A DNA stretch of 64,000 nt from an uncultured Acidobacteriota bacterium (GCA_963836075.1 CAWIIB010000009.1:224001-288000), one strand, 5' to 3'; numbered from the stretch's first letter, positions 1 through 64,000 are shown. Translations and numbers: made by a program. Notes: a model not told the origin generated them from the sequence alone.

Positions 1-61
1 GCGCCATAAAGTGTTGAGGTAAACCGCAGCGCCCCCGCCGGGGCTGGTAAGGAGAGGATCG

Positions 62-3000
62 ATGATCATGAAAAATCTCGCACTGGCAATGATGCTCTTC
101 ATCCAGGCACTGGCGCCCACCATCGCCCCGGCCCAGCAGACCTTCACCGAGGACTTCAGCACCACGACCTACATGGACGCGGTCAACACCACCGCTGACT
201 GGAACACCACAGACGGCGAGTTGAAACTCCACCCGTTCGTCCTCACCCTCGCCGGATCCTATGAAGGTTCAGTTGAAGTTTGGGACGTGGCGGTGTCCGG
301 CGACCACGCTTTCATGGCCGATGATTCAGACGGCCTGCAGATCATTGACATCAGCGATCCCACAAACCCGGTACTGACCGGCAGCTATGTCACAGCAAGT
401 GCCAGAGGCGTGGCGGTGTCGGGTGATCACGCTTTCGTGGCGGCAGGGTCCTCCGGTGGCCTACAAATCATTGACATCACTGATCCCTCGAGCCCAGTGC
501 TGGCAGGCAGCTTCGACACGCCGGACTATGCCTGGGGTGTGGCTGTGTCTGGTGATCATGCTTTCGTGGCCGACGGAGCCACCGGTCTGCTGGTTGTGGA
601 CATCAGCGATCCGACGAACCCTGCACTGGCCGGCACATACAACACATTTGACTATGTCAGACGTGTGGAGGTCTCCGGCGATCACGCATTCGTACCCGAC
701 GGGAATTCCGGTCTGCTGGTGATCGATATCAGCAATCCGGCAAACCCGGCGCTGGCCGGCAGCTATGACACTCCAGGCAGTGCCCGGGGTGTGGCGATAT
801 CCGGCGATCACGCCTTTGTGGCAGACTATTCAGCCGGCCTGCAGGTAGTCGATATCAGCGATCCCACAACCCCCATTATTGCCGGAAACTATGACACCTC
901 AGGATATTCCTACGACGTGGTGGTGTCCGGTGATCGTGCGTTCGTGGCCGACTGGTCCTCCGGCCTCCAGGTAATTGATATCAGCGATCCCACAAATCCA
1001 GTACTCAGCGACAGCTACGACACGCCGGGCAATGCCGCAGCCCTGGTGGTGTCGGGTGACCACGCTTTCACTGCGGATCTGCAATACGGATTGCAGGTGA
1101 TCGAGATCAGCCAGGCCGTGAACCCCGCACTCGCCGGCAGCTGCGATACGCTGGGCTTTGCCCGTGGTGTGGCAGTGGCGGGTGATCACGCCTTCGTGGC
1201 GGACGATTTGTACGGCCTGATGGTGATCGACATCAGCGATCCCGGGAACCCCGAAATTGTCGGCTACTGCGACACACCAGACGATGCCGCTGGCGTGACG
1301 GTAGCGGGCAACCACGCCTTCGTGGCGGACGACCTGAGCGGTCTGCAGGTGATCGACATCAGTGATCCCACCAGCCCAGTGCTCTCCGGCAGCTGCGACA
1401 CACCAGGCGTTGCCGTGGGGGTGGCTGTATCGGGCGACAATGCTTTTGTGGCTGACTACTTATCCGGACTGCAGGTAGTCGACATCAGCGATCCCGCGAA
1501 CGCCTCACTGGTCGGCAACTACGACACCCCAGGCGCGGCCTATGACGTAACCGTGTCTGGCGACCACGCCTTCGTGGCAGATCTGACAGGCGGCCTGCAG
1601 GTGATCGATATCAGCGATCCCACAAACCCCGTACTCGCCGGCAGCTGTGACACACCAAACAGTGCCCGAGGCGTTGCGGTGGCGGGCGACCACGCCTTCG
1701 TGGCAGACCTGACATCCGGCCTGCAGGTGATCGACATCAGTGATCCCGCGAACCCCACGCTCGTCGGCAGCTTCGCCACACCAGACGATGCCGGCGGTGT
1801 GGCGGTAGCGGGCGACCTCGCATTCGTGGCGGCGTGGCAAAGCGGCCTGCTTATGATCGATATCAGCGATCCTACGAACCCCATGCTCACCGGCAGTTAC
1901 GATACGTCAGGCCAAGCCGAAGGCGTGACGGTGTCAGGCAATCACGCCTTCGTGACCGATGGGTATTCCGGCCTGCAGGTGATCCAGGTGAGCCAAAGCG
2001 AGGTCGATGCTTCGCAAAACATCGGTCAGTCATTGGCGGTCGATGGAAATACGGAAATGATCCCCCGCACCCGCCTCTCCACCAACTTTGGAGTCACAGG
2101 TGTGGGTTGGGAACTCAGCGCCGATGAGGGGGCGAACTGGACAGCGATCACGTCAGACGACTCCTGGACACGGATCGCGACTCCCGGGGATGACCTCCGG
2201 TGGCGCTCAACCCACACCTGGTTACCGGGCGTCAATCCCACGGTCTCGTATCTGAGGATTAACTGGCTAAACGAGTTCGGGCCGATCAACGGGATCACCG
2301 ACGTACCTGACGATCAGGGTGGCTGGGTGCGTATCTACTTCACCCGCTCGGGCTATGACTTCGCCGACGAGCCCAGCCTGCCCGTGACCGGCTACTACGT
2401 TTGTCGACTCGTTGATTCTCCCGTGCTCACGACCCTGATCGGGGATGCCGAAGCACATGCTGCAATCGCATCTCCGAAACTGTCCTCCGGAGAGGACCTG
2501 TTCCCCTGGCCCCTGCCAGAAATGAATGCCACTCGAATCGAGGACCGGTTCTTCGTACGGGCGCCGGCTTCCGCAACTGATCGAGCCGGCACGTTCCCGC
2601 CTGGCACCTGGGAGGTGGTGGCCTCCGTGCCGGCATACCAGTTGGACAACTATCTGGTAAATGCACCCACGCTGGCCGGCACCACCACATTCCTGGTGAC
2701 CACCCACACCACCACGCCTTCGGAATGGTTCGTCAGCCCCACGGCCACCGGCGAATCGATCGACAACCTCGCCCCGGGGGTGCCGACGAATCTGCTCTTC
2801 AGCGGGCCTGAGCGAACTGAGTCTGGGACGAGGCTCCCGAACCGGATTTCGCCTACCACACAGTGTACGGCTCGGAGAACCCGGTCTTTGACCAGTCAGC
2901 AGTCCTGATCGGCTACACCATTGGCCAGACATACGATGTCTCAGGATCGCCCTCCAGTTACTACCACCTGACAACCTCGGACCATTCGGACAACGAGAGC

Positions 3001-3396
3001 GGTGCGGCGAGCGTCGCCGGCTCTTCGTCGACGGTTTCTGCCACGCTGTCCTGTCTGCCCTCATCGGGCACTCTGCCCTTCACCACCACGATCTCGGCGG
3101 AGCTGATCAACCTTTATACCGGCCAGACCCGCCGGCTTGCCGCACGGTTCGACGTATCCCTGGCCGGGGGCGGGTATTTCAGCAACTGGCGGGCCGGATA
3201 CACCAACGTGGCCGCCGGGAGCAGCTACAGCACCTCGTGGAACCAGGCCATCCCGGCGCTGGGTGCGCTGGTGGGCAGCAACCTTTTCACCCTCCGGGCG
3301 ACGGACGTCACCCCGGCGCCGTACAACCAGCCGCCCTATCCCCCGGCCGGCGACTCTGACACGGCACAGTGCACTGTGGTGGGGAACGTGCCATGA
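62..3396 (+). CDS. Secreted LVIVD-repeat beta-propeller protein with C-terminal CTD-A domain (one frameshift near 2810-2822)
   Basis: Signal peptide, then 14 ~43-aa repeats (V.VSGDHAFVAD...GLQVIDISDP.NP) and an 'ITDVPDDQGGWV...DNLAPGVP' region. The reading continues in the frame of ORF 2863..3396 (VWDEAPEPDFAYHTVYGS...) and ends in CTD-A. Confidence 0.85.
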
Positions 3397-3433
3397 GGAT
3401 CGTTCTGGAACCGGGGAGGAGGGGCTGGGCGTT

Positions 3434-4673
3434 TCAGAACTCCTGCCAGGAGATGGCGGTCACGTTGGGTGTCAGTTGCTGTCTTCTCGGACACCGGCAG
3501 ATCAGGTAGCCCCGCGTTGCCAGACCCTGGTGAAGTTCAAGGAATTTTTCAATGTGCCGCGCATCCCGCGGTGCAGGACTTTCGGTCCATTTGACCTCCA
3601 CGGGAATGGCCTCATCCGGAGTTTCAATGATCCCATCGACTTCGGCGCCGGTCATTGTTCTCCAGGTGGACAGCCGATACCCTCGCCCCAGGTACCGGCA
3701 CCGATAGGTACAGTTCCGTCAGGACCCATTGCTCGAAGATGTGACCGGCGTCGAGCCGGAGCAACGAATCATTGAGCGGGAGATCGGCCAGAATGTGACG
3801 TACGCCAGGGTCGAACACCAGGAAACGGGGGCCCTGCAGGATTTTTTTTCGGCTTCTGCCAAACGGTGGAATTCGAAGACCCACATAGGTGTCCTCGAGA
3901 ACCTGGTAAAAGTTACGCAAGGTGTTGACCGCCACTCCAACCTGACCGGCCAGCTTCGTAAAATTCACGAACTGACCGGATTCAAGAGCAGCGAGGCGCA
4001 GAAACCTGACAAAGGCACCCATGTCCCCGACCAGGTGCTCCTGCCGGATTTCGTTTTCAATATAGAGTTCAACATATGCCGACAACGTCTCGGCCCACGT
4101 GTCCCTCGATTCCTGGTACAGTCCGGGGAGGCTGCCGAAAATCAGGTGTTCCTCGAGAGGACGACAGGGAAAGCGGTTCTCCAGTTTCGGGGAAAGCGGC
4201 AGAATCTCACACGGGCGATGCTCGGCCTGGAGTATCGGCGAGAGTAGCAGGGAATGAGCCTGGCCGGGCAGCAGATTCACCGACCGGTGCCTCAGCTTTC
4301 GGGCAGAACTGCCGGTGAGGAAAAAGCGGTATCGTCGTGGGTTCTGGTCGTGAAGCAGTTGCACATCATCGAGCAGCCCGGGCACCTTCTGGATCTCATC
4401 AATGAAAACCGTGTCCGTCTCTTCCGCCGCGGCGAGTTCGCGGACCAGCAGACCTTCGTCCGATTCATAGCGGCGTCTCACCTGGCGATCCTGGAGATTC
4501 AGTACAAAAGTCCGACTTCCCCCCGGCAGGCAGTGGGCGAGAAGGGTTGACTTTCCTGTCTGCCTCGCCCCGAACACCAGTTTGACTTTCGGCCTTTCAC
4601 CCGCTTTCGTGCCATGGCTCGGAGGGGGCGTTAACCGTGTCTCCAGAAATCGGGAATAGTATAGATCCTTCAT
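3434..4673 (-). CDS. AAA_14-type ATPase with DUF4143 / PD-(D/E)XK-like C-terminus (frameshift near 3700)
   Basis: Walker A GARQTGKS, Walker B FIDEIQ, LTGSS and GHIFE motifs. The C-terminus EVDGIIE...PVEVKW lies in ORF 3434..3655. Confidence 0.85.
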
Positions 4674-4785
4674 ATCGATCATCATGTTGCATATATTACC
4701 GTTAATTATGCATCGCATGTAGCAATTTTCAAGAGGCAATGACTCTGGCACGATCTGGTCACCGATCACAGGTACTGGATCTATC

Positions 4786-5793
4786 TCAGAAATGCGTGAA
4801 CCCGGCGGGGTCGGTCTCGATCCACTCATCGCCGCGGCGGATCCGGATCCCGGGGCCGGCGGTGATCTCGCCGATGGTGTGCAGTTCGATTCCCAGTTCA
4901 TCGCGGCTGGCCGTCCGGGCCGGCTGCTCCAGCTCGGGCGGGACGCAGAAGAGCAGCACGTAATCCTCACCGCCCCTGAGCGCCCACTCCAGCGGATCGG
5001 CGCCGGCTGATTCCGCCGCCCGGCTCAGCGCGCCGGAGAGCGGCAGCAGACTGCTGTCGATGTCGGCCCCCGCCCCGCTCTCCCGGCAGATGTGGCCCAG
5101 GTCCTGGAGCAGGCCGTCACTGACGTCGATCATCGCCCGGGCCATCCCCTCCCGGGCCAGCAGGCGGCCCAGTTCCACCTGGGGCCGCGGCTCGAGGTGC
5201 GCCCGCAGCAGCTGTTCACGATCGGCGGTGTCGATCCCGCCGATGGCGCCGCCCAGCAACTGGAGGCCGGCGGCGCTCTCCCCTACCGGGCCAGCCAGCA
5301 TCACCCGGTGCCCCGGCCGGGCACCGCTCCGTTTCACCACCTGGCCGGACGGGGCCCGGCCGAGGAGGGTGAGGCTGAACACCAGGTCGTTGGGGGTGCG
5401 GATGGTGTCACCGCCGAGCAGGTCCACCCGGTATTCTGCTGCGCAGGCCAGCAGGCCGTCGCGGAACTGGAGGAGGAACTTTTCCTGCAGGTCGGGGGTC
5501 AGCCCGAGGGCCAGGAAGGCCGCCGCCGGTTCGCCGCCCATGGCGGCGATGTCCGAAACGTTCACCGCCAGGCTCTTCCAGCCCAGCTTCCAGGGCGAGG
5601 CGCCGGAGCGGAGGAAGTGCACGCCCTCGGCCAGCATGTCGGTGGTCACCAGCAGGCTCGTCCCGCCGCCGGTGTCGAGCACCGCGCAGTCGTCGCCGAT
5701 CCCCTCCGTGACCCAGGCGCGGCTGGCGCCGGCCTTCTCCCGGAAAAGGTCGATGATCCCGAATTCACCGCGCTGTCCAAGACTGTCGTCCAT
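4786..5793 (-). CDS. thiL: Thiamine-monophosphate kinase
   Basis: GEFGII, GIGDDCA, TTDMLAEGVHF, NVSDIAAMGG, GGDT, DVSDGL and GGEDY motifs. Confidence 0.95.
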   Translation of the reverse strand: MDDSLGQRGEFGIIDLFREKAGASRAWVTEGIGDDCAVLDTGGGTSLLVTTDMLAEGVHFLRSGASPWKLGWKSLAVNVSDIAAMGGEPAAAFLALGLTPDLQEKFLLQFRDGLLACAAEYRVDLLGGDTIRTPNDLVFSLTLLGRAPSGQVVKRSGARPGHRVMLAGPVGESAAGLQLLGGAIGGIDTADREQLLRAHLEPRPQVELGRLLAREGMARAMIDVSDGLLQDLGHICRESGAGADIDSSLLPLSGALSRAAESAGADPLEWALRGGEDYVLLFCVPPELEQPARTASRDELGIELHTIGEITAGPGIRIRRGDEWIETDPAGFTHF

Positions 5794-5997
5794 CTACCAT
5801 CTCCTGATCCCGAACAGTCTACCTCTCCCGCCCCGCCGATTCCAGGAAGTTGACGATGGGCGATGCAGGGGTCAAAATCTATCCGGGTGATGCGATGGTC
5901 GGGCCCGACGCCCGGCGTTCATGGCCCGGATTCGGCGAATCCGTTACCTCAAACTGCGCACCGCTTCATCGCGGGTTGCAATCGCGGCAGGCACGAC

Positions 5998-6273
5998 ATG
6001 ATCTACTATTTCATGAAGGGCGTGGGGATACTGGGAATCGTGCTCTTTGGCAGCCGGTTCTTCGTGCAGTGGGTGGTCAGCGAACGGGCCGGCAAGAGTG
6101 TGATGCCAAAACTCTTCTGGTATCTCAGTATTCTGGGGTCGCTGCTCCTGCTGGCCTATTCCATCTATATCAGAGATGGCATCTTCATCACCGGGCAATC
6201 CTTCGGCGTCCTGATCTATTCCCGCAACCTCTGGTTGATCAGGCGGGAAAAACTGAAAACCGCGTCGGCCTGA
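5998..6273 (+). CDS. Small membrane protein, lipid-A-disaccharide synthase N-terminal (LAB_N) domain family
   Basis: LFGSRFFVQW..SE..GKSV.P..FWYLS..GS..LL.Y...D..FI.GQ...IY.RNL pattern. Confidence 0.85.
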   Translation: MIYYFMKGVGILGIVLFGSRFFVQWVVSERAGKSVMPKLFWYLSILGSLLLLAYSIYIRDGIFITGQSFGVLIYSRNLWLIRREKLKTASA

Positions 6274-6284
6274 TCCGAACCGGT

Positions 6285-9017
6285 TCAGAACCGCCCCGCG
6301 GCCACGGTCGCCCCGTCGGTCCACCCCGCGGGCATGGCCTGCAGGGTAAACCACTGGGCCACTCCCGCCCCGTTGTAACGATAGACCGCCACCATCGAAT
6401 CCGCCCCCTGGTCCGGCCCGGCGCCGATCACCAGTTCCGAGCGGCCGTCCCCGTCCAGGTCCGCACCGGCAAAGAGCTGGGCCCCATGGCTGTACTGGGC
6501 CGGCGGCAGGGCAAAGAAGCTGCAGCCGGGCAGCGGCGTCACCGCCGTGTCGTCGTAGTTCCATCCGCGGATATGCGGGCCGAAGACACTTGACGGACCG
6601 GGTGCGGTGATAATCTCGTCGATGCCGTCGCCGTCAATGTCGCCGCAGGCCACCCGCACGCCGTATTTCAGGGTGCCGTATGCGAAGTAGCTCACCGCCG
6701 GGATGGCTGCCGCACTGCCGCCGTCAACGTTCCAGCCCCGGACGTGCGGGCCGAACACCGCCCCCGGCCCGGCGCCGGTGACGATCTCGCCGAACCCGTC
6801 GCCGTCGATGTCACCGCAGGCCACATTGACCCCCCACTTGGGGGTGCCGTAGGCGAAGTAGCTGACACCGGGAATAGCGGAGGTGCCGGGAGGAGATCCG
6901 GTGACGTCGAAGGCCCGGACGTGAGGGCCGAAGACCGCGCCCGGCCCGGCGCCGGTGACGATCTCGTCCCTGCCGTCACCGTCCAGGTCGCCGGCCGCCA
7001 CGTTGACCCCGAACTTCAGGGTGCCGTAAGCGAAGAAGTTTACGCCGGGGAAGGACTGGCCGTTCGGCCTGAACGCCCGCACGTGGGGGCCGTAAATGTC
7101 GCCCGGGCCGGCGCCGGTGAGGATCTCGTCCAGGCCGTCGCCGTCCAGGTCGCCGGCGTGCACGTTGACCCCGTAGCGGTCGGCGCCATACGCCGTGAAC
7201 TCCAGGTCGTGAGCCGCGTCCTGCAGCGCCGGGAAAAGCCTGACCAGCGGCGGGTTGGCAATGTCGGGGCCGGCGCCGGCCAGCAGGCTGCCGCCGCCGT
7301 AGTGCACCCCGATGTCGGTGATGCCGCTGTCACTGGAACCATCGGTACGGGTGGTGCCCGAAGCTCCGCCGGCGGCCGGGTCACCGGCGTCGACACAGGG
7401 GCTGTTCACCGCCTGGCCGGCGGCGACCTGGCTGAGGTAAAAGGGCCCGCCCGGCCCGTCGACAAAGACCGGATCGGCGTCGATCATCCCTTCACCCCAG
7501 TTGAGAGTGCAGCCGGTTTCCACCTCCAGCGAGCCGATGCCGCCGTCCACGTCGCAGTAATCGATATCCAGCGAGAGGCCGAGGTCGTCGTACTCGAGGT
7601 AAATCTCCTTGCCCTCGGGTGAACTGTTGCCCCAGAAAATCCCGTGGACCACGGTGAGCGTCGTGCCTTCAGAGCAGTGGAGCCCGCCACCCCCTCCCCA
7701 GACCACGGTATTGGCCGTAATGGAGTTGTTCTCCAGGGTCAACTCCCCCCCCTGGTTGACCACAATTCCTCCCCCGCGCTGGTTGACTTCGTTGTCGTGG
7801 ATTGCATTGTTCGCCAACAAACCGCTATCCAGCTGATGGAGCCTGACGCCCCCGCCAAAGGATGCGCTGTTGTGCCCCACGCGGTTGCCCACCATCAGGA
7901 GATTGCCGCCCAAACAGTCAATACCACCGCCCGCAACCGCACTGTTGCTGTTCACCTGGTTCCGGCTGATCTCGGCTGTATGATCGGCGCTGCTGTTGTA
8001 GACATATGCAATACCGCCGCCCTCGGAGGTGGACGTGTTCAAGAGGAGGGTGTTGTCCCGAATCACGGTGTCCGACGACTGCGTGTAGATCCCGCCCCCG
8101 CTGCCGCTGGACTCGTTGCCCGTGAAAACGTTGTCGGCGATCAGCACCGAACCGGCAAATTCACAGCAGACTCCGCCCCCGTTATCAGCAAGGTTGCCGT
8201 TGAACATATTTCCCTTGATCGCCGCGGACGAGTCCTCGGCACAGCAGATCCCCCCGCCCGGTCCGGGCGTGCTGTTGCCGGCAAACACATTGTCAGAAAC
8301 CACCGGCTCCGAAGCACCATAGATATACATTCCACCGCCAGCACCGTCCGTCGAGATGCTTGTAACGTTCGAACTGAGGGTGCAGCCGGTAATCTCCGGT
8401 GAGGACTGCCAGCTGTAAATGCCGCCACCGTAATATTCCACCGAGTTGCCGGTCACGGTGCATCCCCTGACCCGGGGCTGGCCCAACATGCAGAACAGGC
8501 CGCCGCCGATATCGGCAGCATTTCCCTCGAGCACACAGTCCGTTATCAACGGCGATGCGTCAGCGCAGTAAATCCCGCCGCCGTGATTGGCGGAGTTGAC
8601 CGCCACCCGGCAGTTATCGATGGACGGTGAGGATTCGAAGCAGTAAATCCCGCCGCCGAGGGTCCGCAGTTCCACCTGGTCGAAAAAGCCGTTGCCGTTG
8701 GTCAGGGTGAAACCGCGGAGCAGTGATCCCGCCCCCTCGCCACCGCTGAAGGACACAACGCTGCCGTTCAGGTCACCGTCGATGATGGTGGACACCGGCC
8801 CCTGCAGGCTGCTCACCGTGATCTGTTTGCCGAGGAAGTCGATGTTCTCGATGTAGGTTCCCGGCCTGACCTGGATGAGGTCACCCATGCCGGCGGCCTG
8901 GATGGCCCCCTGGATGGTGGCGTGGTTGTCGGGGACATAGATGGTGGCGGCATGAAGCGGGGCCGCGAGGAAAAAGAGCAGCAGAATGGTTCCGGAGAGA
9001 TTTCGTACTGTAATCAT
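6285..9017 (-). CDS. Secreted right-handed beta-helix (pectin-lyase-like) protein with C-terminal CTD-B propeller
   Basis: Signal peptide, 'IYVP...TIQGAI...PGTYIENIDF.GK', GGGIYC/N-S-A repeats, SPCVDAGDP cap and six AYG/GVNV/GPHVR repeats. Confidence 0.85.
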   Translation of the reverse strand: MITVRNLSGTILLLFFLAAPLHAATIYVPDNHATIQGAIQAAGMGDLIQVRPGTYIENIDFLGKQITVSSLQGPVSTIIDGDLNGSVVSFSGGEGAGSLLRGFTLTNGNGFFDQVELRTLGGGIYCFESSPSIDNCRVAVNSANHGGGIYCADASPLITDCVLEGNAADIGGGLFCMLGQPRVRGCTVTGNSVEYYGGGIYSWQSSPEITGCTLSSNVTSISTDGAGGGMYIYGASEPVVSDNVFAGNSTPGPGGGICCAEDSSAAIKGNMFNGNLADNGGGVCCEFAGSVLIADNVFTGNESSGSGGGIYTQSSDTVIRDNTLLLNTSTSEGGGIAYVYNSSADHTAEISRNQVNSNSAVAGGGIDCLGGNLLMVGNRVGHNSASFGGGVRLHQLDSGLLANNAIHDNEVNQRGGGIVVNQGGELTLENNSITANTVVWGGGGGLHCSEGTTLTVVHGIFWGNSSPEGKEIYLEYDDLGLSLDIDYCDVDGGIGSLEVETGCTLNWGEGMIDADPVFVDGPGGPFYLSQVAAGQAVNSPCVDAGDPAAGGASGTTRTDGSSDSGITDIGVHYGGGSLLAGAGPDIANPPLVRLFPALQDAAHDLEFTAYGADRYGVNVHAGDLDGDGLDEILTGAGPGDIYGPHVRAFRPNGQSFPGVNFFAYGTLKFGVNVAAGDLDGDGRDEIVTGAGPGAVFGPHVRAFDVTGSPPGTSAIPGVSYFAYGTPKWGVNVACGDIDGDGFGEIVTGAGPGAVFGPHVRGWNVDGGSAAAIPAVSYFAYGTLKYGVRVACGDIDGDGIDEIITAPGPSSVFGPHIRGWNYDDTAVTPLPGCSFFALPPAQYSHGAQLFAGADLDGDGRSELVIGAGPDQGADSMVAVYRYNGAGVAQWFTLQAMPAGWTDGATVAAGRF

Positions 9018-9154
9018 GGCAACCCCCGACAATGCCTGGAGACAGCGGTCCCCTCAGCTGTGTTCGTTATTGGCAGTGGGGGTTATTCTTATGATTTATA
9101 TAGCGCTTATCTTTACCACTTGCGCAAAACCCTGTCAACCTGGGCCTGCCGGGA

Positions 9155-9796
9155 TCACCTGGGCCGGAGAACGGCAAAGGTCTGGGAGTGGACCATCCGC
9201 GTCAGCTTGATGATCCGTTCCACTTCGATGCCCGCCTCCCTGGTCTCCTCCAGGAACTGGTCGATGCTGTGAAAGGTGATCTGCTTGACCATCGGCTTTA
9301 TCTTTTTTACCAAACGCTGGACGTGGTGAAAAGTTCCGCTGCGGTAGAAGGTGAGGATCACCCGCTTGCGGGTGACCCGGTTCAGTTCCCTGAGGGAAGC
9401 ACAGCGCTGCTCCGGCCGGTGCAGGTGCTGGAACAGACGAATGACCACCGCCAGGTCAACGCTCTTGTCGGGCAGGGGGAGCCGGGCCGTGCTGGCTCCG
9501 GCAAAGTGGTTCCTGCCGGTCCCGGCCACAACGTCGTCCTGTTGCTCCGCGGCCCTGAACAGCATGTGCGGACTGAGGTCGAAGGAGAGCAGGCAGTCGG
9601 TGCGCGGCAGGAGCAGTGGCGTGAACCGGCCGTACCCCGAGGGGATGTCGAGGATCCGCTCCACCCGCGGCATCTCGTCAAGGAGCGAAACCAGCAGTTG
9701 CTGCTCCCGCTCGGAGATCCCCCGCTGGACCCACGAGGCATACCGTTTGTCATGGTAGACCGAGACCTTGTCCCGGCTGTCGAAGATCATCTTCAC
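9155..9796 (-). CDS. Class I SAM-dependent methyltransferase
   Basis: ILDIPSGYGRF, DLSPHML and LPLPDKSVDL motifs. Confidence 0.85.
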   Translation of the reverse strand: MKMIFDSRDKVSVYHDKRYASWVQRGISEREQQLLVSLLDEMPRVERILDIPSGYGRFTPLLLPRTDCLLSFDLSPHMLFRAAEQQDDVVAGTGRNHFAGASTARLPLPDKSVDLAVVIRLFQHLHRPEQRCASLRELNRVTRKRVILTFYRSGTFHHVQRLVKKIKPMVKQITFHSIDQFLEETREAGIEVERIIKLTRMVHSQTFAVLRPR

Positions 9797-9813
9797 GGAT
9801 CAGGCCTTCACCC

Positions 9814-12800
9814 TCAGTTCCGCAGCCCACCCACCTTGACCCCGTGGGTCACTTCGGTGGTGCTGTAGGCATTGAAGTCGACACCGCCCAGGGCGGTGAG
9901 CGTCTGGCCGTCGTAGTTCCAGCCGCGCACCCGGGGTGCGTGGGTCTCGCCCGGACCGGGCCCGGTGATGATCTCGTCGATACCGTCCCCGTCCAGGTCG
10001 CCGCAGGAGACATTGGCCCCCCACTGGGTGTAGTCGTAGGCGAAGAAGCTCACCGCCGGGATCGACTGGGCCGAACCCGTCCCGTCCCAGTTGAAGGCCC
10101 GCACGTGGGGGCCGAACACCGCACCCGGACCGGCCCCGGTGACAATCTCGTCGATGCCGTCACCGTCGATGTCGCCGCAGGCAACGTTCACCCCAAACTT
10201 CAGTGTGCCATAGGCGAAGAAGGAGACCCCGGGGATGGACGAGGCGCCCCCGCCGTCACAGTTCCAGCCCCTCACGTGGGGGCCGTACACCGCGCCAGGA
10301 CCGGCGCCGGTGACGATCTCGTCGTAGCCGTCACCATCGATGTCGCCGCAGCTGACGTTGACCCCCCACTTGGGGGTGCCGTAGGCGAAGTAGGAGATGC
10401 CGGGGATCGACGTGGGAGTGCCGGCCCCGTCCCAGTTCCAGCCCCGCACGTGGGGCCCGAACACAGCGCCGGGACCGGCACCGGTGACGATCTCATCGTA
10501 GCCATCGCCATCCAGGTCGCCGCAGCCGACGTTGACCCCGTACTTGTTGGTGCCGTAGGCCAGAAACGAGACCCCGGGCAGCGGCGTGCCGTCGTCCTGG
10601 AACCCCCGCACGTGGGGGCCGAACACCGCACCGGGGCCGGCACCGGTGAGCACCTCCGGCCCGGCCGCACCGTCCAGCTCGCCCAGGGCCACGTTGACCC
10701 CCCAGCGGTCCACGCCGTAGGCGTGCCACTCGGTGTAGCTCCGGCCGGCGGCCACGCCGTACACCCGCACCAGGGTGGGGTTGAACTCGCCCGGGCCGGG
10801 CCCCGTGACCACGCAGGCCGGTGGGCACGAAGTCAGCAGCGTTGTTGTGCAGGATCATCAGGTCGACCCAGTAGAGCAGTGTCACCTCGGGGGCCTGGTC
10901 CCGGTCCATGTCGGCCGCCGCCAGGAAACCGTTGGCGCTGCCGGTGGTGAATGAACGGGGAGGCCCGAACCCGCCGCTCCCGTCATTGAGCAGCACCGCC
11001 AGATCTTCAGTTTCCAGCGCCAGGGACAGCAGGTCCGGAGCGCCGTCGAGATCCATGTCCGCCGAGGTGAACCGGTAGCCCGCCTCCTGGCCGGTCTCAT
11101 GGGTGACGGCAGCGGAAAAGGTGCCGTCCCCATTGTTGAGCAGCACCGAACAGACTCCCGCGTTGAAACTGGAGGTGGCCAGGTCGAGGTCACCGTCACC
11201 ATCGAAATCGTCCGAGGGAAACCCCCACCGGATCGATGCAGTCGTACCGCTGGGGCGCGGCAAAACTGCCGTCACCGTTGTTCCTCACCACCACCAGGTT
11301 GCCGCCCACCGACTCCTCCTCGTCCATCGCCGCGTCCAGGTCGCCGTCATCGTCCACGTCACCGAGGACGATGGCCGTGGCCCGGTGGGTGGCGGTGTAG
11401 TACGTGGTGGCGCCGAGAGAACCAGTCGCCGTTGTTGAGCAGGATGCCAAGCTGGGTGGAGCCGCTGCGGCAGATCACCGCTGCGTCGAGGTCGCCGTCG
11501 CCGTCCAGGTCGCCGATGGCCGCGGCCTCCGGGTTGAAGCCCACCTGGTAGTTGACCGGGGGAAGCAGCCCGCCGCTGCCGTCATTCATCATGATCGAAA
11601 TGGTGCGATCGTCGTCATCGATGAGCAGGACATCGCTGATGCCGTCACCACTCAGGTCACCGGTGGTCATACCCGCCGGGTAGATGTCGGGCTGGTAGTC
11701 CACCGGCTCGGAGAAACCGCCGGGATATTCGTTGAACAGGACCTTCAGCAGCGGGGGGTCGGGTACGTTGTCAAAGCCGACCACCAGATCATTGTCGCCG
11801 TCGCCGTCGAGATCGTCCACGGCCACCCGGTACAGATACGTCACATCAAAGGACAGTTCCTCGTGGCTGCGAAACGTGCCGTCACCGCGGCCCAGCAACA
11901 CCGCCGCATGCTGCTCCCCGGGAGGGCAGAGCATCACCGCATCGAGGTGGCCGTCACCGTCCAGGTCATCGAGGCTGATTTTTTCCCCCGGTTGAAACAG
12001 TATTCCGGTTCCCCGAATGTGTCGTCCCCGTTATTCAGTGTCACGGTTACTCTGAAATAGTTGTAGACATCATTTGCGTTGGCGACGATATCCAGGTCAC
12101 CGTCACCGTCCAGGTCACCCAGGTCCCAATCGTCCGGGTTGTTGCCAATATCGATCAGACGCTCCATGCGGAACGTCCCGTCACCGAATCCCCTCAGGTA
12201 TGAAAGCCGTTCAGCCGAGGAGAACCCGCCGGCCACAAAGTCGAGATTGTCATCGCCGTTCAGATCGGCCGTGGCCATGATAATCCGGTAGTCCCAGTCG
12301 GAGATGCTGCTTGTCGGCCCCTGGGCGAACGATCCGCTTCCATTGTTGAACAACACCGTGTAATGCTCGCCGGGGAAATCATCGTTGACGCTCACCAGGT
12401 CGAGGTCACCGTCCTCGTCGAAATCACCGCTGGTGAGCCCGTCCACCGTCCAGCCGAGCGAACTGAGCGAACCCAGCGTAAAAGTACCATCCCCCTGGCC
12501 GGTATACAGTTCCACGGTCTGCAATACGGGCACGGCCACATCGTTGACACCGTCACCGGTGAACTCGCCGATCACCAGGCTGCCGTAAATACCGGTGGGT
12601 GTCTGGCCGGCCTCGGTGAATGTGCCGTCGCCATTGCCCAGCAGTGCGGTGAAATGAAAATCCGGGTAGTTGCCGCCGCTGATCACGTCGGGATACGCAT
12701 CATCATCCACCATGGCCACATGCAGGTGGTAGGCTGAATGGAAAGAAAGCAAGGTGACCGCCGGCTCGGAAAAAGTTCCGTCACCAACGCCGAGGCGAAC

Positions 12801-13046
12801 CACAACACCATCCACCGCACCACCCTCATAGTTCCGAGCCAGGCCCACCAGGTCGGAGATGCCGTCGAGGTCGACATCCGCCGTCCGGATATCAATCAGT
12901 TCGTTCCCTCCGAGATAGAACTGCCGGGCCGTATCGAAGAGATACTCGGCAGAGCAGGGAACCGAAATCAGGTGGATCAGAGCGAGAAAAATGGCTGGGA
13001 TCAGCAGAACAGGAATCGGGCAACGGCTCATTCGCATGGCATTCAA
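9814..13046 (-). CDS. Secreted FG-GAP/VCBS repeat protein with CTD-B, paralog 1 (split by about four frameshifts)
   Basis: ORFs 11934..13046, 11359..11937, 11196..11450, 10493..11275 and 9814..10812 concatenate colinearly with the intact neighbours 13074..16280 and 16320..19490. Confidence 0.8.
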
Positions 13047-13073
13047 CTCCGGTGTAGTGAAATCAGCACTATC

Positions 13074-16000
13074 CTAGTTTCGCAGCCCACCCACCTTGAC
13101 CCCGTGGCTCACCTCGGTGGAGCCGTAAGCATAAAAGTCCACACCATCAAGGGCGGTGAGCGTCTGGCCGTCGTAGTTCCAGCCCCGCACCCGGGGGAGG
13201 TGGGACTCGCCCGGCCCGGCCCCGGTGATGATCTCGTCGATGCCGTCATCGTCCAGGTCGCCGCAGGAGACGTTGGCTCCCCACTGGGTGTAGCTGTAGG
13301 CAAAGAAGCTCACCGCCGGGATCGACTGGGCCGAGCCGGTCCCGTCCCAGTTGAAAGCCCTGACGTGGGGGCCGAATACCGCACCCGGCCCGGCACCGGT
13401 GACCATCTCGTCGATGCCGTCACCGTCGATGTCGCCGCAGGCAACGTTGACCCCGAACTTGAGAGTGCCGTAGGCGAAGAAGGAGACCCCGGGGATGGAC
13501 GAGGCGCCCCCGCCGTCGCAGTTCCAGCCCCGGACGTGGGGGCCGTACACCGCGCCCGGTCCGGCGCCGGTGACGATCTCGTCGTAACCGTCGCCGTCGA
13601 TGTCGCCGCAGCTGACGTTGACGCCCCACTTGGGCGTGCCGTAGGCGAAGTAGGAAATCCCGGGGATCGGTGCGGGCACACCCGACCCGTCCCAGTTCCA
13701 GCCCCGCACATGGGGGCCGAACACTGCGCCGGGGCCGGCGCCGGTGACGATCTCGTCAAAGCCGTCGTTGTCCAGGTCACCGGCACAAACGTTGACCCCG
13801 TACTTCAGGGTGCCGTAGGCGAAGAATGAAACCCCGGGCAACGGGGTGCCATCGTGCTGGAACCCCCGCACGTGGGGGCCGAAGACCGGCCCGGGACCGG
13901 CCCCGGTGAGCACCTCGGGCTCGGGCGTGCCGTCCAGCTCGGCCAGGGCCACGTTGACCCCCCAGCGGTCCACGCCATAGGCCGACCACTCGGTGTAGCT
14001 GCGGCCGCCGTCACCGGGGAAGTATCGCACCAGGGTGGGGTTGAACTCACCCGGCCCCGGACCGGTGACCAGCAGGCCGGAGGAAGATAAATCGGCAGCG
14101 TTGTTGTTGATGATATAGACTCGGGAGCCTCCAGTAACGATCGCCTCCGGAGCCTGATCCCCGTCCATATCTGCCACGGCCATATCGAACAGGGTACGGC
14201 CGGTGGTCCAGAGAAGCGGAGCACCGAAGCTCCCGTCACCTTCACCGGGAAGGACCATCAGATCATTGGTCGAGTAACTCAGGGCCAGCAGATCGGTATG
14301 ACCATCCATCGTTATATCCGCCGAAGAGAATCGCATGAGATATTCTTGATTTGACCCATAGGTCTCAGCCGTTCCGAACGTACCATCCCCGTTGTTCAGC
14401 AGGATCGAGCAATACCCACCCGAGAAGCTCCCGGTCGCAATGTCGAGGTCGCCATCATGGTCATGGTCATCCAGCGCCACACCGTAGGGATCGCTGGCAT
14501 CGTATCGCTGGGGCGCTGAAAAGCTGCCGTTGCCGTTATTCTTCAGCACCAGCATGTTGCCGCCATAGCCCTCGGGTTCATGTACCACTACGTCGAGGTC
14601 GCCGTCACTATCAAGATCTCCCAACGCTACATCGCTGGTCCAGTTTGTGGTTGTGAAGTATTGAGGCACGCCGAATGTTCCGTCACCATTGTTGAACAGT
14701 ATGCCCAGATTGTCCGTGCTCTGGTGGGCCACCGCAATGTCGGTATCGCCGTCTCCGTCCAGGTCGCCCAGAGCCGCAGCCACCGGCTCGTCTCCCACAC
14801 CGTAGTTCTCTGGCGAAAGCAGTGCACCGTCACCGGCATTGAGCATGATGGAGACCGAATCTCCTTCATAATCGATGATCAGGAGGTCACTGATTCCATC
14901 TCCACTCATATCGCCGGAGACGAAACGATAGGGGCTGACATCGGGCTCGAAGCTCAGCGGCTCCGAGAAGCCTCCCGGAAATTCATTGATGAAGACCTGG
15001 ATCAGTTCGGGACCGCCACCGGTATAGTATCCGACCACGAGATCGGCCAGGCCATCGCCGTTCATGTCCTCAACTGCGCACGGATAAGCCGGGTGGTCTT
15101 CGTGCGTCTCAACGCGCTGAGGACCACGAAAAGTGCCATCCCCCGCACCAGGGACGATTGCCACCTGCTCGTCAACATAGGAAGGGAGGAGCATCGCATC
15201 GGGATAGCCGTCACCATCCATGTCCTGGACAACGATCTGTGCGCCGTAAACGTTCCCGTCTTCGGGTTCTCCGAACGCACCGCTGCCGTCGTTGCGGTAG
15301 ACGTATATTCCCCAGCCGCCCACGAGATCGAGGTCGCCGTCCTCGTCGATATCGAAAAGACACCAGTCAGCGGGAGCCTCGCCGGGCAGTAAGAATGTCT
15401 CTTCGTCGACCGTGCCGTCACCGTTCCCCGCGAAAAAAGGAAGATCCCAGGTCGGGGCCAGCACGTCCAGATGGCCATCCCCGTTGACGTCGTCCACCAG
15501 CAGGTCCTCGGAGTAATGGTCGTCGGAGAGGGAGTGTCCCGTGCCGGGAGTGAAACCACCGCTGCCATTGTTGAGCAGGATCGAGAGATCCATATGGTAG
15601 GGCCCGATATAGTGGGTGTTCACCAGGTCGAGGTCCCCGTCCTCATCGAAGTCGCCACCGGCCACCACATGGACCTCATGCCCCAGGGCAGTTGCTGCGC
15701 CCAGGGAGAATGTGCCATCCCCCTGGCCGATGTAGAGACGCACGGAGTTGCCCTCGGTGGCGGCGATGTCGGTGGTGCCGTCGCCGGTGAAGTCGCCCGG
15801 CTCAGTGGACAGGAATTCATGACTGCTGGTGTAGGTCGCCCCCTGCGAAAAGGTGCCGTCGCCGTCCCCGATCAGCGACCTCAACTGGTGAACGTCGAAA
15901 TCCGGTTCGGTGCCGTCCAGGACCACGTCCGGATATGAATCGTCATCCAGACGCGTGACGTGCATTCTCGAATAGCCGGATCTGCTGCCCAACCCGGTGG

Positions 16001-16280
16001 CCACCGGCTCCGCGAACTCGCCGTTGCCGGTTCCAAGCCTGACCACCACGGCATCTTCTGTCTCCTGGTACCAGGAGACGAGACCCACCATATCGGCAAT
16101 CCCGTCATTGTTGACATCGTCCGTGCTGATCTCGAGCACTTCCATGCCATCCCCGAAATTGAACTGCCGTGCGGTGTCGAGGAGATACTCCGCGGCGCAG
16201 GGAACCGAAAAAATGTGGAATCCGGTCAGGAGGATGACCGGGATCAGTAAAGTTGGAATCCGGCAGCGGCTCATACGCAT
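13074..16280 (-). CDS. Secreted FG-GAP/VCBS repeat protein with CTD-B, paralog 2
   Basis: Signal peptide, many D.DGDG.LD...N.GDGTF repeats, C-terminal six-repeat GPHVRG module. Confidence 0.9.
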   Translation of the reverse strand: MRMSRCRIPTLLIPVILLTGFHIFSVPCAAEYLLDTARQFNFGDGMEVLEISTDDVNNDGIADMVGLVSWYQETEDAVVVRLGTGNGEFAEPVATGLGSRSGYSRMHVTRLDDDSYPDVVLDGTEPDFDVHQLRSLIGDGDGTFSQGATYTSSHEFLSTEPGDFTGDGTTDIAATEGNSVRLYIGQGDGTFSLGAATALGHEVHVVAGGDFDEDGDLDLVNTHYIGPYHMDLSILLNNGSGGFTPGTGHSLSDDHYSEDLLVDDVNGDGHLDVLAPTWDLPFFAGNGDGTVDEETFLLPGEAPADWCLFDIDEDGDLDLVGGWGIYVYRNDGSGAFGEPEDGNVYGAQIVVQDMDGDGYPDAMLLPSYVDEQVAIVPGAGDGTFRGPQRVETHEDHPAYPCAVEDMNGDGLADLVVGYYTGGGPELIQVFINEFPGGFSEPLSFEPDVSPYRFVSGDMSGDGISDLLIIDYEGDSVSIMLNAGDGALLSPENYGVGDEPVAAALGDLDGDGDTDIAVAHQSTDNLGILFNNGDGTFGVPQYFTTTNWTSDVALGDLDSDGDLDVVVHEPEGYGGNMLVLKNNGNGSFSAPQRYDASDPYGVALDDHDHDGDLDIATGSFSGGYCSILLNNGDGTFGTAETYGSNQEYLMRFSSADITMDGHTDLLALSYSTNDLMVLPGEGDGSFGAPLLWTTGRTLFDMAVADMDGDQAPEAIVTGGSRVYIINNNAADLSSSGLLVTGPGPGEFNPTLVRYFPGDGGRSYTEWSAYGVDRWGVNVALAELDGTPEPEVLTGAGPGPVFGPHVRGFQHDGTPLPGVSFFAYGTLKYGVNVCAGDLDNDGFDEIVTGAGPGAVFGPHVRGWNWDGSGVPAPIPGISYFAYGTPKWGVNVSCGDIDGDGYDEIVTGAGPGAVYGPHVRGWNCDGGGASSIPGVSFFAYGTLKFGVNVACGDIDGDGIDEMVTGAGPGAVFGPHVRAFNWDGTGSAQSIPAVSFFAYSYTQWGANVSCGDLDDDGIDEIITGAGPGESHLPRVRGWNYDGQTLTALDGVDFYAYGSTEVSHGVKVGGLRN

Positions 16281-16319
16281 AGTTCGTGCCCTCGTTGTTT
16301 AAACCCGGATAAAACCCTA

Positions 16320-19300
16320 TCAGTATCTCAGCCCACCCACCTTGACCCCGTGGGTCACTGTCGACGTGTCGTAAGCGTAGAAGTTGACACCACCCAGGGC
16401 GGTGAGCGCCAGGCCGTCGTAGTTCCACCCCCGCACCCGGGGCGGGTTATACCACGCGGGACCGGGACCGGTGATGATCTCGTCGATGCCGTCATTGTCC
16501 AGGTCGCCGCAGGAGACGTTGACCCCCTGCTGGCCGAAATCGTACGCAAAGAAGTTTACCGCCGGGATCGACTGAACCGCTCCGGACCCGTCCCAGTTCC
16601 AGGCCCGCACGTGGGGACCGAACACCGCACCCGGCCCGGCGCCGGTGACCATCTCGTCAATGCCGTCACCGTCGATGTCGCCGCAGCTGACGTTGACCCC
16701 GTACTTCAGAGTGCCGTAGGCGAAGAAGGAGACACCGGGGATGGACGAGGCGCCCCCGCCGTCGCAGTTCCAGCCCCGGACGTGGGGACCATACACCGCA
16801 CCCGGGCCCGCCCCGGTGACGATCTCGTCGAAGCCGTCGCCGTCGATGTCACCACAGCTGACATTGACCCCCCACTTGGGTGTGCCATAGGCAAAGTAGG
16901 AGATGCCGGGGATCGGCGTGGGAGTTCCCGACCCGTCCCAGTTCCAGGCCCGCACGTGGGGGCCGAAGACCGCGCCGGGTCCGGCGCCGGTGACGATCTC
17001 GTCAAAGCCGTCGTTGTCCAGGTCGCCGGTGCAGACGTTGACCCCGTACTTGTTGGTTCCGTAAGCCAGGAACGAGACCCCGGGCAGGGGCGTACCGTCG
17101 TGCTGGAACCCGCGGACGTGGGGACCGAAGACCGGCCCGGGCCCGGCGCCGGTGAGCACCTCGGGCTCGGGCGTACCGTCCAGCTCGCCCAGGGCCACGT
17201 TGACCCCCCAGCGGTCGATTCCATAGGCCGGCCACTCGGTGTAGGCCCTGCCCATGTTAAAGGGGAACAGACGCACCAGCGGAGGGTTCTCCTCACCGGC
17301 GCCGGGCCCGGTGACCAGCAGCCCGGTGGCCACAAGATCCACGGCGTTGTTGTTGATCAGGTGTATGCCGGGGTACACGGCCGCCAGAACGACTTCCTGA
17401 TCCCCGTCGCCGTCCACATCGCCAAAGGACCACATACTTATCGAGTCGCCGGTGGAAAAGCTTCCATGCAAGGTGAAGGAGCCATCCCCGTTGCCCAGAA
17501 CCAGCACCAGGTCGAGGCCGAGGTCATCGAGGAGCAGCAGGTCGGGGGCACCATCCAGATTGATGTCCGCTGAGGTGACGTTCTTGCTCCATCGGTGGCC
17601 CGAGTGGTAGGCAGCGGCACTGCCAAACGTGCCGCTCCCGCTGTTGAGCAGAACCGAGACGATGCCGCTGGAAATGCTTCCCGTGGCCAGGTCAACATCG
17701 CCGTCGCCATCGAAGTCGGCAGCAGCGATGCCCGACGGATCGGTGGCGTCATAGAGTTGGGGCGGAGAGAAACTTCCGTCACCGTTGTTTCTCAGCACCA
17801 CCACGTTCCCGCCTTCCGATTCCGGTTGATCCATGGCCGCATCGAGGTCGCTGTCGCCGTCCAGATCAATCAGAATGATATCGGTGGCCCGCCGGGTGGC
17901 CTCGTGGAATACCGGTGCAGCAAGCGTCCCGTCACCATCGTTGAGCATGATGCCCAGTTGATTTTCAGTCCGGTAGGCCACGGCCGCATCGAGGTCGCCG
18001 TCACCGTCAAGATCGCCCAGGGCAACGGCATTTTGATTGAACACCGTATCGTAGATCTGGCCGGTGGGAAACGTACCATCACCGGCATTGAGCAGGACTT
18101 CCAGACTGTGATTGTTTCCGTCGCGGACCAGAATATCGGTGAAACCGTCGCTGTCCAGGTCACCGGTGGTCAATCCCGTGGGGATCACGCCTGCATCGAA
18201 GCCCGCTGGTTCGGAGAACCCGCCCGGGTCCTGGTTGAGAAGAACCTGGATCGATTGGGGAGCAGACACGCCCGCAGCCACATCCGGATCACCGTCACCA
18301 TCCAGATCGTCCATGGCCAGGCTGAGTTTGTCCCATTCCAGGTGGAGCAATTTTTCACAGTGGAAAGTGCCGTCCGGCCGTCCCAGCAGAACACAGGCAT
18401 ACTCCGAGGGGGAGATCATCAGGGCGTCAAGCACGTCGTCGCCATCCATGTCGGCCAGGGCCACGGAATATCCCCACCCGAAACAGCGCCGTGGCTCATC
18501 GAAAGTCCCGTCGCCATTGTTGAGCAGGACTTCATGTCCTCCATGGGCAACCAGGAGATCGAGGTCGCCGTCGGCATCGAGGTCGCCAACCTGCCACCCC
18601 CCGATGGGAGTGACCAGCAAGCTGGACGCGCCGAAGCTGCCTTCACCGTTGCCGAAGCAGAGATAGAGCCTCCCCTGCTCCCCCCGGTAGAGGAGATCGA
18701 GTTGCCCGTCGCCATCCATGTCGTGCAGCCCCATGGATCCGGCGATCTCCACCAGGGGGTAGGGCCGGATGGAGACGAACGTGCCGCTGCCGTCATTGTG
18801 CAGGACGAATGACCGTTCAGCCGCCACACCCTGCTCGCTTCCCACCACCAGGTCGAGATCTCCGTCCCCGTCAAGATCGCCGGAAGCGGCGCAGTTGATT
18901 GAGTGGAGCAGCGCGGTGGACTGGCCCTGGTCAAGGGTGCCGTCCCCCTGCCCGACCAGCAGCCGCACCGACTGGGGCTGGCTGATGATGACATCCACCA
19001 CGCCATCCCCGGTGAAGTCGGCAGGCTCGATGACCCGGTCCGTGCCGGGCTCAAAAACATCTCCGGCGGAAAAACGGCCGTCGCCGATGCCGAGGAATAT
19101 CTTGAGCGCCGTGGTGCTGCCGGTTTTCGAGAGCAGCAGGTCCGGGTAAGGATCATCATTGAGCAGGGCGAAGCGGAAATCCCCGTTCAGCTCACCGACC
19201 AGAGTGATGACCGGTTCAGCGAACTCGCCCTCACCCGTTCCCAGGCGGGTTACAATGGCATCGGTTGCATCTTCATACCGTTCGCAGAGGCCCACCATAT

Positions 19301-19490
19301 CCTCGATCCCGTCAGCGTTCAGATCCGCCGTGTCCAGGTCGTCCGCCCGCTCCCCGCCCAGATGGAAATGTCGGGCCGTGTCGAAAAGATATTCGGCGCT
19401 ACAGGGAACCGGGAGGAGGTGGAGTCCGGCGAGGAAGAGGACCACCAGGAGAGGCCATATTCCGCGACCATGAAGGAGTATCATCACCAA
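16320..19490 (-). CDS. Secreted FG-GAP/VCBS repeat protein with CTD-B, paralog 3
   Basis: Same architecture; shares the mature N-terminus PCSAEYLFDTAR with paralogs 1 and 2. Confidence 0.9.
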   Translation of the reverse strand: MVMILLHGRGIWPLLVVLFLAGLHLLPVPCSAEYLFDTARHFHLGGERADDLDTADLNADGIEDMVGLCERYEDATDAIVTRLGTGEGEFAEPVITLVGELNGDFRFALLNDDPYPDLLLSKTGSTTALKIFLGIGDGRFSAGDVFEPGTDRVIEPADFTGDGVVDVIISQPQSVRLLVGQGDGTLDQGQSTALLHSINCAASGDLDGDGDLDLVVGSEQGVAAERSFVLHNDGSGTFVSIRPYPLVEIAGSMGLHDMDGDGQLDLLYRGEQGRLYLCFGNGEGSFGASSLLVTPIGGWQVGDLDADGDLDLLVAHGGHEVLLNNGDGTFDEPRRCFGWGYSVALADMDGDDVLDALMISPSEYACVLLGRPDGTFHCEKLLHLEWDKLSLAMDDLDGDGDPDVAAGVSAPQSIQVLLNQDPGGFSEPAGFDAGVIPTGLTTGDLDSDGFTDILVRDGNNHSLEVLLNAGDGTFPTGQIYDTVFNQNAVALGDLDGDGDLDAAVAYRTENQLGIMLNDGDGTLAAPVFHEATRRATDIILIDLDGDSDLDAAMDQPESEGGNVVVLRNNGDGSFSPPQLYDATDPSGIAAADFDGDGDVDLATGSISSGIVSVLLNSGSGTFGSAAAYHSGHRWSKNVTSADINLDGAPDLLLLDDLGLDLVLVLGNGDGSFTLHGSFSTGDSISMWSFGDVDGDGDQEVVLAAVYPGIHLINNNAVDLVATGLLVTGPGAGEENPPLVRLFPFNMGRAYTEWPAYGIDRWGVNVALGELDGTPEPEVLTGAGPGPVFGPHVRGFQHDGTPLPGVSFLAYGTNKYGVNVCTGDLDNDGFDEIVTGAGPGAVFGPHVRAWNWDGSGTPTPIPGISYFAYGTPKWGVNVSCGDIDGDGFDEIVTGAGPGAVYGPHVRGWNCDGGGASSIPGVSFFAYGTLKYGVNVSCGDIDGDGIDEMVTGAGPGAVFGPHVRAWNWDGSGAVQSIPAVNFFAYDFGQQGVNVSCGDLDNDGIDEIITGPGPAWYNPPRVRGWNYDGLALTALGGVNFYAYDTSTVTHGVKVGGLRY

Positions 19491-19611
19491 CCCCTTTATA
19501 TATCAGTCAGATAGAAATGATTGGAAATAAAACCGACCCATTTCGGCCCCGATGACGTGGCCGATTTTGTTCATAATAAACAGGATACCGCAACCGGGCA
19601 AGTGACGGGCA

Positions 19612-19641
19612 GAAAAAAGGCCCGGGAAAAACTCCCGGGCC
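19612..19641 (-). terminator. Intrinsic terminator after the S1 protease gene
   Basis: ggcccggga-aaaac-tcccgggcc stem preceded on + by an A-run (a U-tract on the minus transcript). Confidence 0.7.
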
Positions 19642-19677
19642 GTGTTGGTTATCTTCAGTTGTCAGCCAGCGGCATCA

Positions 19678-22229
19678 TCAGGGGGATGTCGCCACCACCG
19701 TGCAGGCGTCGCTGTCGGTGTCGCCCGACGGTGCAAACGGCGGCTGGTTGTAGGGAGCAGGGGTCACATCCTCACCGATGATGGTGAAGACGTTGCTGCC
19801 CACCAGCGAGCCGAGGGCCGGCAGGCCCTGGTTCCAGAAGGTGCTGAACACCTCGCCGGAGCTGAGGTTGGTCCAGCCGGCCCGCCAGTTGGTGTACGGG
19901 GTGCCGTTGCCGATGACCACGTCGATCCGGCCGGCGGCCCGGCGGTTCTCTGTAGTCAGGTTGGCCAGCGATACCGCCATCTGGGTGGTGAAGGGCAGCA
20001 CGCCGCTGGCCGGGGTGCAGCCGATGGTGGTGGCCACCGTGTCGGTGGGAGTCACCGTGCCGCCGAGACCCCAGATCTCAACGTCGTCGATGTTCCAGCC
20101 GGAGAAGAGCCAGCTGGAATCGGTGGTGCCCATGGTCCAGCGCAGGTAGACGGTGGACTGTCCGTCGGCCACGGCGGAGATGTCGTATTCCACCTGGCTC
20201 CAGGAGGAATCGGTGATCTCTTCACCGTTCTCCCAGACCGTGGTCCAGGTGGAGCCGTTGTTGCTCACCCGCACGTAGGCATGGTCATAGGACGGCTGCT
20301 CCACGTTGAGGTAGCGCCAGAACTTCACCGAGACCGAGCTCAGCGACGAGCAGTCGATGGCGGTGCTGGTGAGGTGCGTCTCCGACATGCTGTTGGTGTA
20401 GTCGCCGGAGAGGTTGTAGCCGTACACGCTCGGGCCGGTGTAGCCGCTGGTGGGATCGGGGTTGCCGTACTCGCCGCCGCCGCCGGTGGGGGTCCCGTGG
20501 GCCCAGAGGCCCTGGGTGGTCCAGCCGGGGTTGCTGCTCAGGTCGTAACTGTAGATCAGGCCCGGCACTCCGACCTGCAGGCTCACCGCCCGGGTGGTGT
20601 CACCCTCGCCAGTGGTGTTGTTGGTGAAGGTGACCGTGTCGCTGTATCCGCCGTCAGCCAGGGAGCCGGCCCCGGAGTTGATCGAGACGGTGACCGTGGT
20701 GCTGCCGCCGCCGGGGATCGAGCCGCCGCCGGTGGAGAGGGTGACCCAGGAAGCAGTCTTGGTCGCGGTGAAATTGATGCTGCCGGCGTTGTTGTTCTCC
20801 ACGGTGTAGACCATGCTCGAGGGGGTGAACGGTCCGCCGCTCTGGCCTTCGGAATCAAGACCGCCGGCCGGGGTGACCCGCATGCCGGACGAGCCGGGGA
20901 TCAGGGTGTCGAGGGTGGTGGCGCCGCTGCCGATGGGGTCGAGCCAGTTGCTCAGGCGGGTGGAGTTGCTGCCGCCGCCGGTCCAGGAAGTGTAGAGCCG
21001 GCCGTACCAGTCGGCGGTCTGGCTGGTGCAGGAGGCGTAGCCGCCATGCAGCTGGCCAATGATGCGGTGGTTCGGGTCGTAGAGCGGCGAGCCGGAGGAA
21101 CCGGGCTCGGTGGTCCCGTCATCCCAGTCGGTGACCTTGATGTGGGTCGAGTTACCGGGCACGCTGTCGCCCAGGTAGCTGGTGATCGAGGTGGGATCGT
21201 TCTCGAAGCTGATCGCCTTCTCGTCGGTGCCCGGATGGTGGATCGCCACGGCGCTGGAGGTGGCGCTGTTGACACGGCTCCAGCCGGAGTAGGTCACGCC
21301 GAAGTCCGGGTCGGGCATCTCTTCCATTTCCACCAGACAGAAGTCGGAGGAGCTGTAGTCGGCACGGAAGATCACGCCGCTGTTGAAATCGCTCAGCGAT
21401 CCGCCGCTGAGGTCGCCGCAGTTGGGGCTCTCGTAAGTTCCAGTAGACCACCACCGACTGGTCGTTGCCGGTGGAGATCCCGCAATGGTAGGCGGTGAGG
21501 AAGTAAGGTGTCTCGTCCTCGGCGGTATTGTTGATCATCGCTCCCGGAGCAGTACCAGGTGCCGTTGATGGTGTAGACACCCGACGAGGGGATCTCGTCC
21601 CGCCAGTCGTCGCCTTCGGGGCAGATCACGTCGTTGTTGCAGCTTCCCTGCAGGATATCGAGGGTTTCGCCAAAGTAGCGGTAGCCGATGTTGACGGAAC
21701 CCAGCTCCAGTTCCAACCGGTCGAGGTATTTCTCGGGGACCGTCACTTCGATGATGATGTTGTCGCCCAGCACCACCGGGGTCCAGAGCTCGTTGGCCTG
21801 GTTGTTGTCGGCCGCGGTGAAGTCGCGGGAAACCACGTAGCTCTCATCAGCGGAGTAGAGCAGCAGCGAGCCGCCCTCGGGCATAACGTAGCGGGTGAAA
21901 CCGAGGTTGAGGGAGAGCGCGCCCAGCGACTCCACCCGCAGCCGCCAGAGCTTCATCCCCTCACCCAGGTCTTCCCAGGTGCCGTGGGTCGCCGGTGAAA
22001 CCTTGACTTCCTTGGGCACGGCGAACCGGGCCGGTTCTCCCATGGCTTCACGCTCCTCATCCTCCCAGGCCAGCAGCTCGATGTTCAGCGACGGAAACAC
22101 CACCGCATCAACAGACTCCAGATCCAGCACCGGGTGATTCGAGGTGACCGGAACGGCGGCCGCAGTGGGCAGGGCCAGCAGAGTCAAAAACGCACACAGA
22201 AATGTCCAGGAAATCAGCTTCACGCGCAT
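19678..22229 (-). CDS. Secreted lysyl-endopeptidase-like S1 serine protease with BACON-like, MAM-like and CTD-A domains (frameshifts near 21545 and 21430)
   Basis: Propeptide (WRLRVESLGALSLNLGF), YFLTAYHC, DFCLVE, IHHPG, TTEPGSSGSPL and IIGQLHGG, spread over ORFs 21393..22244, 21152..21580 and 19678..21375; SD GGAGGAG. Confidence 0.85.
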
Positions 22230-22637
22230 CAATACTCCTCCCAAAAGGTAACCGGAACGTGTGGAGACAGCGGGAATCGGCGGGGATATCGCTCGTTAGA
22301 CTCCCTCAACTGACTGTGGTGGGCTCCTTTATGGCCATCGTGGCCGGGAGCCCTCACTCTCATACAACAACTGTAAACAATATAGGTTATGAGCGGTTTA
22401 AAATCAACACCAAGTTTATCTTTATCGTCCAAAGTGCTTGCACCAAAAGAACAAAACACCTATTATCAGTGCTTATAAAGGTCGACGGGTACGCTGGTTG
22501 AAAGCAGTTCGCATGCCCCGAACCGTTCATACCGGCCACGGACTCCATTCCAGGTGCCCGCCATTGCCATTCCTGGCGGGCAGACCCAGGTTATGTAAAG
22601 CCATCCTTGCCATTACGTGAGAAGGAGGAGAGTGAAG

Positions 22638-25190
22638 ATGTTGAAACGGATCGCAATCCTGACAGTAATAACGGCCCTGTGCTGCTGGCCCCTCTCGGCC
22701 CCGGCCGCACCGGTGGCGCCCGAAGGCGAACTGCTGGTCATGGTGGACGGGGGGAACCCCGATGCCGTCCGGATGCTGGACGGTCTGGGCGCACCGGTCT
22801 ACCACCGGGCCACTGGCCGTCTGCTGGCCGGCGTGGACAGCGCAGGTCTGGAAGTCCTGGGCGACAACGCCGTTCTGCTGGACCGCACGCCCTGGTCCGC
22901 GGGCACCAGCTACTACTGGATGATGATCCGTGACGGCAGGGACGCCGCCTTCCCCGCCGCCGCCGGTATCGAGCTGCTCTTCCGCGATGGCGGGGTGGCG
23001 CTGATCAAGGCCGGTCTCGACGAGGCCGAAAAACTCTCCATGGCCGGGCACGAGCTGGCCATGGTGACCCGCAGCCACAAGACGCTGGCCGCCCCCACAA
23101 AGAGCACCGCGCTCAGCGGCACCCGGGCCTTTGGCGGCGAGATCGACGACATGGTGGCCGACATCAACCAGCTGAGCTACACCAACAAACTACAGAACCT
23201 GGAAGATTTCGGTACCCGCTACTCCTACGCCCCGGAGAACGACGACGCCGGCGACTGGATCTACAACCAGTTCACCGGCTTTGGCCTGGACACCGAGCGC
23301 CACTGGTTCAGCATCGGCGGCAACCAGCGGATGAACGTGATCGCCACCCTGCCCGGCTACGTCTACCCCGACGAGGTGGTCTTCATCTGCGGCCACTTCG
23401 ACAGCACCTCCGAAGACCCCTACAACTCGGCCCCGGGCGCCGATGACAACGGCAGCGGCACCGCGGCCACCATCGAAGCGGCGCGGGTGCTCTCCAACTA
23501 CACCTTCGAGCGGACAATCAAGTTTGCCGCCTGGTCCGGCGAAGAGCAGGGCCTGGTGGGATCTAGCGCCTACGTGGACGACATCGCCGCCGCCGGGATG
23601 GACGTGGTGGCGGTCTACAACCTGGACATGATCGCCTACTCGGGCAACGACCCGGCCCCGCCGGACCTGGTGATCTACACCAATGGCAACTCCCTGCCGG
23701 TGGCCAACCTGCTCAGTGACGCCATCCTCTACTACGTGCCCGCCGAGGTGGAGCCGGTGATCGACACCAGCGCCCTCACCGCCAGCGACCACGCCTCTTT
23801 CTGGGACCACGGCTACCAGGCGATCCTGGGCATCGAGGACGAGGCCTGGGGCAGCGACTTCAGCCCGTACTACCACAGCACCAGCGACCTGGTGGTCAAC
23901 TGCGACCTGGCCTACGCCACCGCCTGCACCAAGGCCGGCGTGGCCGCGGTGGCCGAAACGGCAGTGCCCTTCAACCCCACCGGGATGCGGGTCACCCCCA
24001 CCACAAGCTTCTACACCGAGGGCCCCAACGGCGGGCCGTTCACTCCGCAGACCTTCGACTACACCCTGACCAACTACGAGAGCTACGCCATCACCTACAC
24101 GGTGACCGAGAGCACGGCCTGGCTCGACAGCAGCTCCACCGGCGGCACCCTGCCCGCCCTGGGCACGGCCACGGTGACCCTGTCGATCAACAGCACGGCC
24201 AACGGCCTGGCCGACGGCGGCTACACCGCTGACGTCGACTTCGTCAACACCACCAACCACGACGGTGACACCACCCGCACCGTGGAGTTGACGGTGGGCG
24301 TACCGGTGATGCAGCAGCAGTGGACCATGGACAGCAACCCCGGCTGGACCACTCAGGGCCTCTGGGCCTGGGGCCAGCCCACCGGCGGCGGCGGGCAGTA
24401 TGGCAACCCCGACCCCACCAGCGGCCACAGCGGCCCGAACGTCTACGGCTACAACCTCTCGGGCGACTACGAAAACTACCTCAACGAGACGCACCTCACG
24501 TCCAGCGCCATCGACTGCTCCACCCTGAATACGGTGATCCTCAAGTTCTGGCGCTACCTCAATGTCGAGCAGCCGGTCTACGACCACGCCTACGTCCGGG
24601 TGAGCAACGACGGCAGCAACTGGACCCAGGTCTGGACCAACACGGCCGAGATCACCGACTCGTCCTGGAGCCAGGTGGAATACGACATCTCCGCCGTGGC
24701 CGACGGCCAGTCGACGGTCTACCTCCGCTGGACCATGGGTGAGACCGATACCGCCTGGCAGTATTCGGGCTGGAACATCGACGACGTGGAGATCTGGGGC
24801 ATCGACGGCTCGTCCCAGCCCACCGACACGGTGCAGGTGGCCATCGGCTGCAGTCCGGACAACGGCGTGCTGCCCTTCACCACCCAGTTTGCGGTGTCGC
24901 TGTCCAACCTGACCACCGAGAACCGCCGGGCCGCCGGCCGGATCAACATGGTGATCGGCAACGGCACCCCGTACACCAACTGGCGCGCCGGCTGGACCAA
25001 CCTCAACGACGGCGAGACCTACAGCACTGTCTGGAACCAGAGCCTGCCGGCCCTCGGTTCGCTGGTGGGCGACAACGTCTTCACCCTCATCGGCGTGGAC
25101 GTCACCCCGGCGCCCTACAACCAGCCGCCATTCGCCCCGTCAGGCGACACCGACAGCGACGCCTGCACGGTGGTGGCGACAGCGAAGTAG
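22638..25190 (+). CDS. Secreted M28-family zinc peptidase with BACON-like, MAM-like and CTD-A domains
   Basis: GHFDS, APGADDNGSG, GEEQGLVGS, NLDMI, SDHASF and YYHSTSD motifs; SD AGGAGG; signal peptide. Confidence 0.92.
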   Translation: MLKRIAILTVITALCCWPLSAPAAPVAPEGELLVMVDGGNPDAVRMLDGLGAPVYHRATGRLLAGVDSAGLEVLGDNAVLLDRTPWSAGTSYYWMMIRDGRDAAFPAAAGIELLFRDGGVALIKAGLDEAEKLSMAGHELAMVTRSHKTLAAPTKSTALSGTRAFGGEIDDMVADINQLSYTNKLQNLEDFGTRYSYAPENDDAGDWIYNQFTGFGLDTERHWFSIGGNQRMNVIATLPGYVYPDEVVFICGHFDSTSEDPYNSAPGADDNGSGTAATIEAARVLSNYTFERTIKFAAWSGEEQGLVGSSAYVDDIAAAGMDVVAVYNLDMIAYSGNDPAPPDLVIYTNGNSLPVANLLSDAILYYVPAEVEPVIDTSALTASDHASFWDHGYQAILGIEDEAWGSDFSPYYHSTSDLVVNCDLAYATACTKAGVAAVAETAVPFNPTGMRVTPTTSFYTEGPNGGPFTPQTFDYTLTNYESYAITYTVTESTAWLDSSSTGGTLPALGTATVTLSINSTANGLADGGYTADVDFVNTTNHDGDTTRTVELTVGVPVMQQQWTMDSNPGWTTQGLWAWGQPTGGGGQYGNPDPTSGHSGPNVYGYNLSGDYENYLNETHLTSSAIDCSTLNTVILKFWRYLNVEQPVYDHAYVRVSNDGSNWTQVWTNTAEITDSSWSQVEYDISAVADGQSTVYLRWTMGETDTAWQYSGWNIDDVEIWGIDGSSQPTDTVQVAIGCSPDNGVLPFTTQFAVSLSNLTTENRRAAGRINMVIGNGTPYTNWRAGWTNLNDGETYSTVWNQSLPALGSLVGDNVFTLIGVDVTPAPYNQPPFAPSGDTDSDACTVVATAK

Positions 25191-25216
25191 AAGGAGAAGA
25201 GGGTACGGCAGATGTT

Positions 25217-25374
25217 GGGGACGTACATGAATTTATGAATTTTTCTGCCGGGGGACATCAGGGACGTACATAAGACTATAACTTTAGGTGGTCAGCACGG
25301 CCTTGAGGTTCGATGTTGGCCATCCAATTCCTTACAAGCGGGTAGCATAAAGTTATAAAGTTATGTAAGTCCCC
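25217..25374. repeat. REP/MITE-like element with ~26-bp imperfect inverted repeats
   Basis: GGGACGTACATAAGACTATAACTTTA (25261-25286) pairs with TAAAGTTATAAAGTTATGTAAGTCCC (25348-25373). An extra half-site GGGGACGTACAT lies at 25217. Confidence 0.6.
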
Positions 25375-25388
25375 AGTGTACGGTGTAC

Positions 25389-25436
25389 AAAAAAACCGGG
25401 ATTGGGGAGTTCCCACTACCCCAACCCCGGTAAAAA
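25389..25436 (-). terminator. Intrinsic terminator on the minus strand
   Basis: accgggattgggg...ccccaaccccggt stem flanked by A-runs on +. Confidence 0.7.
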
Positions 25437-25484
25437 TCGCTGTGTTGCTCTCGTTACGGTTCTGATCTGGAACAGAACCTCACG

Positions 25485-25568
25485 TCAGGTGGATGGCAGT
25501 ATCGCGATCAACATGGTCAGGAGCGCTGTCCAGATCAGGATCTCCAGATACTGTTTGCTCCTGGTCAC
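25485..25568 (-). CDS. Putative 27-aa single-TM small protein (MTRSKQYLEILIWTALLTMLIAILPST)
   Basis: GTG start after AAAGGTGG, basic N-terminus then a hydrophobic helix, followed by a terminator. Confidence 0.4.
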   Translation of the reverse strand: MTRSKQYLEILIWTALLTMLIAILPST

Positions 25569-25634
25569 TCTGTCCACCTTTGCTAAAAGATGACCTCGTG
25601 GTCACTGCAATGTTCACTCCAACAGGTTGTGTAA

Positions 25635-25982
25635 TCAGTGGGCGGCGGGGTGGACGAGGTGCGAGTAGTCGATGGCCGGGTCCATTTCGTTGGGCACCAG
25701 CATCATTCCCCCGCTGCCGTCGTCGGCTTCCACCGACCTGACGTAGTTATCGTCCACCAGTTCCCTGATCAGCCGGTCGAAATTCCGGACCCAGGTGCGG
25801 TAGGCGATCACGTTGTCCTCCACCTCGAAATCAATTTCATCACGGTCGTAGCCGGTGATGGCCCAAAAAACCGAACGCTCCCACTGATCCGGGGTGGTGG
25901 ATTTTAACCGCCGAATCTGCTTGATCATCTCAGACTTCATCACCGTCGCGGTGTCGCTGACCAGGATGCCTTCGTTGAGCAT
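25635..25982 (-). CDS. Hypothetical protein (115 aa)
   Basis: SD GGGAGG before ATG; protein-like composition. Confidence 0.7.
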   Translation of the reverse strand: MLNEGILVSDTATVMKSEMIKQIRRLKSTTPDQWERSVFWAITGYDRDEIDFEVEDNVIAYRTWVRNFDRLIRELVDDNYVRSVEADDGSGGMMLVPNEMDPAIDYSHLVHPAAH

Positions 25983-26297
25983 AGCGTGCCTCCCAGGTGT
26001 AATGGCCTAGGTGTAACGGTCTTTGAAGCATTGTGGGAATTGGGGGGATTGGGGTCAATGACAATCTTCAGGGAGATCTTCCCCGCCAAGACGGTCATCG
26101 CATCCCCGGCAAGCGACCTGTCGATATAAGCTCTGATAATACATACATTTGACAGGATTTAGACCCGGTGGGCGAGCCGGGAAAGAACCAGGTTCGGTGG
26201 GACGACCAGCCGGCCATTCGACCTTTCCCGGGCAATGATTCACGCGAATGATAGACTAAATTTTATGATCATTGGCCCGGAAGGACAAACCGGCCGC

Positions 26298-26765
26298 TCA
26301 GTCGAGGAAATCGGAGAAAAAGAAGAGGTAGGCCACCTGCATCATCCGCTCCGAGGAAGAGGCGCCGTCCACATACCCCACCACCGAATGACTGCGGTCC
26401 CGCACCACCCCCTCGTCCGAGATGGTGCCCAGGGTGGAGTGGCTCCGGTCCTGCACCCGGCCGTCCTCATTGATCCGCCCCTCGGTGGAGTGGCTGCGGT
26501 CCTTCACCAGGCCGCTGGTGGTGAGGTAGCCCTTGATCGAGTGGCTGCGGTCGCGAAAGGTGCCGTTGTCGTCGATGCGGCCGATCACCGAGTGGCTGCG
26601 GTCGCGCACCGTGCCGTCCTCCTTGACGTAGCCGAGCACCGAGTGGTTGCGGTCGCGGACGGTGATGTCGCCGGCGGCGGCCGGCTGAGCCGCAGCGGAC
26701 AGGAGCAGGAACGCTCCCAGGATCAGAACCGATATCATCGATATCCTGTGAATGCCTGGTTTCAT
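26298..26765 (-). CDS. Secreted beta-flower-like repeat protein (six 17-aa DRSHS repeats)
   Basis: Signal peptide, six G.V.DRSHS..G.I repeats and a C-terminal hydrophobic helix (MMQVAYLFFF). Confidence 0.8.
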   Translation of the reverse strand: MKPGIHRISMISVLILGAFLLLSAAAQPAAAGDITVRDRNHSVLGYVKEDGTVRDRSHSVIGRIDDNGTFRDRSHSIKGYLTTSGLVKDRSHSTEGRINEDGRVQDRSHSTLGTISDEGVVRDRSHSVVGYVDGASSSERMMQVAYLFFFSDFLD

Positions 26766-26786
26766 CCTTTGACCATACCCGAACGT

Positions 26787-29244
26787 CTACCGGGCTGACA
26801 GCTGCTGCCCGGCTGCTTTCCCCCGGGGGCCTTCGTTCCGCACCCCGGCGATCTTTCCGCCGTGGCTCATCCACTCACCGAACACCAGATCGTACGAGCC
26901 GGAGACCACGCTGACTTCCCCGGATGCGAGGCTGTAGGCGGTGACCACCGCGGGCTCATCCGGACCGGCGCCGTTGATCACGACAATATCGTCGATGCCG
27001 TTATCGCTGATATCGGCGGCGGTGACCACTGCACCGTAGTGCCCCGTGCCGGCGATGAAGTTCACCCCGGGCACCGGCGAGACCTCGAGGCCATTGTAGT
27101 TGAACGCACGGATGTGCTGCGAAAAACTCGCCCCCGGTCCGGGTCCGGTGATGATCTCGTCCCTGCCGTCACCGTCGATGTCTCCGCAGGCCACATTCAC
27201 CCCCCACTTGGGCGTGCCATAGGCAAAGAAGCTGAGGCCGTTGGCCGGAACCATTGTACCGGCCTCGTAGGACCAGCCGCGGACGTGGGCGCCATACACC
27301 GCCCCCGGTCCGGCACCGGTGATGATCTCGTCCCCCAGCACCCCGTCCACCTCCCCGCCGGCGACGTTGACACCCCACTTGGGTGTGCCGTACGCAAAAT
27401 ACGATACCCCGGGAAACGGTTCGCAGCTGCTTCCGTCATAGCTCCAGCCGCGCACGTGGGGGCCGAAGACCGCGCCCGGTCCGGCGCCGGTGATGATCTC
27501 GTCCCGGCCGTCGCCATCCAGGTCGGCCGCGGCCACGTTCACCCCGTAGCGCAGGGTGCCGTAGGCGAAGAAATTGACGTCGGGCATCGGCACTCCCACC
27601 AGGTACCAGCCGCGGACCTGGGGACCGTAGGCCGGGCTCGGGCCGGGCCCGGTGATCACGTCGTCGAAACCGTCGCCGTTGATGTCGCCGCAGGCCACGT
27701 TGACCCCGTAGCCGCCGGCGCCGTAAGCCAGCCACTCGCCCTGGGGGGTCCGGACCAGCGGCGGGTTGTACGGCCCGGGGCCGGGGCCGATGACCAGGCG
27801 GATCGACGATGTGGTTTCATCCCACGGCTCCCACTCGAAGGTCTGCTCGGCGGGAGTGGGATCGATGTTGCCGTCGGTGTCCCGGGCCCGGACCAGGAAA
27901 ACATGATCGCCCTCGGTGAGATCGTCAAAGGTGGCCCAGGTCTCCGAACCATATGACGACCAGTTGCCGTCATCGAACCTCCAGGAGTAGAGCAGGTCTT
28001 CGGGGGGATCGGGATAGTCGATACCGGTGAAGGTAAAGGTGATCACCGGCGAATCCTCCAGGCCCGACGGACCGGAGAGGATCGTGGTCTCGGGGGGGCT
28101 CTGGTCGCCTCCCGCCAGCGGGTAGTGATACCCCATGTCCAGCAGACCGCTGTCCTGCATCGCGTCGGTACGGGTGGTGCCGGTGACCATCGCTGCTGCC
28201 GGGTCGGCGGCATCCACACAGGGGCTGGTCAGCGGTTGCCCGGCGGCAACCTGCCCGAGATAGAACTCGCCCAACGGGCCGGCAACAAACAGCGGGTCGG
28301 CATCGATCATCCCCGGGCCCCAGAGGACGGAGCTCAGGTCCTGGAACACGGCTCCCTCCCCGCCTTCCACATCCGACCAGTTGACGGTCAGCACCGACCC
28401 GAATCTTACCGAGATCTCCTGACCGGCGGATATGGCCTCGTCGTGCCAGAAGATCGAGCTCTCCACCGTGACGGTGGCGGAACTGACGTACAGGCCTCCG
28501 CCCTCGCCGACGTAGTGCGTGCCGAAGGCCCAGTTTCCCGAAAACGTGCAGCCTCTGATCACGGTGGCACCGCCGCCATGGCCAATAAGGGAGATCCCGC
28601 CCCCGTCCCCCGACGAAAACCCCGCTGCGGCGTTGTTGGCGAAGAGATTGTTCTCGATCAGGGCAGGGGAATCGACGAGACAGACGGCGCCCCCTGACCC
28701 GCCGCTGAAATCGTTAACCAGCCAGCCGGCACGGTTATCAATAAAGACGTTCCCGGAGATCACCGGAGAGCCGTCGCTGCAATAGATGGCGCCGCCCGAA
28801 CCGGTGGCCCAGACATCCGACGCGATATTGTCCCGAAAAATGTTGCCGGTGATGGTGGGCGAGGCGCCGCTGCAGTAAATGGCACCGCCGTCGGGAGCAA
28901 TGCCGTTGCGAATGGTGAACCCCCGGAGCACCGAACCGGTCCCCTCCCCGCTCTGGAAACTGAACCGCACGATACCGCTCGCCGTACTCATCGGACTCGC
29001 AGTCGATGATGCAGTTTGTGGGGCCGTTCTCCGACCGCACGGTGATCGCCTTGCCGTCAAAACGGATTTCACGATTCCCGTCGCCGGTGTAAATCCCGTC
29101 GGCCACCACCACTTCATCCCCGTCAGCAGCGGCATCGATGCCGTCCTGGATGGTGGGCTGGTCGGCGGGAACAAGGATCACCTCTGCCGGAGCCGGTGAA
29201 GCGAAGGAGAGCATCAGGGCCAGAACCAATACCACGCTGCGCAT
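26787..29244 (-). CDS. Secreted beta-helix protein with Ig-like linker and CTD-B (frameshift near 28975)
   Basis: N-terminus in ORF 28738..29244 (signal peptide, VPADQPTIQDGIDAA, GNREIRFDGKAI) joins ORF 26787..29174 (GGAIYC repeats, PPETTI..GP domain, GPHVRG repeats). Paralog of 6285..9017. Confidence 0.85.
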
Positions 29245-29463
29245 GGACCGTCCTCCTCTGTAATGGACAGCGACATTCCGGCTATCACGGAAAAATCGTT
29301 CCCTTTATACATAAACCGTCCGGCCACCGAAGACAAGCGCTAACCTCCGCCGCAGCGGCCTGCAGAATCATGTAACGAACCATTGCCCGAATTTCGTAAC
29401 GAAATCTGGCCGGGGCCGGATGCACTTGCAACACCGGCAGGCGAACATTAGACTGAATTGTCC

Positions 29464-30966
29464 ATGAAAAGCCGTTCGAAGAAAAAACCCGGAGAGGCCA
29501 GCGGGATGAACGAGACCAGCAACGAACGCCACTACGACCTGATCGTCATCGGTTCCGGCCCGGCCGGCCAGAAGGCTGCCGTTCAGGCCGCCAAGCTGGG
29601 CCGGCGGGTGATGGTGGTGGAGCGGCGTTCGGTTCTGGGCGGCGTCTGCACCCACACCGGCACCATCCCCAGCAAGACCATGCGCGAGGCGATCCTGCAC
29701 CTCACCGGGTACCGCATGCATGACGTGTATGGCAAGTGGTCCCATGACCGCCGCGAGATCGGGGTCAGCGACCTCTACCGCCACGTGAACAACGTGATCA
29801 AGCACGAGATCGAGGTCAAGGAGCGCTACCTGACCAAGAACGGGGTACGGATCATCTACGGCTCGGCCAGGTTCTCCGGCCCCCACTCGGTGCTGGTGGG
29901 GGAGATCGGTTGCCAGGATACCGAGTATTCGGCGGACATCATCCTGGTGGCCACCGGGACGGTGCCGCGCCACGACCCGGACATCCCCTTTGACCGCGAG
30001 ATCATGCTGGACAGCGACGACATCCTGCACCTGGACCACCTGCCCGTATCGATGGCGGTGCTGGGCGGCGGGATCGTCGGCCTGGAATACGCCAGCATGT
30101 TCGCCGCCCTCGGGGTGCAGGTGACGCTGTTCGAACGGAACAACACCCTGCTGCCCTTCATCGACCGCGAAATCACCGACACCCTGCTCAAGATGCTCCG
30201 CAAACGGGACATGGTCTTCCGGCTGGGTGAACACGTCGAGGACGTGTCGGTGGTGGAGGTGACCACCCAGGGCCGCCCGTCCAGGGCCATCCGGATCCGC
30301 ACCGCGGAAGGCGACCCGTTGACCACGGAAAAGGCGCTCTACTGCATCGGCCGCACCGCGGCCACCGCCGACCTCAACCTGGACGCCGCGGGCCTGGTGG
30401 CCGACGAACGGGGACAGCTGGCGGTGGACAAAGGGTTCTGCACCAGCCAGCCGGGGATCATGGCCGCCGGCGACGTGATCGGCTTCCCCTCCCTCGCCTC
30501 AACGGCGATGATGCAGGGACGGATGGCGGCCAGCAGCGCCTTTGGCGCAGAGATCCTCCAGATGCCGGCCACCTATCCCATCGGGATCTACACCATCCCC
30601 GAGATCTCGTTCTTCGGCAAGACCGAGCAGCAGCTCAACGATGAAGGGACGGCCTACGAGATCGGCCGCGCCGGGTATCGCGAGATTGCCCGCGGGCCGA
30701 TGCTCGGCGACACCAGCGGCCTGCTGAAACTGGTCTTCGATCCCGAGACGAGGAAACTGCTGGGCACCCACATCATCGGCACCCAGGCCAGCGACCTGGT
30801 CCACGTGGGCATGGTGGCCCAGAGCCTGGGCGCCACCCTCGACTACTTCGCCGACACGGTGTTCAACTACCCCACATTGGCCGAGGGTTACAAGATCGCC
30901 GCCTTCAACGGCATCAACCGCCTCAAGGGCCTGAAAGACAGCCCCTCCGGACACTACGCCGGCTGA
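29464..30966 (+). CDS. sthA: Soluble pyridine nucleotide transhydrogenase
   Basis: YDLIVIGSGPAG, GGVCTHTGTIPSKT (single Cys), GDVIGFPSLAST, GIYTIPEIS and FNYPTLAE.YK.AA motifs. Confidence 0.93.
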   Translation: MKSRSKKKPGEASGMNETSNERHYDLIVIGSGPAGQKAAVQAAKLGRRVMVVERRSVLGGVCTHTGTIPSKTMREAILHLTGYRMHDVYGKWSHDRREIGVSDLYRHVNNVIKHEIEVKERYLTKNGVRIIYGSARFSGPHSVLVGEIGCQDTEYSADIILVATGTVPRHDPDIPFDREIMLDSDDILHLDHLPVSMAVLGGGIVGLEYASMFAALGVQVTLFERNNTLLPFIDREITDTLLKMLRKRDMVFRLGEHVEDVSVVEVTTQGRPSRAIRIRTAEGDPLTTEKALYCIGRTAATADLNLDAAGLVADERGQLAVDKGFCTSQPGIMAAGDVIGFPSLASTAMMQGRMAASSAFGAEILQMPATYPIGIYTIPEISFFGKTEQQLNDEGTAYEIGRAGYREIARGPMLGDTSGLLKLVFDPETRKLLGTHIIGTQASDLVHVGMVAQSLGATLDYFADTVFNYPTLAEGYKIAAFNGINRLKGLKDSPSGHYAG

Positions 30967-31032
30967 GCCCGATTCCGCACTCCTCCCCCTGGCACATTCC
31001 TTGAATCAGTAGTTCTCCGCCGATAATAAATC

Positions 31033-31062
31033 TTGACATGTGTATCCGTGAGTGGCTACATT
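31033..31062 (+). promoter_or_regulatory. Sigma70-type promoter, probably giving a leaderless TA transcript
   Basis: TTGACA-18 nt-TACATT, with the ATG at 31067 and no SD. Confidence 0.55.
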
Positions 31063-31066
31063 TACC

Positions 31067-31261
31067 ATGACAAAGAAGAGACGCGGGAACCACATATTCA
31101 AAACCTGGTCGGGCGACCATGGGCCGCTTCATGTGCATGTCTATCGTGACGGCCGATTGGTTGTGATATACGATCTGGAGAACAGGAGACCGGTTACAGG
31201 TCGGCTCTCCCGACAGATTCTGCGACTGATCAAGGAGTTAGAGGAAGAGGGTCTGCTATGA
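31067..31261 (+). CDS. DUF4160-like putative toxin
   Basis: 64 aa with the DH.P.HVHV motif; ATGA overlap with the next gene. Confidence 0.7.
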   Translation: MTKKRRGNHIFKTWSGDHGPLHVHVYRDGRLVVIYDLENRRPVTGRLSRQILRLIKELEEEGLL

Positions 31262-31728
31262 AGATAATAAAGGTCGCTCACAACAACCGGCGGAAGGTCT
31301 TCGAGGTCACCACCAGGAAAGGCACGAGCACCTTCCCCTATGCCAAGACCGATCCCCAGCCTTCGCCCGAAGACAGGATCGCTTCGCTGTTCGTGGATGA
31401 GGAACTGGCCAATGAAGGCTTCACCTACTTCTTACAGTCAGGGCGTGAAGGAAGCGTACTCCTGGATGAAGTGCTTTATTTCAACCGCGACCCCGGCTTC
31501 ATGACCGACATGCTCCTCTACAACCTGACTCTGGAGGCGCAGAAAAGAGTGGCGAGGTCGCCCCTGGGAACCCGCGAGCTGATCCGCCGGCTGGGCACCT
31601 CGGCGGCCCAGTACTACCGCCTTCTGGACCAGACGAACTACCGTAAATCCGTGCGTCAGATGCTCTCCCTGCTGCACTTGCTCAATTGTGAAGTGGAATT
31701 CGTGATCCGGGACAGAAAGAGTGCCTGA
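31258..31728 (+). CDS. Putative antitoxin with C-terminal HTH
   Basis: Translationally coupled; C-terminal RELIRRLGTSAAQYYRLLD...MLSLLHLLNCEVEF is XRE-like. Confidence 0.65.
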   Translation: MKIIKVAHNNRRKVFEVTTRKGTSTFPYAKTDPQPSPEDRIASLFVDEELANEGFTYFLQSGREGSVLLDEVLYFNRDPGFMTDMLLYNLTLEAQKRVARSPLGTRELIRRLGTSAAQYYRLLDQTNYRKSVRQMLSLLHLLNCEVEFVIRDRKSA

Positions 31729-31869
31729 TTGTAAGGAAGACAACCGCGGTTGCCGGACACTACGCCGGCTAAACTTTTCATGGACAATGAGTCCCCCTGG
31801 TAAGATAATTCCAACGATTCACGTTTCTCACTCTCGTATCAACCTAACAGCGCTGGCCCTGGTAAAGCC

Positions 31870-34335
31870 ATGGGAAATAGCACAGCGAAAGACGGCCGTA
31901 GGGACCGGCTGGCGCCCCTGCTGCTGCTCCTCGTCTTCATCGTCCTCGGCGCCTGGGCCAGGCTGGTCAACGCCGGCAGCTCGGCGTCACTCTGGTTCGA
32001 CGAGGCCTGGCGGATCCAACACCTCCTCGACGCCGAATCACTGTTTCAGCAGATGGTCTCTGCTCCAAACCATATCGACCCCCCACTGTTCAACCTGATC
32101 ATCTACCTGCTGGCCCAGGTCCACAACACCGAACTGGTCCTGCGGCTGGCCTCGATCATTCCCGGCGTACTGGCCATCCTGATGGCCTGGCTGGTGGGCC
32201 GGCAGCTCTTTGCCGGAAGGTGGCTCCCCCTGTTCAGCGCCTTCCTCGTCGCCTTCTCCCCCTGGATGACCATCTTCTCCAAGGAGTTGAAGCCCTATGC
32301 TCTCGGCGTCCTGGTCCACATGACCGTTCTGTACGGGATTCTGCGCTACAGCAGGACCCCCACGGCAAGAGCCACCGCGACATTCACCGGACTGTTGATC
32401 CTCGCCCTCTTCTTTTCACCGAACATCGTCTTCGCCTACCCCGGGATCTGCATCGCCATGCTGGCCATGGCCCTGAGGACCGGCACCCGGCGGAGAATAG
32501 TCGAGGCGCTCGCCGCCGGCACGGCCCTGCTGGCCGGCTCCGCCCTCTACTACATAGCTTTTCTTCACGGCTCCGTCTACGAGCAGTCCTTCAATCCCCG
32601 GACCTCCTTATGGTTCTGCCCGCACGAAACGGTTGCCGCCGCGGTCGGCTGGTTCTTCCGCCGCTACCTGGGGTTCTACTCGAAGATGGCCTTCACCGAC
32701 TATTCGCTCTTCGAAGGCGTGGGAGCCTTCCTCGAGATCCTCTATCCGCTGATGGCGCTGGCCGGCGCGGCTCTCGTCCTTTTCTGGAGCCGCCGGCGCT
32801 TTCTCCAGCTCTTCTGCCTCTTCCTCATGCCAATCCTGGCCATGGTTCCGTTCAATATTCTCAAACTGTGGCCCTTCGGTCCCCTGCGGATGAACCTCTT
32901 CCTGATGGTCTACATCATTTTTCCGCCACTGATCCTGCTCGACCAGATACAGAGGAGCCGTTCCCGGTTTAGTCGATATGTCCCGGTGGGGCTGGCGGCG
33001 GCACTGCTGATGGCCCTGCAGTTCCCCATCCACTTCGGCGACTATTCCAGCAGCCGGGTGACCATGCGCCGATCCGCCGAAGCCGTGATCAACATCATTG
33101 AGTTCAACCCGGCTGATCCGCCGATCCCACTGCTGATCAACAGGCTGGGCGAGCCGTCCTTTACCTACTACAGCCGGCACCACCAAAAGGTGTCCAATCG
33201 TTTCGGCGCATGCGCCGGGGTGTTCGAACCTCGGGTGCTCGCCAGCCGGGACAGCCCCCTCTACACCACGGGGGAGCTGCTGCGGGAATGCCAGAAAAAC
33301 AGGCAGGTGGCCATCTACGTAAGCCAGTACAACGAGCACGACCGGCTTCTTTTCAAAAATGACTTCAGCATCGATCACCACTCATTCGACGCACGCAACG
33401 TCCACTCCTGCATCCTCCACTCGGAGATCGCGGGATACGAGGAGAGCCTGCGGCCCCTTTTCTCGAGCAAACGGTTCACCGGGGACAGCAAGGAGTGGAA
33501 GGTGATCTACCGGTCGCCTCCGCTACCGCTCACCGATCCCCAGCCCGGCGCCCTGGTGATTGTCAACTTCGATCTAACGTTCAAGTCGCGAGGAACTTCA
33601 ATCCAATTCCGGTTCATCGACCAGGACGGCTCGCCGAAACCGTTTGCACCGTCCATCATCCAGAACACCACACCGGGACTTCCACGCCGGATCGAATCGG
33701 CGGTGTACACAAAAATCAAACAGCGGCCAGGAACGGTGAGTCTGGAGATCGCAGCCAGCGGCAGCTACAATTTCCTGCTGAAGAACGTGAATTGCTTCAT
33801 GACCAGGACCGAAACTCCAAAGCCGGCCATCGGCCCCGGCACCTGCCAACTCCGTGCCGGAGACAGGACTCGAGTCCTGGGAGCGCTGACATCACTGGAT
33901 GGCTTCTGGCCTGACGATAAGCACACCTTCGGTTGGACCACGGGCGACACGCTGATCAGATTCGATGACCTGGCCGTATCCCCCGAGGACACGGTGCTGA
34001 TGCTGAAGACCTTTGGCTGGATGCCGCCCGGATGGAGAAACGAGATGAACCGCAACGGGCTTAGGGTCTACCTCAATGGCGACCGGCGGGCCCGTTTTCT
34101 GGGACCGGGAGGGGACCCGGTGCGATACTATTACTTTGAGATCCCGTCCGGAATTCATACCATCAGGACGTTGCGGATCATCTCGAACACCTTCTCGCCC
34201 AGAAAGCTGGGCATCAGTGATGATGCACGGGACCTGGGCATCGACCTGAAGTCTGTACAGTTTCCGGCAATGGCGCAAACGGCCCCCGTCCCGCGCAATG
34301 TTTCCACAGCAGGTGGAGAGAACACTCCATCATAG
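31870..34335 (+). CDS. GT-C (PMT/GT39-like) membrane glycosyltransferase with extracytoplasmic C-terminal domains, copy 1
   Basis: SLWFDEA, PPLF, LRLASII and SKELKPY motifs; multiple TM segments. Confidence 0.82.
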   Translation: MGNSTAKDGRRDRLAPLLLLLVFIVLGAWARLVNAGSSASLWFDEAWRIQHLLDAESLFQQMVSAPNHIDPPLFNLIIYLLAQVHNTELVLRLASIIPGVLAILMAWLVGRQLFAGRWLPLFSAFLVAFSPWMTIFSKELKPYALGVLVHMTVLYGILRYSRTPTARATATFTGLLILALFFSPNIVFAYPGICIAMLAMALRTGTRRRIVEALAAGTALLAGSALYYIAFLHGSVYEQSFNPRTSLWFCPHETVAAAVGWFFRRYLGFYSKMAFTDYSLFEGVGAFLEILYPLMALAGAALVLFWSRRRFLQLFCLFLMPILAMVPFNILKLWPFGPLRMNLFLMVYIIFPPLILLDQIQRSRSRFSRYVPVGLAAALLMALQFPIHFGDYSSSRVTMRRSAEAVINIIEFNPADPPIPLLINRLGEPSFTYYSRHHQKVSNRFGACAGVFEPRVLASRDSPLYTTGELLRECQKNRQVAIYVSQYNEHDRLLFKNDFSIDHHSFDARNVHSCILHSEIAGYEESLRPLFSSKRFTGDSKEWKVIYRSPPLPLTDPQPGALVIVNFDLTFKSRGTSIQFRFIDQDGSPKPFAPSIIQNTTPGLPRRIESAVYTKIKQRPGTVSLEIAASGSYNFLLKNVNCFMTRTETPKPAIGPGTCQLRAGDRTRVLGALTSLDGFWPDDKHTFGWTTGDTLIRFDDLAVSPEDTVLMLKTFGWMPPGWRNEMNRNGLRVYLNGDRRARFLGPGGDPVRYYYFEIPSGIHTIRTLRIISNTFSPRKLGISDDARDLGIDLKSVQFPAMAQTAPVPRNVSTAGGENTPS

Positions 34336-34382
34336 ACGCCACACACGGTCATCGTGAAGTCAGCGCTGGCCCTGGTAAAGCC

Positions 34383-36818
34383 ATGGAAAACGCCCCAGCG
34401 AAAGACGGCCGTCTGGACCGGCTGGCGCCCCTGCTGCTGCTCCTCGTCTTCATCGTCCTCGGCGCCTGGGCCAGGCTGGTCAACGCCGGCAGCTCGGCGT
34501 CACTCTGGTTCGACGAGGCCTGGCGGATGCAGCGCCTGCTCGACGCCGACTCACCACTTCGCCAGCTCTTCTCCCCGCCGAACAACATCGACCCCCCGCT
34601 GTTCAACCTGGTCATCTACCTGCTGGCCCAGGTCCACAACACCGAACTGGTCCTGCGGCTGGCCTCCATCATTCCCGGCGTACTGGCCATCCTGGCAGCC
34701 TACCTGGTGGGACGGCAACTGTTCGCCGGCAGGTGGACGGCGCTGCTGGCCGCGTTCCTTATCGCCTTCTCGCCCTGGGCCACCATCTTCTCCAAGGAGC
34801 TGAAGCCCTACTCGCTGGGTCTGCTGGTCCACCTGTCGGTCCTCTACGGCGTTCTCTGGTTCCAGCAACGGCTCACCCTTCGCTGGACCGCCGTGCTCGC
34901 CGTGACCCTGCTCCTCTCCCTTTTCTTTTCGCCAAACATCGTCTTCGCCTTCCCCGGCATCTGTATCCTCATGCTCTGGACGGCCTGGGAGAAGAAGGAC
35001 CGGAAGCTGTTCAGAGGGACGCTGGTCGCCGGGACAGTCATGCTGGCCGGATCCATCCTCTACTATGCCCTGCTGCTGCAAGCCCCGGGCGGCGAAGACT
35101 CCTTCGACCCGCTGAAACGCTACTGGCAGGACCACTTCTGCCCGGCAGGGTCGTTCACCGCCACCGTCTCCTGGTTTTTCCAGCGCTACCTGGCGCTCTA
35201 TGACAAGATCTCGTTCGCCAACCACTCCATGTTCGACTGGGCGGGTGATGTCCTCAAATCCCTCTACCCGCTGATGGCGCTGGCCGGCGCACTGATCGTC
35301 CTGCTGCGCAGCCGGCGGCAGTTCTTCAAGCTGTTCTGCCTCTTCCTGCTGCCGGTGCTGGTGATGGTGTCGTTTAACCTCGCCGGCCTCTGGCCCTTCG
35401 GGCCCCTGCGGATGAATCTCTTCCTGTTGGCCTACGTGCTGTTTCCGTCTTTGCTCCTGCTGGACCAGTGCCAGAGAGTTCGGCCCTGGAGGAACAGTTT
35501 TCTTCCGGTGGGTCTGGCGGCGGCGCTGCTGATGGCCCTGCAGTTCCCAACCGATTTTGACGACTTCGCCAGCCGGCGGGTGATACAGCGGGATTCGGCG
35601 GGTGTGCTGACCGGCCTCATCGAATCAGAACTGGAAGAGCAGCCGGCTCCCCTGCTGGTAAGCTGGCCCGGTAAGCCGTCCTTTGTCTACTACACCCGGT
35701 ATCATGAAACGGTGTCCCCGCTCTTCCGGGAAGAGGGGAAGAAGTTCAAGCCGATCATTCTTCGCGAACGGGACAGCCGGCTCTACACCAACGGGATGTT
35801 GCTGCGGACATGCCAGGAGCACCGGCAGGTGGCCACCTACTGCGACCACTACAATAATATCGACCAGCTGCTCTTCCGCAACGATTTCAGTGTCACGCAC
35901 CAGCTGTTCGACGGGGACAAGGTCCGCGCCTGCATCCTGCACTCGGAACTCACCGGCTACGAGGACGTGAAGAAACCGCTCTTTTCGTCGAAATGGTTTT
36001 CCGGGAGGAGCGAAAAGTGGAAGAACCTCTACATCTCCCCGCCGCTGCCGCTGGGCAACCCGCCACCCGGCACCCTGGTGGTGGTCAACTTCGACCTGAA
36101 ATTCAATTCCGACGAAAAGCTGATCCGCTTCCGCTTCTTCGATCAGGACGGCTCGCCGAAAAACCTCGATCACCCCTTCATCGAGAACAAGATCAGCCGT
36201 ATCCCGAGACGGCTCAAGTTGGCGGCACACACCAGGCTCCGGGAGCCGGTGGAAGCGTTCCGGCTGGTGCTGGCGGCCCGCGGCACATACGACTTCGTCA
36301 TCGATAATGTCACCTGGTTCATCACCCGGCCCGCGGAGGAGAGGCCGGCGGTGGCACAAGGCACCTACCGCCCCCGGCCCGGCGACCGGTGGAACGTGTT
36401 CGGGAAGGTGGACACGCTGGAACAGTTCTGGCCCGACGCCGACCAGAGCTACGGCTGGACCATGGGTGACGCGCTGATCCGCTTCGACGACCTGGCGGTG
36501 TCCCCCGAGGACACGGTGCTGATGCTGGAAACCCACGGCTGGATGCCGCCCGGATGGAGAAACGAGATGAACCGCAACGGGCTGCGGGTCTACCTCAATG
36601 GCGACCGGCGGGCCCGATTTCTGGGGCCGGGAAGCGACCCGGTGCGATACTATTACTTTGAGATCCCGTCCGGCATTCATACAATCAGGACGTTACGGAT
36701 CATCTCGAATACCTTCTCGCCCAGCAAGCTGGGCGTCGGTGTCGACGCGCGGGACCTGGGCATCGACCTCAAGTCGGTGCAGTTCCCAATAAAGGCGGAG
36801 ACGGCACCGGCGGCCTGA
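34383..36818 (+). CDS. GT-C (PMT/GT39-like) membrane glycosyltransferase, copy 2
   Basis: Full-length paralog of 31870..34335 with the same motifs. Confidence 0.82.
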   Translation: MENAPAKDGRLDRLAPLLLLLVFIVLGAWARLVNAGSSASLWFDEAWRMQRLLDADSPLRQLFSPPNNIDPPLFNLVIYLLAQVHNTELVLRLASIIPGVLAILAAYLVGRQLFAGRWTALLAAFLIAFSPWATIFSKELKPYSLGLLVHLSVLYGVLWFQQRLTLRWTAVLAVTLLLSLFFSPNIVFAFPGICILMLWTAWEKKDRKLFRGTLVAGTVMLAGSILYYALLLQAPGGEDSFDPLKRYWQDHFCPAGSFTATVSWFFQRYLALYDKISFANHSMFDWAGDVLKSLYPLMALAGALIVLLRSRRQFFKLFCLFLLPVLVMVSFNLAGLWPFGPLRMNLFLLAYVLFPSLLLLDQCQRVRPWRNSFLPVGLAAALLMALQFPTDFDDFASRRVIQRDSAGVLTGLIESELEEQPAPLLVSWPGKPSFVYYTRYHETVSPLFREEGKKFKPIILRERDSRLYTNGMLLRTCQEHRQVATYCDHYNNIDQLLFRNDFSVTHQLFDGDKVRACILHSELTGYEDVKKPLFSSKWFSGRSEKWKNLYISPPLPLGNPPPGTLVVVNFDLKFNSDEKLIRFRFFDQDGSPKNLDHPFIENKISRIPRRLKLAAHTRLREPVEAFRLVLAARGTYDFVIDNVTWFITRPAEERPAVAQGTYRPRPGDRWNVFGKVDTLEQFWPDADQSYGWTMGDALIRFDDLAVSPEDTVLMLETHGWMPPGWRNEMNRNGLRVYLNGDRRARFLGPGSDPVRYYYFEIPSGIHTIRTLRIISNTFSPSKLGVGVDARDLGIDLKSVQFPIKAETAPAA

Positions 36819-36882
36819 CCGGCACCTGAACACAACAAGGGCGGCGCACGAAACGCCACCCCCTTGATCAACGGACCGTCGT

Positions 36883-37341
36883 TCAGCCGGCGGAAATCTC
36901 CGACGTGCACATGGGACAACGGGAGGCCTTGATGGGGATGGACGAGAAGCACTGCGGGCAGTCCTTCTCGGTGGGCTCGGCCGGGGGCGCCTCGTCCTCT
37001 TTCTTCATGGCGTTGACCCGCTTGACCACCATGAAGACGGCAAAGGCCACCACCAGGAAACTGATGATGGTGTTGATGAAGATACCGTAGTTGATGGTCA
37101 CCGCGCCGGCGGCCTGGGCGTCGGCCAGGGTGGCGTACGGGGCGGCCGCCTCAGCGCCTTCCTTGACCACGCTGAAGAGGTTGGCGAAATCAACCCCGCC
37201 CAGCAGCAGGCCGATGGGCGGCATGATCACGTCGGCCACCAGCGACTTGACGATGGTGCCGAAGGCGGCGCCGATGATGATGCCCACCGCCATGTCCATC
37301 ACGTTTCCCTTGATCGCGAACTCCTTGAACTCTTTCCACAT
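36883..37341 (-). CDS. mscL: Large-conductance mechanosensitive channel with C-terminal CxxC..CxxC tail
   Basis: [27 protein letters not shown]...[13 protein letters not shown]; SD AGGAGG. Confidence 0.97.
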
Positions 37342-37791
37342 CTCGCTCCTCCTCCTGGAATGCGGCAGCCGGGCCGCTGACCCAAGATGCCGGATGAGTG
37401 TATCTTTGCAGGTAACCGCGGCCGGCCCGTGACCGGACGCGGCGATACACAACCAGACAGCCGGGTGGCCGGTAAAGTCACATCGATTTGTTCAGTTCAG
37501 TATTGTCAGGAATGTGCCGCTGCCTGAATCGTAAGAGGGACCGGCCCGGGAGGTCAAGTAGCTTGTTTCAGTCATACTTCACCAGGGTGTTGGTTTTGAT
37601 AGGTATCAGGGTGTGCCTTCTTATGTTTCCTGCAAAACGACCATAAGGTCCTCCTTGACTTTGCCCGATCAGGAATCAATATTAAAGAGAAGATATTCAA
37701 AGGGTAATCAGCATTTCGACCAATCGAATGACTGGCATCAGCGCCGGAATAGTTCCGGCCGAAATGCCACTCGGCCTGTACGGAACTGTCT

Positions 37792-40506
37792 ATGAGGGAT
37801 AAAGAAAAACCAGTTTCCCAGCTCATCGAGGAGCTGGTAAACCTCCGCCAGCGTCTCACCGACATCGAGAACCTGGCCCATCTGGGGAGCTGGTCCTGGT
37901 CGGTGGATTCCGGGGAGGTGGAGTGGGGCGACGAGGTCTACCGCATCTTCGGGGTCGACCGGGAAACCTTCTCCCCGAATATCGACAGGGTGATGTCCCT
38001 CTTCCACCCCGAGGACCGGCAGAAAAACATCGCCGTGATCGAGAATGCCTCCCGGGCTCCCGGCGGATTCACCTTCACCGCACGGATCGTCCGGCCTGAC
38101 GGAGATATCCGCCAGGTCATCTCCGCCGCCGCCGGACACTTCGATCCCGAAGGCACCCTCGAGCGGGTCAGCGGGACCGTGCAGGACATCACCGAACAGA
38201 AACGGGCCGAGTCGGACCTGGCCCGGATCTGCGAGATGTCCCTCGACCTGATCTGTGTGGCCGGCGCCTCCGGCTTTTTCAAGTATGTCAACCCGGCCTG
38301 GCGCCGGGTTCTGGGCTACAACGAATCGGATCTGCTGGCCCAGCGCTTCCACGAGTTCATCCATCCCGACGATCACCCCCGCACCGACGAGGCGGTGAGC
38401 AAGCTGATGGCCGGCCAGAAGACCCAGGGCTTCGAGATGCGCTGGCTGCACAAGAACGGGTCGATCAGGACCATCTCCTGGTCAGCCACCCCGATGGTCA
38501 ACCGCCAGTTGTTCTACTGTATCGGCCGGGATATCACCGACCGGATAAAGGCCGAGCAGAGCCTGCAGGAAAGCGAGAAACGGCTGCGCGGGATCTTCGA
38601 GCAGGCGGCCGTGGGTATGGCGCTGGTTGAAACCGGCAGCGGCCGGGTCAGGTCCCTCAACCAGCGCTACTGTCACATCGTCGGCTACACCGAAGAGGAG
38701 ATGACCTCCAAATCCTTCCAGGAGATCACCCACCCTGATGATCTGCAAAAAGGCCTGGACTGCATGGCCCGGATGCTGATCGGCGAGATCCGCGAGTTCA
38801 GCCTGGAGAAACGCTACCTGCGGCCGGACGGTTCAACCGTGTGGGTCAACCTCACCGTGTCGCCGCTGTGGCGCGAGGGTGAAGAGCCCACCGAGCATAT
38901 CGCGGTGGTGGAGGACATCACCAAACGAAAACGGGCCGAGGAGGAGCTAAAGGAGAGCGAGCACCGCTACGCGCTGGTGGTGGACGGGCTTAACGACGGC
39001 CTGGTGGACTGGAACATCACGGCCAACACGGTCTACTACTCGCAGAAGTGGAAAGAAATGCTCGGTTTCGCCGACCACGAGATCGGCGACTCGCACAAGA
39101 TCTGGGAGGAACGGTTTCACACCGAGGAAGCCGAGCTGGTCTGGAGTGCCATCCAGGAGTATCTGCGGGGAGAGACCACCGAGTTGACCCTCGAGCACCG
39201 GCTGCGGCACCAGGACGGGACGTTCCGCTGGTTCCTCGCCCGGGGGATCTGCGTTCGCGACCGGGAGCAGAACCCGGAGCGGCTGGTGGTCTCCCACTCG
39301 GACATCACCGCGCAGGTGCGGATGCGCCGGGAGAGGGAACGGCTCCAGGAGCAGCTCCAGCAGTCGCAGAAGCTGGAAGCCGTCGGGCGCCTGGCCGGCG
39401 GCGTGGCCCACGATTTCAACAACCTGCTCACCGTGATCCAGGGCTACTCCGAGATGGTCTTCGATTCGCTGGACGCCTCCGACCCGCTGCGCCGGGACAT
39501 GGCCCAGGTGCAGAACGCGGTGGACTCGGCCACCTCGCTGACCCAGCAGCTGCTGGCCTTTTCCCGCCGCCAACTGGTCACCCCCAAGCTGATCGATCTC
39601 AACCGGACGGTGGGCACGGCGGAAAAGATGATCCGCCGCATCATCGGCGAGAACATCGATCTGACCTTCAAACCGGGGGACGACCTCTGGCGGATCAAGA
39701 TCGATCCGGCCCAGGTGGACCAGATCATCATCAACCTGGCGGTGAACGCCCGGGACGCCATGCCGGACACCGGGTCGCTGACCATCAAATCCGGCAATGC
39801 CACGCTCAACGAACCCTGTTGCCACGTCTGCCTCGACCCGCTGGTCGGCGATTACGTCCGGCTGACGGTGACCGACACCGGAACCGGGATGGACAAGGAA
39901 ACGAAGAACATGATCTTCGAACCCTTTTTCACGACCAAGGCCGCGGGCAAGGGGACCGGTCTGGGCCTCTCCACCATCACCGGAATCGTCCACCAGGCCG
40001 AAGGGCACATCAGTGTGGAATCGGTTCCGGGCCAGGGGACCACCTTCATCCTCCACTTCCCCCGGTGCTCGCCGGAGGAGATGGAGGCGGACCCCGAAGC
40101 CTCCGCCGCCACCACCGGCGGCAGCGAAACCTGCCTGATGGTGGAGGACCAGGAGATGGTGCGCGACATCGCCGTGCGCGCGCTGCGCGGCAAGGGATAT
40201 ACCGTGCTGGAGGCCGAGTCGGGAATCAGGGCGCTGGAAGCCGCCGAAAAATATGCCGACGAGATCGACCTGCTGATCACCGACGTTGTGCTGCCGGGGA
40301 TGAACGGCAAGCATCTCTTCGACAGGATCCGCCAGCTCAACCCGGATGTCCGGGTGCTCTTCATCTCCGGGTACGACGATGACTCCATCGCCCACCACGG
40401 CGTTTTCGAACCGGGGATCCACTTCCTGCAGAAGCCCTTCCGCCCCCAGGAACTGGCCCGCAAGGTGCGCAAGATCCTCGACGCCGAACTGCCCCGCACC
40501 GGGTAA
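37792..40506 (+). CDS. Cytoplasmic hybrid sensor histidine kinase (4 PAS/PAC + HisKA + HATPase + receiver)
   Basis: HPDD/DIT PAS-PAC motifs, GGVAHDFNNLL, NARDAM, FEPFFTTK..GKGTGLGL, LLITDVVLPGMNG and FLQKPF. Confidence 0.95.
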   Translation: MRDKEKPVSQLIEELVNLRQRLTDIENLAHLGSWSWSVDSGEVEWGDEVYRIFGVDRETFSPNIDRVMSLFHPEDRQKNIAVIENASRAPGGFTFTARIVRPDGDIRQVISAAAGHFDPEGTLERVSGTVQDITEQKRAESDLARICEMSLDLICVAGASGFFKYVNPAWRRVLGYNESDLLAQRFHEFIHPDDHPRTDEAVSKLMAGQKTQGFEMRWLHKNGSIRTISWSATPMVNRQLFYCIGRDITDRIKAEQSLQESEKRLRGIFEQAAVGMALVETGSGRVRSLNQRYCHIVGYTEEEMTSKSFQEITHPDDLQKGLDCMARMLIGEIREFSLEKRYLRPDGSTVWVNLTVSPLWREGEEPTEHIAVVEDITKRKRAEEELKESEHRYALVVDGLNDGLVDWNITANTVYYSQKWKEMLGFADHEIGDSHKIWEERFHTEEAELVWSAIQEYLRGETTELTLEHRLRHQDGTFRWFLARGICVRDREQNPERLVVSHSDITAQVRMRRERERLQEQLQQSQKLEAVGRLAGGVAHDFNNLLTVIQGYSEMVFDSLDASDPLRRDMAQVQNAVDSATSLTQQLLAFSRRQLVTPKLIDLNRTVGTAEKMIRRIIGENIDLTFKPGDDLWRIKIDPAQVDQIIINLAVNARDAMPDTGSLTIKSGNATLNEPCCHVCLDPLVGDYVRLTVTDTGTGMDKETKNMIFEPFFTTKAAGKGTGLGLSTITGIVHQAEGHISVESVPGQGTTFILHFPRCSPEEMEADPEASAATTGGSETCLMVEDQEMVRDIAVRALRGKGYTVLEAESGIRALEAAEKYADEIDLLITDVVLPGMNGKHLFDRIRQLNPDVRVLFISGYDDDSIAHHGVFEPGIHFLQKPFRPQELARKVRKILDAELPRTG

Positions 40507-40713
40507 GGAACGCCTGCAAAAACCGGGGTCAGATACCATTCTTTTGCATGACGCCCCACCGCCGTTGCCAGGAACCGCGCAGCGGGCGACGACGCAACCC
40601 ACATTCGCTATAATCTCAGGGACACGGAGCATCCATGGCAGATCTTCGCACTGCCGGCGAACTGTCCGGCTTACGGTGCCGCCGGGAGGCGCTCATCCAC
40701 CTGAGGGAACATC

Positions 40714-42393
40714 GTGATCAACACCCCGACCAGCGCACTGCAGTGGGGCGCCATCATCACCGGCATGGGGGGCGGCCTGGCCCTCTTCCTCTACGGCATG
40801 CGCAAGATGACCGAGTCGATGCAGATCGCGGCGGGCGGGATGATGAAGAACATGCTGTCCCGGCTCACCGCCAACCGTTTCACCGGCGCGCTGGCCGGGG
40901 CGCTGGTCACCGCGGTGATCCAGTCCTCGTCGGTGACCACCGTGCTGGTGGTGGGCTTTATCAGCGCCGGGCTGCTGGGGTTCACCCAGTCCATCGGCGT
41001 GATCCTCGGGGCCAATGTGGGCACCACCATCACGGCGCAGATCATCGCCTTCAAGGTGACCAAGTACGCGCTGGTGCTCATCGCCGCCGGGTTCCTCGTC
41101 GAACTGACGGCGAAGAACAAGCGGGTGCGGCACTACGGGGCGATGGTGATGGGTCTGGGCCTGATCTTCTTCGGCATGGAGCTGATGAGCCAGGCCACCT
41201 ACCCGCTGCGCAGCTACGAGCCGTTCATCAACCTGATGCAGAGCATGGAGAACCCGCTGCTGGGCATCCTCCTCGGGGCCGTGTTCACCGCCATTGTACA
41301 GAGTTCGTCGGCCACCACCGGGGTGATCATCGTCCTCGCCGGACAGGGATTCGTCTCGCTGGAGACCGGTATCGCCCTGATCTTCGGCGCCAGTATCGGC
41401 ACCTGTGTCACCGCGCTGGCCGCCGCCATCGGCCGGCCCCGCGATGCACTGCGCGCCGCGCTGGCCCACGTGATCTTCAACGTCATCGGCGTGCTGGCCT
41501 GGATCTTCTTCATCCCCCAGTTCGCCGAGCTGGTCCGCTCGTTCTCGCCCGCGGCAGTGGAACTCACCGGCCTGGCCCGCACGGCGGCCGACGCCCCGCG
41601 GCAGATCGCCAACGCCCTGACCCTGTTCAAGGTGGTCAACGCCGGAGTGGCCATCTGGCTCATCGGCCCGCTGGCCTGGCTGGTGATGAAACTGGTGCCC
41701 AGCAGGCCGGAGCCGGAATCGGCGCGGATCAAGCCGAAACACCTCGACCCGTACTTCCTCAGCCAGCCGGACATGGCTATCGATCACGCCAGGCTGGAGC
41801 TGCACCGGCTGGGCCGGCTGGTGCACCGGATGTATGACCAGGCGGTGCCGGCGCTGACCAGCGGGACGGAGGAGGAGCTGTCGGCGGTGCTCGTCCTGGA
41901 CGACGATGCCGACCTGCTGCACGAGGCGATCGTGGAATATCTGGGGCAGCTCTCGCTGCTGGATCTGGCGGCACCCCAGCCGGACCGGATCCACCGGGCC
42001 ATCGCCTCGGCCAACTACCTCGAGCACATCGGCGACGTGATCGAGACCAGCCTGGTCAAGCTGGGGAGGCAGCGGCTGGACCTGGGGTTAAAGCTTGAAC
42101 CCTCGACAGAAGCCGCGCTGGCCCCGGTGGCCCGGGAGACCGGGTTCGCCCTCGACCTGGTGATCAGCGGTCTCAAAGCGAACAGCTCGCTGAGCCCGAA
42201 AATGGTCGCCCGGTCGAAGACCCGTTTTCGCAATGCCGTGGCCCTCTGCCTGGACACGGTGATCGACACCCTGGCCGTGGACAAGGACCGCATGGACGCC
42301 TACCGCCTGGTGAGCGAACTGCTCACCGCCATGGAACGGATCCACGCCCTCTGCCGCCGGATTGCGGCGGTGGGCATGGGGCTGGGGGATTAG
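40714..42393 (+). CDS. Na/Pi cotransporter family protein with PhoU-like C-terminus
   Basis: Two QSSS motifs, GANVGTTITA, and LEHIGD in the helical C-terminus. Confidence 0.93.
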   Translation: MINTPTSALQWGAIITGMGGGLALFLYGMRKMTESMQIAAGGMMKNMLSRLTANRFTGALAGALVTAVIQSSSVTTVLVVGFISAGLLGFTQSIGVILGANVGTTITAQIIAFKVTKYALVLIAAGFLVELTAKNKRVRHYGAMVMGLGLIFFGMELMSQATYPLRSYEPFINLMQSMENPLLGILLGAVFTAIVQSSSATTGVIIVLAGQGFVSLETGIALIFGASIGTCVTALAAAIGRPRDALRAALAHVIFNVIGVLAWIFFIPQFAELVRSFSPAAVELTGLARTAADAPRQIANALTLFKVVNAGVAIWLIGPLAWLVMKLVPSRPEPESARIKPKHLDPYFLSQPDMAIDHARLELHRLGRLVHRMYDQAVPALTSGTEEELSAVLVLDDDADLLHEAIVEYLGQLSLLDLAAPQPDRIHRAIASANYLEHIGDVIETSLVKLGRQRLDLGLKLEPSTEAALAPVARETGFALDLVISGLKANSSLSPKMVARSKTRFRNAVALCLDTVIDTLAVDKDRMDAYRLVSELLTAMERIHALCRRIAAVGMGLGD

Positions 42394-42395
42394 CA

Positions 42396-42500
42396 TGTCA
42401 TCGCGAGGAGCCGCAGGCGACGTGGCGATCTCGTGACGACAACCATTTCATTTTCACGAGATTGCCACGTCGACGACTCCGTCGTCTCCTCGCAATGACA
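42396..42500. repeat. Long palindromic REP/RPE-type element between convergent genes
   Basis: TGTCATCGCGAGGAG...CGACGTGGCGATCTCGTGA-loop-TCACGAGATTGCCACGTCG...CTCCTCGCAATGACA. Confidence 0.8.
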
Positions 42501-42507
42501 GGTGCCC

Positions 42508-44199
42508 CTATGGCGCGTAAGCCTCCACCGTCGCCACGCTGCTGCAGGTGTCGCCGGCCGCCGGGTAGGGCGGCTGGTTGAACGGCGCCGGGGTCACGTC
42601 TTCGGCCACCAGGGTGAAGGTGTTGACCCCCACCAGCGTTACCAGGGCCGGCAGGCTCTGGAACCAGTTCCTGGTGAAGCTGTCTTCGGGCTGGATGTTG
42701 GTGTATCCGGCCCGCCACCCGGGGAATGTGTTCCCGTTGGCCAGCTCCACGTTGAGTTTCGCGGCCATCCGCCGGGTCTGATCGGTGTACAGATTGGTCA
42801 GGCTCACCGTCATACTGACGGTGAAGGGCAGGGTGCCGCTGGCCGGGTTGATCGTATAGTCACACCCCAGGGTGCCGCCGGCACAGAGCGTATCGCCGAG
42901 GGAGAGGTGCACCTCGTAGTTGTCGCTGGTGGTGCCGTTGAACTCGTTCCAGACCGCCACCCAGGTGCCGTCGGCCATGGTGGCCACGTCGGGCCGGTAG
43001 CCGTTCTCACCGTCGGGGAAGCTGATCAGTTCATCGGCGGTGGAACCGCTCCAGGTGGCGCCGCCGTCGGTGGACGTGGAGACCATGATCTCAGTGCTTC
43101 CCCCGCCGATGGGCTCCTCGTCCCAGACCACCGTGACGTTGCCGCACTGGTCGGCGGCGATCTTGGGGTAGAAGGCCGAGTTGTCGCCCGAGCCGGACTC
43201 GTAGCTGATCATCCGTTCGGTGGAGGCGCCGCTCCAGGTTACCCCGCCGTCGGTGGAGTGCGTGTGGTAGGCCTCGTAGTGGTAGGGGGACGCGGTCTCG
43301 TCCGAGGCGTACCAGACCAGGTGGATGTAGTCGTTGGAATCGATGCAGAGCCGCGGCAGGGACGCGATGTTGAACAGCGTGCTCACCGGGGTCTCGGCAC
43401 TGGTGCCGCTCCAGGTTACCCCGCCGTCGGTGGACTTCGTCACATACATCTGGCTGCCCACTCCGGTTCCCAGGTACTTCTTGTAGGAGACCCACAGGGT
43501 GCCGCTGGAATCGACGTCGATGTCGGCGTTGGCGTTGCTGAAACTGTCGCCAAGCCAGGAGATCACCTGGTCGCCGCCGGTGACCGCGCTCCAGGTGGCG
43601 CCGCCGTCGGTGGAGCGGGTGTAGTGGATCTTGGCCGTGGCAGTGGTGGCCTCGGTCTTGTTGTAGACCACGTGGATCGTGTCGTCGAGGTCGGCGATGA
43701 CCGCCGGGTAGTTGCTGGTGGCGTCCTGCAGCGGGTCGCTGATCACCACGTCGGCCGCGGTGCCGCTCCAGCTGGCCCCGCCGTCGGTGGAATAGCTGAG
43801 CATGATCTCGTTCATGCCCGAGGGCTCGGGCTCGTCCTCGCTCCAGACCACGAAGAGGTTGCCCGCGCTGTCGATGGCGATGTCGGAAGTGTCGAAAACG
43901 CCTTCACCGTCGTTGAAGCTGATCAGCGTGTCCGAACTGCTGCAGCTCCAGGTGGCGCCGCCGTCGGTGGAATAACCGTAGTGGATCTCGTCGTAAAAGG
44001 GGTCGTCCTCGGACCAGACCACGTGGATCACGCCGCTGCCGTCCACGGCCAGCCGGACGTAGCTGGCGTATTCGTTGTCGTCGAAGCTGATCTGCTGGTC
44101 GGCGACGGTGCCGGTCCAGGCGGCCTGGGCCGCCGGGGCGGAGACGAGGACGGCCAGGGTCACGGCCGCCAGGAGAGAGAGAAGACGGGTGGTGCGCAT
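42508..44199 (-). CDS. Secreted BNR/Asp-box (sialidase-like) beta-propeller protein with CTD-A
   Basis: Signal peptide, six STDGG.TWS Asp-boxes, C-terminal CTD-A; SD AAGGAG. Confidence 0.88.
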   Translation of the reverse strand: MRTTRLLSLLAAVTLAVLVSAPAAQAAWTGTVADQQISFDDNEYASYVRLAVDGSGVIHVVWSEDDPFYDEIHYGYSTDGGATWSCSSSDTLISFNDGEGVFDTSDIAIDSAGNLFVVWSEDEPEPSGMNEIMLSYSTDGGASWSGTAADVVISDPLQDATSNYPAVIADLDDTIHVVYNKTEATTATAKIHYTRSTDGGATWSAVTGGDQVISWLGDSFSNANADIDVDSSGTLWVSYKKYLGTGVGSQMYVTKSTDGGVTWSGTSAETPVSTLFNIASLPRLCIDSNDYIHLVWYASDETASPYHYEAYHTHSTDGGVTWSGASTERMISYESGSGDNSAFYPKIAADQCGNVTVVWDEEPIGGGSTEIMVSTSTDGGATWSGSTADELISFPDGENGYRPDVATMADGTWVAVWNEFNGTTSDNYEVHLSLGDTLCAGGTLGCDYTINPASGTLPFTVSMTVSLTNLYTDQTRRMAAKLNVELANGNTFPGWRAGYTNIQPEDSFTRNWFQSLPALVTLVGVNTFTLVAEDVTPAPFNQPPYPAAGDTCSSVATVEAYAP

Positions 44200-44405
44200 T
44201 GATGATCTCCTTATGCTGTTTCGTATCTGAAGGGTGTGAGAACAACCTGGTGCAGGTAATTCCTGTATAGATAAACATAGTTCCATCGGAGCAGGCCGTC
44301 AACGAAATATTCGCTTTTCAGACAACTATTCATTGCCTTTTCACCTCGATTCATGGACTATTTCCTTGTACGGTACAGATCAAACCTCAACAGGAGGTGC
44401 TCCCC

Positions 44406-46922
44406 ATGACAAATTCACCGAAATCGACGGTCAGGCCCCGGCTCCCCTTCCCGCTGCTTCTGGCCATGGCCGTGACGATCCTGTTGGCCCTGCCGGCGGC
44501 CGCCGGAACGACACCGGCGGCGAAACAGCTCACCGTCTTCGAAACCATCGACCAAATGGAAGCCAGCGGCGAGATCGAGTGGGACCGGGCGCTGCTCTAC
44601 CGCTGCCAGGCCTACAAGCAGCGGGACAAGCTGCCGCCGGAGCTGGCCGGACTCCCCTACCCCGAAACGTTCGTCTGCCCGCTGGAACTCTTCATCAGAG
44701 CTCGGAAGGAGATGGACCGCTGCAGCCCGGAGATCAGGACACAACTGATGGACCTCCGCTCCCGGCCCGACTCCATCGGATTCGTTCAGTCATCCATCGC
44801 CCCCCTGCGGGTCCACTACGAAACAACCGAACAGATCCCGCTGGCCGAGGAGTTTCTCGGTCATGCCGAGCAGTTTTACCGCTACTTCGTCGACGTGGCC
44901 GGTTTCTACGACACCCCACCCGACGACAACCGCGGCGGCAGCAACGACTACGACATCTACATCGACACTTACAGCTATGCCGGGATCTACCCCGAAGACG
45001 ACTGGGAGGACTCCTGGTGGTCGGACCTCCGTTCCTACACCTTCACCCAGCCCGACGGCCTCATAAACCTGATCTCCACCATCGGCCACGAGCTGAACCA
45101 CGCCCACCAGCTGGCGATGAACTGGGGCTCGGCCACCTGCTTCTTCGAGGCCACCGCCACGATCATGGAGGACTACGCCTACCCCGAGGGGGACTGGATC
45201 AACGACATGCTGCCCCCGTTTATCCAGGGCCGGCCCTACAAGCCCATCGACTGGCACGAGGGCGGGGGCCAGCCCTACCAGTACGCCGCCTTCATTTTTC
45301 CCAAGTTCCTCGTCGAGTATTACAACAACAACGAGATCCCCATGGTGGGCGAGATCTGGCAGGAAATGGTCCAGGAGGGGATATGGGGCGAGCCGGACCA
45401 TCTCGATGCCATCGAGACGGTGATCGCCAGGTACGGGCCGGAGACCTTCGACGAGATGTTCCGCATTTTCACTAACTGGCGCTGGTTCACCGGTGAGCAC
45501 AACGACGGCCAGCACTACGACGAAGCCGACGAATACGTCTCCATCACCCTGGAGGCCGATTACAGCGCCGGGGCTTTCCCGCTCAACGGCGCGGCGGTGG
45601 CCGAGCCGCCGGCCGAGTACGGCAGCAGCTTTGTGCGCTTCGAGGGCGGCGGGCCCGACACCTGCGCCCTGCACTTCGACGGCGATCCGGACAAGGCCTG
45701 GTCGGTGCAGCTGATGCTCTTCCCCGCCGGCGGCGGCGACCCGTCATACGAGATGCTGGAACTGGACGGGGAAGGATTCGGCAGTCATGTGATCAGCGGG
45801 TGGAACGCGATCGACAGCCTGGTGATGTCGACGATCAACCTCGGCGACGGCGACCACGACCCGGAGAGCTTCGACTGGGACCCGTCCCACTACCGCTATG
45901 CCGCGGTCAACGGCGGCCAGCAGGTGCCGAGCATCGTGGCCGGTCCCGGACCGGGGCCCGCCAATCCGGCGCTGGTCCGCGGTTTTCACTCGAACGGGCA
46001 GCCGAACCCCTACGGCGAGTTCACCGCCTACCCCGACCAGTTCTACGGCACCAACCTCGCCTGCGGCGACCCGGACGGCGACGGCGTTGACGAGATCCTC
46101 ACCGGCGGCGGGCCGGGACCGGACATACTTCCGGAGGTGAAACTCTTCGAAGCCAATGGCGAAGAGTTCCCCATCTTTGCTTTCAGCGCCTACGGCACCC
46201 CGGGCTACGGGGTCAACGTGGCCTTCGCCGACCTGGACGGTGACGGCCGGGACGAGATCCTCACCGGGCCGGCATCCACCTACGGCCCCCACGTGCGAGC
46301 CTTCCGCTACCTCGGCGGCGGCCGGGTGGAGGCGATCAACGGGACTTCGTTCATGGCCTACGGCACCCCCCGCTACGGGGTCAACGTGGCCGGGGGCGAT
46401 GTCACCGGTGACGGCCATACGGAGATCGTTACCGGCCCGGGGCCCGGGCCGGCCTACGGCCCACAGGTGCGGGTCTTCGACGGCCAGGGGAACCCGATCT
46501 TCAACAGCTTTTTCGCTTACGGCACCCTGCGCTGGGGGGTAAATGTCTGCTGCGGTGATATCGACGGCGACGGCATGGATGAGATCGTCACCGGCGCCGG
46601 GCCGGGCGCGGTCTTCGGCCCCCACGTCCGCGCCTGGGAATTCGACGGCTCGTCGTCGTTCGTCCCGATCCCGGCGGTGAGCTACTTCGCCTACGGCACC
46701 CTGCGCTATGGCGTGAATGTAACCTGCGGGGACATCGACGACGACGGCATGGACGAGATCGTCACCGGGCCCGGTCCCTCTGCGCTCTTCGGCGCGCACA
46801 TCCGCGGCTGGAACTACGACGGGGACGTGCTCACCCCCATCCCCGACTGCAGCTTCTTCGCCTTCTCCCCGGCCGCACTGCGTCACGGCGCCAAGGTGGC
46901 GGTGGGCCGGTTCCGGGAATAA
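44406..46922 (+). CDS. Secreted HExxH metalloprotease (MXAN_6640-like) with CTD-B
   Basis: Signal peptide, PPDDNRGGSNDYDIYI, GHELNHAHQ...FFEATATIMED, six-repeat GPHVR module; SD AGGAGG. Confidence 0.85.
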   Translation: MTNSPKSTVRPRLPFPLLLAMAVTILLALPAAAGTTPAAKQLTVFETIDQMEASGEIEWDRALLYRCQAYKQRDKLPPELAGLPYPETFVCPLELFIRARKEMDRCSPEIRTQLMDLRSRPDSIGFVQSSIAPLRVHYETTEQIPLAEEFLGHAEQFYRYFVDVAGFYDTPPDDNRGGSNDYDIYIDTYSYAGIYPEDDWEDSWWSDLRSYTFTQPDGLINLISTIGHELNHAHQLAMNWGSATCFFEATATIMEDYAYPEGDWINDMLPPFIQGRPYKPIDWHEGGGQPYQYAAFIFPKFLVEYYNNNEIPMVGEIWQEMVQEGIWGEPDHLDAIETVIARYGPETFDEMFRIFTNWRWFTGEHNDGQHYDEADEYVSITLEADYSAGAFPLNGAAVAEPPAEYGSSFVRFEGGGPDTCALHFDGDPDKAWSVQLMLFPAGGGDPSYEMLELDGEGFGSHVISGWNAIDSLVMSTINLGDGDHDPESFDWDPSHYRYAAVNGGQQVPSIVAGPGPGPANPALVRGFHSNGQPNPYGEFTAYPDQFYGTNLACGDPDGDGVDEILTGGGPGPDILPEVKLFEANGEEFPIFAFSAYGTPGYGVNVAFADLDGDGRDEILTGPASTYGPHVRAFRYLGGGRVEAINGTSFMAYGTPRYGVNVAGGDVTGDGHTEIVTGPGPGPAYGPQVRVFDGQGNPIFNSFFAYGTLRWGVNVCCGDIDGDGMDEIVTGAGPGAVFGPHVRAWEFDGSSSFVPIPAVSYFAYGTLRYGVNVTCGDIDDDGMDEIVTGPGPSALFGAHIRGWNYDGDVLTPIPDCSFFAFSPAALRHGAKVAVGRFRE

Positions 46923-47014
46923 AAACGCCGGGCGACAGGGCAAGACACCTGCCGCCCGGCTCACGCCTGCCCGCCACCCCCCAACAGGACACGGACAGGC
47001 TGGACAGGGTCGGA

Positions 47015-48071
47015 TCAGTCGCCGCCGGACCAGCTCTCAATGACGACGGGATTGGCAAAACTGCAGCCGAGCAGGCAGGTACTGATAGGCGGTGGCGGCC
47101 GCCGCGGCACACGCGGTGCCGAGAGGCGGGTTCCACACGGCGATCAGGGCGCAGATCGATGCGGCGTTGGCAAGCCAGTCATTGCAGCAGGACCGGCAGT
47201 TCTGGCCGGTCCAGGTTTCGTTCCAGCAGTCGTAGTAGTTGTCCCAACCCCATTCGTAACCGCCGCCCGACGGCTGGTTCGATTCCAGGGCCACGATTCC
47301 CAGCGAGAAGGATTCCATCTCGTTCCGCTCAGGCACCGGTGGCGCGGTATCGAAGACCCGCAGAATCGGGTAGTCGAACACAACGGCCAGATCCTGAAAG
47401 GTGAGCGCCCTGACCCAGGCGTTGTCGATCTCTGAAACCGGGGCGTAGGCCACCTGGCTCAGCAACTCCGCCGCATGGGGAGCGAACCGCGCACAGGTCT
47501 CCGAACGCATCCAGGCGAACTTGCGGGCAAAGCCGTATTCACGGTCTTCGCTGATCAGCAGCTGCTCGTCGAGCCAGGTGAAGAAGTGCATCATCCGGTC
47601 GGCGATTGTCTGCCCTGCCTTCTGCGAACCGAGGGGCACACCGTCGCGCCCATTGCCGTAGTAGCGCTGGTACTGCTCGAGGTAGCGCTGGAAGAAGTCG
47701 TCCACCTCCTCCCGCGACTGCAGGAAGTTGATGAAGCTGTATATCTCGCCGCCGGCATGGATGGTGACGTGGATTTCATCCTGCGCTTCGGTCCAGGCAT
47801 AGCTGGCCACAAGAAACTCGCTGTCACCGCTGTCCGTGGGAACCATCAGGTAGAAGCCGCGCAAGGTGTACGGGCCGCCCTGGCGGATGGCCCCGGCAAT
47901 GGTGGAGATCTGTTCGGTCTGATCAGGGTCGGCGAGAAGGTTCAGCTCGGTTTCATAGAGCAGCACCATGTCGGGGAGCACATCGTCGGCCAGTGCGGGC
48001 TGCACCGAGGCCGCCAGCAGCAGGGTGATGCAGAGCAGGGCCACGTTCTGTTTGAAGATGCGGATGTTCAT
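47015..48071 (-). CDS. Secreted protein with Cys-rich hydrophobic C-terminal peptide (bacteriocin-precursor-like); probable 1-nt frameshift near 47080
   Basis: Signal peptide; tail DCW...CRSCC...ICALIAVWNPPLGTACAAAAATAYQ. A one-base shift gives CLLGCSFANPVVIESWSGGD* (stop at 47015); uncorrected it stops at 47037. Confidence 0.7.
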
Positions 48072-48101
48072 TGTTCGACTCCTTTACATGTTGTTCGGCT
48101 A

Positions 48102-48542
48102 TCAGAGAGTTTCGTTTTGTCTCACATGTTGAAGCGCCGGCCGAGTTCGTCCCTGCCGGCAGCCGGCCAGGCCGCGGACCAGCGGCGGCAGCGCCGCAGC
48201 GATGAGGAAGGCGCCCACGATCCAGCGGCTGGTCTGAAGCATGAGCGCCGCGGCCCCGCCCACCATGGCGAAGAGCGAGAGGACGGCGGCAATACCGTTC
48301 AGACCGGCACGGGGCCCCAGCGTGTGCTGCCGGAGCCGGCAGAGCGGCCGGGCGGAAGCGAAGGAGAACAGAATGACCAGCATCAGCAACGACAGTTCCT
48401 GCCAGCTGATGAACCGCGCCGGCCAGCGGGCGGACGCCTCCGGCACCAGCACCAGGGCGATGTATGTCGCGGCCAGGAGCGGCACCATGAAAAAGAGATA
48501 GTTCGCCCAATACTGCAGCCGCATGTTCGTCTGTCCGTTCAC
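48102..48542 (-). CDS. Four-TM membrane protein (possible immunity partner)
   Basis: SD GGAGGAGG then GTG; four hydrophobic segments; 30 bp upstream of the Cys-rich gene. Confidence 0.7.
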   Translation of the reverse strand: MNGQTNMRLQYWANYLFFMVPLLAATYIALVLVPEASARWPARFISWQELSLLMLVILFSFASARPLCRLRQHTLGPRAGLNGIAAVLSLFAMVGGAAALMLQTSRWIVGAFLIAAALPPLVRGLAGCRQGRTRPALQHVRQNETL

Positions 48543-48680
48543 TTCTGTTCCTCCTCCACTGTTGGGGTTTTGAACTGCCGGGTATCCCCGGAATGGCTTC
48601 AGCAACCTTGAGGGCCGACCCTGTCCACCTCCTTTCCCCGGCCCGGAAGTTTACGATTTAGTATTTCCGTTATGTTTCTT

Positions 48681-48696
48681 TGCAGAGGTCGTGCCA
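48681..48696 (-). promoter_or_regulatory. Sigma54-type promoter
   Basis: Minus strand reads TGGCACG-ACCT-CTGCA, with correct GG/GC spacing. Confidence 0.55.
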
Positions 48697-48869
48697 GGTG
48701 TTGTGCGGTAAGTTGGAGACTGGGCCTGGAGGTCAGCGGGGATACGTAGAATAGCCGACAGGATGTATTGGAGGTGCAGGGATTCGACGTGCCATCATGC
48801 CGGGTGGATCACCAGGCACGGACGTTTCCGGTTTCCGGTCTGTCACTCGGAGTTTCCGCTCGGCAGGAT

Positions 48870-49162
48870 TCACGGCTCACCGACACCCATGGTCTTGATG
48901 AAGATACTGCGCAGGTCTTCAAGGATCGGGAATCGGACGCGAGGGTGTAGTGCCTCTGGTTGCCGATGCGATGGGAACTGAGCAGACCGGCCTTGGCTAA
49001 ATTGGAAAGTTCGCGGGAGACCGTGGCCGAATAGTCGTCGAGCAGTGTGGCCAGGCCGGCAATGTGGAAGGATTGACCAGGATGGGAGAGGAGACAGTGC
49101 AGGATCTTGATCCGCAGGCGTGAAGCAAACAGGCGGCTCAACGTCTCCGGCACTGCCACCAT
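48870..49162 (-). CDS. Stand-alone winged-helix (ArsR-like) regulator; frameshift near 48930
   Basis: LFASRLRIKIL...VSRELSNLAKAGLL...GNQRHY. The corrected tail PILEDLRSIFIKTMGVGEP* parallels the N-half of 52963..53568. Confidence 0.7.
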
Positions 49163-49183
49163 GGCCCCCTCCCTCGGCTAATA

Positions 49184-49229
49184 TAGCCTTATTAGCTATG
49201 ATCGTAGCCTTTTAAGCTACATCCGTCAA
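49184..49229 (-). promoter_or_regulatory. Promoter with tandem operator-like palindromes
   Basis: TTGACG-17-TACGAT on the minus strand, overlapped by TAGCCTTATTAGCTA (49184) and TAGCCTTTTAAGCTA (49205). Confidence 0.6.
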
Positions 49230-49321
49230 GAGGGGGCTGGGGAGTGTGAGTGGCAAGAGGTACGAGGGTACGGGGACCGAGGGAAGGGGCGCCCGGCGAA
49301 TAAACCGGACGCCCCTCCTGG

Positions 49322-49996
49322 TTAGCGATAGGATTCGAGGAAGAGCGCGTTACGAGCAGGAGCGAAGGTCACCCGCCGCTGACGCAGCAGCTCGCCGCCG
49401 ACGAGGATGTCGGCGCCCATGGCCTGGAGGCCCAGGCCGAGCATCCCCGGCATGCCACCGAACTCGAGGTCCACCTGCTCACCGCCGATGTCAGCGGCCA
49501 GCCGGTGCACCGGCGTGTGGAACTCTCCCACAACCGGGTGGTAGTCGTCCCACTCCCCCACTTGGGGGCCGGTGGCCAGCAGCTCGCCGCCGATGTAACT
49601 GAGGGTGGAGCCGGTGTCCACGTATGCCCGCAGGCGCTTCCCGTCCACCTGCACCGGGACAAAGGGTGCGCCCTGGTAGAAGGCGGGGAGCAGCTCCACC
49701 GCCGAGCCCGCTGGTTGGGTGTCGCCCTCGTCAAAGGTGACCGTCATCCGCTGCGCGTCCACCGTGGTGGTGAACTGGTTGATGAAGTCGAGGCCCACCA
49801 GGCCGGCGGCCCAGGCGGGGAGAAAACGCTCGCCCACCATGGAGAGCAGGATGGCTGATGATCTCGCAGTTCGGTTGCAGAGCCGGACATCGGTGCCGAT
49901 GGTTGCCGGCGATCCGGTGTCCATGATGATGTTCCGGCCCTCGATGTCGCAGACCACGATTCCGTCCTTCCAGTGAAAGGGAATAGTCCATTTCAT
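49322..49996 (-). CDS. Twin-domain retropepsin-like aspartyl protease
   Basis: IIMDTGS...GLVGLDF and AYVDTGS...ILVGGEL; SD GGAGGT; no signal peptide. Confidence 0.85.
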   Translation of the reverse strand: MKWTIPFHWKDGIVVCDIEGRNIIMDTGSPATIGTDVRLCNRTARSSAILLSMVGERFLPAWAAGLVGLDFINQFTTTVDAQRMTVTFDEGDTQPAGSAVELLPAFYQGAPFVPVQVDGKRLRAYVDTGSTLSYIGGELLATGPQVGEWDDYHPVVGEFHTPVHRLAADIGGEQVDLEFGGMPGMLGLGLQAMGADILVGGELLRQRRVTFAPARNALFLESYR

Positions 49997-50159
49997 ATTG
50001 CACCTCCGATTCTGTTCAATGAATGCTGATTGCCAATGGCGGAGCGGGTTGCCGCCGACCCCGGAACAGCCTCTCGCGCGATCGCGAGGCTGGCGGCGTC
50101 CTGTCCGCTGACATGACCCACTGACGGCTCTGCCAGGCAAGTTTGTGACAGGACGAAAT

Positions 50160-50420
50160 CAAATCACAACTTGTCAAGTTTGATCAAATTACCTGATGAC
50201 AACATGTTAACCAAGAAGCGTGAATCGGATACAATTAAACTGGATGTTGACATGGATGCCAACAACTTATATAAACATTAAAACCATTATTCTATAATGG
50301 TGTATTTTAACAATTCTAAACAATAAGTTGACAATCGCAGTGTATACTGCCTGCATAATTATCAAAATTGACTCATCAGGGGATCTACTTGACATTGGTG
50401 AGATTCGTCGGTATATTCAT
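50160..50420. promoter_or_regulatory. AT-rich divergent promoter region
   Basis: TTGACA-17-TATAAA (50247-50275), TTGACA-20-CATAAT (50328-50359), TTGACA-17-TATATT (50389-50417); dyad ACCATTAT-TCT-ATAATGGT (50283-50301). Confidence 0.65.
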
Positions 50421-50543
50421 ACACAGATCCGGATGGAAGAAACTGGCCGATCGGTTCGAGAAATCGGCCATGCACATGTGACGCAGGTAGCCAACGTCAG
50501 CCCTGAAGGCGACACGACGGCAGGCGGCAAAGGAGAATGAACG

Positions 50544-51313
50544 ATGGTCATCCTCAGAGAATTTGACGGGGAGCAGCCCGAAGGCTATACATTGCCGAGT
50601 TGGTTGAAGATTACGGGATTCACGGAGAGGCAGATCGCCATTACATCTCGCAGGGGATCGTAGACGGCGCCACTGGCATGGGGCGCAATGCGCGCTACGG
50701 GGAAAAGACCCTGCGCAGACTGAGGCTGATCCGCAAACTGAAGGACCAGAACGTGGAGCCCCTGGGCCGCCCGCTGACCCTGAGGGAGATGAAGAAGCAC
50801 TCTCGACTCGCTCGAAAGAGCCGCAGATCGACTATCTCCTCTCCGGGACGGCCCTGTTCAAACTGATCGACACTGAGGATGGGGATCGAATGCCAGCCCC
50901 GCTGAACGCTCATGATGAGTCGGACGCTCTCGACAATGAATTTGCAGAATATGAAGAAATGCGGTTGCGCCGGAAAGAACCCGGTCTTAATAGTTGTCAA
51001 CCCGAGCGCATCGGCAATCCATCACCGGTTCACGAACGAATCCACGCGTGAAATAAATACTGGATTCACGAGCTTGGTGACTTCGGCAAGCTCCTTCGGC
51101 GGCTGCATGAGATGCTGCAGGAGCTGCGCTGGCGGATGACGCACCCGCGCGATCCCCCCGGAGGGTGACACCTGGGTGCGGGTGAAGTCACCCGACGTCG
51201 AGGTGCACGTCAAGGCACCGCGAACCGCCACCGAAAGGGCGCGCATCCGAACCATTCAGCGCGCCGTGGAAATGCTGATCGAACAGACCCCTGGGCCGTA
51301 TAACCGGTATTGA
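50544..51313 (+). pseudogene. MerR-family HTH regulator interrupted by several frameshifts (error or decay)
   Basis: SD AGGAG + ATG. Pieces ITGFTERQI / HYISQGIVDGATGMGRNARYGEKTLRRLRLIRKLK and C-terminal DTWVRVKSPDVEVHVKAP...* (51313) lie in different frames. Confidence 0.65.
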
Positions 51314-51358
51314 AAGACACGGAACCGACGGCCGCATGTTGAAACGAATAGAGGGGAG

Positions 51359-51985
51359 GTGATTCAAACGAGCGACAATACAAACGACAGAACTCTAATT
51401 CAGAATGTGATTGACCGCGTTGAGGGGGCCAGCGATCTCTTTGTTGAAAAGTTCTCAAAATTCGTTTACTCCATCCTGCACAGGAACCTTGGTATAAAGC
51501 CTGACGTGGCGGACGATCTGCACAACCTGGTCTTCCTTAAGCTGTTCGAAGATGATTGCCGGCGGCTGCGCAACTGGAGAAGAGAAGGGAACTTTGTCAA
51601 CTACTTGGGTACCGTAACGAGAAATCTGGCCAACGACCACTTTTCCAAACTGAAGGTGTGGAGCGAAGTGTCCTTCGAGCGGCGTGATGACGAGGACGAC
51701 ACCGCCTGGGTTATGGACCCGGTGAGCACGGATCCCAGCCCGGAGGAAGTGGCAGCGGCAGCCGAGCAGCGCCGTCTGCTCTACCAGGCGATGGACAAAC
51801 TCTCGAAACGGGACCAGGAAATCATCCGCCTGCGTCATCTCGAGGAGAAGTCCTACAAGCAGATTGCTGAAGAGATGGGTTACACGATAGGCTCGGTTGG
51901 CAGTATAATTTCACGGGTGGAGAAGCGACTGAAGAAAATTCTGGACGAGCTCCTCAGGGATGATGGTCTGGCGCCGGCAATTTAG
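51359..51985 (+). CDS. ECF-type RNA polymerase sigma factor
   Basis: ADDLHNLVFLKL, F..YLGTVTRNLANDH and LSKRDQEIIRLRHLEEKSYKQIAEEMG...VGSIISR. Confidence 0.92.
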   Translation: MIQTSDNTNDRTLIQNVIDRVEGASDLFVEKFSKFVYSILHRNLGIKPDVADDLHNLVFLKLFEDDCRRLRNWRREGNFVNYLGTVTRNLANDHFSKLKVWSEVSFERRDDEDDTAWVMDPVSTDPSPEEVAAAAEQRRLLYQAMDKLSKRDQEIIRLRHLEEKSYKQIAEEMGYTIGSVGSIISRVEKRLKKILDELLRDDGLAPAI

Positions 51986-52036
51986 CCATCACCCTGTCAG
52001 AATCATCGCCCCCTGCGCGTCCTGTAACCGAGAACC

Positions 52037-52918
52037 ATGAAACACGCAGCACCAGAACAGATCGTCGCTTTCCGCGACGGAGAGAATCTCGATCCCGAAG
52101 TCGCGGGCCACATCAGGAGCTGTCCCCTCTGCCGACGGCAGCTGGGGGAGGCTAGGTGGATGAGAACGCACACCCTGAGCCACATCCTGAAACCGCACGG
52201 CCCGAAACCGACTCACGATGAAATTGCCGCGTACCTCGACGAGGCGCTGGACGAGCGAGAGATGGAGCGGGTCGAAACCCACATTCGGTCCAACGACCAC
52301 TTCCTCGCCGTCTTTGACAAGTTGCTGATATTGAGCATGAAGCTGGAAGCTCCGCTCCCCAGCAAGGAGAGTTTGGAGAAACTTAAGGTACAGTTGCGCG
52401 GCCCCAGGTTCCTCGGCCGGCTGCGGGTCTTTTTCACCGATCGTTTCAAGCAGGTGTTCCATCCGGCCCGGACCAGTGAACCGGCACACGCACGGGCCCT
52501 GAAGATGCTGGCTGAAACGGACAGCCCGCTGCCCTGCATGGATGCGACCGCATATTCCGAGGAAAAACTCTCGGTCTGCGAGGACCGCGCCCTTGCCCCT
52601 CCTCCTCCGCCACCCGGGGCCTCCAATCCGCGGCTGATCGACACCGGCCGCTGGCTGATTCGAGCAGTGACCAGTGGTAGAAAGGGTGAGGCAATCCTCG
52701 AACTGGTGATCGAAGATGCAAAATCAGGCCAGCCGGTGCCCATGATACCGGTACGGCTGGAACCGGGATGGGAAGACCCGGTTCACGCCCGGACCGACGA
52801 AAAGGGTTCTGTCCGCCTCCCCCTGCCCGATGGAGACTCCCGCCTGGAGATCGGTAAAGGACCACAGATGGTCCTTGATATCAACGCCGACCTTGAAGCA
52901 GAACAACACCAGAAATGA
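52037..52918 (+). CDS. Putative soluble anti-sigma factor (zf-HC2-like) with C-terminal beta-sandwich
   Basis: HIRSCPLC plus a degenerate second copy (IAAYLDEAL...VETHIRSNDHF); tail ARTDEKGSVRL; directly follows the sigma gene. Confidence 0.7.
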   Translation: MKHAAPEQIVAFRDGENLDPEVAGHIRSCPLCRRQLGEARWMRTHTLSHILKPHGPKPTHDEIAAYLDEALDEREMERVETHIRSNDHFLAVFDKLLILSMKLEAPLPSKESLEKLKVQLRGPRFLGRLRVFFTDRFKQVFHPARTSEPAHARALKMLAETDSPLPCMDATAYSEEKLSVCEDRALAPPPPPPGASNPRLIDTGRWLIRAVTSGRKGEAILELVIEDAKSGQPVPMIPVRLEPGWEDPVHARTDEKGSVRLPLPDGDSRLEIGKGPQMVLDINADLEAEQHQK

Positions 52919-52962
52919 TGTTTTGCGTTGATATACTACGCGATTGCGTGTTATAAACGCGC

Positions 52963-53568
52963 ATGAGCATGTTATCCGTCATCCTTTCCTCGAAGGCCAG
53001 GTCCAGCATTTTCCGTCTGTTATACGGATGCACCACGCCAGAGCTGCACAACCGTGAGATCTTTCGCCGGACCGGTCTCAGCGAGAGCGCCATTCGCCAG
53101 GAACTCGGCAAGCTGACCCAGTTGGGCCTGGTTTTGCGGCGAAACGACGGCAACCGGGTCTGCTACAGGGCCAACCGGAACCATCCGCTGTTCCCGGATC
53201 TGCGGCAGCTGGTCCTGAAAACCAATGGCCTGGTGGATGTGCTGAGGCCCCGGCTGTCCACCGCCGATACCCGGGTGGCCTTTGTCCACGGCCCGCTGGC
53301 CAGGTCGGAAGAAACCGAGAAGAGCGGTATCGACCTGCTGGTGATCGGCCGCATGGGTCTGACTGGCCTGACCCTGCACCTTGCGGGGATATCCGGTCAA
53401 CTGGACCGTGAGATCAGGCCCCAGGTGCTGACCGAAGCCGAATTCAGGATAAAGCAGGCTTCTGACCAGCAGTTCGTCCGCAGCATCCTTAACGGTCCGA
53501 AGATATTCGTTATCGGCGACCAGCGCGAGCTCGATGTGCTGGCGGAGAAGAGCGCCCAACCAGCCTGA
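52963..53568 (+). CDS. wHTH + minimal nucleotidyltransferase-fold protein (degenerate active site)
   Basis: ArsR-like N-half; AFVHGPLARSEETEKSGIDLLVIG versus the canonical F.YGS.A.G.....SD.DL..G. Confidence 0.85.
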   Translation: MSMLSVILSSKARSSIFRLLYGCTTPELHNREIFRRTGLSESAIRQELGKLTQLGLVLRRNDGNRVCYRANRNHPLFPDLRQLVLKTNGLVDVLRPRLSTADTRVAFVHGPLARSEETEKSGIDLLVIGRMGLTGLTLHLAGISGQLDREIRPQVLTEAEFRIKQASDQQFVRSILNGPKIFVIGDQRELDVLAEKSAQPA

Positions 53569-53666
53569 AGCCCCCCCTGTCATAAAACCTCTCCCCAGTC
53601 CGTCATGTGCTTATTACACGGAATCTTTGCCGGCAACGGCGCCGGCCAGCCCAAAGGAGAGGCATC

Positions 53667-54692
53667 ATGGCTACTATCAAAAAGACCCTCGACACGGTGG
53701 AGGTTGGCTCCCCCACCACATTCCGCAACCTGACCCTCTACCCGCTGATCCTCAAGGCCAAGGGGGAAAAGCCGGGCTACATGACCCTCGACCAGGGGCT
53801 TGCCGGCAAGTCGGTGAAGATCACCGAGGTCTCCGAGGGGGGCAGCGTGCCCGAGCTGCTGCTGCACAACAACGCCGACAAACCGCTGCTGGTGATCGAC
53901 GGCGAGGAGATGGTGGGCGCCAAGCAGAACCGGGTGATCAACCTCACCGTGATGGTGGATGCCAACACCAGGATCGTCATCCCGGTCTCCTGCGTGGAGG
54001 CCGGCCGCTGGCGCCACACCTCAACCGAGTTCGCCGCCTCGCCCCAGACGATGCACGCCTCGGGTCGAGCGGGAAAGATGGCCGGGGTCACGCGTATGAT
54101 GCATATGTCTGAATCCCGCGCCTCCGACCAGAGCGCGGTGTGGAACGACATCAGCGGTAAGCTGGACCGCATGGCGGCCTACTCCGAGAGCAGCGAGATG
54201 AAGGCGATCTACGACCGGCACCGGACCAGTATCGACGATTTTGTCCGCGCCTTCAGCCCGGTGGAGGGCCAGGCCGGCGCCATCTTCGCCATCGGCGGCA
54301 GGATCGCCGGCCTCGAGCTATTCGACCATCCGGATACGCTGGCCACACTGCTGCCTAAGCTGGTCCGCTCATACGCGCTGGACGCCCTCGACTCCCGCTA
54401 TGCCGGCGGTAACCAGGACGAGCGCAGCGAGGAGGAGAAGGACCTGCAGCTGGAAAGGGCCATGCTGTTCATCGCCTCGGTGGGTCTGGCCGAAGCCACC
54501 AGCCACCCGGCCATCGGCCTGGGCGAAGACATCCGGATCAGCAACAACGCCGTCACCGGCGCTGCGCTCACTGTTGACCAACGGCTGGTGCACCTCAGCG
54601 CCTTCCCCAACGAGGAGCAGGCCGCCACCGACGACCGCGGCCGCCACGGTGGGATGACCAGCGCTTCGATGCGGCGGGGATTCCGGCGGTAG
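53667..54692 (+). CDS. ARPP-1 / DUF6569 family protein
   Basis: NLTLYPL, ITEVSEGGSVPEL, DGEEMVGAKQNRVIN, IPVSCVEAGRW, QSAVW and KLVRSYALDA motifs; SD AAGGAG. Confidence 0.85.
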   Translation: MATIKKTLDTVEVGSPTTFRNLTLYPLILKAKGEKPGYMTLDQGLAGKSVKITEVSEGGSVPELLLHNNADKPLLVIDGEEMVGAKQNRVINLTVMVDANTRIVIPVSCVEAGRWRHTSTEFAASPQTMHASGRAGKMAGVTRMMHMSESRASDQSAVWNDISGKLDRMAAYSESSEMKAIYDRHRTSIDDFVRAFSPVEGQAGAIFAIGGRIAGLELFDHPDTLATLLPKLVRSYALDALDSRYAGGNQDERSEEEKDLQLERAMLFIASVGLAEATSHPAIGLGEDIRISNNAVTGAALTVDQRLVHLSAFPNEEQAATDDRGRHGGMTSASMRRGFRR

Positions 54693-54724
54693 AGGTTTAA
54701 TGAGTTAGTGGACGGAGATACGAT

Positions 54725-54756
54725 GGGGCGCCTCCGGGAGGGGGCGCCCCTTTTTT
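54725..54756 (+). terminator. Intrinsic terminator
   Basis: ggggcgcctcc-ggga-gggggcgcccc followed by tttttt. Confidence 0.85.
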
Positions 54757-54844
54757 ATGGATGGGCAGAGCTTTTCTTTCCACCAACCGGCATTGAATGC
54801 ATCCCCAGAACCGATCAATATTATTGTGGAAGGAGGTGAGTGAA

Positions 54845-55169
54845 ATGCCCTACACCGTCTATGTCATCGAGTTGGATCAAAAAGTGTTGACATGAACGCG
54901 GTTTCGGAACCGTAATCCTGGTTATCGTGAGGGCAAGCCCTGTGTGTATGTCGGGTCAACCGCCCATACGCCAGAGAATCGACTCAAACAACACTTGGAT
55001 GGTGTTCAATATCGCTACAATATTTATGCTCGCGATTTTGGTATTCGACTGCGACCAAGGCTTTACAAGAATTACCAGGGATACAGAACCCGGCTAGAGG
55101 CTGAAGAAGCTGAGAAAAGACGAGCTGATTTCTTTGCAGAAACGCGGCTATGCTGTGTGGCAGGGGTGA
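54845..55169 (+). pseudogene. Small GIY-YIG-like nuclease with in-frame TGA (54893) and 3' frameshift
   Basis: SD AGGAGG; MPYTVYVIELD...*...KPCVYVGST.HTPENRLKQH; a one-base shift gives LQKRGYAVWQG*. Confidence 0.7.
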
Positions 55170-55483
55170 TTACAGCGCCGGATACACCAACAAAAATGTC
55201 AGTAGTAGCACTCATTGCAATGAGAGCCTACCAAGATTTTCAGACAGCGCGTTGTATAGGAGTTGAAGGCTATCGGAGATTTATTGGCAGGCGGTGCTTT
55301 ATTAAAGCCATCCAAGGATCTGGATCGCTACCATCCTTCTGCAAAGATTTAATCGATTGGCTCTGACTACGTGGAATTGAAAAAACGACTTCCAACAGAT
55401 TGAGGGCAACTCAAGTATACAAGCACTAACGGATAACCCTGACTCCGACGCACCAAGGTAGAGCTCAGGAGATCCACCTCTCA

Positions 55484-56030
55484 TCAGACAGTGAAACGGT
55501 CATGGCTCAGACCAACCCCACCTTCATTCATACGGTAGATCAATGATGAAAATGTTCGGCCTCCCATCACTGTTGTTGCCACGTAAACGAGATGGGTGGT
55601 TCCAGACGGACTAATCTCCATCCGTGGTTCGGTATGATCCACATCTCCCTGGGGACTGGTAAGGATCGTGAAGGGATAAACCCAGAGCCCGCTCTCTTGA
55701 TCAATAGATAGTGGAACAGATCTCCATCCTGCCCGTGGCCACGTTCTCACGACTCCAGACGATTCCGATTTTTCCTGAATTGCAGTGTAGAAAGACATGT
55801 GGTGATGCATCAAGAGTCTTATCCATGGTGATAAACTCGCCGAAGGTTCCACTTCCTCTTCATAAAGATAGATTTCCTGTCCAACATGGGGGCAGGACTC
55901 ACCTCCGTACGAACACACCATACGCGACCACTCGAATCAGTCACACTGTTTGCGGCCAACACAACATCCGCAAAACAGAGAGTAAAAACGCAAAGAACTA
56001 CGAGTGTAAGTGTTCTTGTGTGTTTGCATT
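55484..56030 (-). pseudogene. Fragmented putative secreted protein
   Basis: Signal-peptide-like stretch (TLVVLCVFTLCFADVVLAANS) near 56000 and ORF 55484..55921 in another frame. Confidence 0.3.
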
Positions 56031-56046
56031 TTACTCTTCTCCCAGA

Positions 56047-56933
56047 CTAGTACCGCGTGAGTTGATGATATCGATATCGAGTTCCCTCAAGAAACTCCGC
56101 GCTCAAACGCATATCAGCGTTTGAGGCTTTCTTGAAGAATACCTCGGCCACGTCCGGCTGTCCATTCAATTTATAGTGCCGCCCGATCTGATAACAGACA
56201 TCACGGACAATCGCTCGATAGTTATTCTCATATGCAATTTTCAAACATGCGGAAGCATATTCCTTTGCTGCCTCCAAATCATTTCTCTTAAAGCTTGCAT
56301 ACATCAAGGTTTGATAGTTTACGGCCTGATAGATAGAAATCTCCAATCGCTTCACTGATTGAAGGGTCCTTTTTGATCAAGATCAACGCCTTTCTCAATA
56401 TCTCACCGAATGCAATATATGCTTCACCAAAATTGTCATATGTTTCTGAAGGTGCCGTTTTATTCCATAAAGCTGACACAATTCAATTGCATTCACAAAA
56501 CTCTTCGATTGCTTTTTCTAATTGATCCTTGCTATAATATACTCGACCCTTAACCATAGCCAAATACCAAATATTTCGATACGGGGAAATTCTCGTCAAA
56601 TAATGCTTCAGCTTCTTGAATAGTCTCCATCGCCTTCTCGAAATCACGCTGGTTGTATTCAATGAGTGCTCGGTCGAGGTAGGCAAGGGCAACGTAGTAG
56701 TCACTTTCAAAATCATGACCGGCGATATACTCGATCAGATCCAGGGCAGCGGAATAGCTCTCCATCCGGCGATAGACGCACACCAGATCCAGTCCCACCT
56801 CAAGATGGAACTCGGTGAAGTCCTCCGATGAGTTGAACGCCTTGTAGAGCTTGATCTGGGCATCCTGAAACAGGCCCTTCTTGCCCAGCTCAACCCCTTC
56901 CTGGCGAAGGGTCTTCAGTTCTTCATATTTCAT
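56047..56933 (-). pseudogene. TPR-like helical repeat protein in several frameshifted fragments
   Basis: Consecutive ORFs 56550..56933, 56483..56716, 56288..56479 and 56047..56355 with TPR-like helices (RDFEKAMETIQEA, LEKAIEEF, LEAAKEYA). Confidence 0.6.
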
Positions 56934-57198
56934 TGATGGCTCAGTTGTTTCGGTCAGGCAATCGAATAGAGACACGTGTGGCAGTAACCGCAAGTCGCGA
57001 CAAAAATCCGCCTCACCGATTCCATATCTATGTTTTGATTCAGCCAGATGAAAAATTGAGAGACCTAGTAACTTTCAGCTACCCTATCCATAAAAAATAT
57101 ATACCGTCGTAGCTTTTGTCAAGTCACTGGTTGATAAAATGTTCGTGTTGCCTGGACGTGAGGAGTCACGGCGCGGGTGACCGGTCGGCTGCCTGCTC

Positions 57199-57414
57199 CT
57201 ATTCAACCCCCGCTAAATCGTAGAGCTTCTCCGCATACCGCTCGATGATATCCCGCAGGGCCAGCTTCTCCAGCCACTGGGCCGGGATGCCATTCTCGCC
57301 GTAGAAGGCTCCAGCCAACTGGCCATACACGGCGCCGGTGGTGTCGGCATCGTCACCGAGGTTGACGGCCATGAGGGCGCCGCGAAAGCGGGAAAGAGTG
57401 CGGTCACTCGACAT
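57199..57414 (-). pseudogene. C-terminal remnant of ADP-ribosylglycohydrolase
   Basis: AVNLGDDADTTGAVYGQLAGAFYGENGIPAQW motif; the N-terminal majority is missing. Confidence 0.85.
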
Positions 57415-57511
57415 AGTAAAACTATCCTCCCGGCAGTCCTGGAGAGCCCAGATTATCAGGCTACGACCACGATTGTTTTCGTCAGCACATCAACAACTAT
57501 ATCCAGCCTGA

Positions 57512-57853
57512 TTATAGCCGGCCCGTTCGAGCCATCAGCTTCGAAAACGTTATTATCCGCCCAATCGCCCTGTTGTCAGCACCAAGGGTGAGCAGGGAGC
57601 GGATGAGCAGATCGAGGGAAACCGTCGGATCACCGGCTTCCATCTTGGCCACCCGCGACTGGCTGGAGTTCATCAACCCGGCCAGCTCGACCTGGGTCAT
57701 TCTCATCATTTTTCTTCGGTCGCGAAGACTTGTGGCAAGGGCCAGCCGAAGTTCGGTGTAATCCCGTTCGTTCTTTGCCAGGCCGAGGGAGGCCCCAGCC
57801 TCACGATCACCCCGCGCCCCAGTATTTTTCCTCGCCCCCTGGTCCTTGCCCAT
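57512..57853 (-). CDS. XRE-family HTH protein (orphan antitoxin-like)
   Basis: MTQVELAGLMNSSQSRVAKMEAGDPTVSLDLLIRSL. Confidence 0.8.
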   Translation of the reverse strand: MGKDQGARKNTGARGDREAGASLGLAKNERDYTELRLALATSLRDRRKMMRMTQVELAGLMNSSQSRVAKMEAGDPTVSLDLLIRSLLTLGADNRAIGRIITFSKLMARTGRL

Positions 57854-57995
57854 TCACCCTGCCTCCCAAACAGCAAATTTTATTTTATGTCATTTCTGAC
57901 ATATTTTCAATATTCCATTTCAAACAGGTGACCCTGGCACACGAATCGTGTCCCTGACAGGTCACATGACAAGCTGTTCAGGCAGGAATTACAGG

Positions 57996-58337
57996 CTATT
58001 TGACAGATTCCCAGTCATCCTCGTCAAACTCGATCCAATTGTCATCTGAAACCCAGTCGATGACCGAGCCCCCGCTGATCGGGTAATAGGGGCTGACCAG
58101 CATGTCCATGTTGCCTTCCCGAACGACACGATATTCCTTCACCAGGAATGTCTTGTCCTCGTGGATATCGGTCATTTCGTCATCGAGAGAGGGGACGGGG
58201 ACGAATGGATAGAGCAGCCGCAAGACATCTTCCTTGTACTCATCGGGGATGATGTACTCCTCTACTACCCCTCCCTTCACCTTCAGCGGGCGCGTGGGAA
58301 ACGGCAGTCCCTGTCTCATTCTCTGGTCGGTTCTCAT
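57996..58337 (-). CDS. Hypothetical acidic protein
   Basis: SD GGAGGTG; co-oriented downstream of DUF1016. Confidence 0.6.
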   Translation of the reverse strand: MRTDQRMRQGLPFPTRPLKVKGGVVEEYIIPDEYKEDVLRLLYPFVPVPSLDDEMTDIHEDKTFLVKEYRVVREGNMDMLVSPYYPISGGSVIDWVSDDNWIEFDEDDWESVK

Positions 58338-58382
58338 CGATCTCACCTCCTGTTTATTCCGCAGATTCCTATTGCCTGGGTC

Positions 58383-59630
58383 TCACCGCCGCTTGCCGCC
58401 AACCGGCCCGAGCGTCTGTTCGATCTCCTCGATGGTGGGCAGGGATGATTTCAGATCTTCGGGCAGGGCCCTGGTCAATTCGTACTCCGAGATGCCGATC
58501 GGTTTCTGGATCCCCCGCAGGGCATACTCGGCGATGAGCTTCTTCCTGTCCTTGCAGAGGATCAGCCCGATGGAAGGGCTGTCGGTGTCGTGCTTCAACT
58601 GGTCGTCCACAACGTTGAGGTAGAAGTTCATCTTCCCTTCATGATCCGGTTTAAACGGGCCGGCCTTGAGCTCGATAACCACGAAGCAGCGCAGCCTCAA
58701 GTGGTAGAAGAGCAGGTCGATATGGAACTCGTCCTCTCCTACGGTGAGCGGAACCTGCCTCCCGACAAAGGAAAAGCCCTTTCCCAGCTCCAGGAGAAAT
58801 CTCTGGAGGTGCCGGATCAGGCCGGCCTCCAGCTCCTTCTCACGAAAGGTGGTGTCTAGGGTCAGAAAGTCAAAGATGTATGGATCTTTCAGTGTCTGGA
58901 GCGCCAGGTCGGACTGGGTTGGGGGCAGGCTCGCCTCGAAGTTGGTGACCGCCTTCCCCTGGCGGAGGTGGGCCGAGTTCTTGATCATCTGCTTTAAGAC
59001 GCTATAGCTCCAGCCTTGGTCAATGATATGCGTCATGTACCAATGCCGGGCGCAAAGGTCTTTAACTGATTGAATCAATAAGATGTTATGGGACCATGAT
59101 AATTTCGCCAACAGTGTTGGCGAAATTGCTGGACGATCTTGGAGATTTTCAGTGGGGGAGGCTGAATTCAACTCACCTTCATCCCCAACGGATCCCTCCT
59201 CCAATTTCGCAAACGGTGTTTGCGGAATTGAGACATTAGAGACAAGTCGTTTTTTATCAATAGCTTGTAATTTCGCCACCAGCGGTGGCGAAATTGGTTC
59301 TCCTCGAGACCCTCCTTGATTTTTCGATTCCTGAAGCTGTCCAACGAATAGAGAGGGATACTCGAGATAAAACTGGAGCATCCTGTCAATATTGCGCTCA
59401 GAAAACCCCTTCAGTCCCGGCAGCTCATTCTTGAGATCCTTCGAAAGCCGGGGGATAACAGAAGTCCCCCACCCCTCCCTCGCCTGCCGCTCGGTAATCA
59501 GCCGGCCGATATCCCAATAAAGGGCCAGCATCTCCCTGTTTGCCGAGAGCGCCGCCCTGGCTTGTGCGCGGCCAATACGGGATTTGATCTCGCTGAGAAG
59601 CGAGGCGTATTGAGTAAGATCGTTGGTCAT
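58383..59630 (-). CDS. DUF1016 / YhcG-family PD-(D/E)XK nuclease-domain protein
   Basis: LYWDIGRLI, GFSERN, LSWSHN, KDPYIFDFL, FLLELGKGFSFVGRQ, IDLLFYH..LRCFVVIELK and GKMNFY motifs. Confidence 0.95.
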   Translation of the reverse strand: MTNDLTQYASLLSEIKSRIGRAQARAALSANREMLALYWDIGRLITERQAREGWGTSVIPRLSKDLKNELPGLKGFSERNIDRMLQFYLEYPSLFVGQLQESKNQGGSRGEPISPPLVAKLQAIDKKRLVSNVSIPQTPFAKLEEGSVGDEGELNSASPTENLQDRPAISPTLLAKLSWSHNILLIQSVKDLCARHWYMTHIIDQGWSYSVLKQMIKNSAHLRQGKAVTNFEASLPPTQSDLALQTLKDPYIFDFLTLDTTFREKELEAGLIRHLQRFLLELGKGFSFVGRQVPLTVGEDEFHIDLLFYHLRLRCFVVIELKAGPFKPDHEGKMNFYLNVVDDQLKHDTDSPSIGLILCKDRKKLIAEYALRGIQKPIGISEYELTRALPEDLKSSLPTIEEIEQTLGPVGGKRR

Positions 59631-59993
59631 TCATCACCCTCCTGGATCGCCGCTGACTACCGTGATTTCCGCCATGGAAACCCCGGTTGCCACAGCCCTG
59701 TTCGAACTGTTGCGTAAAATCAGCCGGTTATCGCAGGTTGCAGATATGACTTTGCAATTGGAATGCCGGATGGACCAGATGAAACTAAAGGTGGGTGGGA
59801 GGTGGAAATGCCAGCCGATATTGCCGCAGACAGTGCATGTAAATCGAAACCCCGATCTGGACTACCGACCAGCGAACCGGGGGCCGGGATGGGCTGGTTC
59901 CAGCAGGTGGTGAAGCTGCCACCGCCGGCGACAGTGGTGCAGCCGGAGCGCCGTTCGGGCAAGGAGGAGGCGGTCACCCGCGGAGAGTGGCCG

Positions 59994-61802
59994 CTATTTC
60001 CGGTTCAAGTCGATCTCCTCGCGGAGCCGGTTGATCCGCGAGACCTGGTGCTGGTCCCCGGCCGCCATGGCCGGGGGCAGTGCCCGTTCCAGGATACGCC
60101 AGGCCTGGGCCGGCGATCCGCCGTAGTAGATGGTGCGCGCGGCCCGGAAGTAGCGGTCCGACGCGGCGATCCCGTTTCCCGCCTCCTCATGGGCCGCACC
60201 CGCCAGCTGGAGCAGCTCGGCCATGGCCAGATAGGACCCCGCTTCTCTCATCTGATCGGCAGCCTGGTCGAACTGCTCGGCGGCCAGGGCCGGCTTCCCC
60301 TCCGCCAGGAAGATACGGCCGTGGATCGCAGGGACCCTGGCTTGCAGAAAACGGGACTCGATCTTCCCGCTCGAAGCGAGACGCGAGTCGAGCCCGCCCC
60401 GGGCCTCGGCGCCGCGACCCAGGTCGCACTGCAGGTCGGCACGGAGCAGGGTGCCATAGAGACGCAGGTCCTTCTCGGACGAATCGACCTGCGGCAACCA
60501 GGTCTGCACCAGGTCCAGCGCCTCTTCCACTGCGCCGCTTTGCCGAATCAACTCGGCTTCCAGAAACCGGGTGCGGACAGCGCTCTCCCCGGCTGCGCTG
60601 AATTCGGTCCGTGCTTCCTGCAGCAGCGCGTTGATCTCTTCCCCATCCCCCGCGGGAAGGAGGAGGACGGCCATGTTGACGGCGGCATGCGCAATCTCCA
60701 GGTTGCTGTTCATCGACCGGGCCTGGTCCAGAGCCAGGGTGAACCGCTCGAGGTGGCGTGAAGCTTCCCGCCCGCGGAACTGTCCCGGATAGAACCAGCG
60801 ATCCTCCTGCACCTTCGGGATGTGCTTGCGGAGCAGCCAGTGCTGCTGGGCCCCCAGAACCAGCTGGTCGATATCCTCGAAAGTCACCTGCGCCTGATAT
60901 GTAAGGGCACCGAAGTCATCGACGAGGGTCGTCACACTGTCGGCCAGTTCCCTGTCGTAGAGCATGGAACCGGCCAGGCCCTCTTCCTGCTCCAGCCCGA
61001 CGGTCACCTCGCCCACAAGCCGGTTCATCCTGTCCAATACGTCCTGCACATCCTGCAGCAGGGCTTCGTCGTTGAGCGCTGATCCAAGCAGTCCCTTTTT
61101 CTGCTCCAGGCTCTCGGCGATCTGGGTGACCAACCGATTGCTTTCATCCAGCGTCTGCCGTGACTGCAGCAGCGCGCCGTCCATGTTCCGCACGATCTGC
61201 TTGACGTCGGAGGCCAGTTCTTCGTCACTGACCATGGATCCGATCATGCCCTCCGACGCATCGATGGAGCCGGCGATCCGGTTCGAGCGCTCGATGAGCT
61301 GCCGGAAGTCCTCGAGGAGCGGCAGCAGCGCTTCCTTGAAGTCGGCGATGAACTGCTGGGCGGTCTCCATGATCTCCTCGTCCTTCTGGCATGTGATCCA
61401 GTCCCCATCACCGACCGGCTCGCCCCGCCCCACCCCGATTTCCACAAAGGCGTCCCCGGTCACACCGAACTTTCTCTTGACGATGGCGATGGATTCGGTG
61501 CTGACGAAAGGCTTGAAACGATTAAGGATGATGAAGGTGGTCTCCAGGTCGCCCGAGTCGTTGGGAACGATCTTGCCCACCCTGCCGGCCACCGTATCCC
61601 GAATGCGGATCTCGTCACCCTCATTCAAACCGAACGAACCATCCTCGGTGTCGAACAGCGTGCGGAGAACAAACCGGCCCTCAAACCAGCCCTGCGCATG
61701 GCCGGCGATGAAAATGCCCACAATCAACAGCAGGATTGCCAGGAGGACGAACCCTCCGGCAAGTTCGCTGGCATACCTCAGCTTGAACGGCATTCCCATC
61801 AT
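59994..61802 (-). CDS. MlaD/MCE-family protein with long helical region and C-terminal TPR-like domain
   Basis: N-terminal TM, MCE domain (GLNEGDEIRI..T.AGRVGKI, GDAFVEI..G), G..GS...DE.L repeats, HWLLR, then a helical repeat region. Confidence 0.8.
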   Translation of the reverse strand: MMGMPFKLRYASELAGGFVLLAILLLIVGIFIAGHAQGWFEGRFVLRTLFDTEDGSFGLNEGDEIRIRDTVAGRVGKIVPNDSGDLETTFIILNRFKPFVSTESIAIVKRKFGVTGDAFVEIGVGRGEPVGDGDWITCQKDEEIMETAQQFIADFKEALLPLLEDFRQLIERSNRIAGSIDASEGMIGSMVSDEELASDVKQIVRNMDGALLQSRQTLDESNRLVTQIAESLEQKKGLLGSALNDEALLQDVQDVLDRMNRLVGEVTVGLEQEEGLAGSMLYDRELADSVTTLVDDFGALTYQAQVTFEDIDQLVLGAQQHWLLRKHIPKVQEDRWFYPGQFRGREASRHLERFTLALDQARSMNSNLEIAHAAVNMAVLLLPAGDGEEINALLQEARTEFSAAGESAVRTRFLEAELIRQSGAVEEALDLVQTWLPQVDSSEKDLRLYGTLLRADLQCDLGRGAEARGGLDSRLASSGKIESRFLQARVPAIHGRIFLAEGKPALAAEQFDQAADQMREAGSYLAMAELLQLAGAAHEEAGNGIAASDRYFRAARTIYYGGSPAQAWRILERALPPAMAAGDQHQVSRINRLREEIDLNRK

Positions 61803-62503
61803 TCAACCTCCGTTATGGGCGCCAGCGTTCCATCGCTCATAATGAACCGCCTGGCGCTTTTCAGCCCGCTGCTCCGCCAGAGGTCGGCCGCGGACGTGAA
61901 CCAGATCGCGGCACTGCCCCGGTCCAGTGCGGATCGAACCCAATCCAGCAGCAGGGTGTGCAGTTCCGTGGGGACACCCCGGACCGGCTGCTGCAGGAGA
62001 ATCAGTTTCGGATCATCGAGCAGCGCGCGAACCCACTGGGCCAGTTGAAGCTCACGCCGGTGAGCCTGGTCCGGCCGCAGAGAGAGACTGTCGAGGATTC
62101 CCGCAGCCGAAGCCAGACGGTGCACCCGTTCCTGGAGCTCCGCCCCGGAGAGGGTCCCGTGGTGCCGTGGCGACAAGGCAATGTTCTCGTAGACACTCAA
62201 GTTGCTCACCCACGCCTGTTCATCGAATACCCGGCCGATACGCCCGCGCACCCTGGACTGCTCCCGTCCGGACATGTCCTCCCAGCACCTTCCCTCGAAA
62301 CGAACCGTCCCGCTGTCCGGACGAATCAGTCCTGCGGCCAGTTCGCACAGCGGGAGGCGGGCACCTCTTCCTTCCGGCCGGATCAGCAGCTGCTCCCCGG
62401 GGCCGACCGCGAAGGACAGGCGGGTGACGGCCGAGAAACGGTGGGACCGCTCCGACCAGCTCACCTCATCGAATTCGACAATCTGCTCCATCGCCTCATC
62501 CAT
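61799..62503 (-). CDS. MlaF-like ABC ATPase-fold protein with degenerate motifs
   Basis: GLIRPDSGTVRFEG, RGRIGRVF, NLSVYENIAL and RALLDDPKLILL fit the ABC fold, but Walker A, Walker B and the signature are altered. Confidence 0.8.
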   Translation of the reverse strand: MDEAMEQIVEFDEVSWSERSHRFSAVTRLSFAVGPGEQLLIRPEGRGARLPLCELAAGLIRPDSGTVRFEGRCWEDMSGREQSRVRGRIGRVFDEQAWVSNLSVYENIALSPRHHGTLSGAELQERVHRLASAAGILDSLSLRPDQAHRRELQLAQWVRALLDDPKLILLQQPVRGVPTELHTLLLDWVRSALDRGSAAIWFTSAADLWRSSGLKSARRFIMSDGTLAPITEVE

Positions 62504-63284
62504 AGGTCAACAGTGAAACCAGGGCCGAGACCACCACCACGGCCCCGATGGACCGGACCACACCCCGGGTGGCCGCCTTGGGGACCTCGGTGGCGGCATC
62601 GCCAACACCCAGGCCCTCGATGGTGCAGATGGCCCCGGTCAAAAGGCCGGGCACCAGTGTCTTGACCAGGAAGTGGATCATGTCTGTCGGGGCAAGTGCA
62701 CCGAGAACCCGGCTGAGGAACAGGGCCGGGCCACCCTGGGCCGCGGCCAGGAGCAGGCCGGCCAGGTACCCGCTGCCGAGAGAAACGACGGTGAAGATCA
62801 CCGCCAGGCCGAACACCGATACGGCGATGCCGAGCACGCGGGGCATGACGAGATAGACCATCGGGTCGATCCCCTGGGCATCGAGCACTTCGATTTCGCG
62901 CCGCACCCGCATCGACGCCATTTCGGCGGCCACCGCCGACCCGCTGCGCCCGATGACCACCAGGTTGACCAGCAGGGGGCCGATCTCCCGAATGATCACG
63001 ACGACCAGCAGGGGGCTGAACATGTCGGTCTGACCAAACCTGCTGAGCCAGAGCTGGGCCTGGGCCACCACCGATACGCCGGCGGCCACGGCGATGAGCA
63101 GGATCAGGCCCAGCGCTTCGACCCCGGTGAAAAGGATCTGCCGTGAAAACTGCTGGCGCACCGTTCGCGGCCAGCTGCCGGGGCTCAGCGCCAGTATGAG
63201 CGCCCCGCAGATGATGCTGCTCACACGACTCCCGGCGCCCCAGATGCGGAGCGTACGATCGCCGATTCTCTTCAGCACGTTCAT
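62496..63284 (-). CDS. mlaE: MlaE-family ABC permease
   Basis: QILFTGVEAL, IIREIGPLL...GRSGSAVAAEMASMRVRREIEVL...GIDP..YLVMPR and EVPKAATRGVV motifs. Confidence 0.9.
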   Translation of the reverse strand: MNVLKRIGDRTLRIWGAGSRVSSIICGALILALSPGSWPRTVRQQFSRQILFTGVEALGLILLIAVAAGVSVVAQAQLWLSRFGQTDMFSPLLVVVIIREIGPLLVNLVVIGRSGSAVAAEMASMRVRREIEVLDAQGIDPMVYLVMPRVLGIAVSVFGLAVIFTVVSLGSGYLAGLLLAAAQGGPALFLSRVLGALAPTDMIHFLVKTLVPGLLTGAICTIEGLGVGDAATEVPKAATRGVVRSIGAVVVVSALVSLLTYG

Positions 63285-63377
63285 CAGGGCCTGTCCTCGT
63301 CGGCACACTGTTTCGGGCCGGCACCCGCGGTAAAGACCATCATGTAACCATTCGCTTAGCCAGTGGCCGCACTCACA

Positions 63378-63668
63378 TCACGGGTCAAGCGCTTCGACCA
63401 GGGCCTGTGGATTCTTCTCCGCGATCCTGAGCAGCGCCCGGGCCGGCCCTTCCGGGCTGCGCCGGCCCTGTTCCCGGTTGCCAGGGGTGGCAACACTGAC
63501 AACAATAATGAACGCGAACTCCGGCTGGGACAGCTCCAGCTATTCCAGAATGGCCTTGATGCCAGCAGGACGATAGTTGTACTCGCGTCCTGCCCTGATC
63601 TCGTTTCGCCAGACCTGCCCGGCCTGCCGGACACTGGTCACCAGCTTCTCAACGTCCTGTTTCTTCAT
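63378..63668 (-). pseudogene. HigA/NadS-like antitoxin pseudogene (not in the ORF track)
   Basis: MKKQDVEKLVTSVRQAG...IKAILE*LELSQPEFA...EQGRRSPEGPARALLRIAEKNP; in-frame TAG at 63540-63542. Confidence 0.8.
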
Positions 63669-63798
63669 CGGAATTCCTCACGTTCCACTCGACTGAGATT
63701 TTTCAACAAACTCACGCCAATGGCGCACCCTGGTCAAGAAGAATGGTGTGCCGAAAGAATGAAATCGAAATATAATGTGCCATTCGGTCACCGTACTC

Positions 63799-63827
63799 TT
63801 GCAATCCACTCTGATCTTTGATATGAT
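63799..63827 (+). promoter_or_regulatory. Sigma70 promoter for the riboswitch leader
   Basis: TTGCAA-17 nt-TATGAT just upstream of the aptamer. Confidence 0.7.
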
Positions 63828-63834
63828 TATTGGG

Positions 63835-63890
63835 TTGCGCCGATTTGATTTCAGCTTGCGGGCGCCATATAAATCCAGCTAAAGAGATGG
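63835..63890 (+). ncRNA. SAM-II-type riboswitch aptamer
   Basis: GCGCC-GATTT...TTGC-G-GGCGC...AAATC-CA-GCTAAAGAG matches the SAM-II pseudoknot pattern (P1 GCGCC/GGCGC, UUGC, GCUAAA). Confidence 0.8.
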
Positions 63891-63903
63891 GATCAGAATG
63901 TTT

Positions 63904-63939
63904 ACCCGCTTTAGCGCACCAAGCTGAGGCGGGTTTTTT
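63904..63939 (+). terminator. Intrinsic terminator, likely the riboswitch expression platform
   Basis: acccgctttagc-loop-gctgaggcgggt followed by a T-run. Confidence 0.8.
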
Positions 63940-64000
63940 ATTGCCCGGATTCAGCCTTCAAGGGGAGGACCAGCGGTCTCAACAGCAGAATAAGCGCCGA

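Follow-up and report, generated by a model that had tools for sequence, protein, structure and literature searches.

The window, a stretch of 64,000 nucleotides from an uncultured Acidobacteriota bacterium, encodes ten secreted proteins that each carry one of two shared C-terminal modules, CTD-A or CTD-B. An earlier note on this DNA had described ten such proteins, four with CTD-A and six with CTD-B, all of them with signal peptides. All ten genes and the four-to-six split have been confirmed, and N-terminal signal-peptide-like sequences were seen by eye in 10 of 10. Annotation of the window also bears out the remark that it contains no translocon or scaffold gene. The CTD-A copies of the window are 46-83% identical among themselves, and the CTD-B copies 48-89%. 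In this assembly four of the ten genes are frameshifted: those for the LVIVD protein, the trypsin-like peptidase, the third FG-GAP protein and the beta-helix protein at 26787-29244.

CTD-A is carried by four proteins. An LVIVD-repeat (choice-of-anchor B) protein with a signal peptide is encoded on the plus strand at 62..3396; it matches Pfam LVIVD at 2.2e-173 and the choice-of-anchor family TIGR04312 with 138.9 bits (cut-off 100). Its CTD-A (3016..3393, plus strand), which ends in GNVP directly before the stop codon, is encoded by an ORF at 2863-3396 and is out of frame with the ORF at 62-2908, so that the gene has one frameshift, around 2863-2908. On the minus strand (19678..22244) is a trypsin-like serine peptidase with a BACON-like Ig domain, a MAM/choice-of-anchor-J-like domain and CTD-A at 19681-20058. 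Trypsin_2 (7.6e-5) and BACON_2 are matched by this gene, whose reading frame shifts by one base near 21435 and again near 21542. An intact relative (L055) shows 73-78% identity to it across three frames, and metagenome contigs have one base fewer at 21434/21435 and at 21542. An M28 aminopeptidase with a BACON-like Ig domain, a MAM-like domain and CTD-A (24813-25187) lies on the plus strand at 22617..25190. Both this protein and the trypsin-like (S1) one score 27-28 bits against NF038128, just below the cut-off of 30. The fourth is a BNR/sialidase-like propeller protein on the minus strand (42508..44286), with a signal peptide and CTD-A at 42511-42888.

CTD-B is found on two beta-helix proteins, three FG-GAP proteins and a putative metalloprotease, all but the last encoded on the minus strand. 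The first beta-helix protein (6285..9032) is NosD/PMP-like, with a signal peptide and CTD-B at 6288-7307. Two FG-GAP/VCBS proteins with signal peptides, of 1068 aa (13074..16280) and 1056 aa (16320..19490), have CTD-B at 13077-14090 and 16323-17336, respectively. The third FG-GAP gene (9814..13046, CTD-B at 9817-10812) consists of five reading-frame pieces separated by four frameshifts; tblastn with the 1068-aa paralogue as query placed the pieces in frames -3/-2/-3/-1/-2. Its CTD-B and the neighbouring copy share 89% identity. The second beta-helix protein (26787..29244) also starts with a signal peptide; its gene is frameshifted once, near 28950, and a short tail follows CTD-B (26790-27818). 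The HExxH (MXAN_6640-like) putative metalloprotease is encoded on the plus strand at 44397..46922, with a signal peptide and CTD-B at 45912-46919; it matches NCBIfam NF045524 at 8.5e-26, below the family cut-off.

CTD-B is not a new fold. The idea that it might be a novel small tag did not survive, as it is made of known FG-GAP repeats and forms a whole predicted six-bladed propeller, an array of six repeats in about 338 aa. FG-GAP models (PF01839/PF13517) match 6/6 window copies, and of 40 further CTD-B ORFs scanned 38 match Pfam FG-GAP or FG-GAP_3. The structural model (pLDDT 90.9) has 24 strands, arranged as six four-strand blades, and five of the six blades carry a DxDxDG motif of the integrin-type, calcium-binding kind in the consensus. 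Among PDB sequences integrin alpha is matched at about 1e-5, and the nearest structures include the FG-GAP lectin PVL, the glycopolymer-binding UmbA4 and integrin alpha.

CTD-A is shorter (about 125 aa) and is predicted as an eight-strand beta-sandwich with pLDDT 95.9. Its Pro-rich loop, DVTPAPYNQPPYPPxGDT, is almost invariant. A pair of Cys residues in the first and last strands is complete in 120 of 176 copies, absent in 25 and reduced to one Cys in 31, a co-occurrence whose statistic overstates the support since the copies are paralogues and not independent. Searches with four copies found 0 Pfam families at E<=10, hence no PKD, CARDB or PPC accessory family by sequence and no PF18962 either; there was no NCBIfam match at E<=0.01 and none among PDB sequences at E<=1. 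No characterised family of sorting or carbohydrate-binding domains is matched by CTD-A, which on such comparisons is a member of no known sequence family. The predicted fold is a generic Ig/FnIII/CARDB-type sandwich. Its nearest structures are the RbmA FnIII domain (Z 12.2), transglutaminase barrels, CARDB and PKD; the resemblance to CARDB and PKD is at Z about 10, and values of that size are common for beta-sandwiches.

The HMM-based genome-wide count that the earlier note had suggested showed both modules to be massively expanded and terminal. With an HMM built in this analysis, CTD-A gave 229 matches in 228 ORFs of the 6.2-Mb genome. The module ended no more than 10 residues from the stop codon in 212/229 copies (median distance 0) and was separated from a stop by over 25 aa in 10/229. 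CTD-B was strong in 135 ORFs, ending within 10 residues of the stop in 123. None of the 217 CTD-A and 135 CTD-B ORFs had both modules, and the rule that the two are never combined and stand at or next to the C-terminus thus extends from the window to the genome. The last residues are partly conserved as well: Ala-Pro in 119 of 203 full C-terminal copies of CTD-A, Phe in 48 of 109 copies of CTD-B. By a crude rule, signal-peptide-like starts were present in 131/179 CTD-A ORFs and 83/134 CTD-B ORFs compared to 92/400 background ORFs; for intact relatives the figure was 45/58 ORFs. Genes for the two modules are interleaved in clusters, and neither module is restricted to the region of the window, as it would be if recent duplications at one locus accounted for it. 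The ten-protein pattern far exceeds chance or local duplication.

Both modules are restricted to one genus in the genomes searched. CTD-A was detected in 3 of 41 genomes and CTD-B, at E<=1e-60, in 3 of 401, all of that same genus. In the sister genomes CTD-A stands at the stop in 85/85 ORFs. Public sequence representatives, 1.84 billion in number, contained 508 CTD-A matches; the module was terminal in 147 of the best 150, internal in 3 and present in two copies in 8. All 78 loci from a motif scan of species genomes were in two MAG records. In other assemblies CTD-A and CTD-B were seen on contigs of equal length, which probably are identical ones. A distribution like that of sorting or anchoring domains, as had been claimed for the window, is seen genome-wide, in both sister genomes and in other assemblies.

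The passengers include many peptidases (the bacterium has 22 C25 loci, plus S8, M14, M28 and C11), proteins of unrelated activities and many with no enzyme family. The choice-of-anchor families among them (TIGR04312, with NF038128 just under its cut-off) are ones that pair with varying C-terminal anchors. The tails are swapped as cassettes between near-identical passengers. For 86 of 163 CTD-A passengers a CTD-B-bearing homologue was found at E<1e-20; in the best cross-tail pairs identity reaches 94% (361 aa) and 73% (690 aa), and one pair is a tandem duplicate. C25, PAD_porph, M14, S8, sortilin/BNR and beta-helix families are found with either tail. For example, 13 of the 22 C25 loci have CTD-A, 5 have CTD-B and 4 have neither.

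On balance the two modules probably serve, in one genus, as alternative C-terminal addresses or anchors for enzymes exported by Sec. In the sediment bacterium studied, one or the other is fused to roughly 350 secreted proteins. After Sec export a partner would recognise the tail rather than the enzyme, and would either carry the whole protein through the outer membrane or retain it at the cell surface or in the matrix. CTD-B would probably act as a calcium-dependent lectin-like or ligand-binding anchor, and in CTD-A the features recognised are probably the conserved loop and the C-terminus. Two tails would probably mean two destinations, as for the type A and type B CTDs in type IX secretion (T9SS), and the benefit may be that numerous peptidases and further hydrolases stay cell-associated in the sediment. 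More tentatively, and at clearly less than even odds, the tails might be the cargo signals of a new, independently evolved two-address system for outer-membrane export and surface anchoring, in a genus where no T9SS was detected. Such a system would have its own translocon, shuttle or sortase, its tails would be functionally analogous to the type A and type B CTDs of the T9SS, and it would handle about 8% of the gene-sized ORFs of the genome.

Several observations count against the address or anchor reading. No recognising machinery was found in the window, and the 19 largest ORFs that lack a CTD included neither such machinery nor a scaffold gene or repeated receptor scaffold. Enrichment among neighbouring families returned mostly antisense ORFs and frameshift-split passengers, with no recognising machinery. 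On secreted hydrolases, many sandwiches of this type serve just as spacers or bind substrate. The target of a lectin-like propeller could be substrate and not the envelope of the cell that makes it, and duplication of 3' cassettes could explain part of the terminal placement. Some copies of CTD-A are internal or doubled, and signal peptides were called by eye or by the crude rule. A rival explanation takes the tails to be ordinary accessory modules, substrate or matrix binders or spacers like CBM, PKD, CARDB and PPC, spread by domain shuffling and gene duplication and served by no dedicated sorting or anchoring machinery. The generic structural neighbours of CTD-A, the likeness of CTD-B to lectin propellers, the frequency of such C-terminal domains on secreted peptidases and the failure to find machinery all favour this explanation, which is nonetheless rather doubtful. 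Accessory binding modules usually occupy varied positions and stand in tandem, whereas here 212/229 and 123/135 copies are at the stop, one per protein, with conserved last residues and the two types never together. The copy number (about 350) is typical of sorting signals, and passengers of such unrelated activities, many without an enzyme family, argue against a common substrate.

Two further explanations were weighed. The mutual exclusion of the modules, their constant presence in the same genomes and the interleaving of their genes would fit CTD-A and CTD-B binding each other in a cohesin-dockerin-like manner, with enzymes joined two by two or networked. The numbers are unequal (217 and 135), near-identical passengers with either tail fit alternative destinations better, and with one handle per protein pairing could yield dimers only, with no scaffold. 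Such binding is very unlikely; nothing in the analysis supports it, and a single co-fold was uninformative. Least probable is that CTD-A is a highly divergent T9SS CTD whose cargo leaves through that system. It is a beta-sandwich at the far C-terminus of a protein with a signal peptide, the position in which T9SS CTDs occur, and the passengers mirror classical cargo: C25 gingipain-like, PAD_porph, M14, and S8 with CarboxypepD_reg. Two CTD types are also described for the T9SS (PMC12618676). On the other side, TIGR04183 (type A CTD) has 0 matches in the genome and CTD-A has the above-mentioned lack of any Pfam family. The 94.7% complete genome gave no match to SprA_N, SprA, PorV or GldM (PF14349, TIGR04189, NF033710, TIGR03517) in searches that had no positive control, as no control genome with a T9SS was included.

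Other known signals were considered and rejected. Exosortase (PF09721) has no match in the genome, which has one convincing PEP-CTERM-like tail and, in the search for them, no LPXTG tails. Neither module matches Dockerin_1 (PF00404) or Cohesin; the genuine dockerins of the genome (8 ORFs score above the cut-off, with the dockerin C-terminal in 7) are on proteins separate from the CTD-A/CTD-B set, and there are four cohesin matches, one fused to a secretin. The earlier proposal of a new sorting or assembly system stands in part. The tails are terminal and exclusive and sit on diverse passengers with signal-peptide-like N-termini; CTD-B is no novel tag, A-B binding is not supported, and the extracellular multi-enzyme complex is a pure inference.

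The two interchangeable tails look like an undescribed way to direct proteins to places outside the cell or to fix them there, and they are relevant to how abundant bacteria of sediments hold their large sets of peptidases close by. C-terminal sorting domains have repeatedly pointed the way to new machinery, as LPXTG did for sortase, PEP-CTERM for exosortase and the T9SS CTD for PorU/PorV. In this organism none of the known sorting systems was detected, with the T9SS searches uncontrolled as noted. The modules are in three genomes and absent from hundreds of related ones, so phylogenetic profiling could in principle identify a partner. CTD-A has more than 200 copies per genome, yet neither Pfam nor NCBIfam has a model for it, and it goes unmentioned in source names; it merits a family model, without which its proteins are named by their passengers only. 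Beside it, a whole predicted propeller serves as an interchangeable second tail.

The tails can be compared with several known systems. Like the signals of PEP-CTERM/exosortase, LPXTG/sortase and GlyGly-CTERM/rhombosortase, they put one C-terminal signal on many unrelated passengers; those signals are a short motif, a TM helix and a basic tail, whereas the modules described here are soluble and folded. Dockerins, which dock non-covalently to a receptor domain, are also C-terminal modules on many secreted enzymes, and differ in sequence family; for the tails, no repeated receptor scaffold was found among the 19 largest ORFs that lack a CTD. CTD-B shares FG-GAP matches, DxDxDG loops and the propeller fold with integrin alpha, PVL and the Streptomyces UmbA lectins, but has six predicted blades where integrin alpha and PVL have seven, and is joined as a fixed cassette to the C-terminal end of at least 135 unrelated passengers. 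From the CTDs of the T9SS (type A TIGR04183/PF18962, type B TIGR04131) the tails differ in sequence, in the core genes (none found, in the uncontrolled searches), in the size of CTD-A, type A CTDs being shorter than about 125 aa, and in a second tail that is a 338-aa propeller. The host differs too, an Acidobacteriota here, the T9SS being described as a system of the FCB superphylum or Bacteroidetes. What the two have in common is Sec-exported cargo with a folded C-terminal beta-sandwich (CTD-A), tens to hundreds of cargo proteins per genome with one tail on each, overlapping cargo (C25, PAD, M14, S8) and two alternative CTD types within one genome.

The ten tailed proteins described in the earlier note were all found in the window, and a signal-peptide-like N-terminus was judged by eye to be present in each. 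All-against-all BLASTP of the window proteins tells two shared C-terminal modules apart. CTD-A, about 125 aa, follows four passengers (the part of the protein N-terminal to the tail): an LVIVD propeller (Pfam 2.2e-173; TIGR04312 'choice-of-anchor B' above cut-off), a trypsin-like peptidase, an M28 peptidase and a BNR propeller. CTD-B, about 338 aa, ends the other six of the ten, namely two NosD/PMP-like beta-helices, three FG-GAP/VCBS proteins and an HExxH protein related to MXAN_6640.

In the present assembly of the host genome (6.23 Mb in 10 contigs, completeness 94.7%), four of the ten genes have interrupted reading frames. The LVIVD gene switches frame right before its tail; frameshifts number two in the trypsin-like gene, four in the third FG-GAP gene and one in one of the beta-helix genes. 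Metagenome contigs from three public sediment and salt-marsh runs are one base shorter at window positions 21434/21435 and 21542, the two frameshift sites of the trypsin-like gene, and an intact relative of that gene aligns across the breaks at 73-78% identity; for these reasons both breaks look like assembly indels. Further one-base length differences between the window and metagenome contigs occur at 22242 and at 3707, the latter inside an AAA_14/DUF4143 gene (all four sites are seen in 3 or 4 runs).

Several other genes share the window, where G+C ranges from 0.52 to 0.66. Two adjoining paralogous GT-C glycosyltransferases (PMT_2/ArnT-like, about 815 aa; 31870-34335 and 34383-36818, + strand) sit among the CTD genes; synthesis or modification of an envelope glycan is a possible role, any tie to the tails being conjectural. 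Directly after the last CTD-B gene is an ORF of 344 aa (47037-48071, - strand) that has a signal peptide and is rich in Cys towards its C-terminus; no Pfam or NCBIfam family was found for it. Genes for an ECF-type sigma factor, a zf-HC2 anti-sigma factor and an ARPP-1 protein (51359-54692) precede a G+C-poorer stretch (56000-60000, 0.52) that carries a YhcG/DUF1016 nuclease gene.

Neither Pfam, even with the limit set at E<=10, nor NCBIfam (E<=0.01) nor the PDB sequences (E<=1) contain a match to CTD-A. Literature searches, including those with three CTD-A peptide motifs, returned nothing on CTD-A or CTD-B in the libraries covered. As far as these databases, source names and the searched literature show, CTD-A is an undescribed domain family. 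The model built from a 24-copy alignment predicts an eight-strand beta-sandwich (pLDDT 95.9), and the closest structures in fold searches are generic Ig/FnIII-type sandwiches: RbmA (Z 12.2), transglutaminase barrels, CARDB and PKD. No T9SS CTD is among the matches listed. In the ESM Atlas, unnamed clusters score 0.90-0.91 and CARDB 0.86-0.88, values to be taken as leads only.

Genome-wide counts were made with HMMs, built from the window copies, against all six-frame ORFs. CTD-A gives 229 matches in 228 ORFs, and the C-terminal placement proposed from the window holds across the genome: the distance to the stop has a median of 0 and is at most 10 residues for 212 of the 229, at most 25 for 219, and larger for the other 10. 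The last residues are Ala-Pro in 119 of 203 full C-terminal copies, and Pro is also last in most others. Cys12 of the first strand and Cys118 of the last are both present in 120 of 176 copies and both absent in 25, with one alone in 31, an association that is overstated because paralogues are non-independent. Such co-occurrence fits a disulfide in an exported domain.

The view of CTD-B as a new module was not borne out. Its six repeats are of the FG-GAP type: they match the Pfam models FG-GAP and FG-GAP_3 as well as, weakly, integrin alpha chains, and five of them have DxDxDG loops. The model has 24 strands, equivalent to six blades (pLDDT 90.9); its nearest folds include designed six-bladed propellers, the FG-GAP lectin PVL, the glycopolymer-binding UmbA4 and integrins. 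CTD-B is thus a member of a known repeat family, unusually used: at a threshold of at least 200 bits it occurs in 135 ORFs of the genome, with the stop no more than 10 residues away in 123, and Phe is the last residue in 48 of 109 copies.

Both modules extend beyond this locus, and both are narrowly distributed. Of 41 related genomes searched for CTD-A, only those of the genus's three species were positive, with over 100 copies apiece; the 38 that represent other families of the phylum had none. Scanning one genome for each of 185,579 species with a CTD-A motif confirmed 124 stretches; the best 80 of these represent 78 loci, all in two MAG records, with the domain at the stop in 85 of 85 ORFs. 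The CTD-A profile matches only 508 of 1.84 billion representative proteins (E<=0.001). Among the best 150 of these the domain is terminal in 147 and internal in 3, eight have two copies, and the host genome supplies only 16. In a collection of 5.8 billion proteins, 253 match, with source names that describe the passenger only (e.g., 'gingipain R', 'hypothetical protein', subtilisin-like). Of 401 genomes from the phylum, three have full-length CTD-B (E<=1e-60), and one more has weak FG-GAP matches. When 8,000 candidates from public metagenome proteins were scored, 3,896 matched CTD-B at E<=0.001, not necessarily over the full cassette. Long contigs of identical length recur among the CTD-A and the CTD-B matches of the public collections and are probably the same ones, in which case the modules would travel as a pair. 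Freshwater-sediment, salt-marsh and marine-sediment metagenomes contain contigs that align to the window at 90% identity or more, with 87 to 384 aligned records per run at 99% or more; no RNA data set was among the matches listed.

The mutual exclusion of the tails seen in the window is general, since no ORF has both modules among 217 with CTD-A and 135 with CTD-B, and the two kinds of gene are spread in interleaved clusters across both large contigs. Binding between the modules has also been suggested; co-folding them scored 0.00 in both runs, no evidence either way. A crude signal-peptide rule is positive for 131/179 CTD-A ORFs and 83/134 CTD-B ORFs, compared with 92/400 background ORFs. The same rule is positive in 45 of 58 ORFs of the better-assembled sister genomes (two other species of the genus), and several of the 13 misses have an obvious signal peptide behind a non-ATG start. 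Upstream of either tail, linker analysis found neither a low-complexity linker nor a conserved cleavage motif.

The same passenger families are found with either tail. The 58 complete CTD-A proteins of the sister genomes include 14 peptidases (four C25 with a gingipain-type propeptide, four S8, three M14, and one each of M28, M23 and trypsin-like), one Porphyromonas-type peptidylarginine deiminase, six BNR/sortilin-type proteins, six beta-helices, three FG-GAP proteins and five of other families; 23 lack a Pfam family. Likewise, 40 CTD-B proteins of the host genome include 13 peptidases (C25, M14, S8, C11, C1, M1, S41, S9), one Porphyromonas-type deiminase, ten beta-helices, three sortilin-type proteins and eight without a passenger family. 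With the tails trimmed, a CTD-B-bearing homologue exists (E<1e-20) for 86 of 163 CTD-A passengers; in the best cross-tail pairs, identity is 94% across 361 aa and 73% across 690 aa. In one case two neighbouring genes share 71% identity yet bear different tails, and the 22 C25 loci of the genome divide into 13 with CTD-A, five with CTD-B and four with neither. The tails therefore behave as exchangeable 3' cassettes.

Those 22 loci hold 25 Peptidase_C25 (gingipain-family) matches. The best-scoring lies in a 914-aa protein (locus L169:9242-11986, - strand) with the C25 domain at the extreme C-terminus and no CTD. This CTD-less peptidase was considered as a possible 'sortase'; its neighbours are housekeeping genes and the idea found no support.

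Known sorting systems were also sought in the genome. The T9SS models TIGR04183, SprA_N, SprA, PorV and GldM gave no match, in searches run with no T9SS-bearing control genome, so that absence is not proven. Exosortase likewise had no match, and a pattern search of ORF tails found no convincing LPXTG tail. The sole convincing PEP-CTERM-like tail belongs to a small protein with Gly-His repeats (G000:C9:490651-490962, + strand, on the host contig whose positions 224001-288000 are the window). The cell is a diderm, and the presence of secretins, Omp85/TamB and TolC-type proteins indicates the existence of a type II-like path through the outer membrane. TamB, POTRA and Omp85 occur in single frames at two loci, L139 (G000:C9:2267510-2274076, 2189 aa) and L140 (G000:C9:1011951-1018484, 2178 aa), which would be a TamB-TamA-like fusion in two copies.

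The genome has eight Dockerin_1 ORFs over cut-off, C-terminal in seven and mostly beta-helix proteins adjoining CTD genes, together with four cohesin matches. One cohesin is the C-terminal domain of a secretin of 834 aa (L170:3992-6496 = G000:C1:2169994-2172519, - strand, on another host contig), with the order TPR, FecR_C, Secretin_N, Secretin (392-558) and Cohesin (705-804); the operon also encodes PilM, PilN and a T2SSE ATPase. This secretin and the genuine dockerin set imply that the organism already uses docking of C-terminal modules to envelope receptors.

The main alternative is that the tails are plain substrate- or matrix-binding accessory modules, which would need no machinery to read them. 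Consistent with this, no gene of the window qualifies as a translocon or scaffold, as had been noted from the sequence. A Pfam scan of the 19 largest CTD-less ORFs, three of them without a family, revealed no repeated-receptor scaffold, and neighbour-family enrichment around 277 CTD genes gave no candidate receptor or recurrent neighbour; the groups that did stand out were antisense ORFs, passengers split by frameshifts, a family of beta-helix proteins with dockerins and, weakly, TPR kinases/CHAT proteins. The alternative is nonetheless rather improbable, because the tails resemble sorting or anchoring domains more than ordinary accessory modules: position is strictly terminal, each protein has one tail, the two exclude each other, their last residues are conserved, copy number is very high, passengers are unrelated and include 'choice-of-anchor' families, cassettes are exchanged, and both modules are co-restricted to one genus. 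It is somewhat probable, on these grounds, that CTD-A and CTD-B are two alternative address or anchor modules. As such, CTD-B would be a calcium-binding, lectin-like anchor, and CTD-A would be recognized by its Pro-rich loop, which is invariant, and its free C-terminal Ala-Pro.

C-terminal sorting or anchoring domains are already known as a kind; that the tails mark a new export and anchoring system is less probable than not, though a serious possibility. The T9SS offers the closest analogy. Its type A and type B CTDs are recognized by different shuttle proteins, which fix the final destination (PMC12618676).
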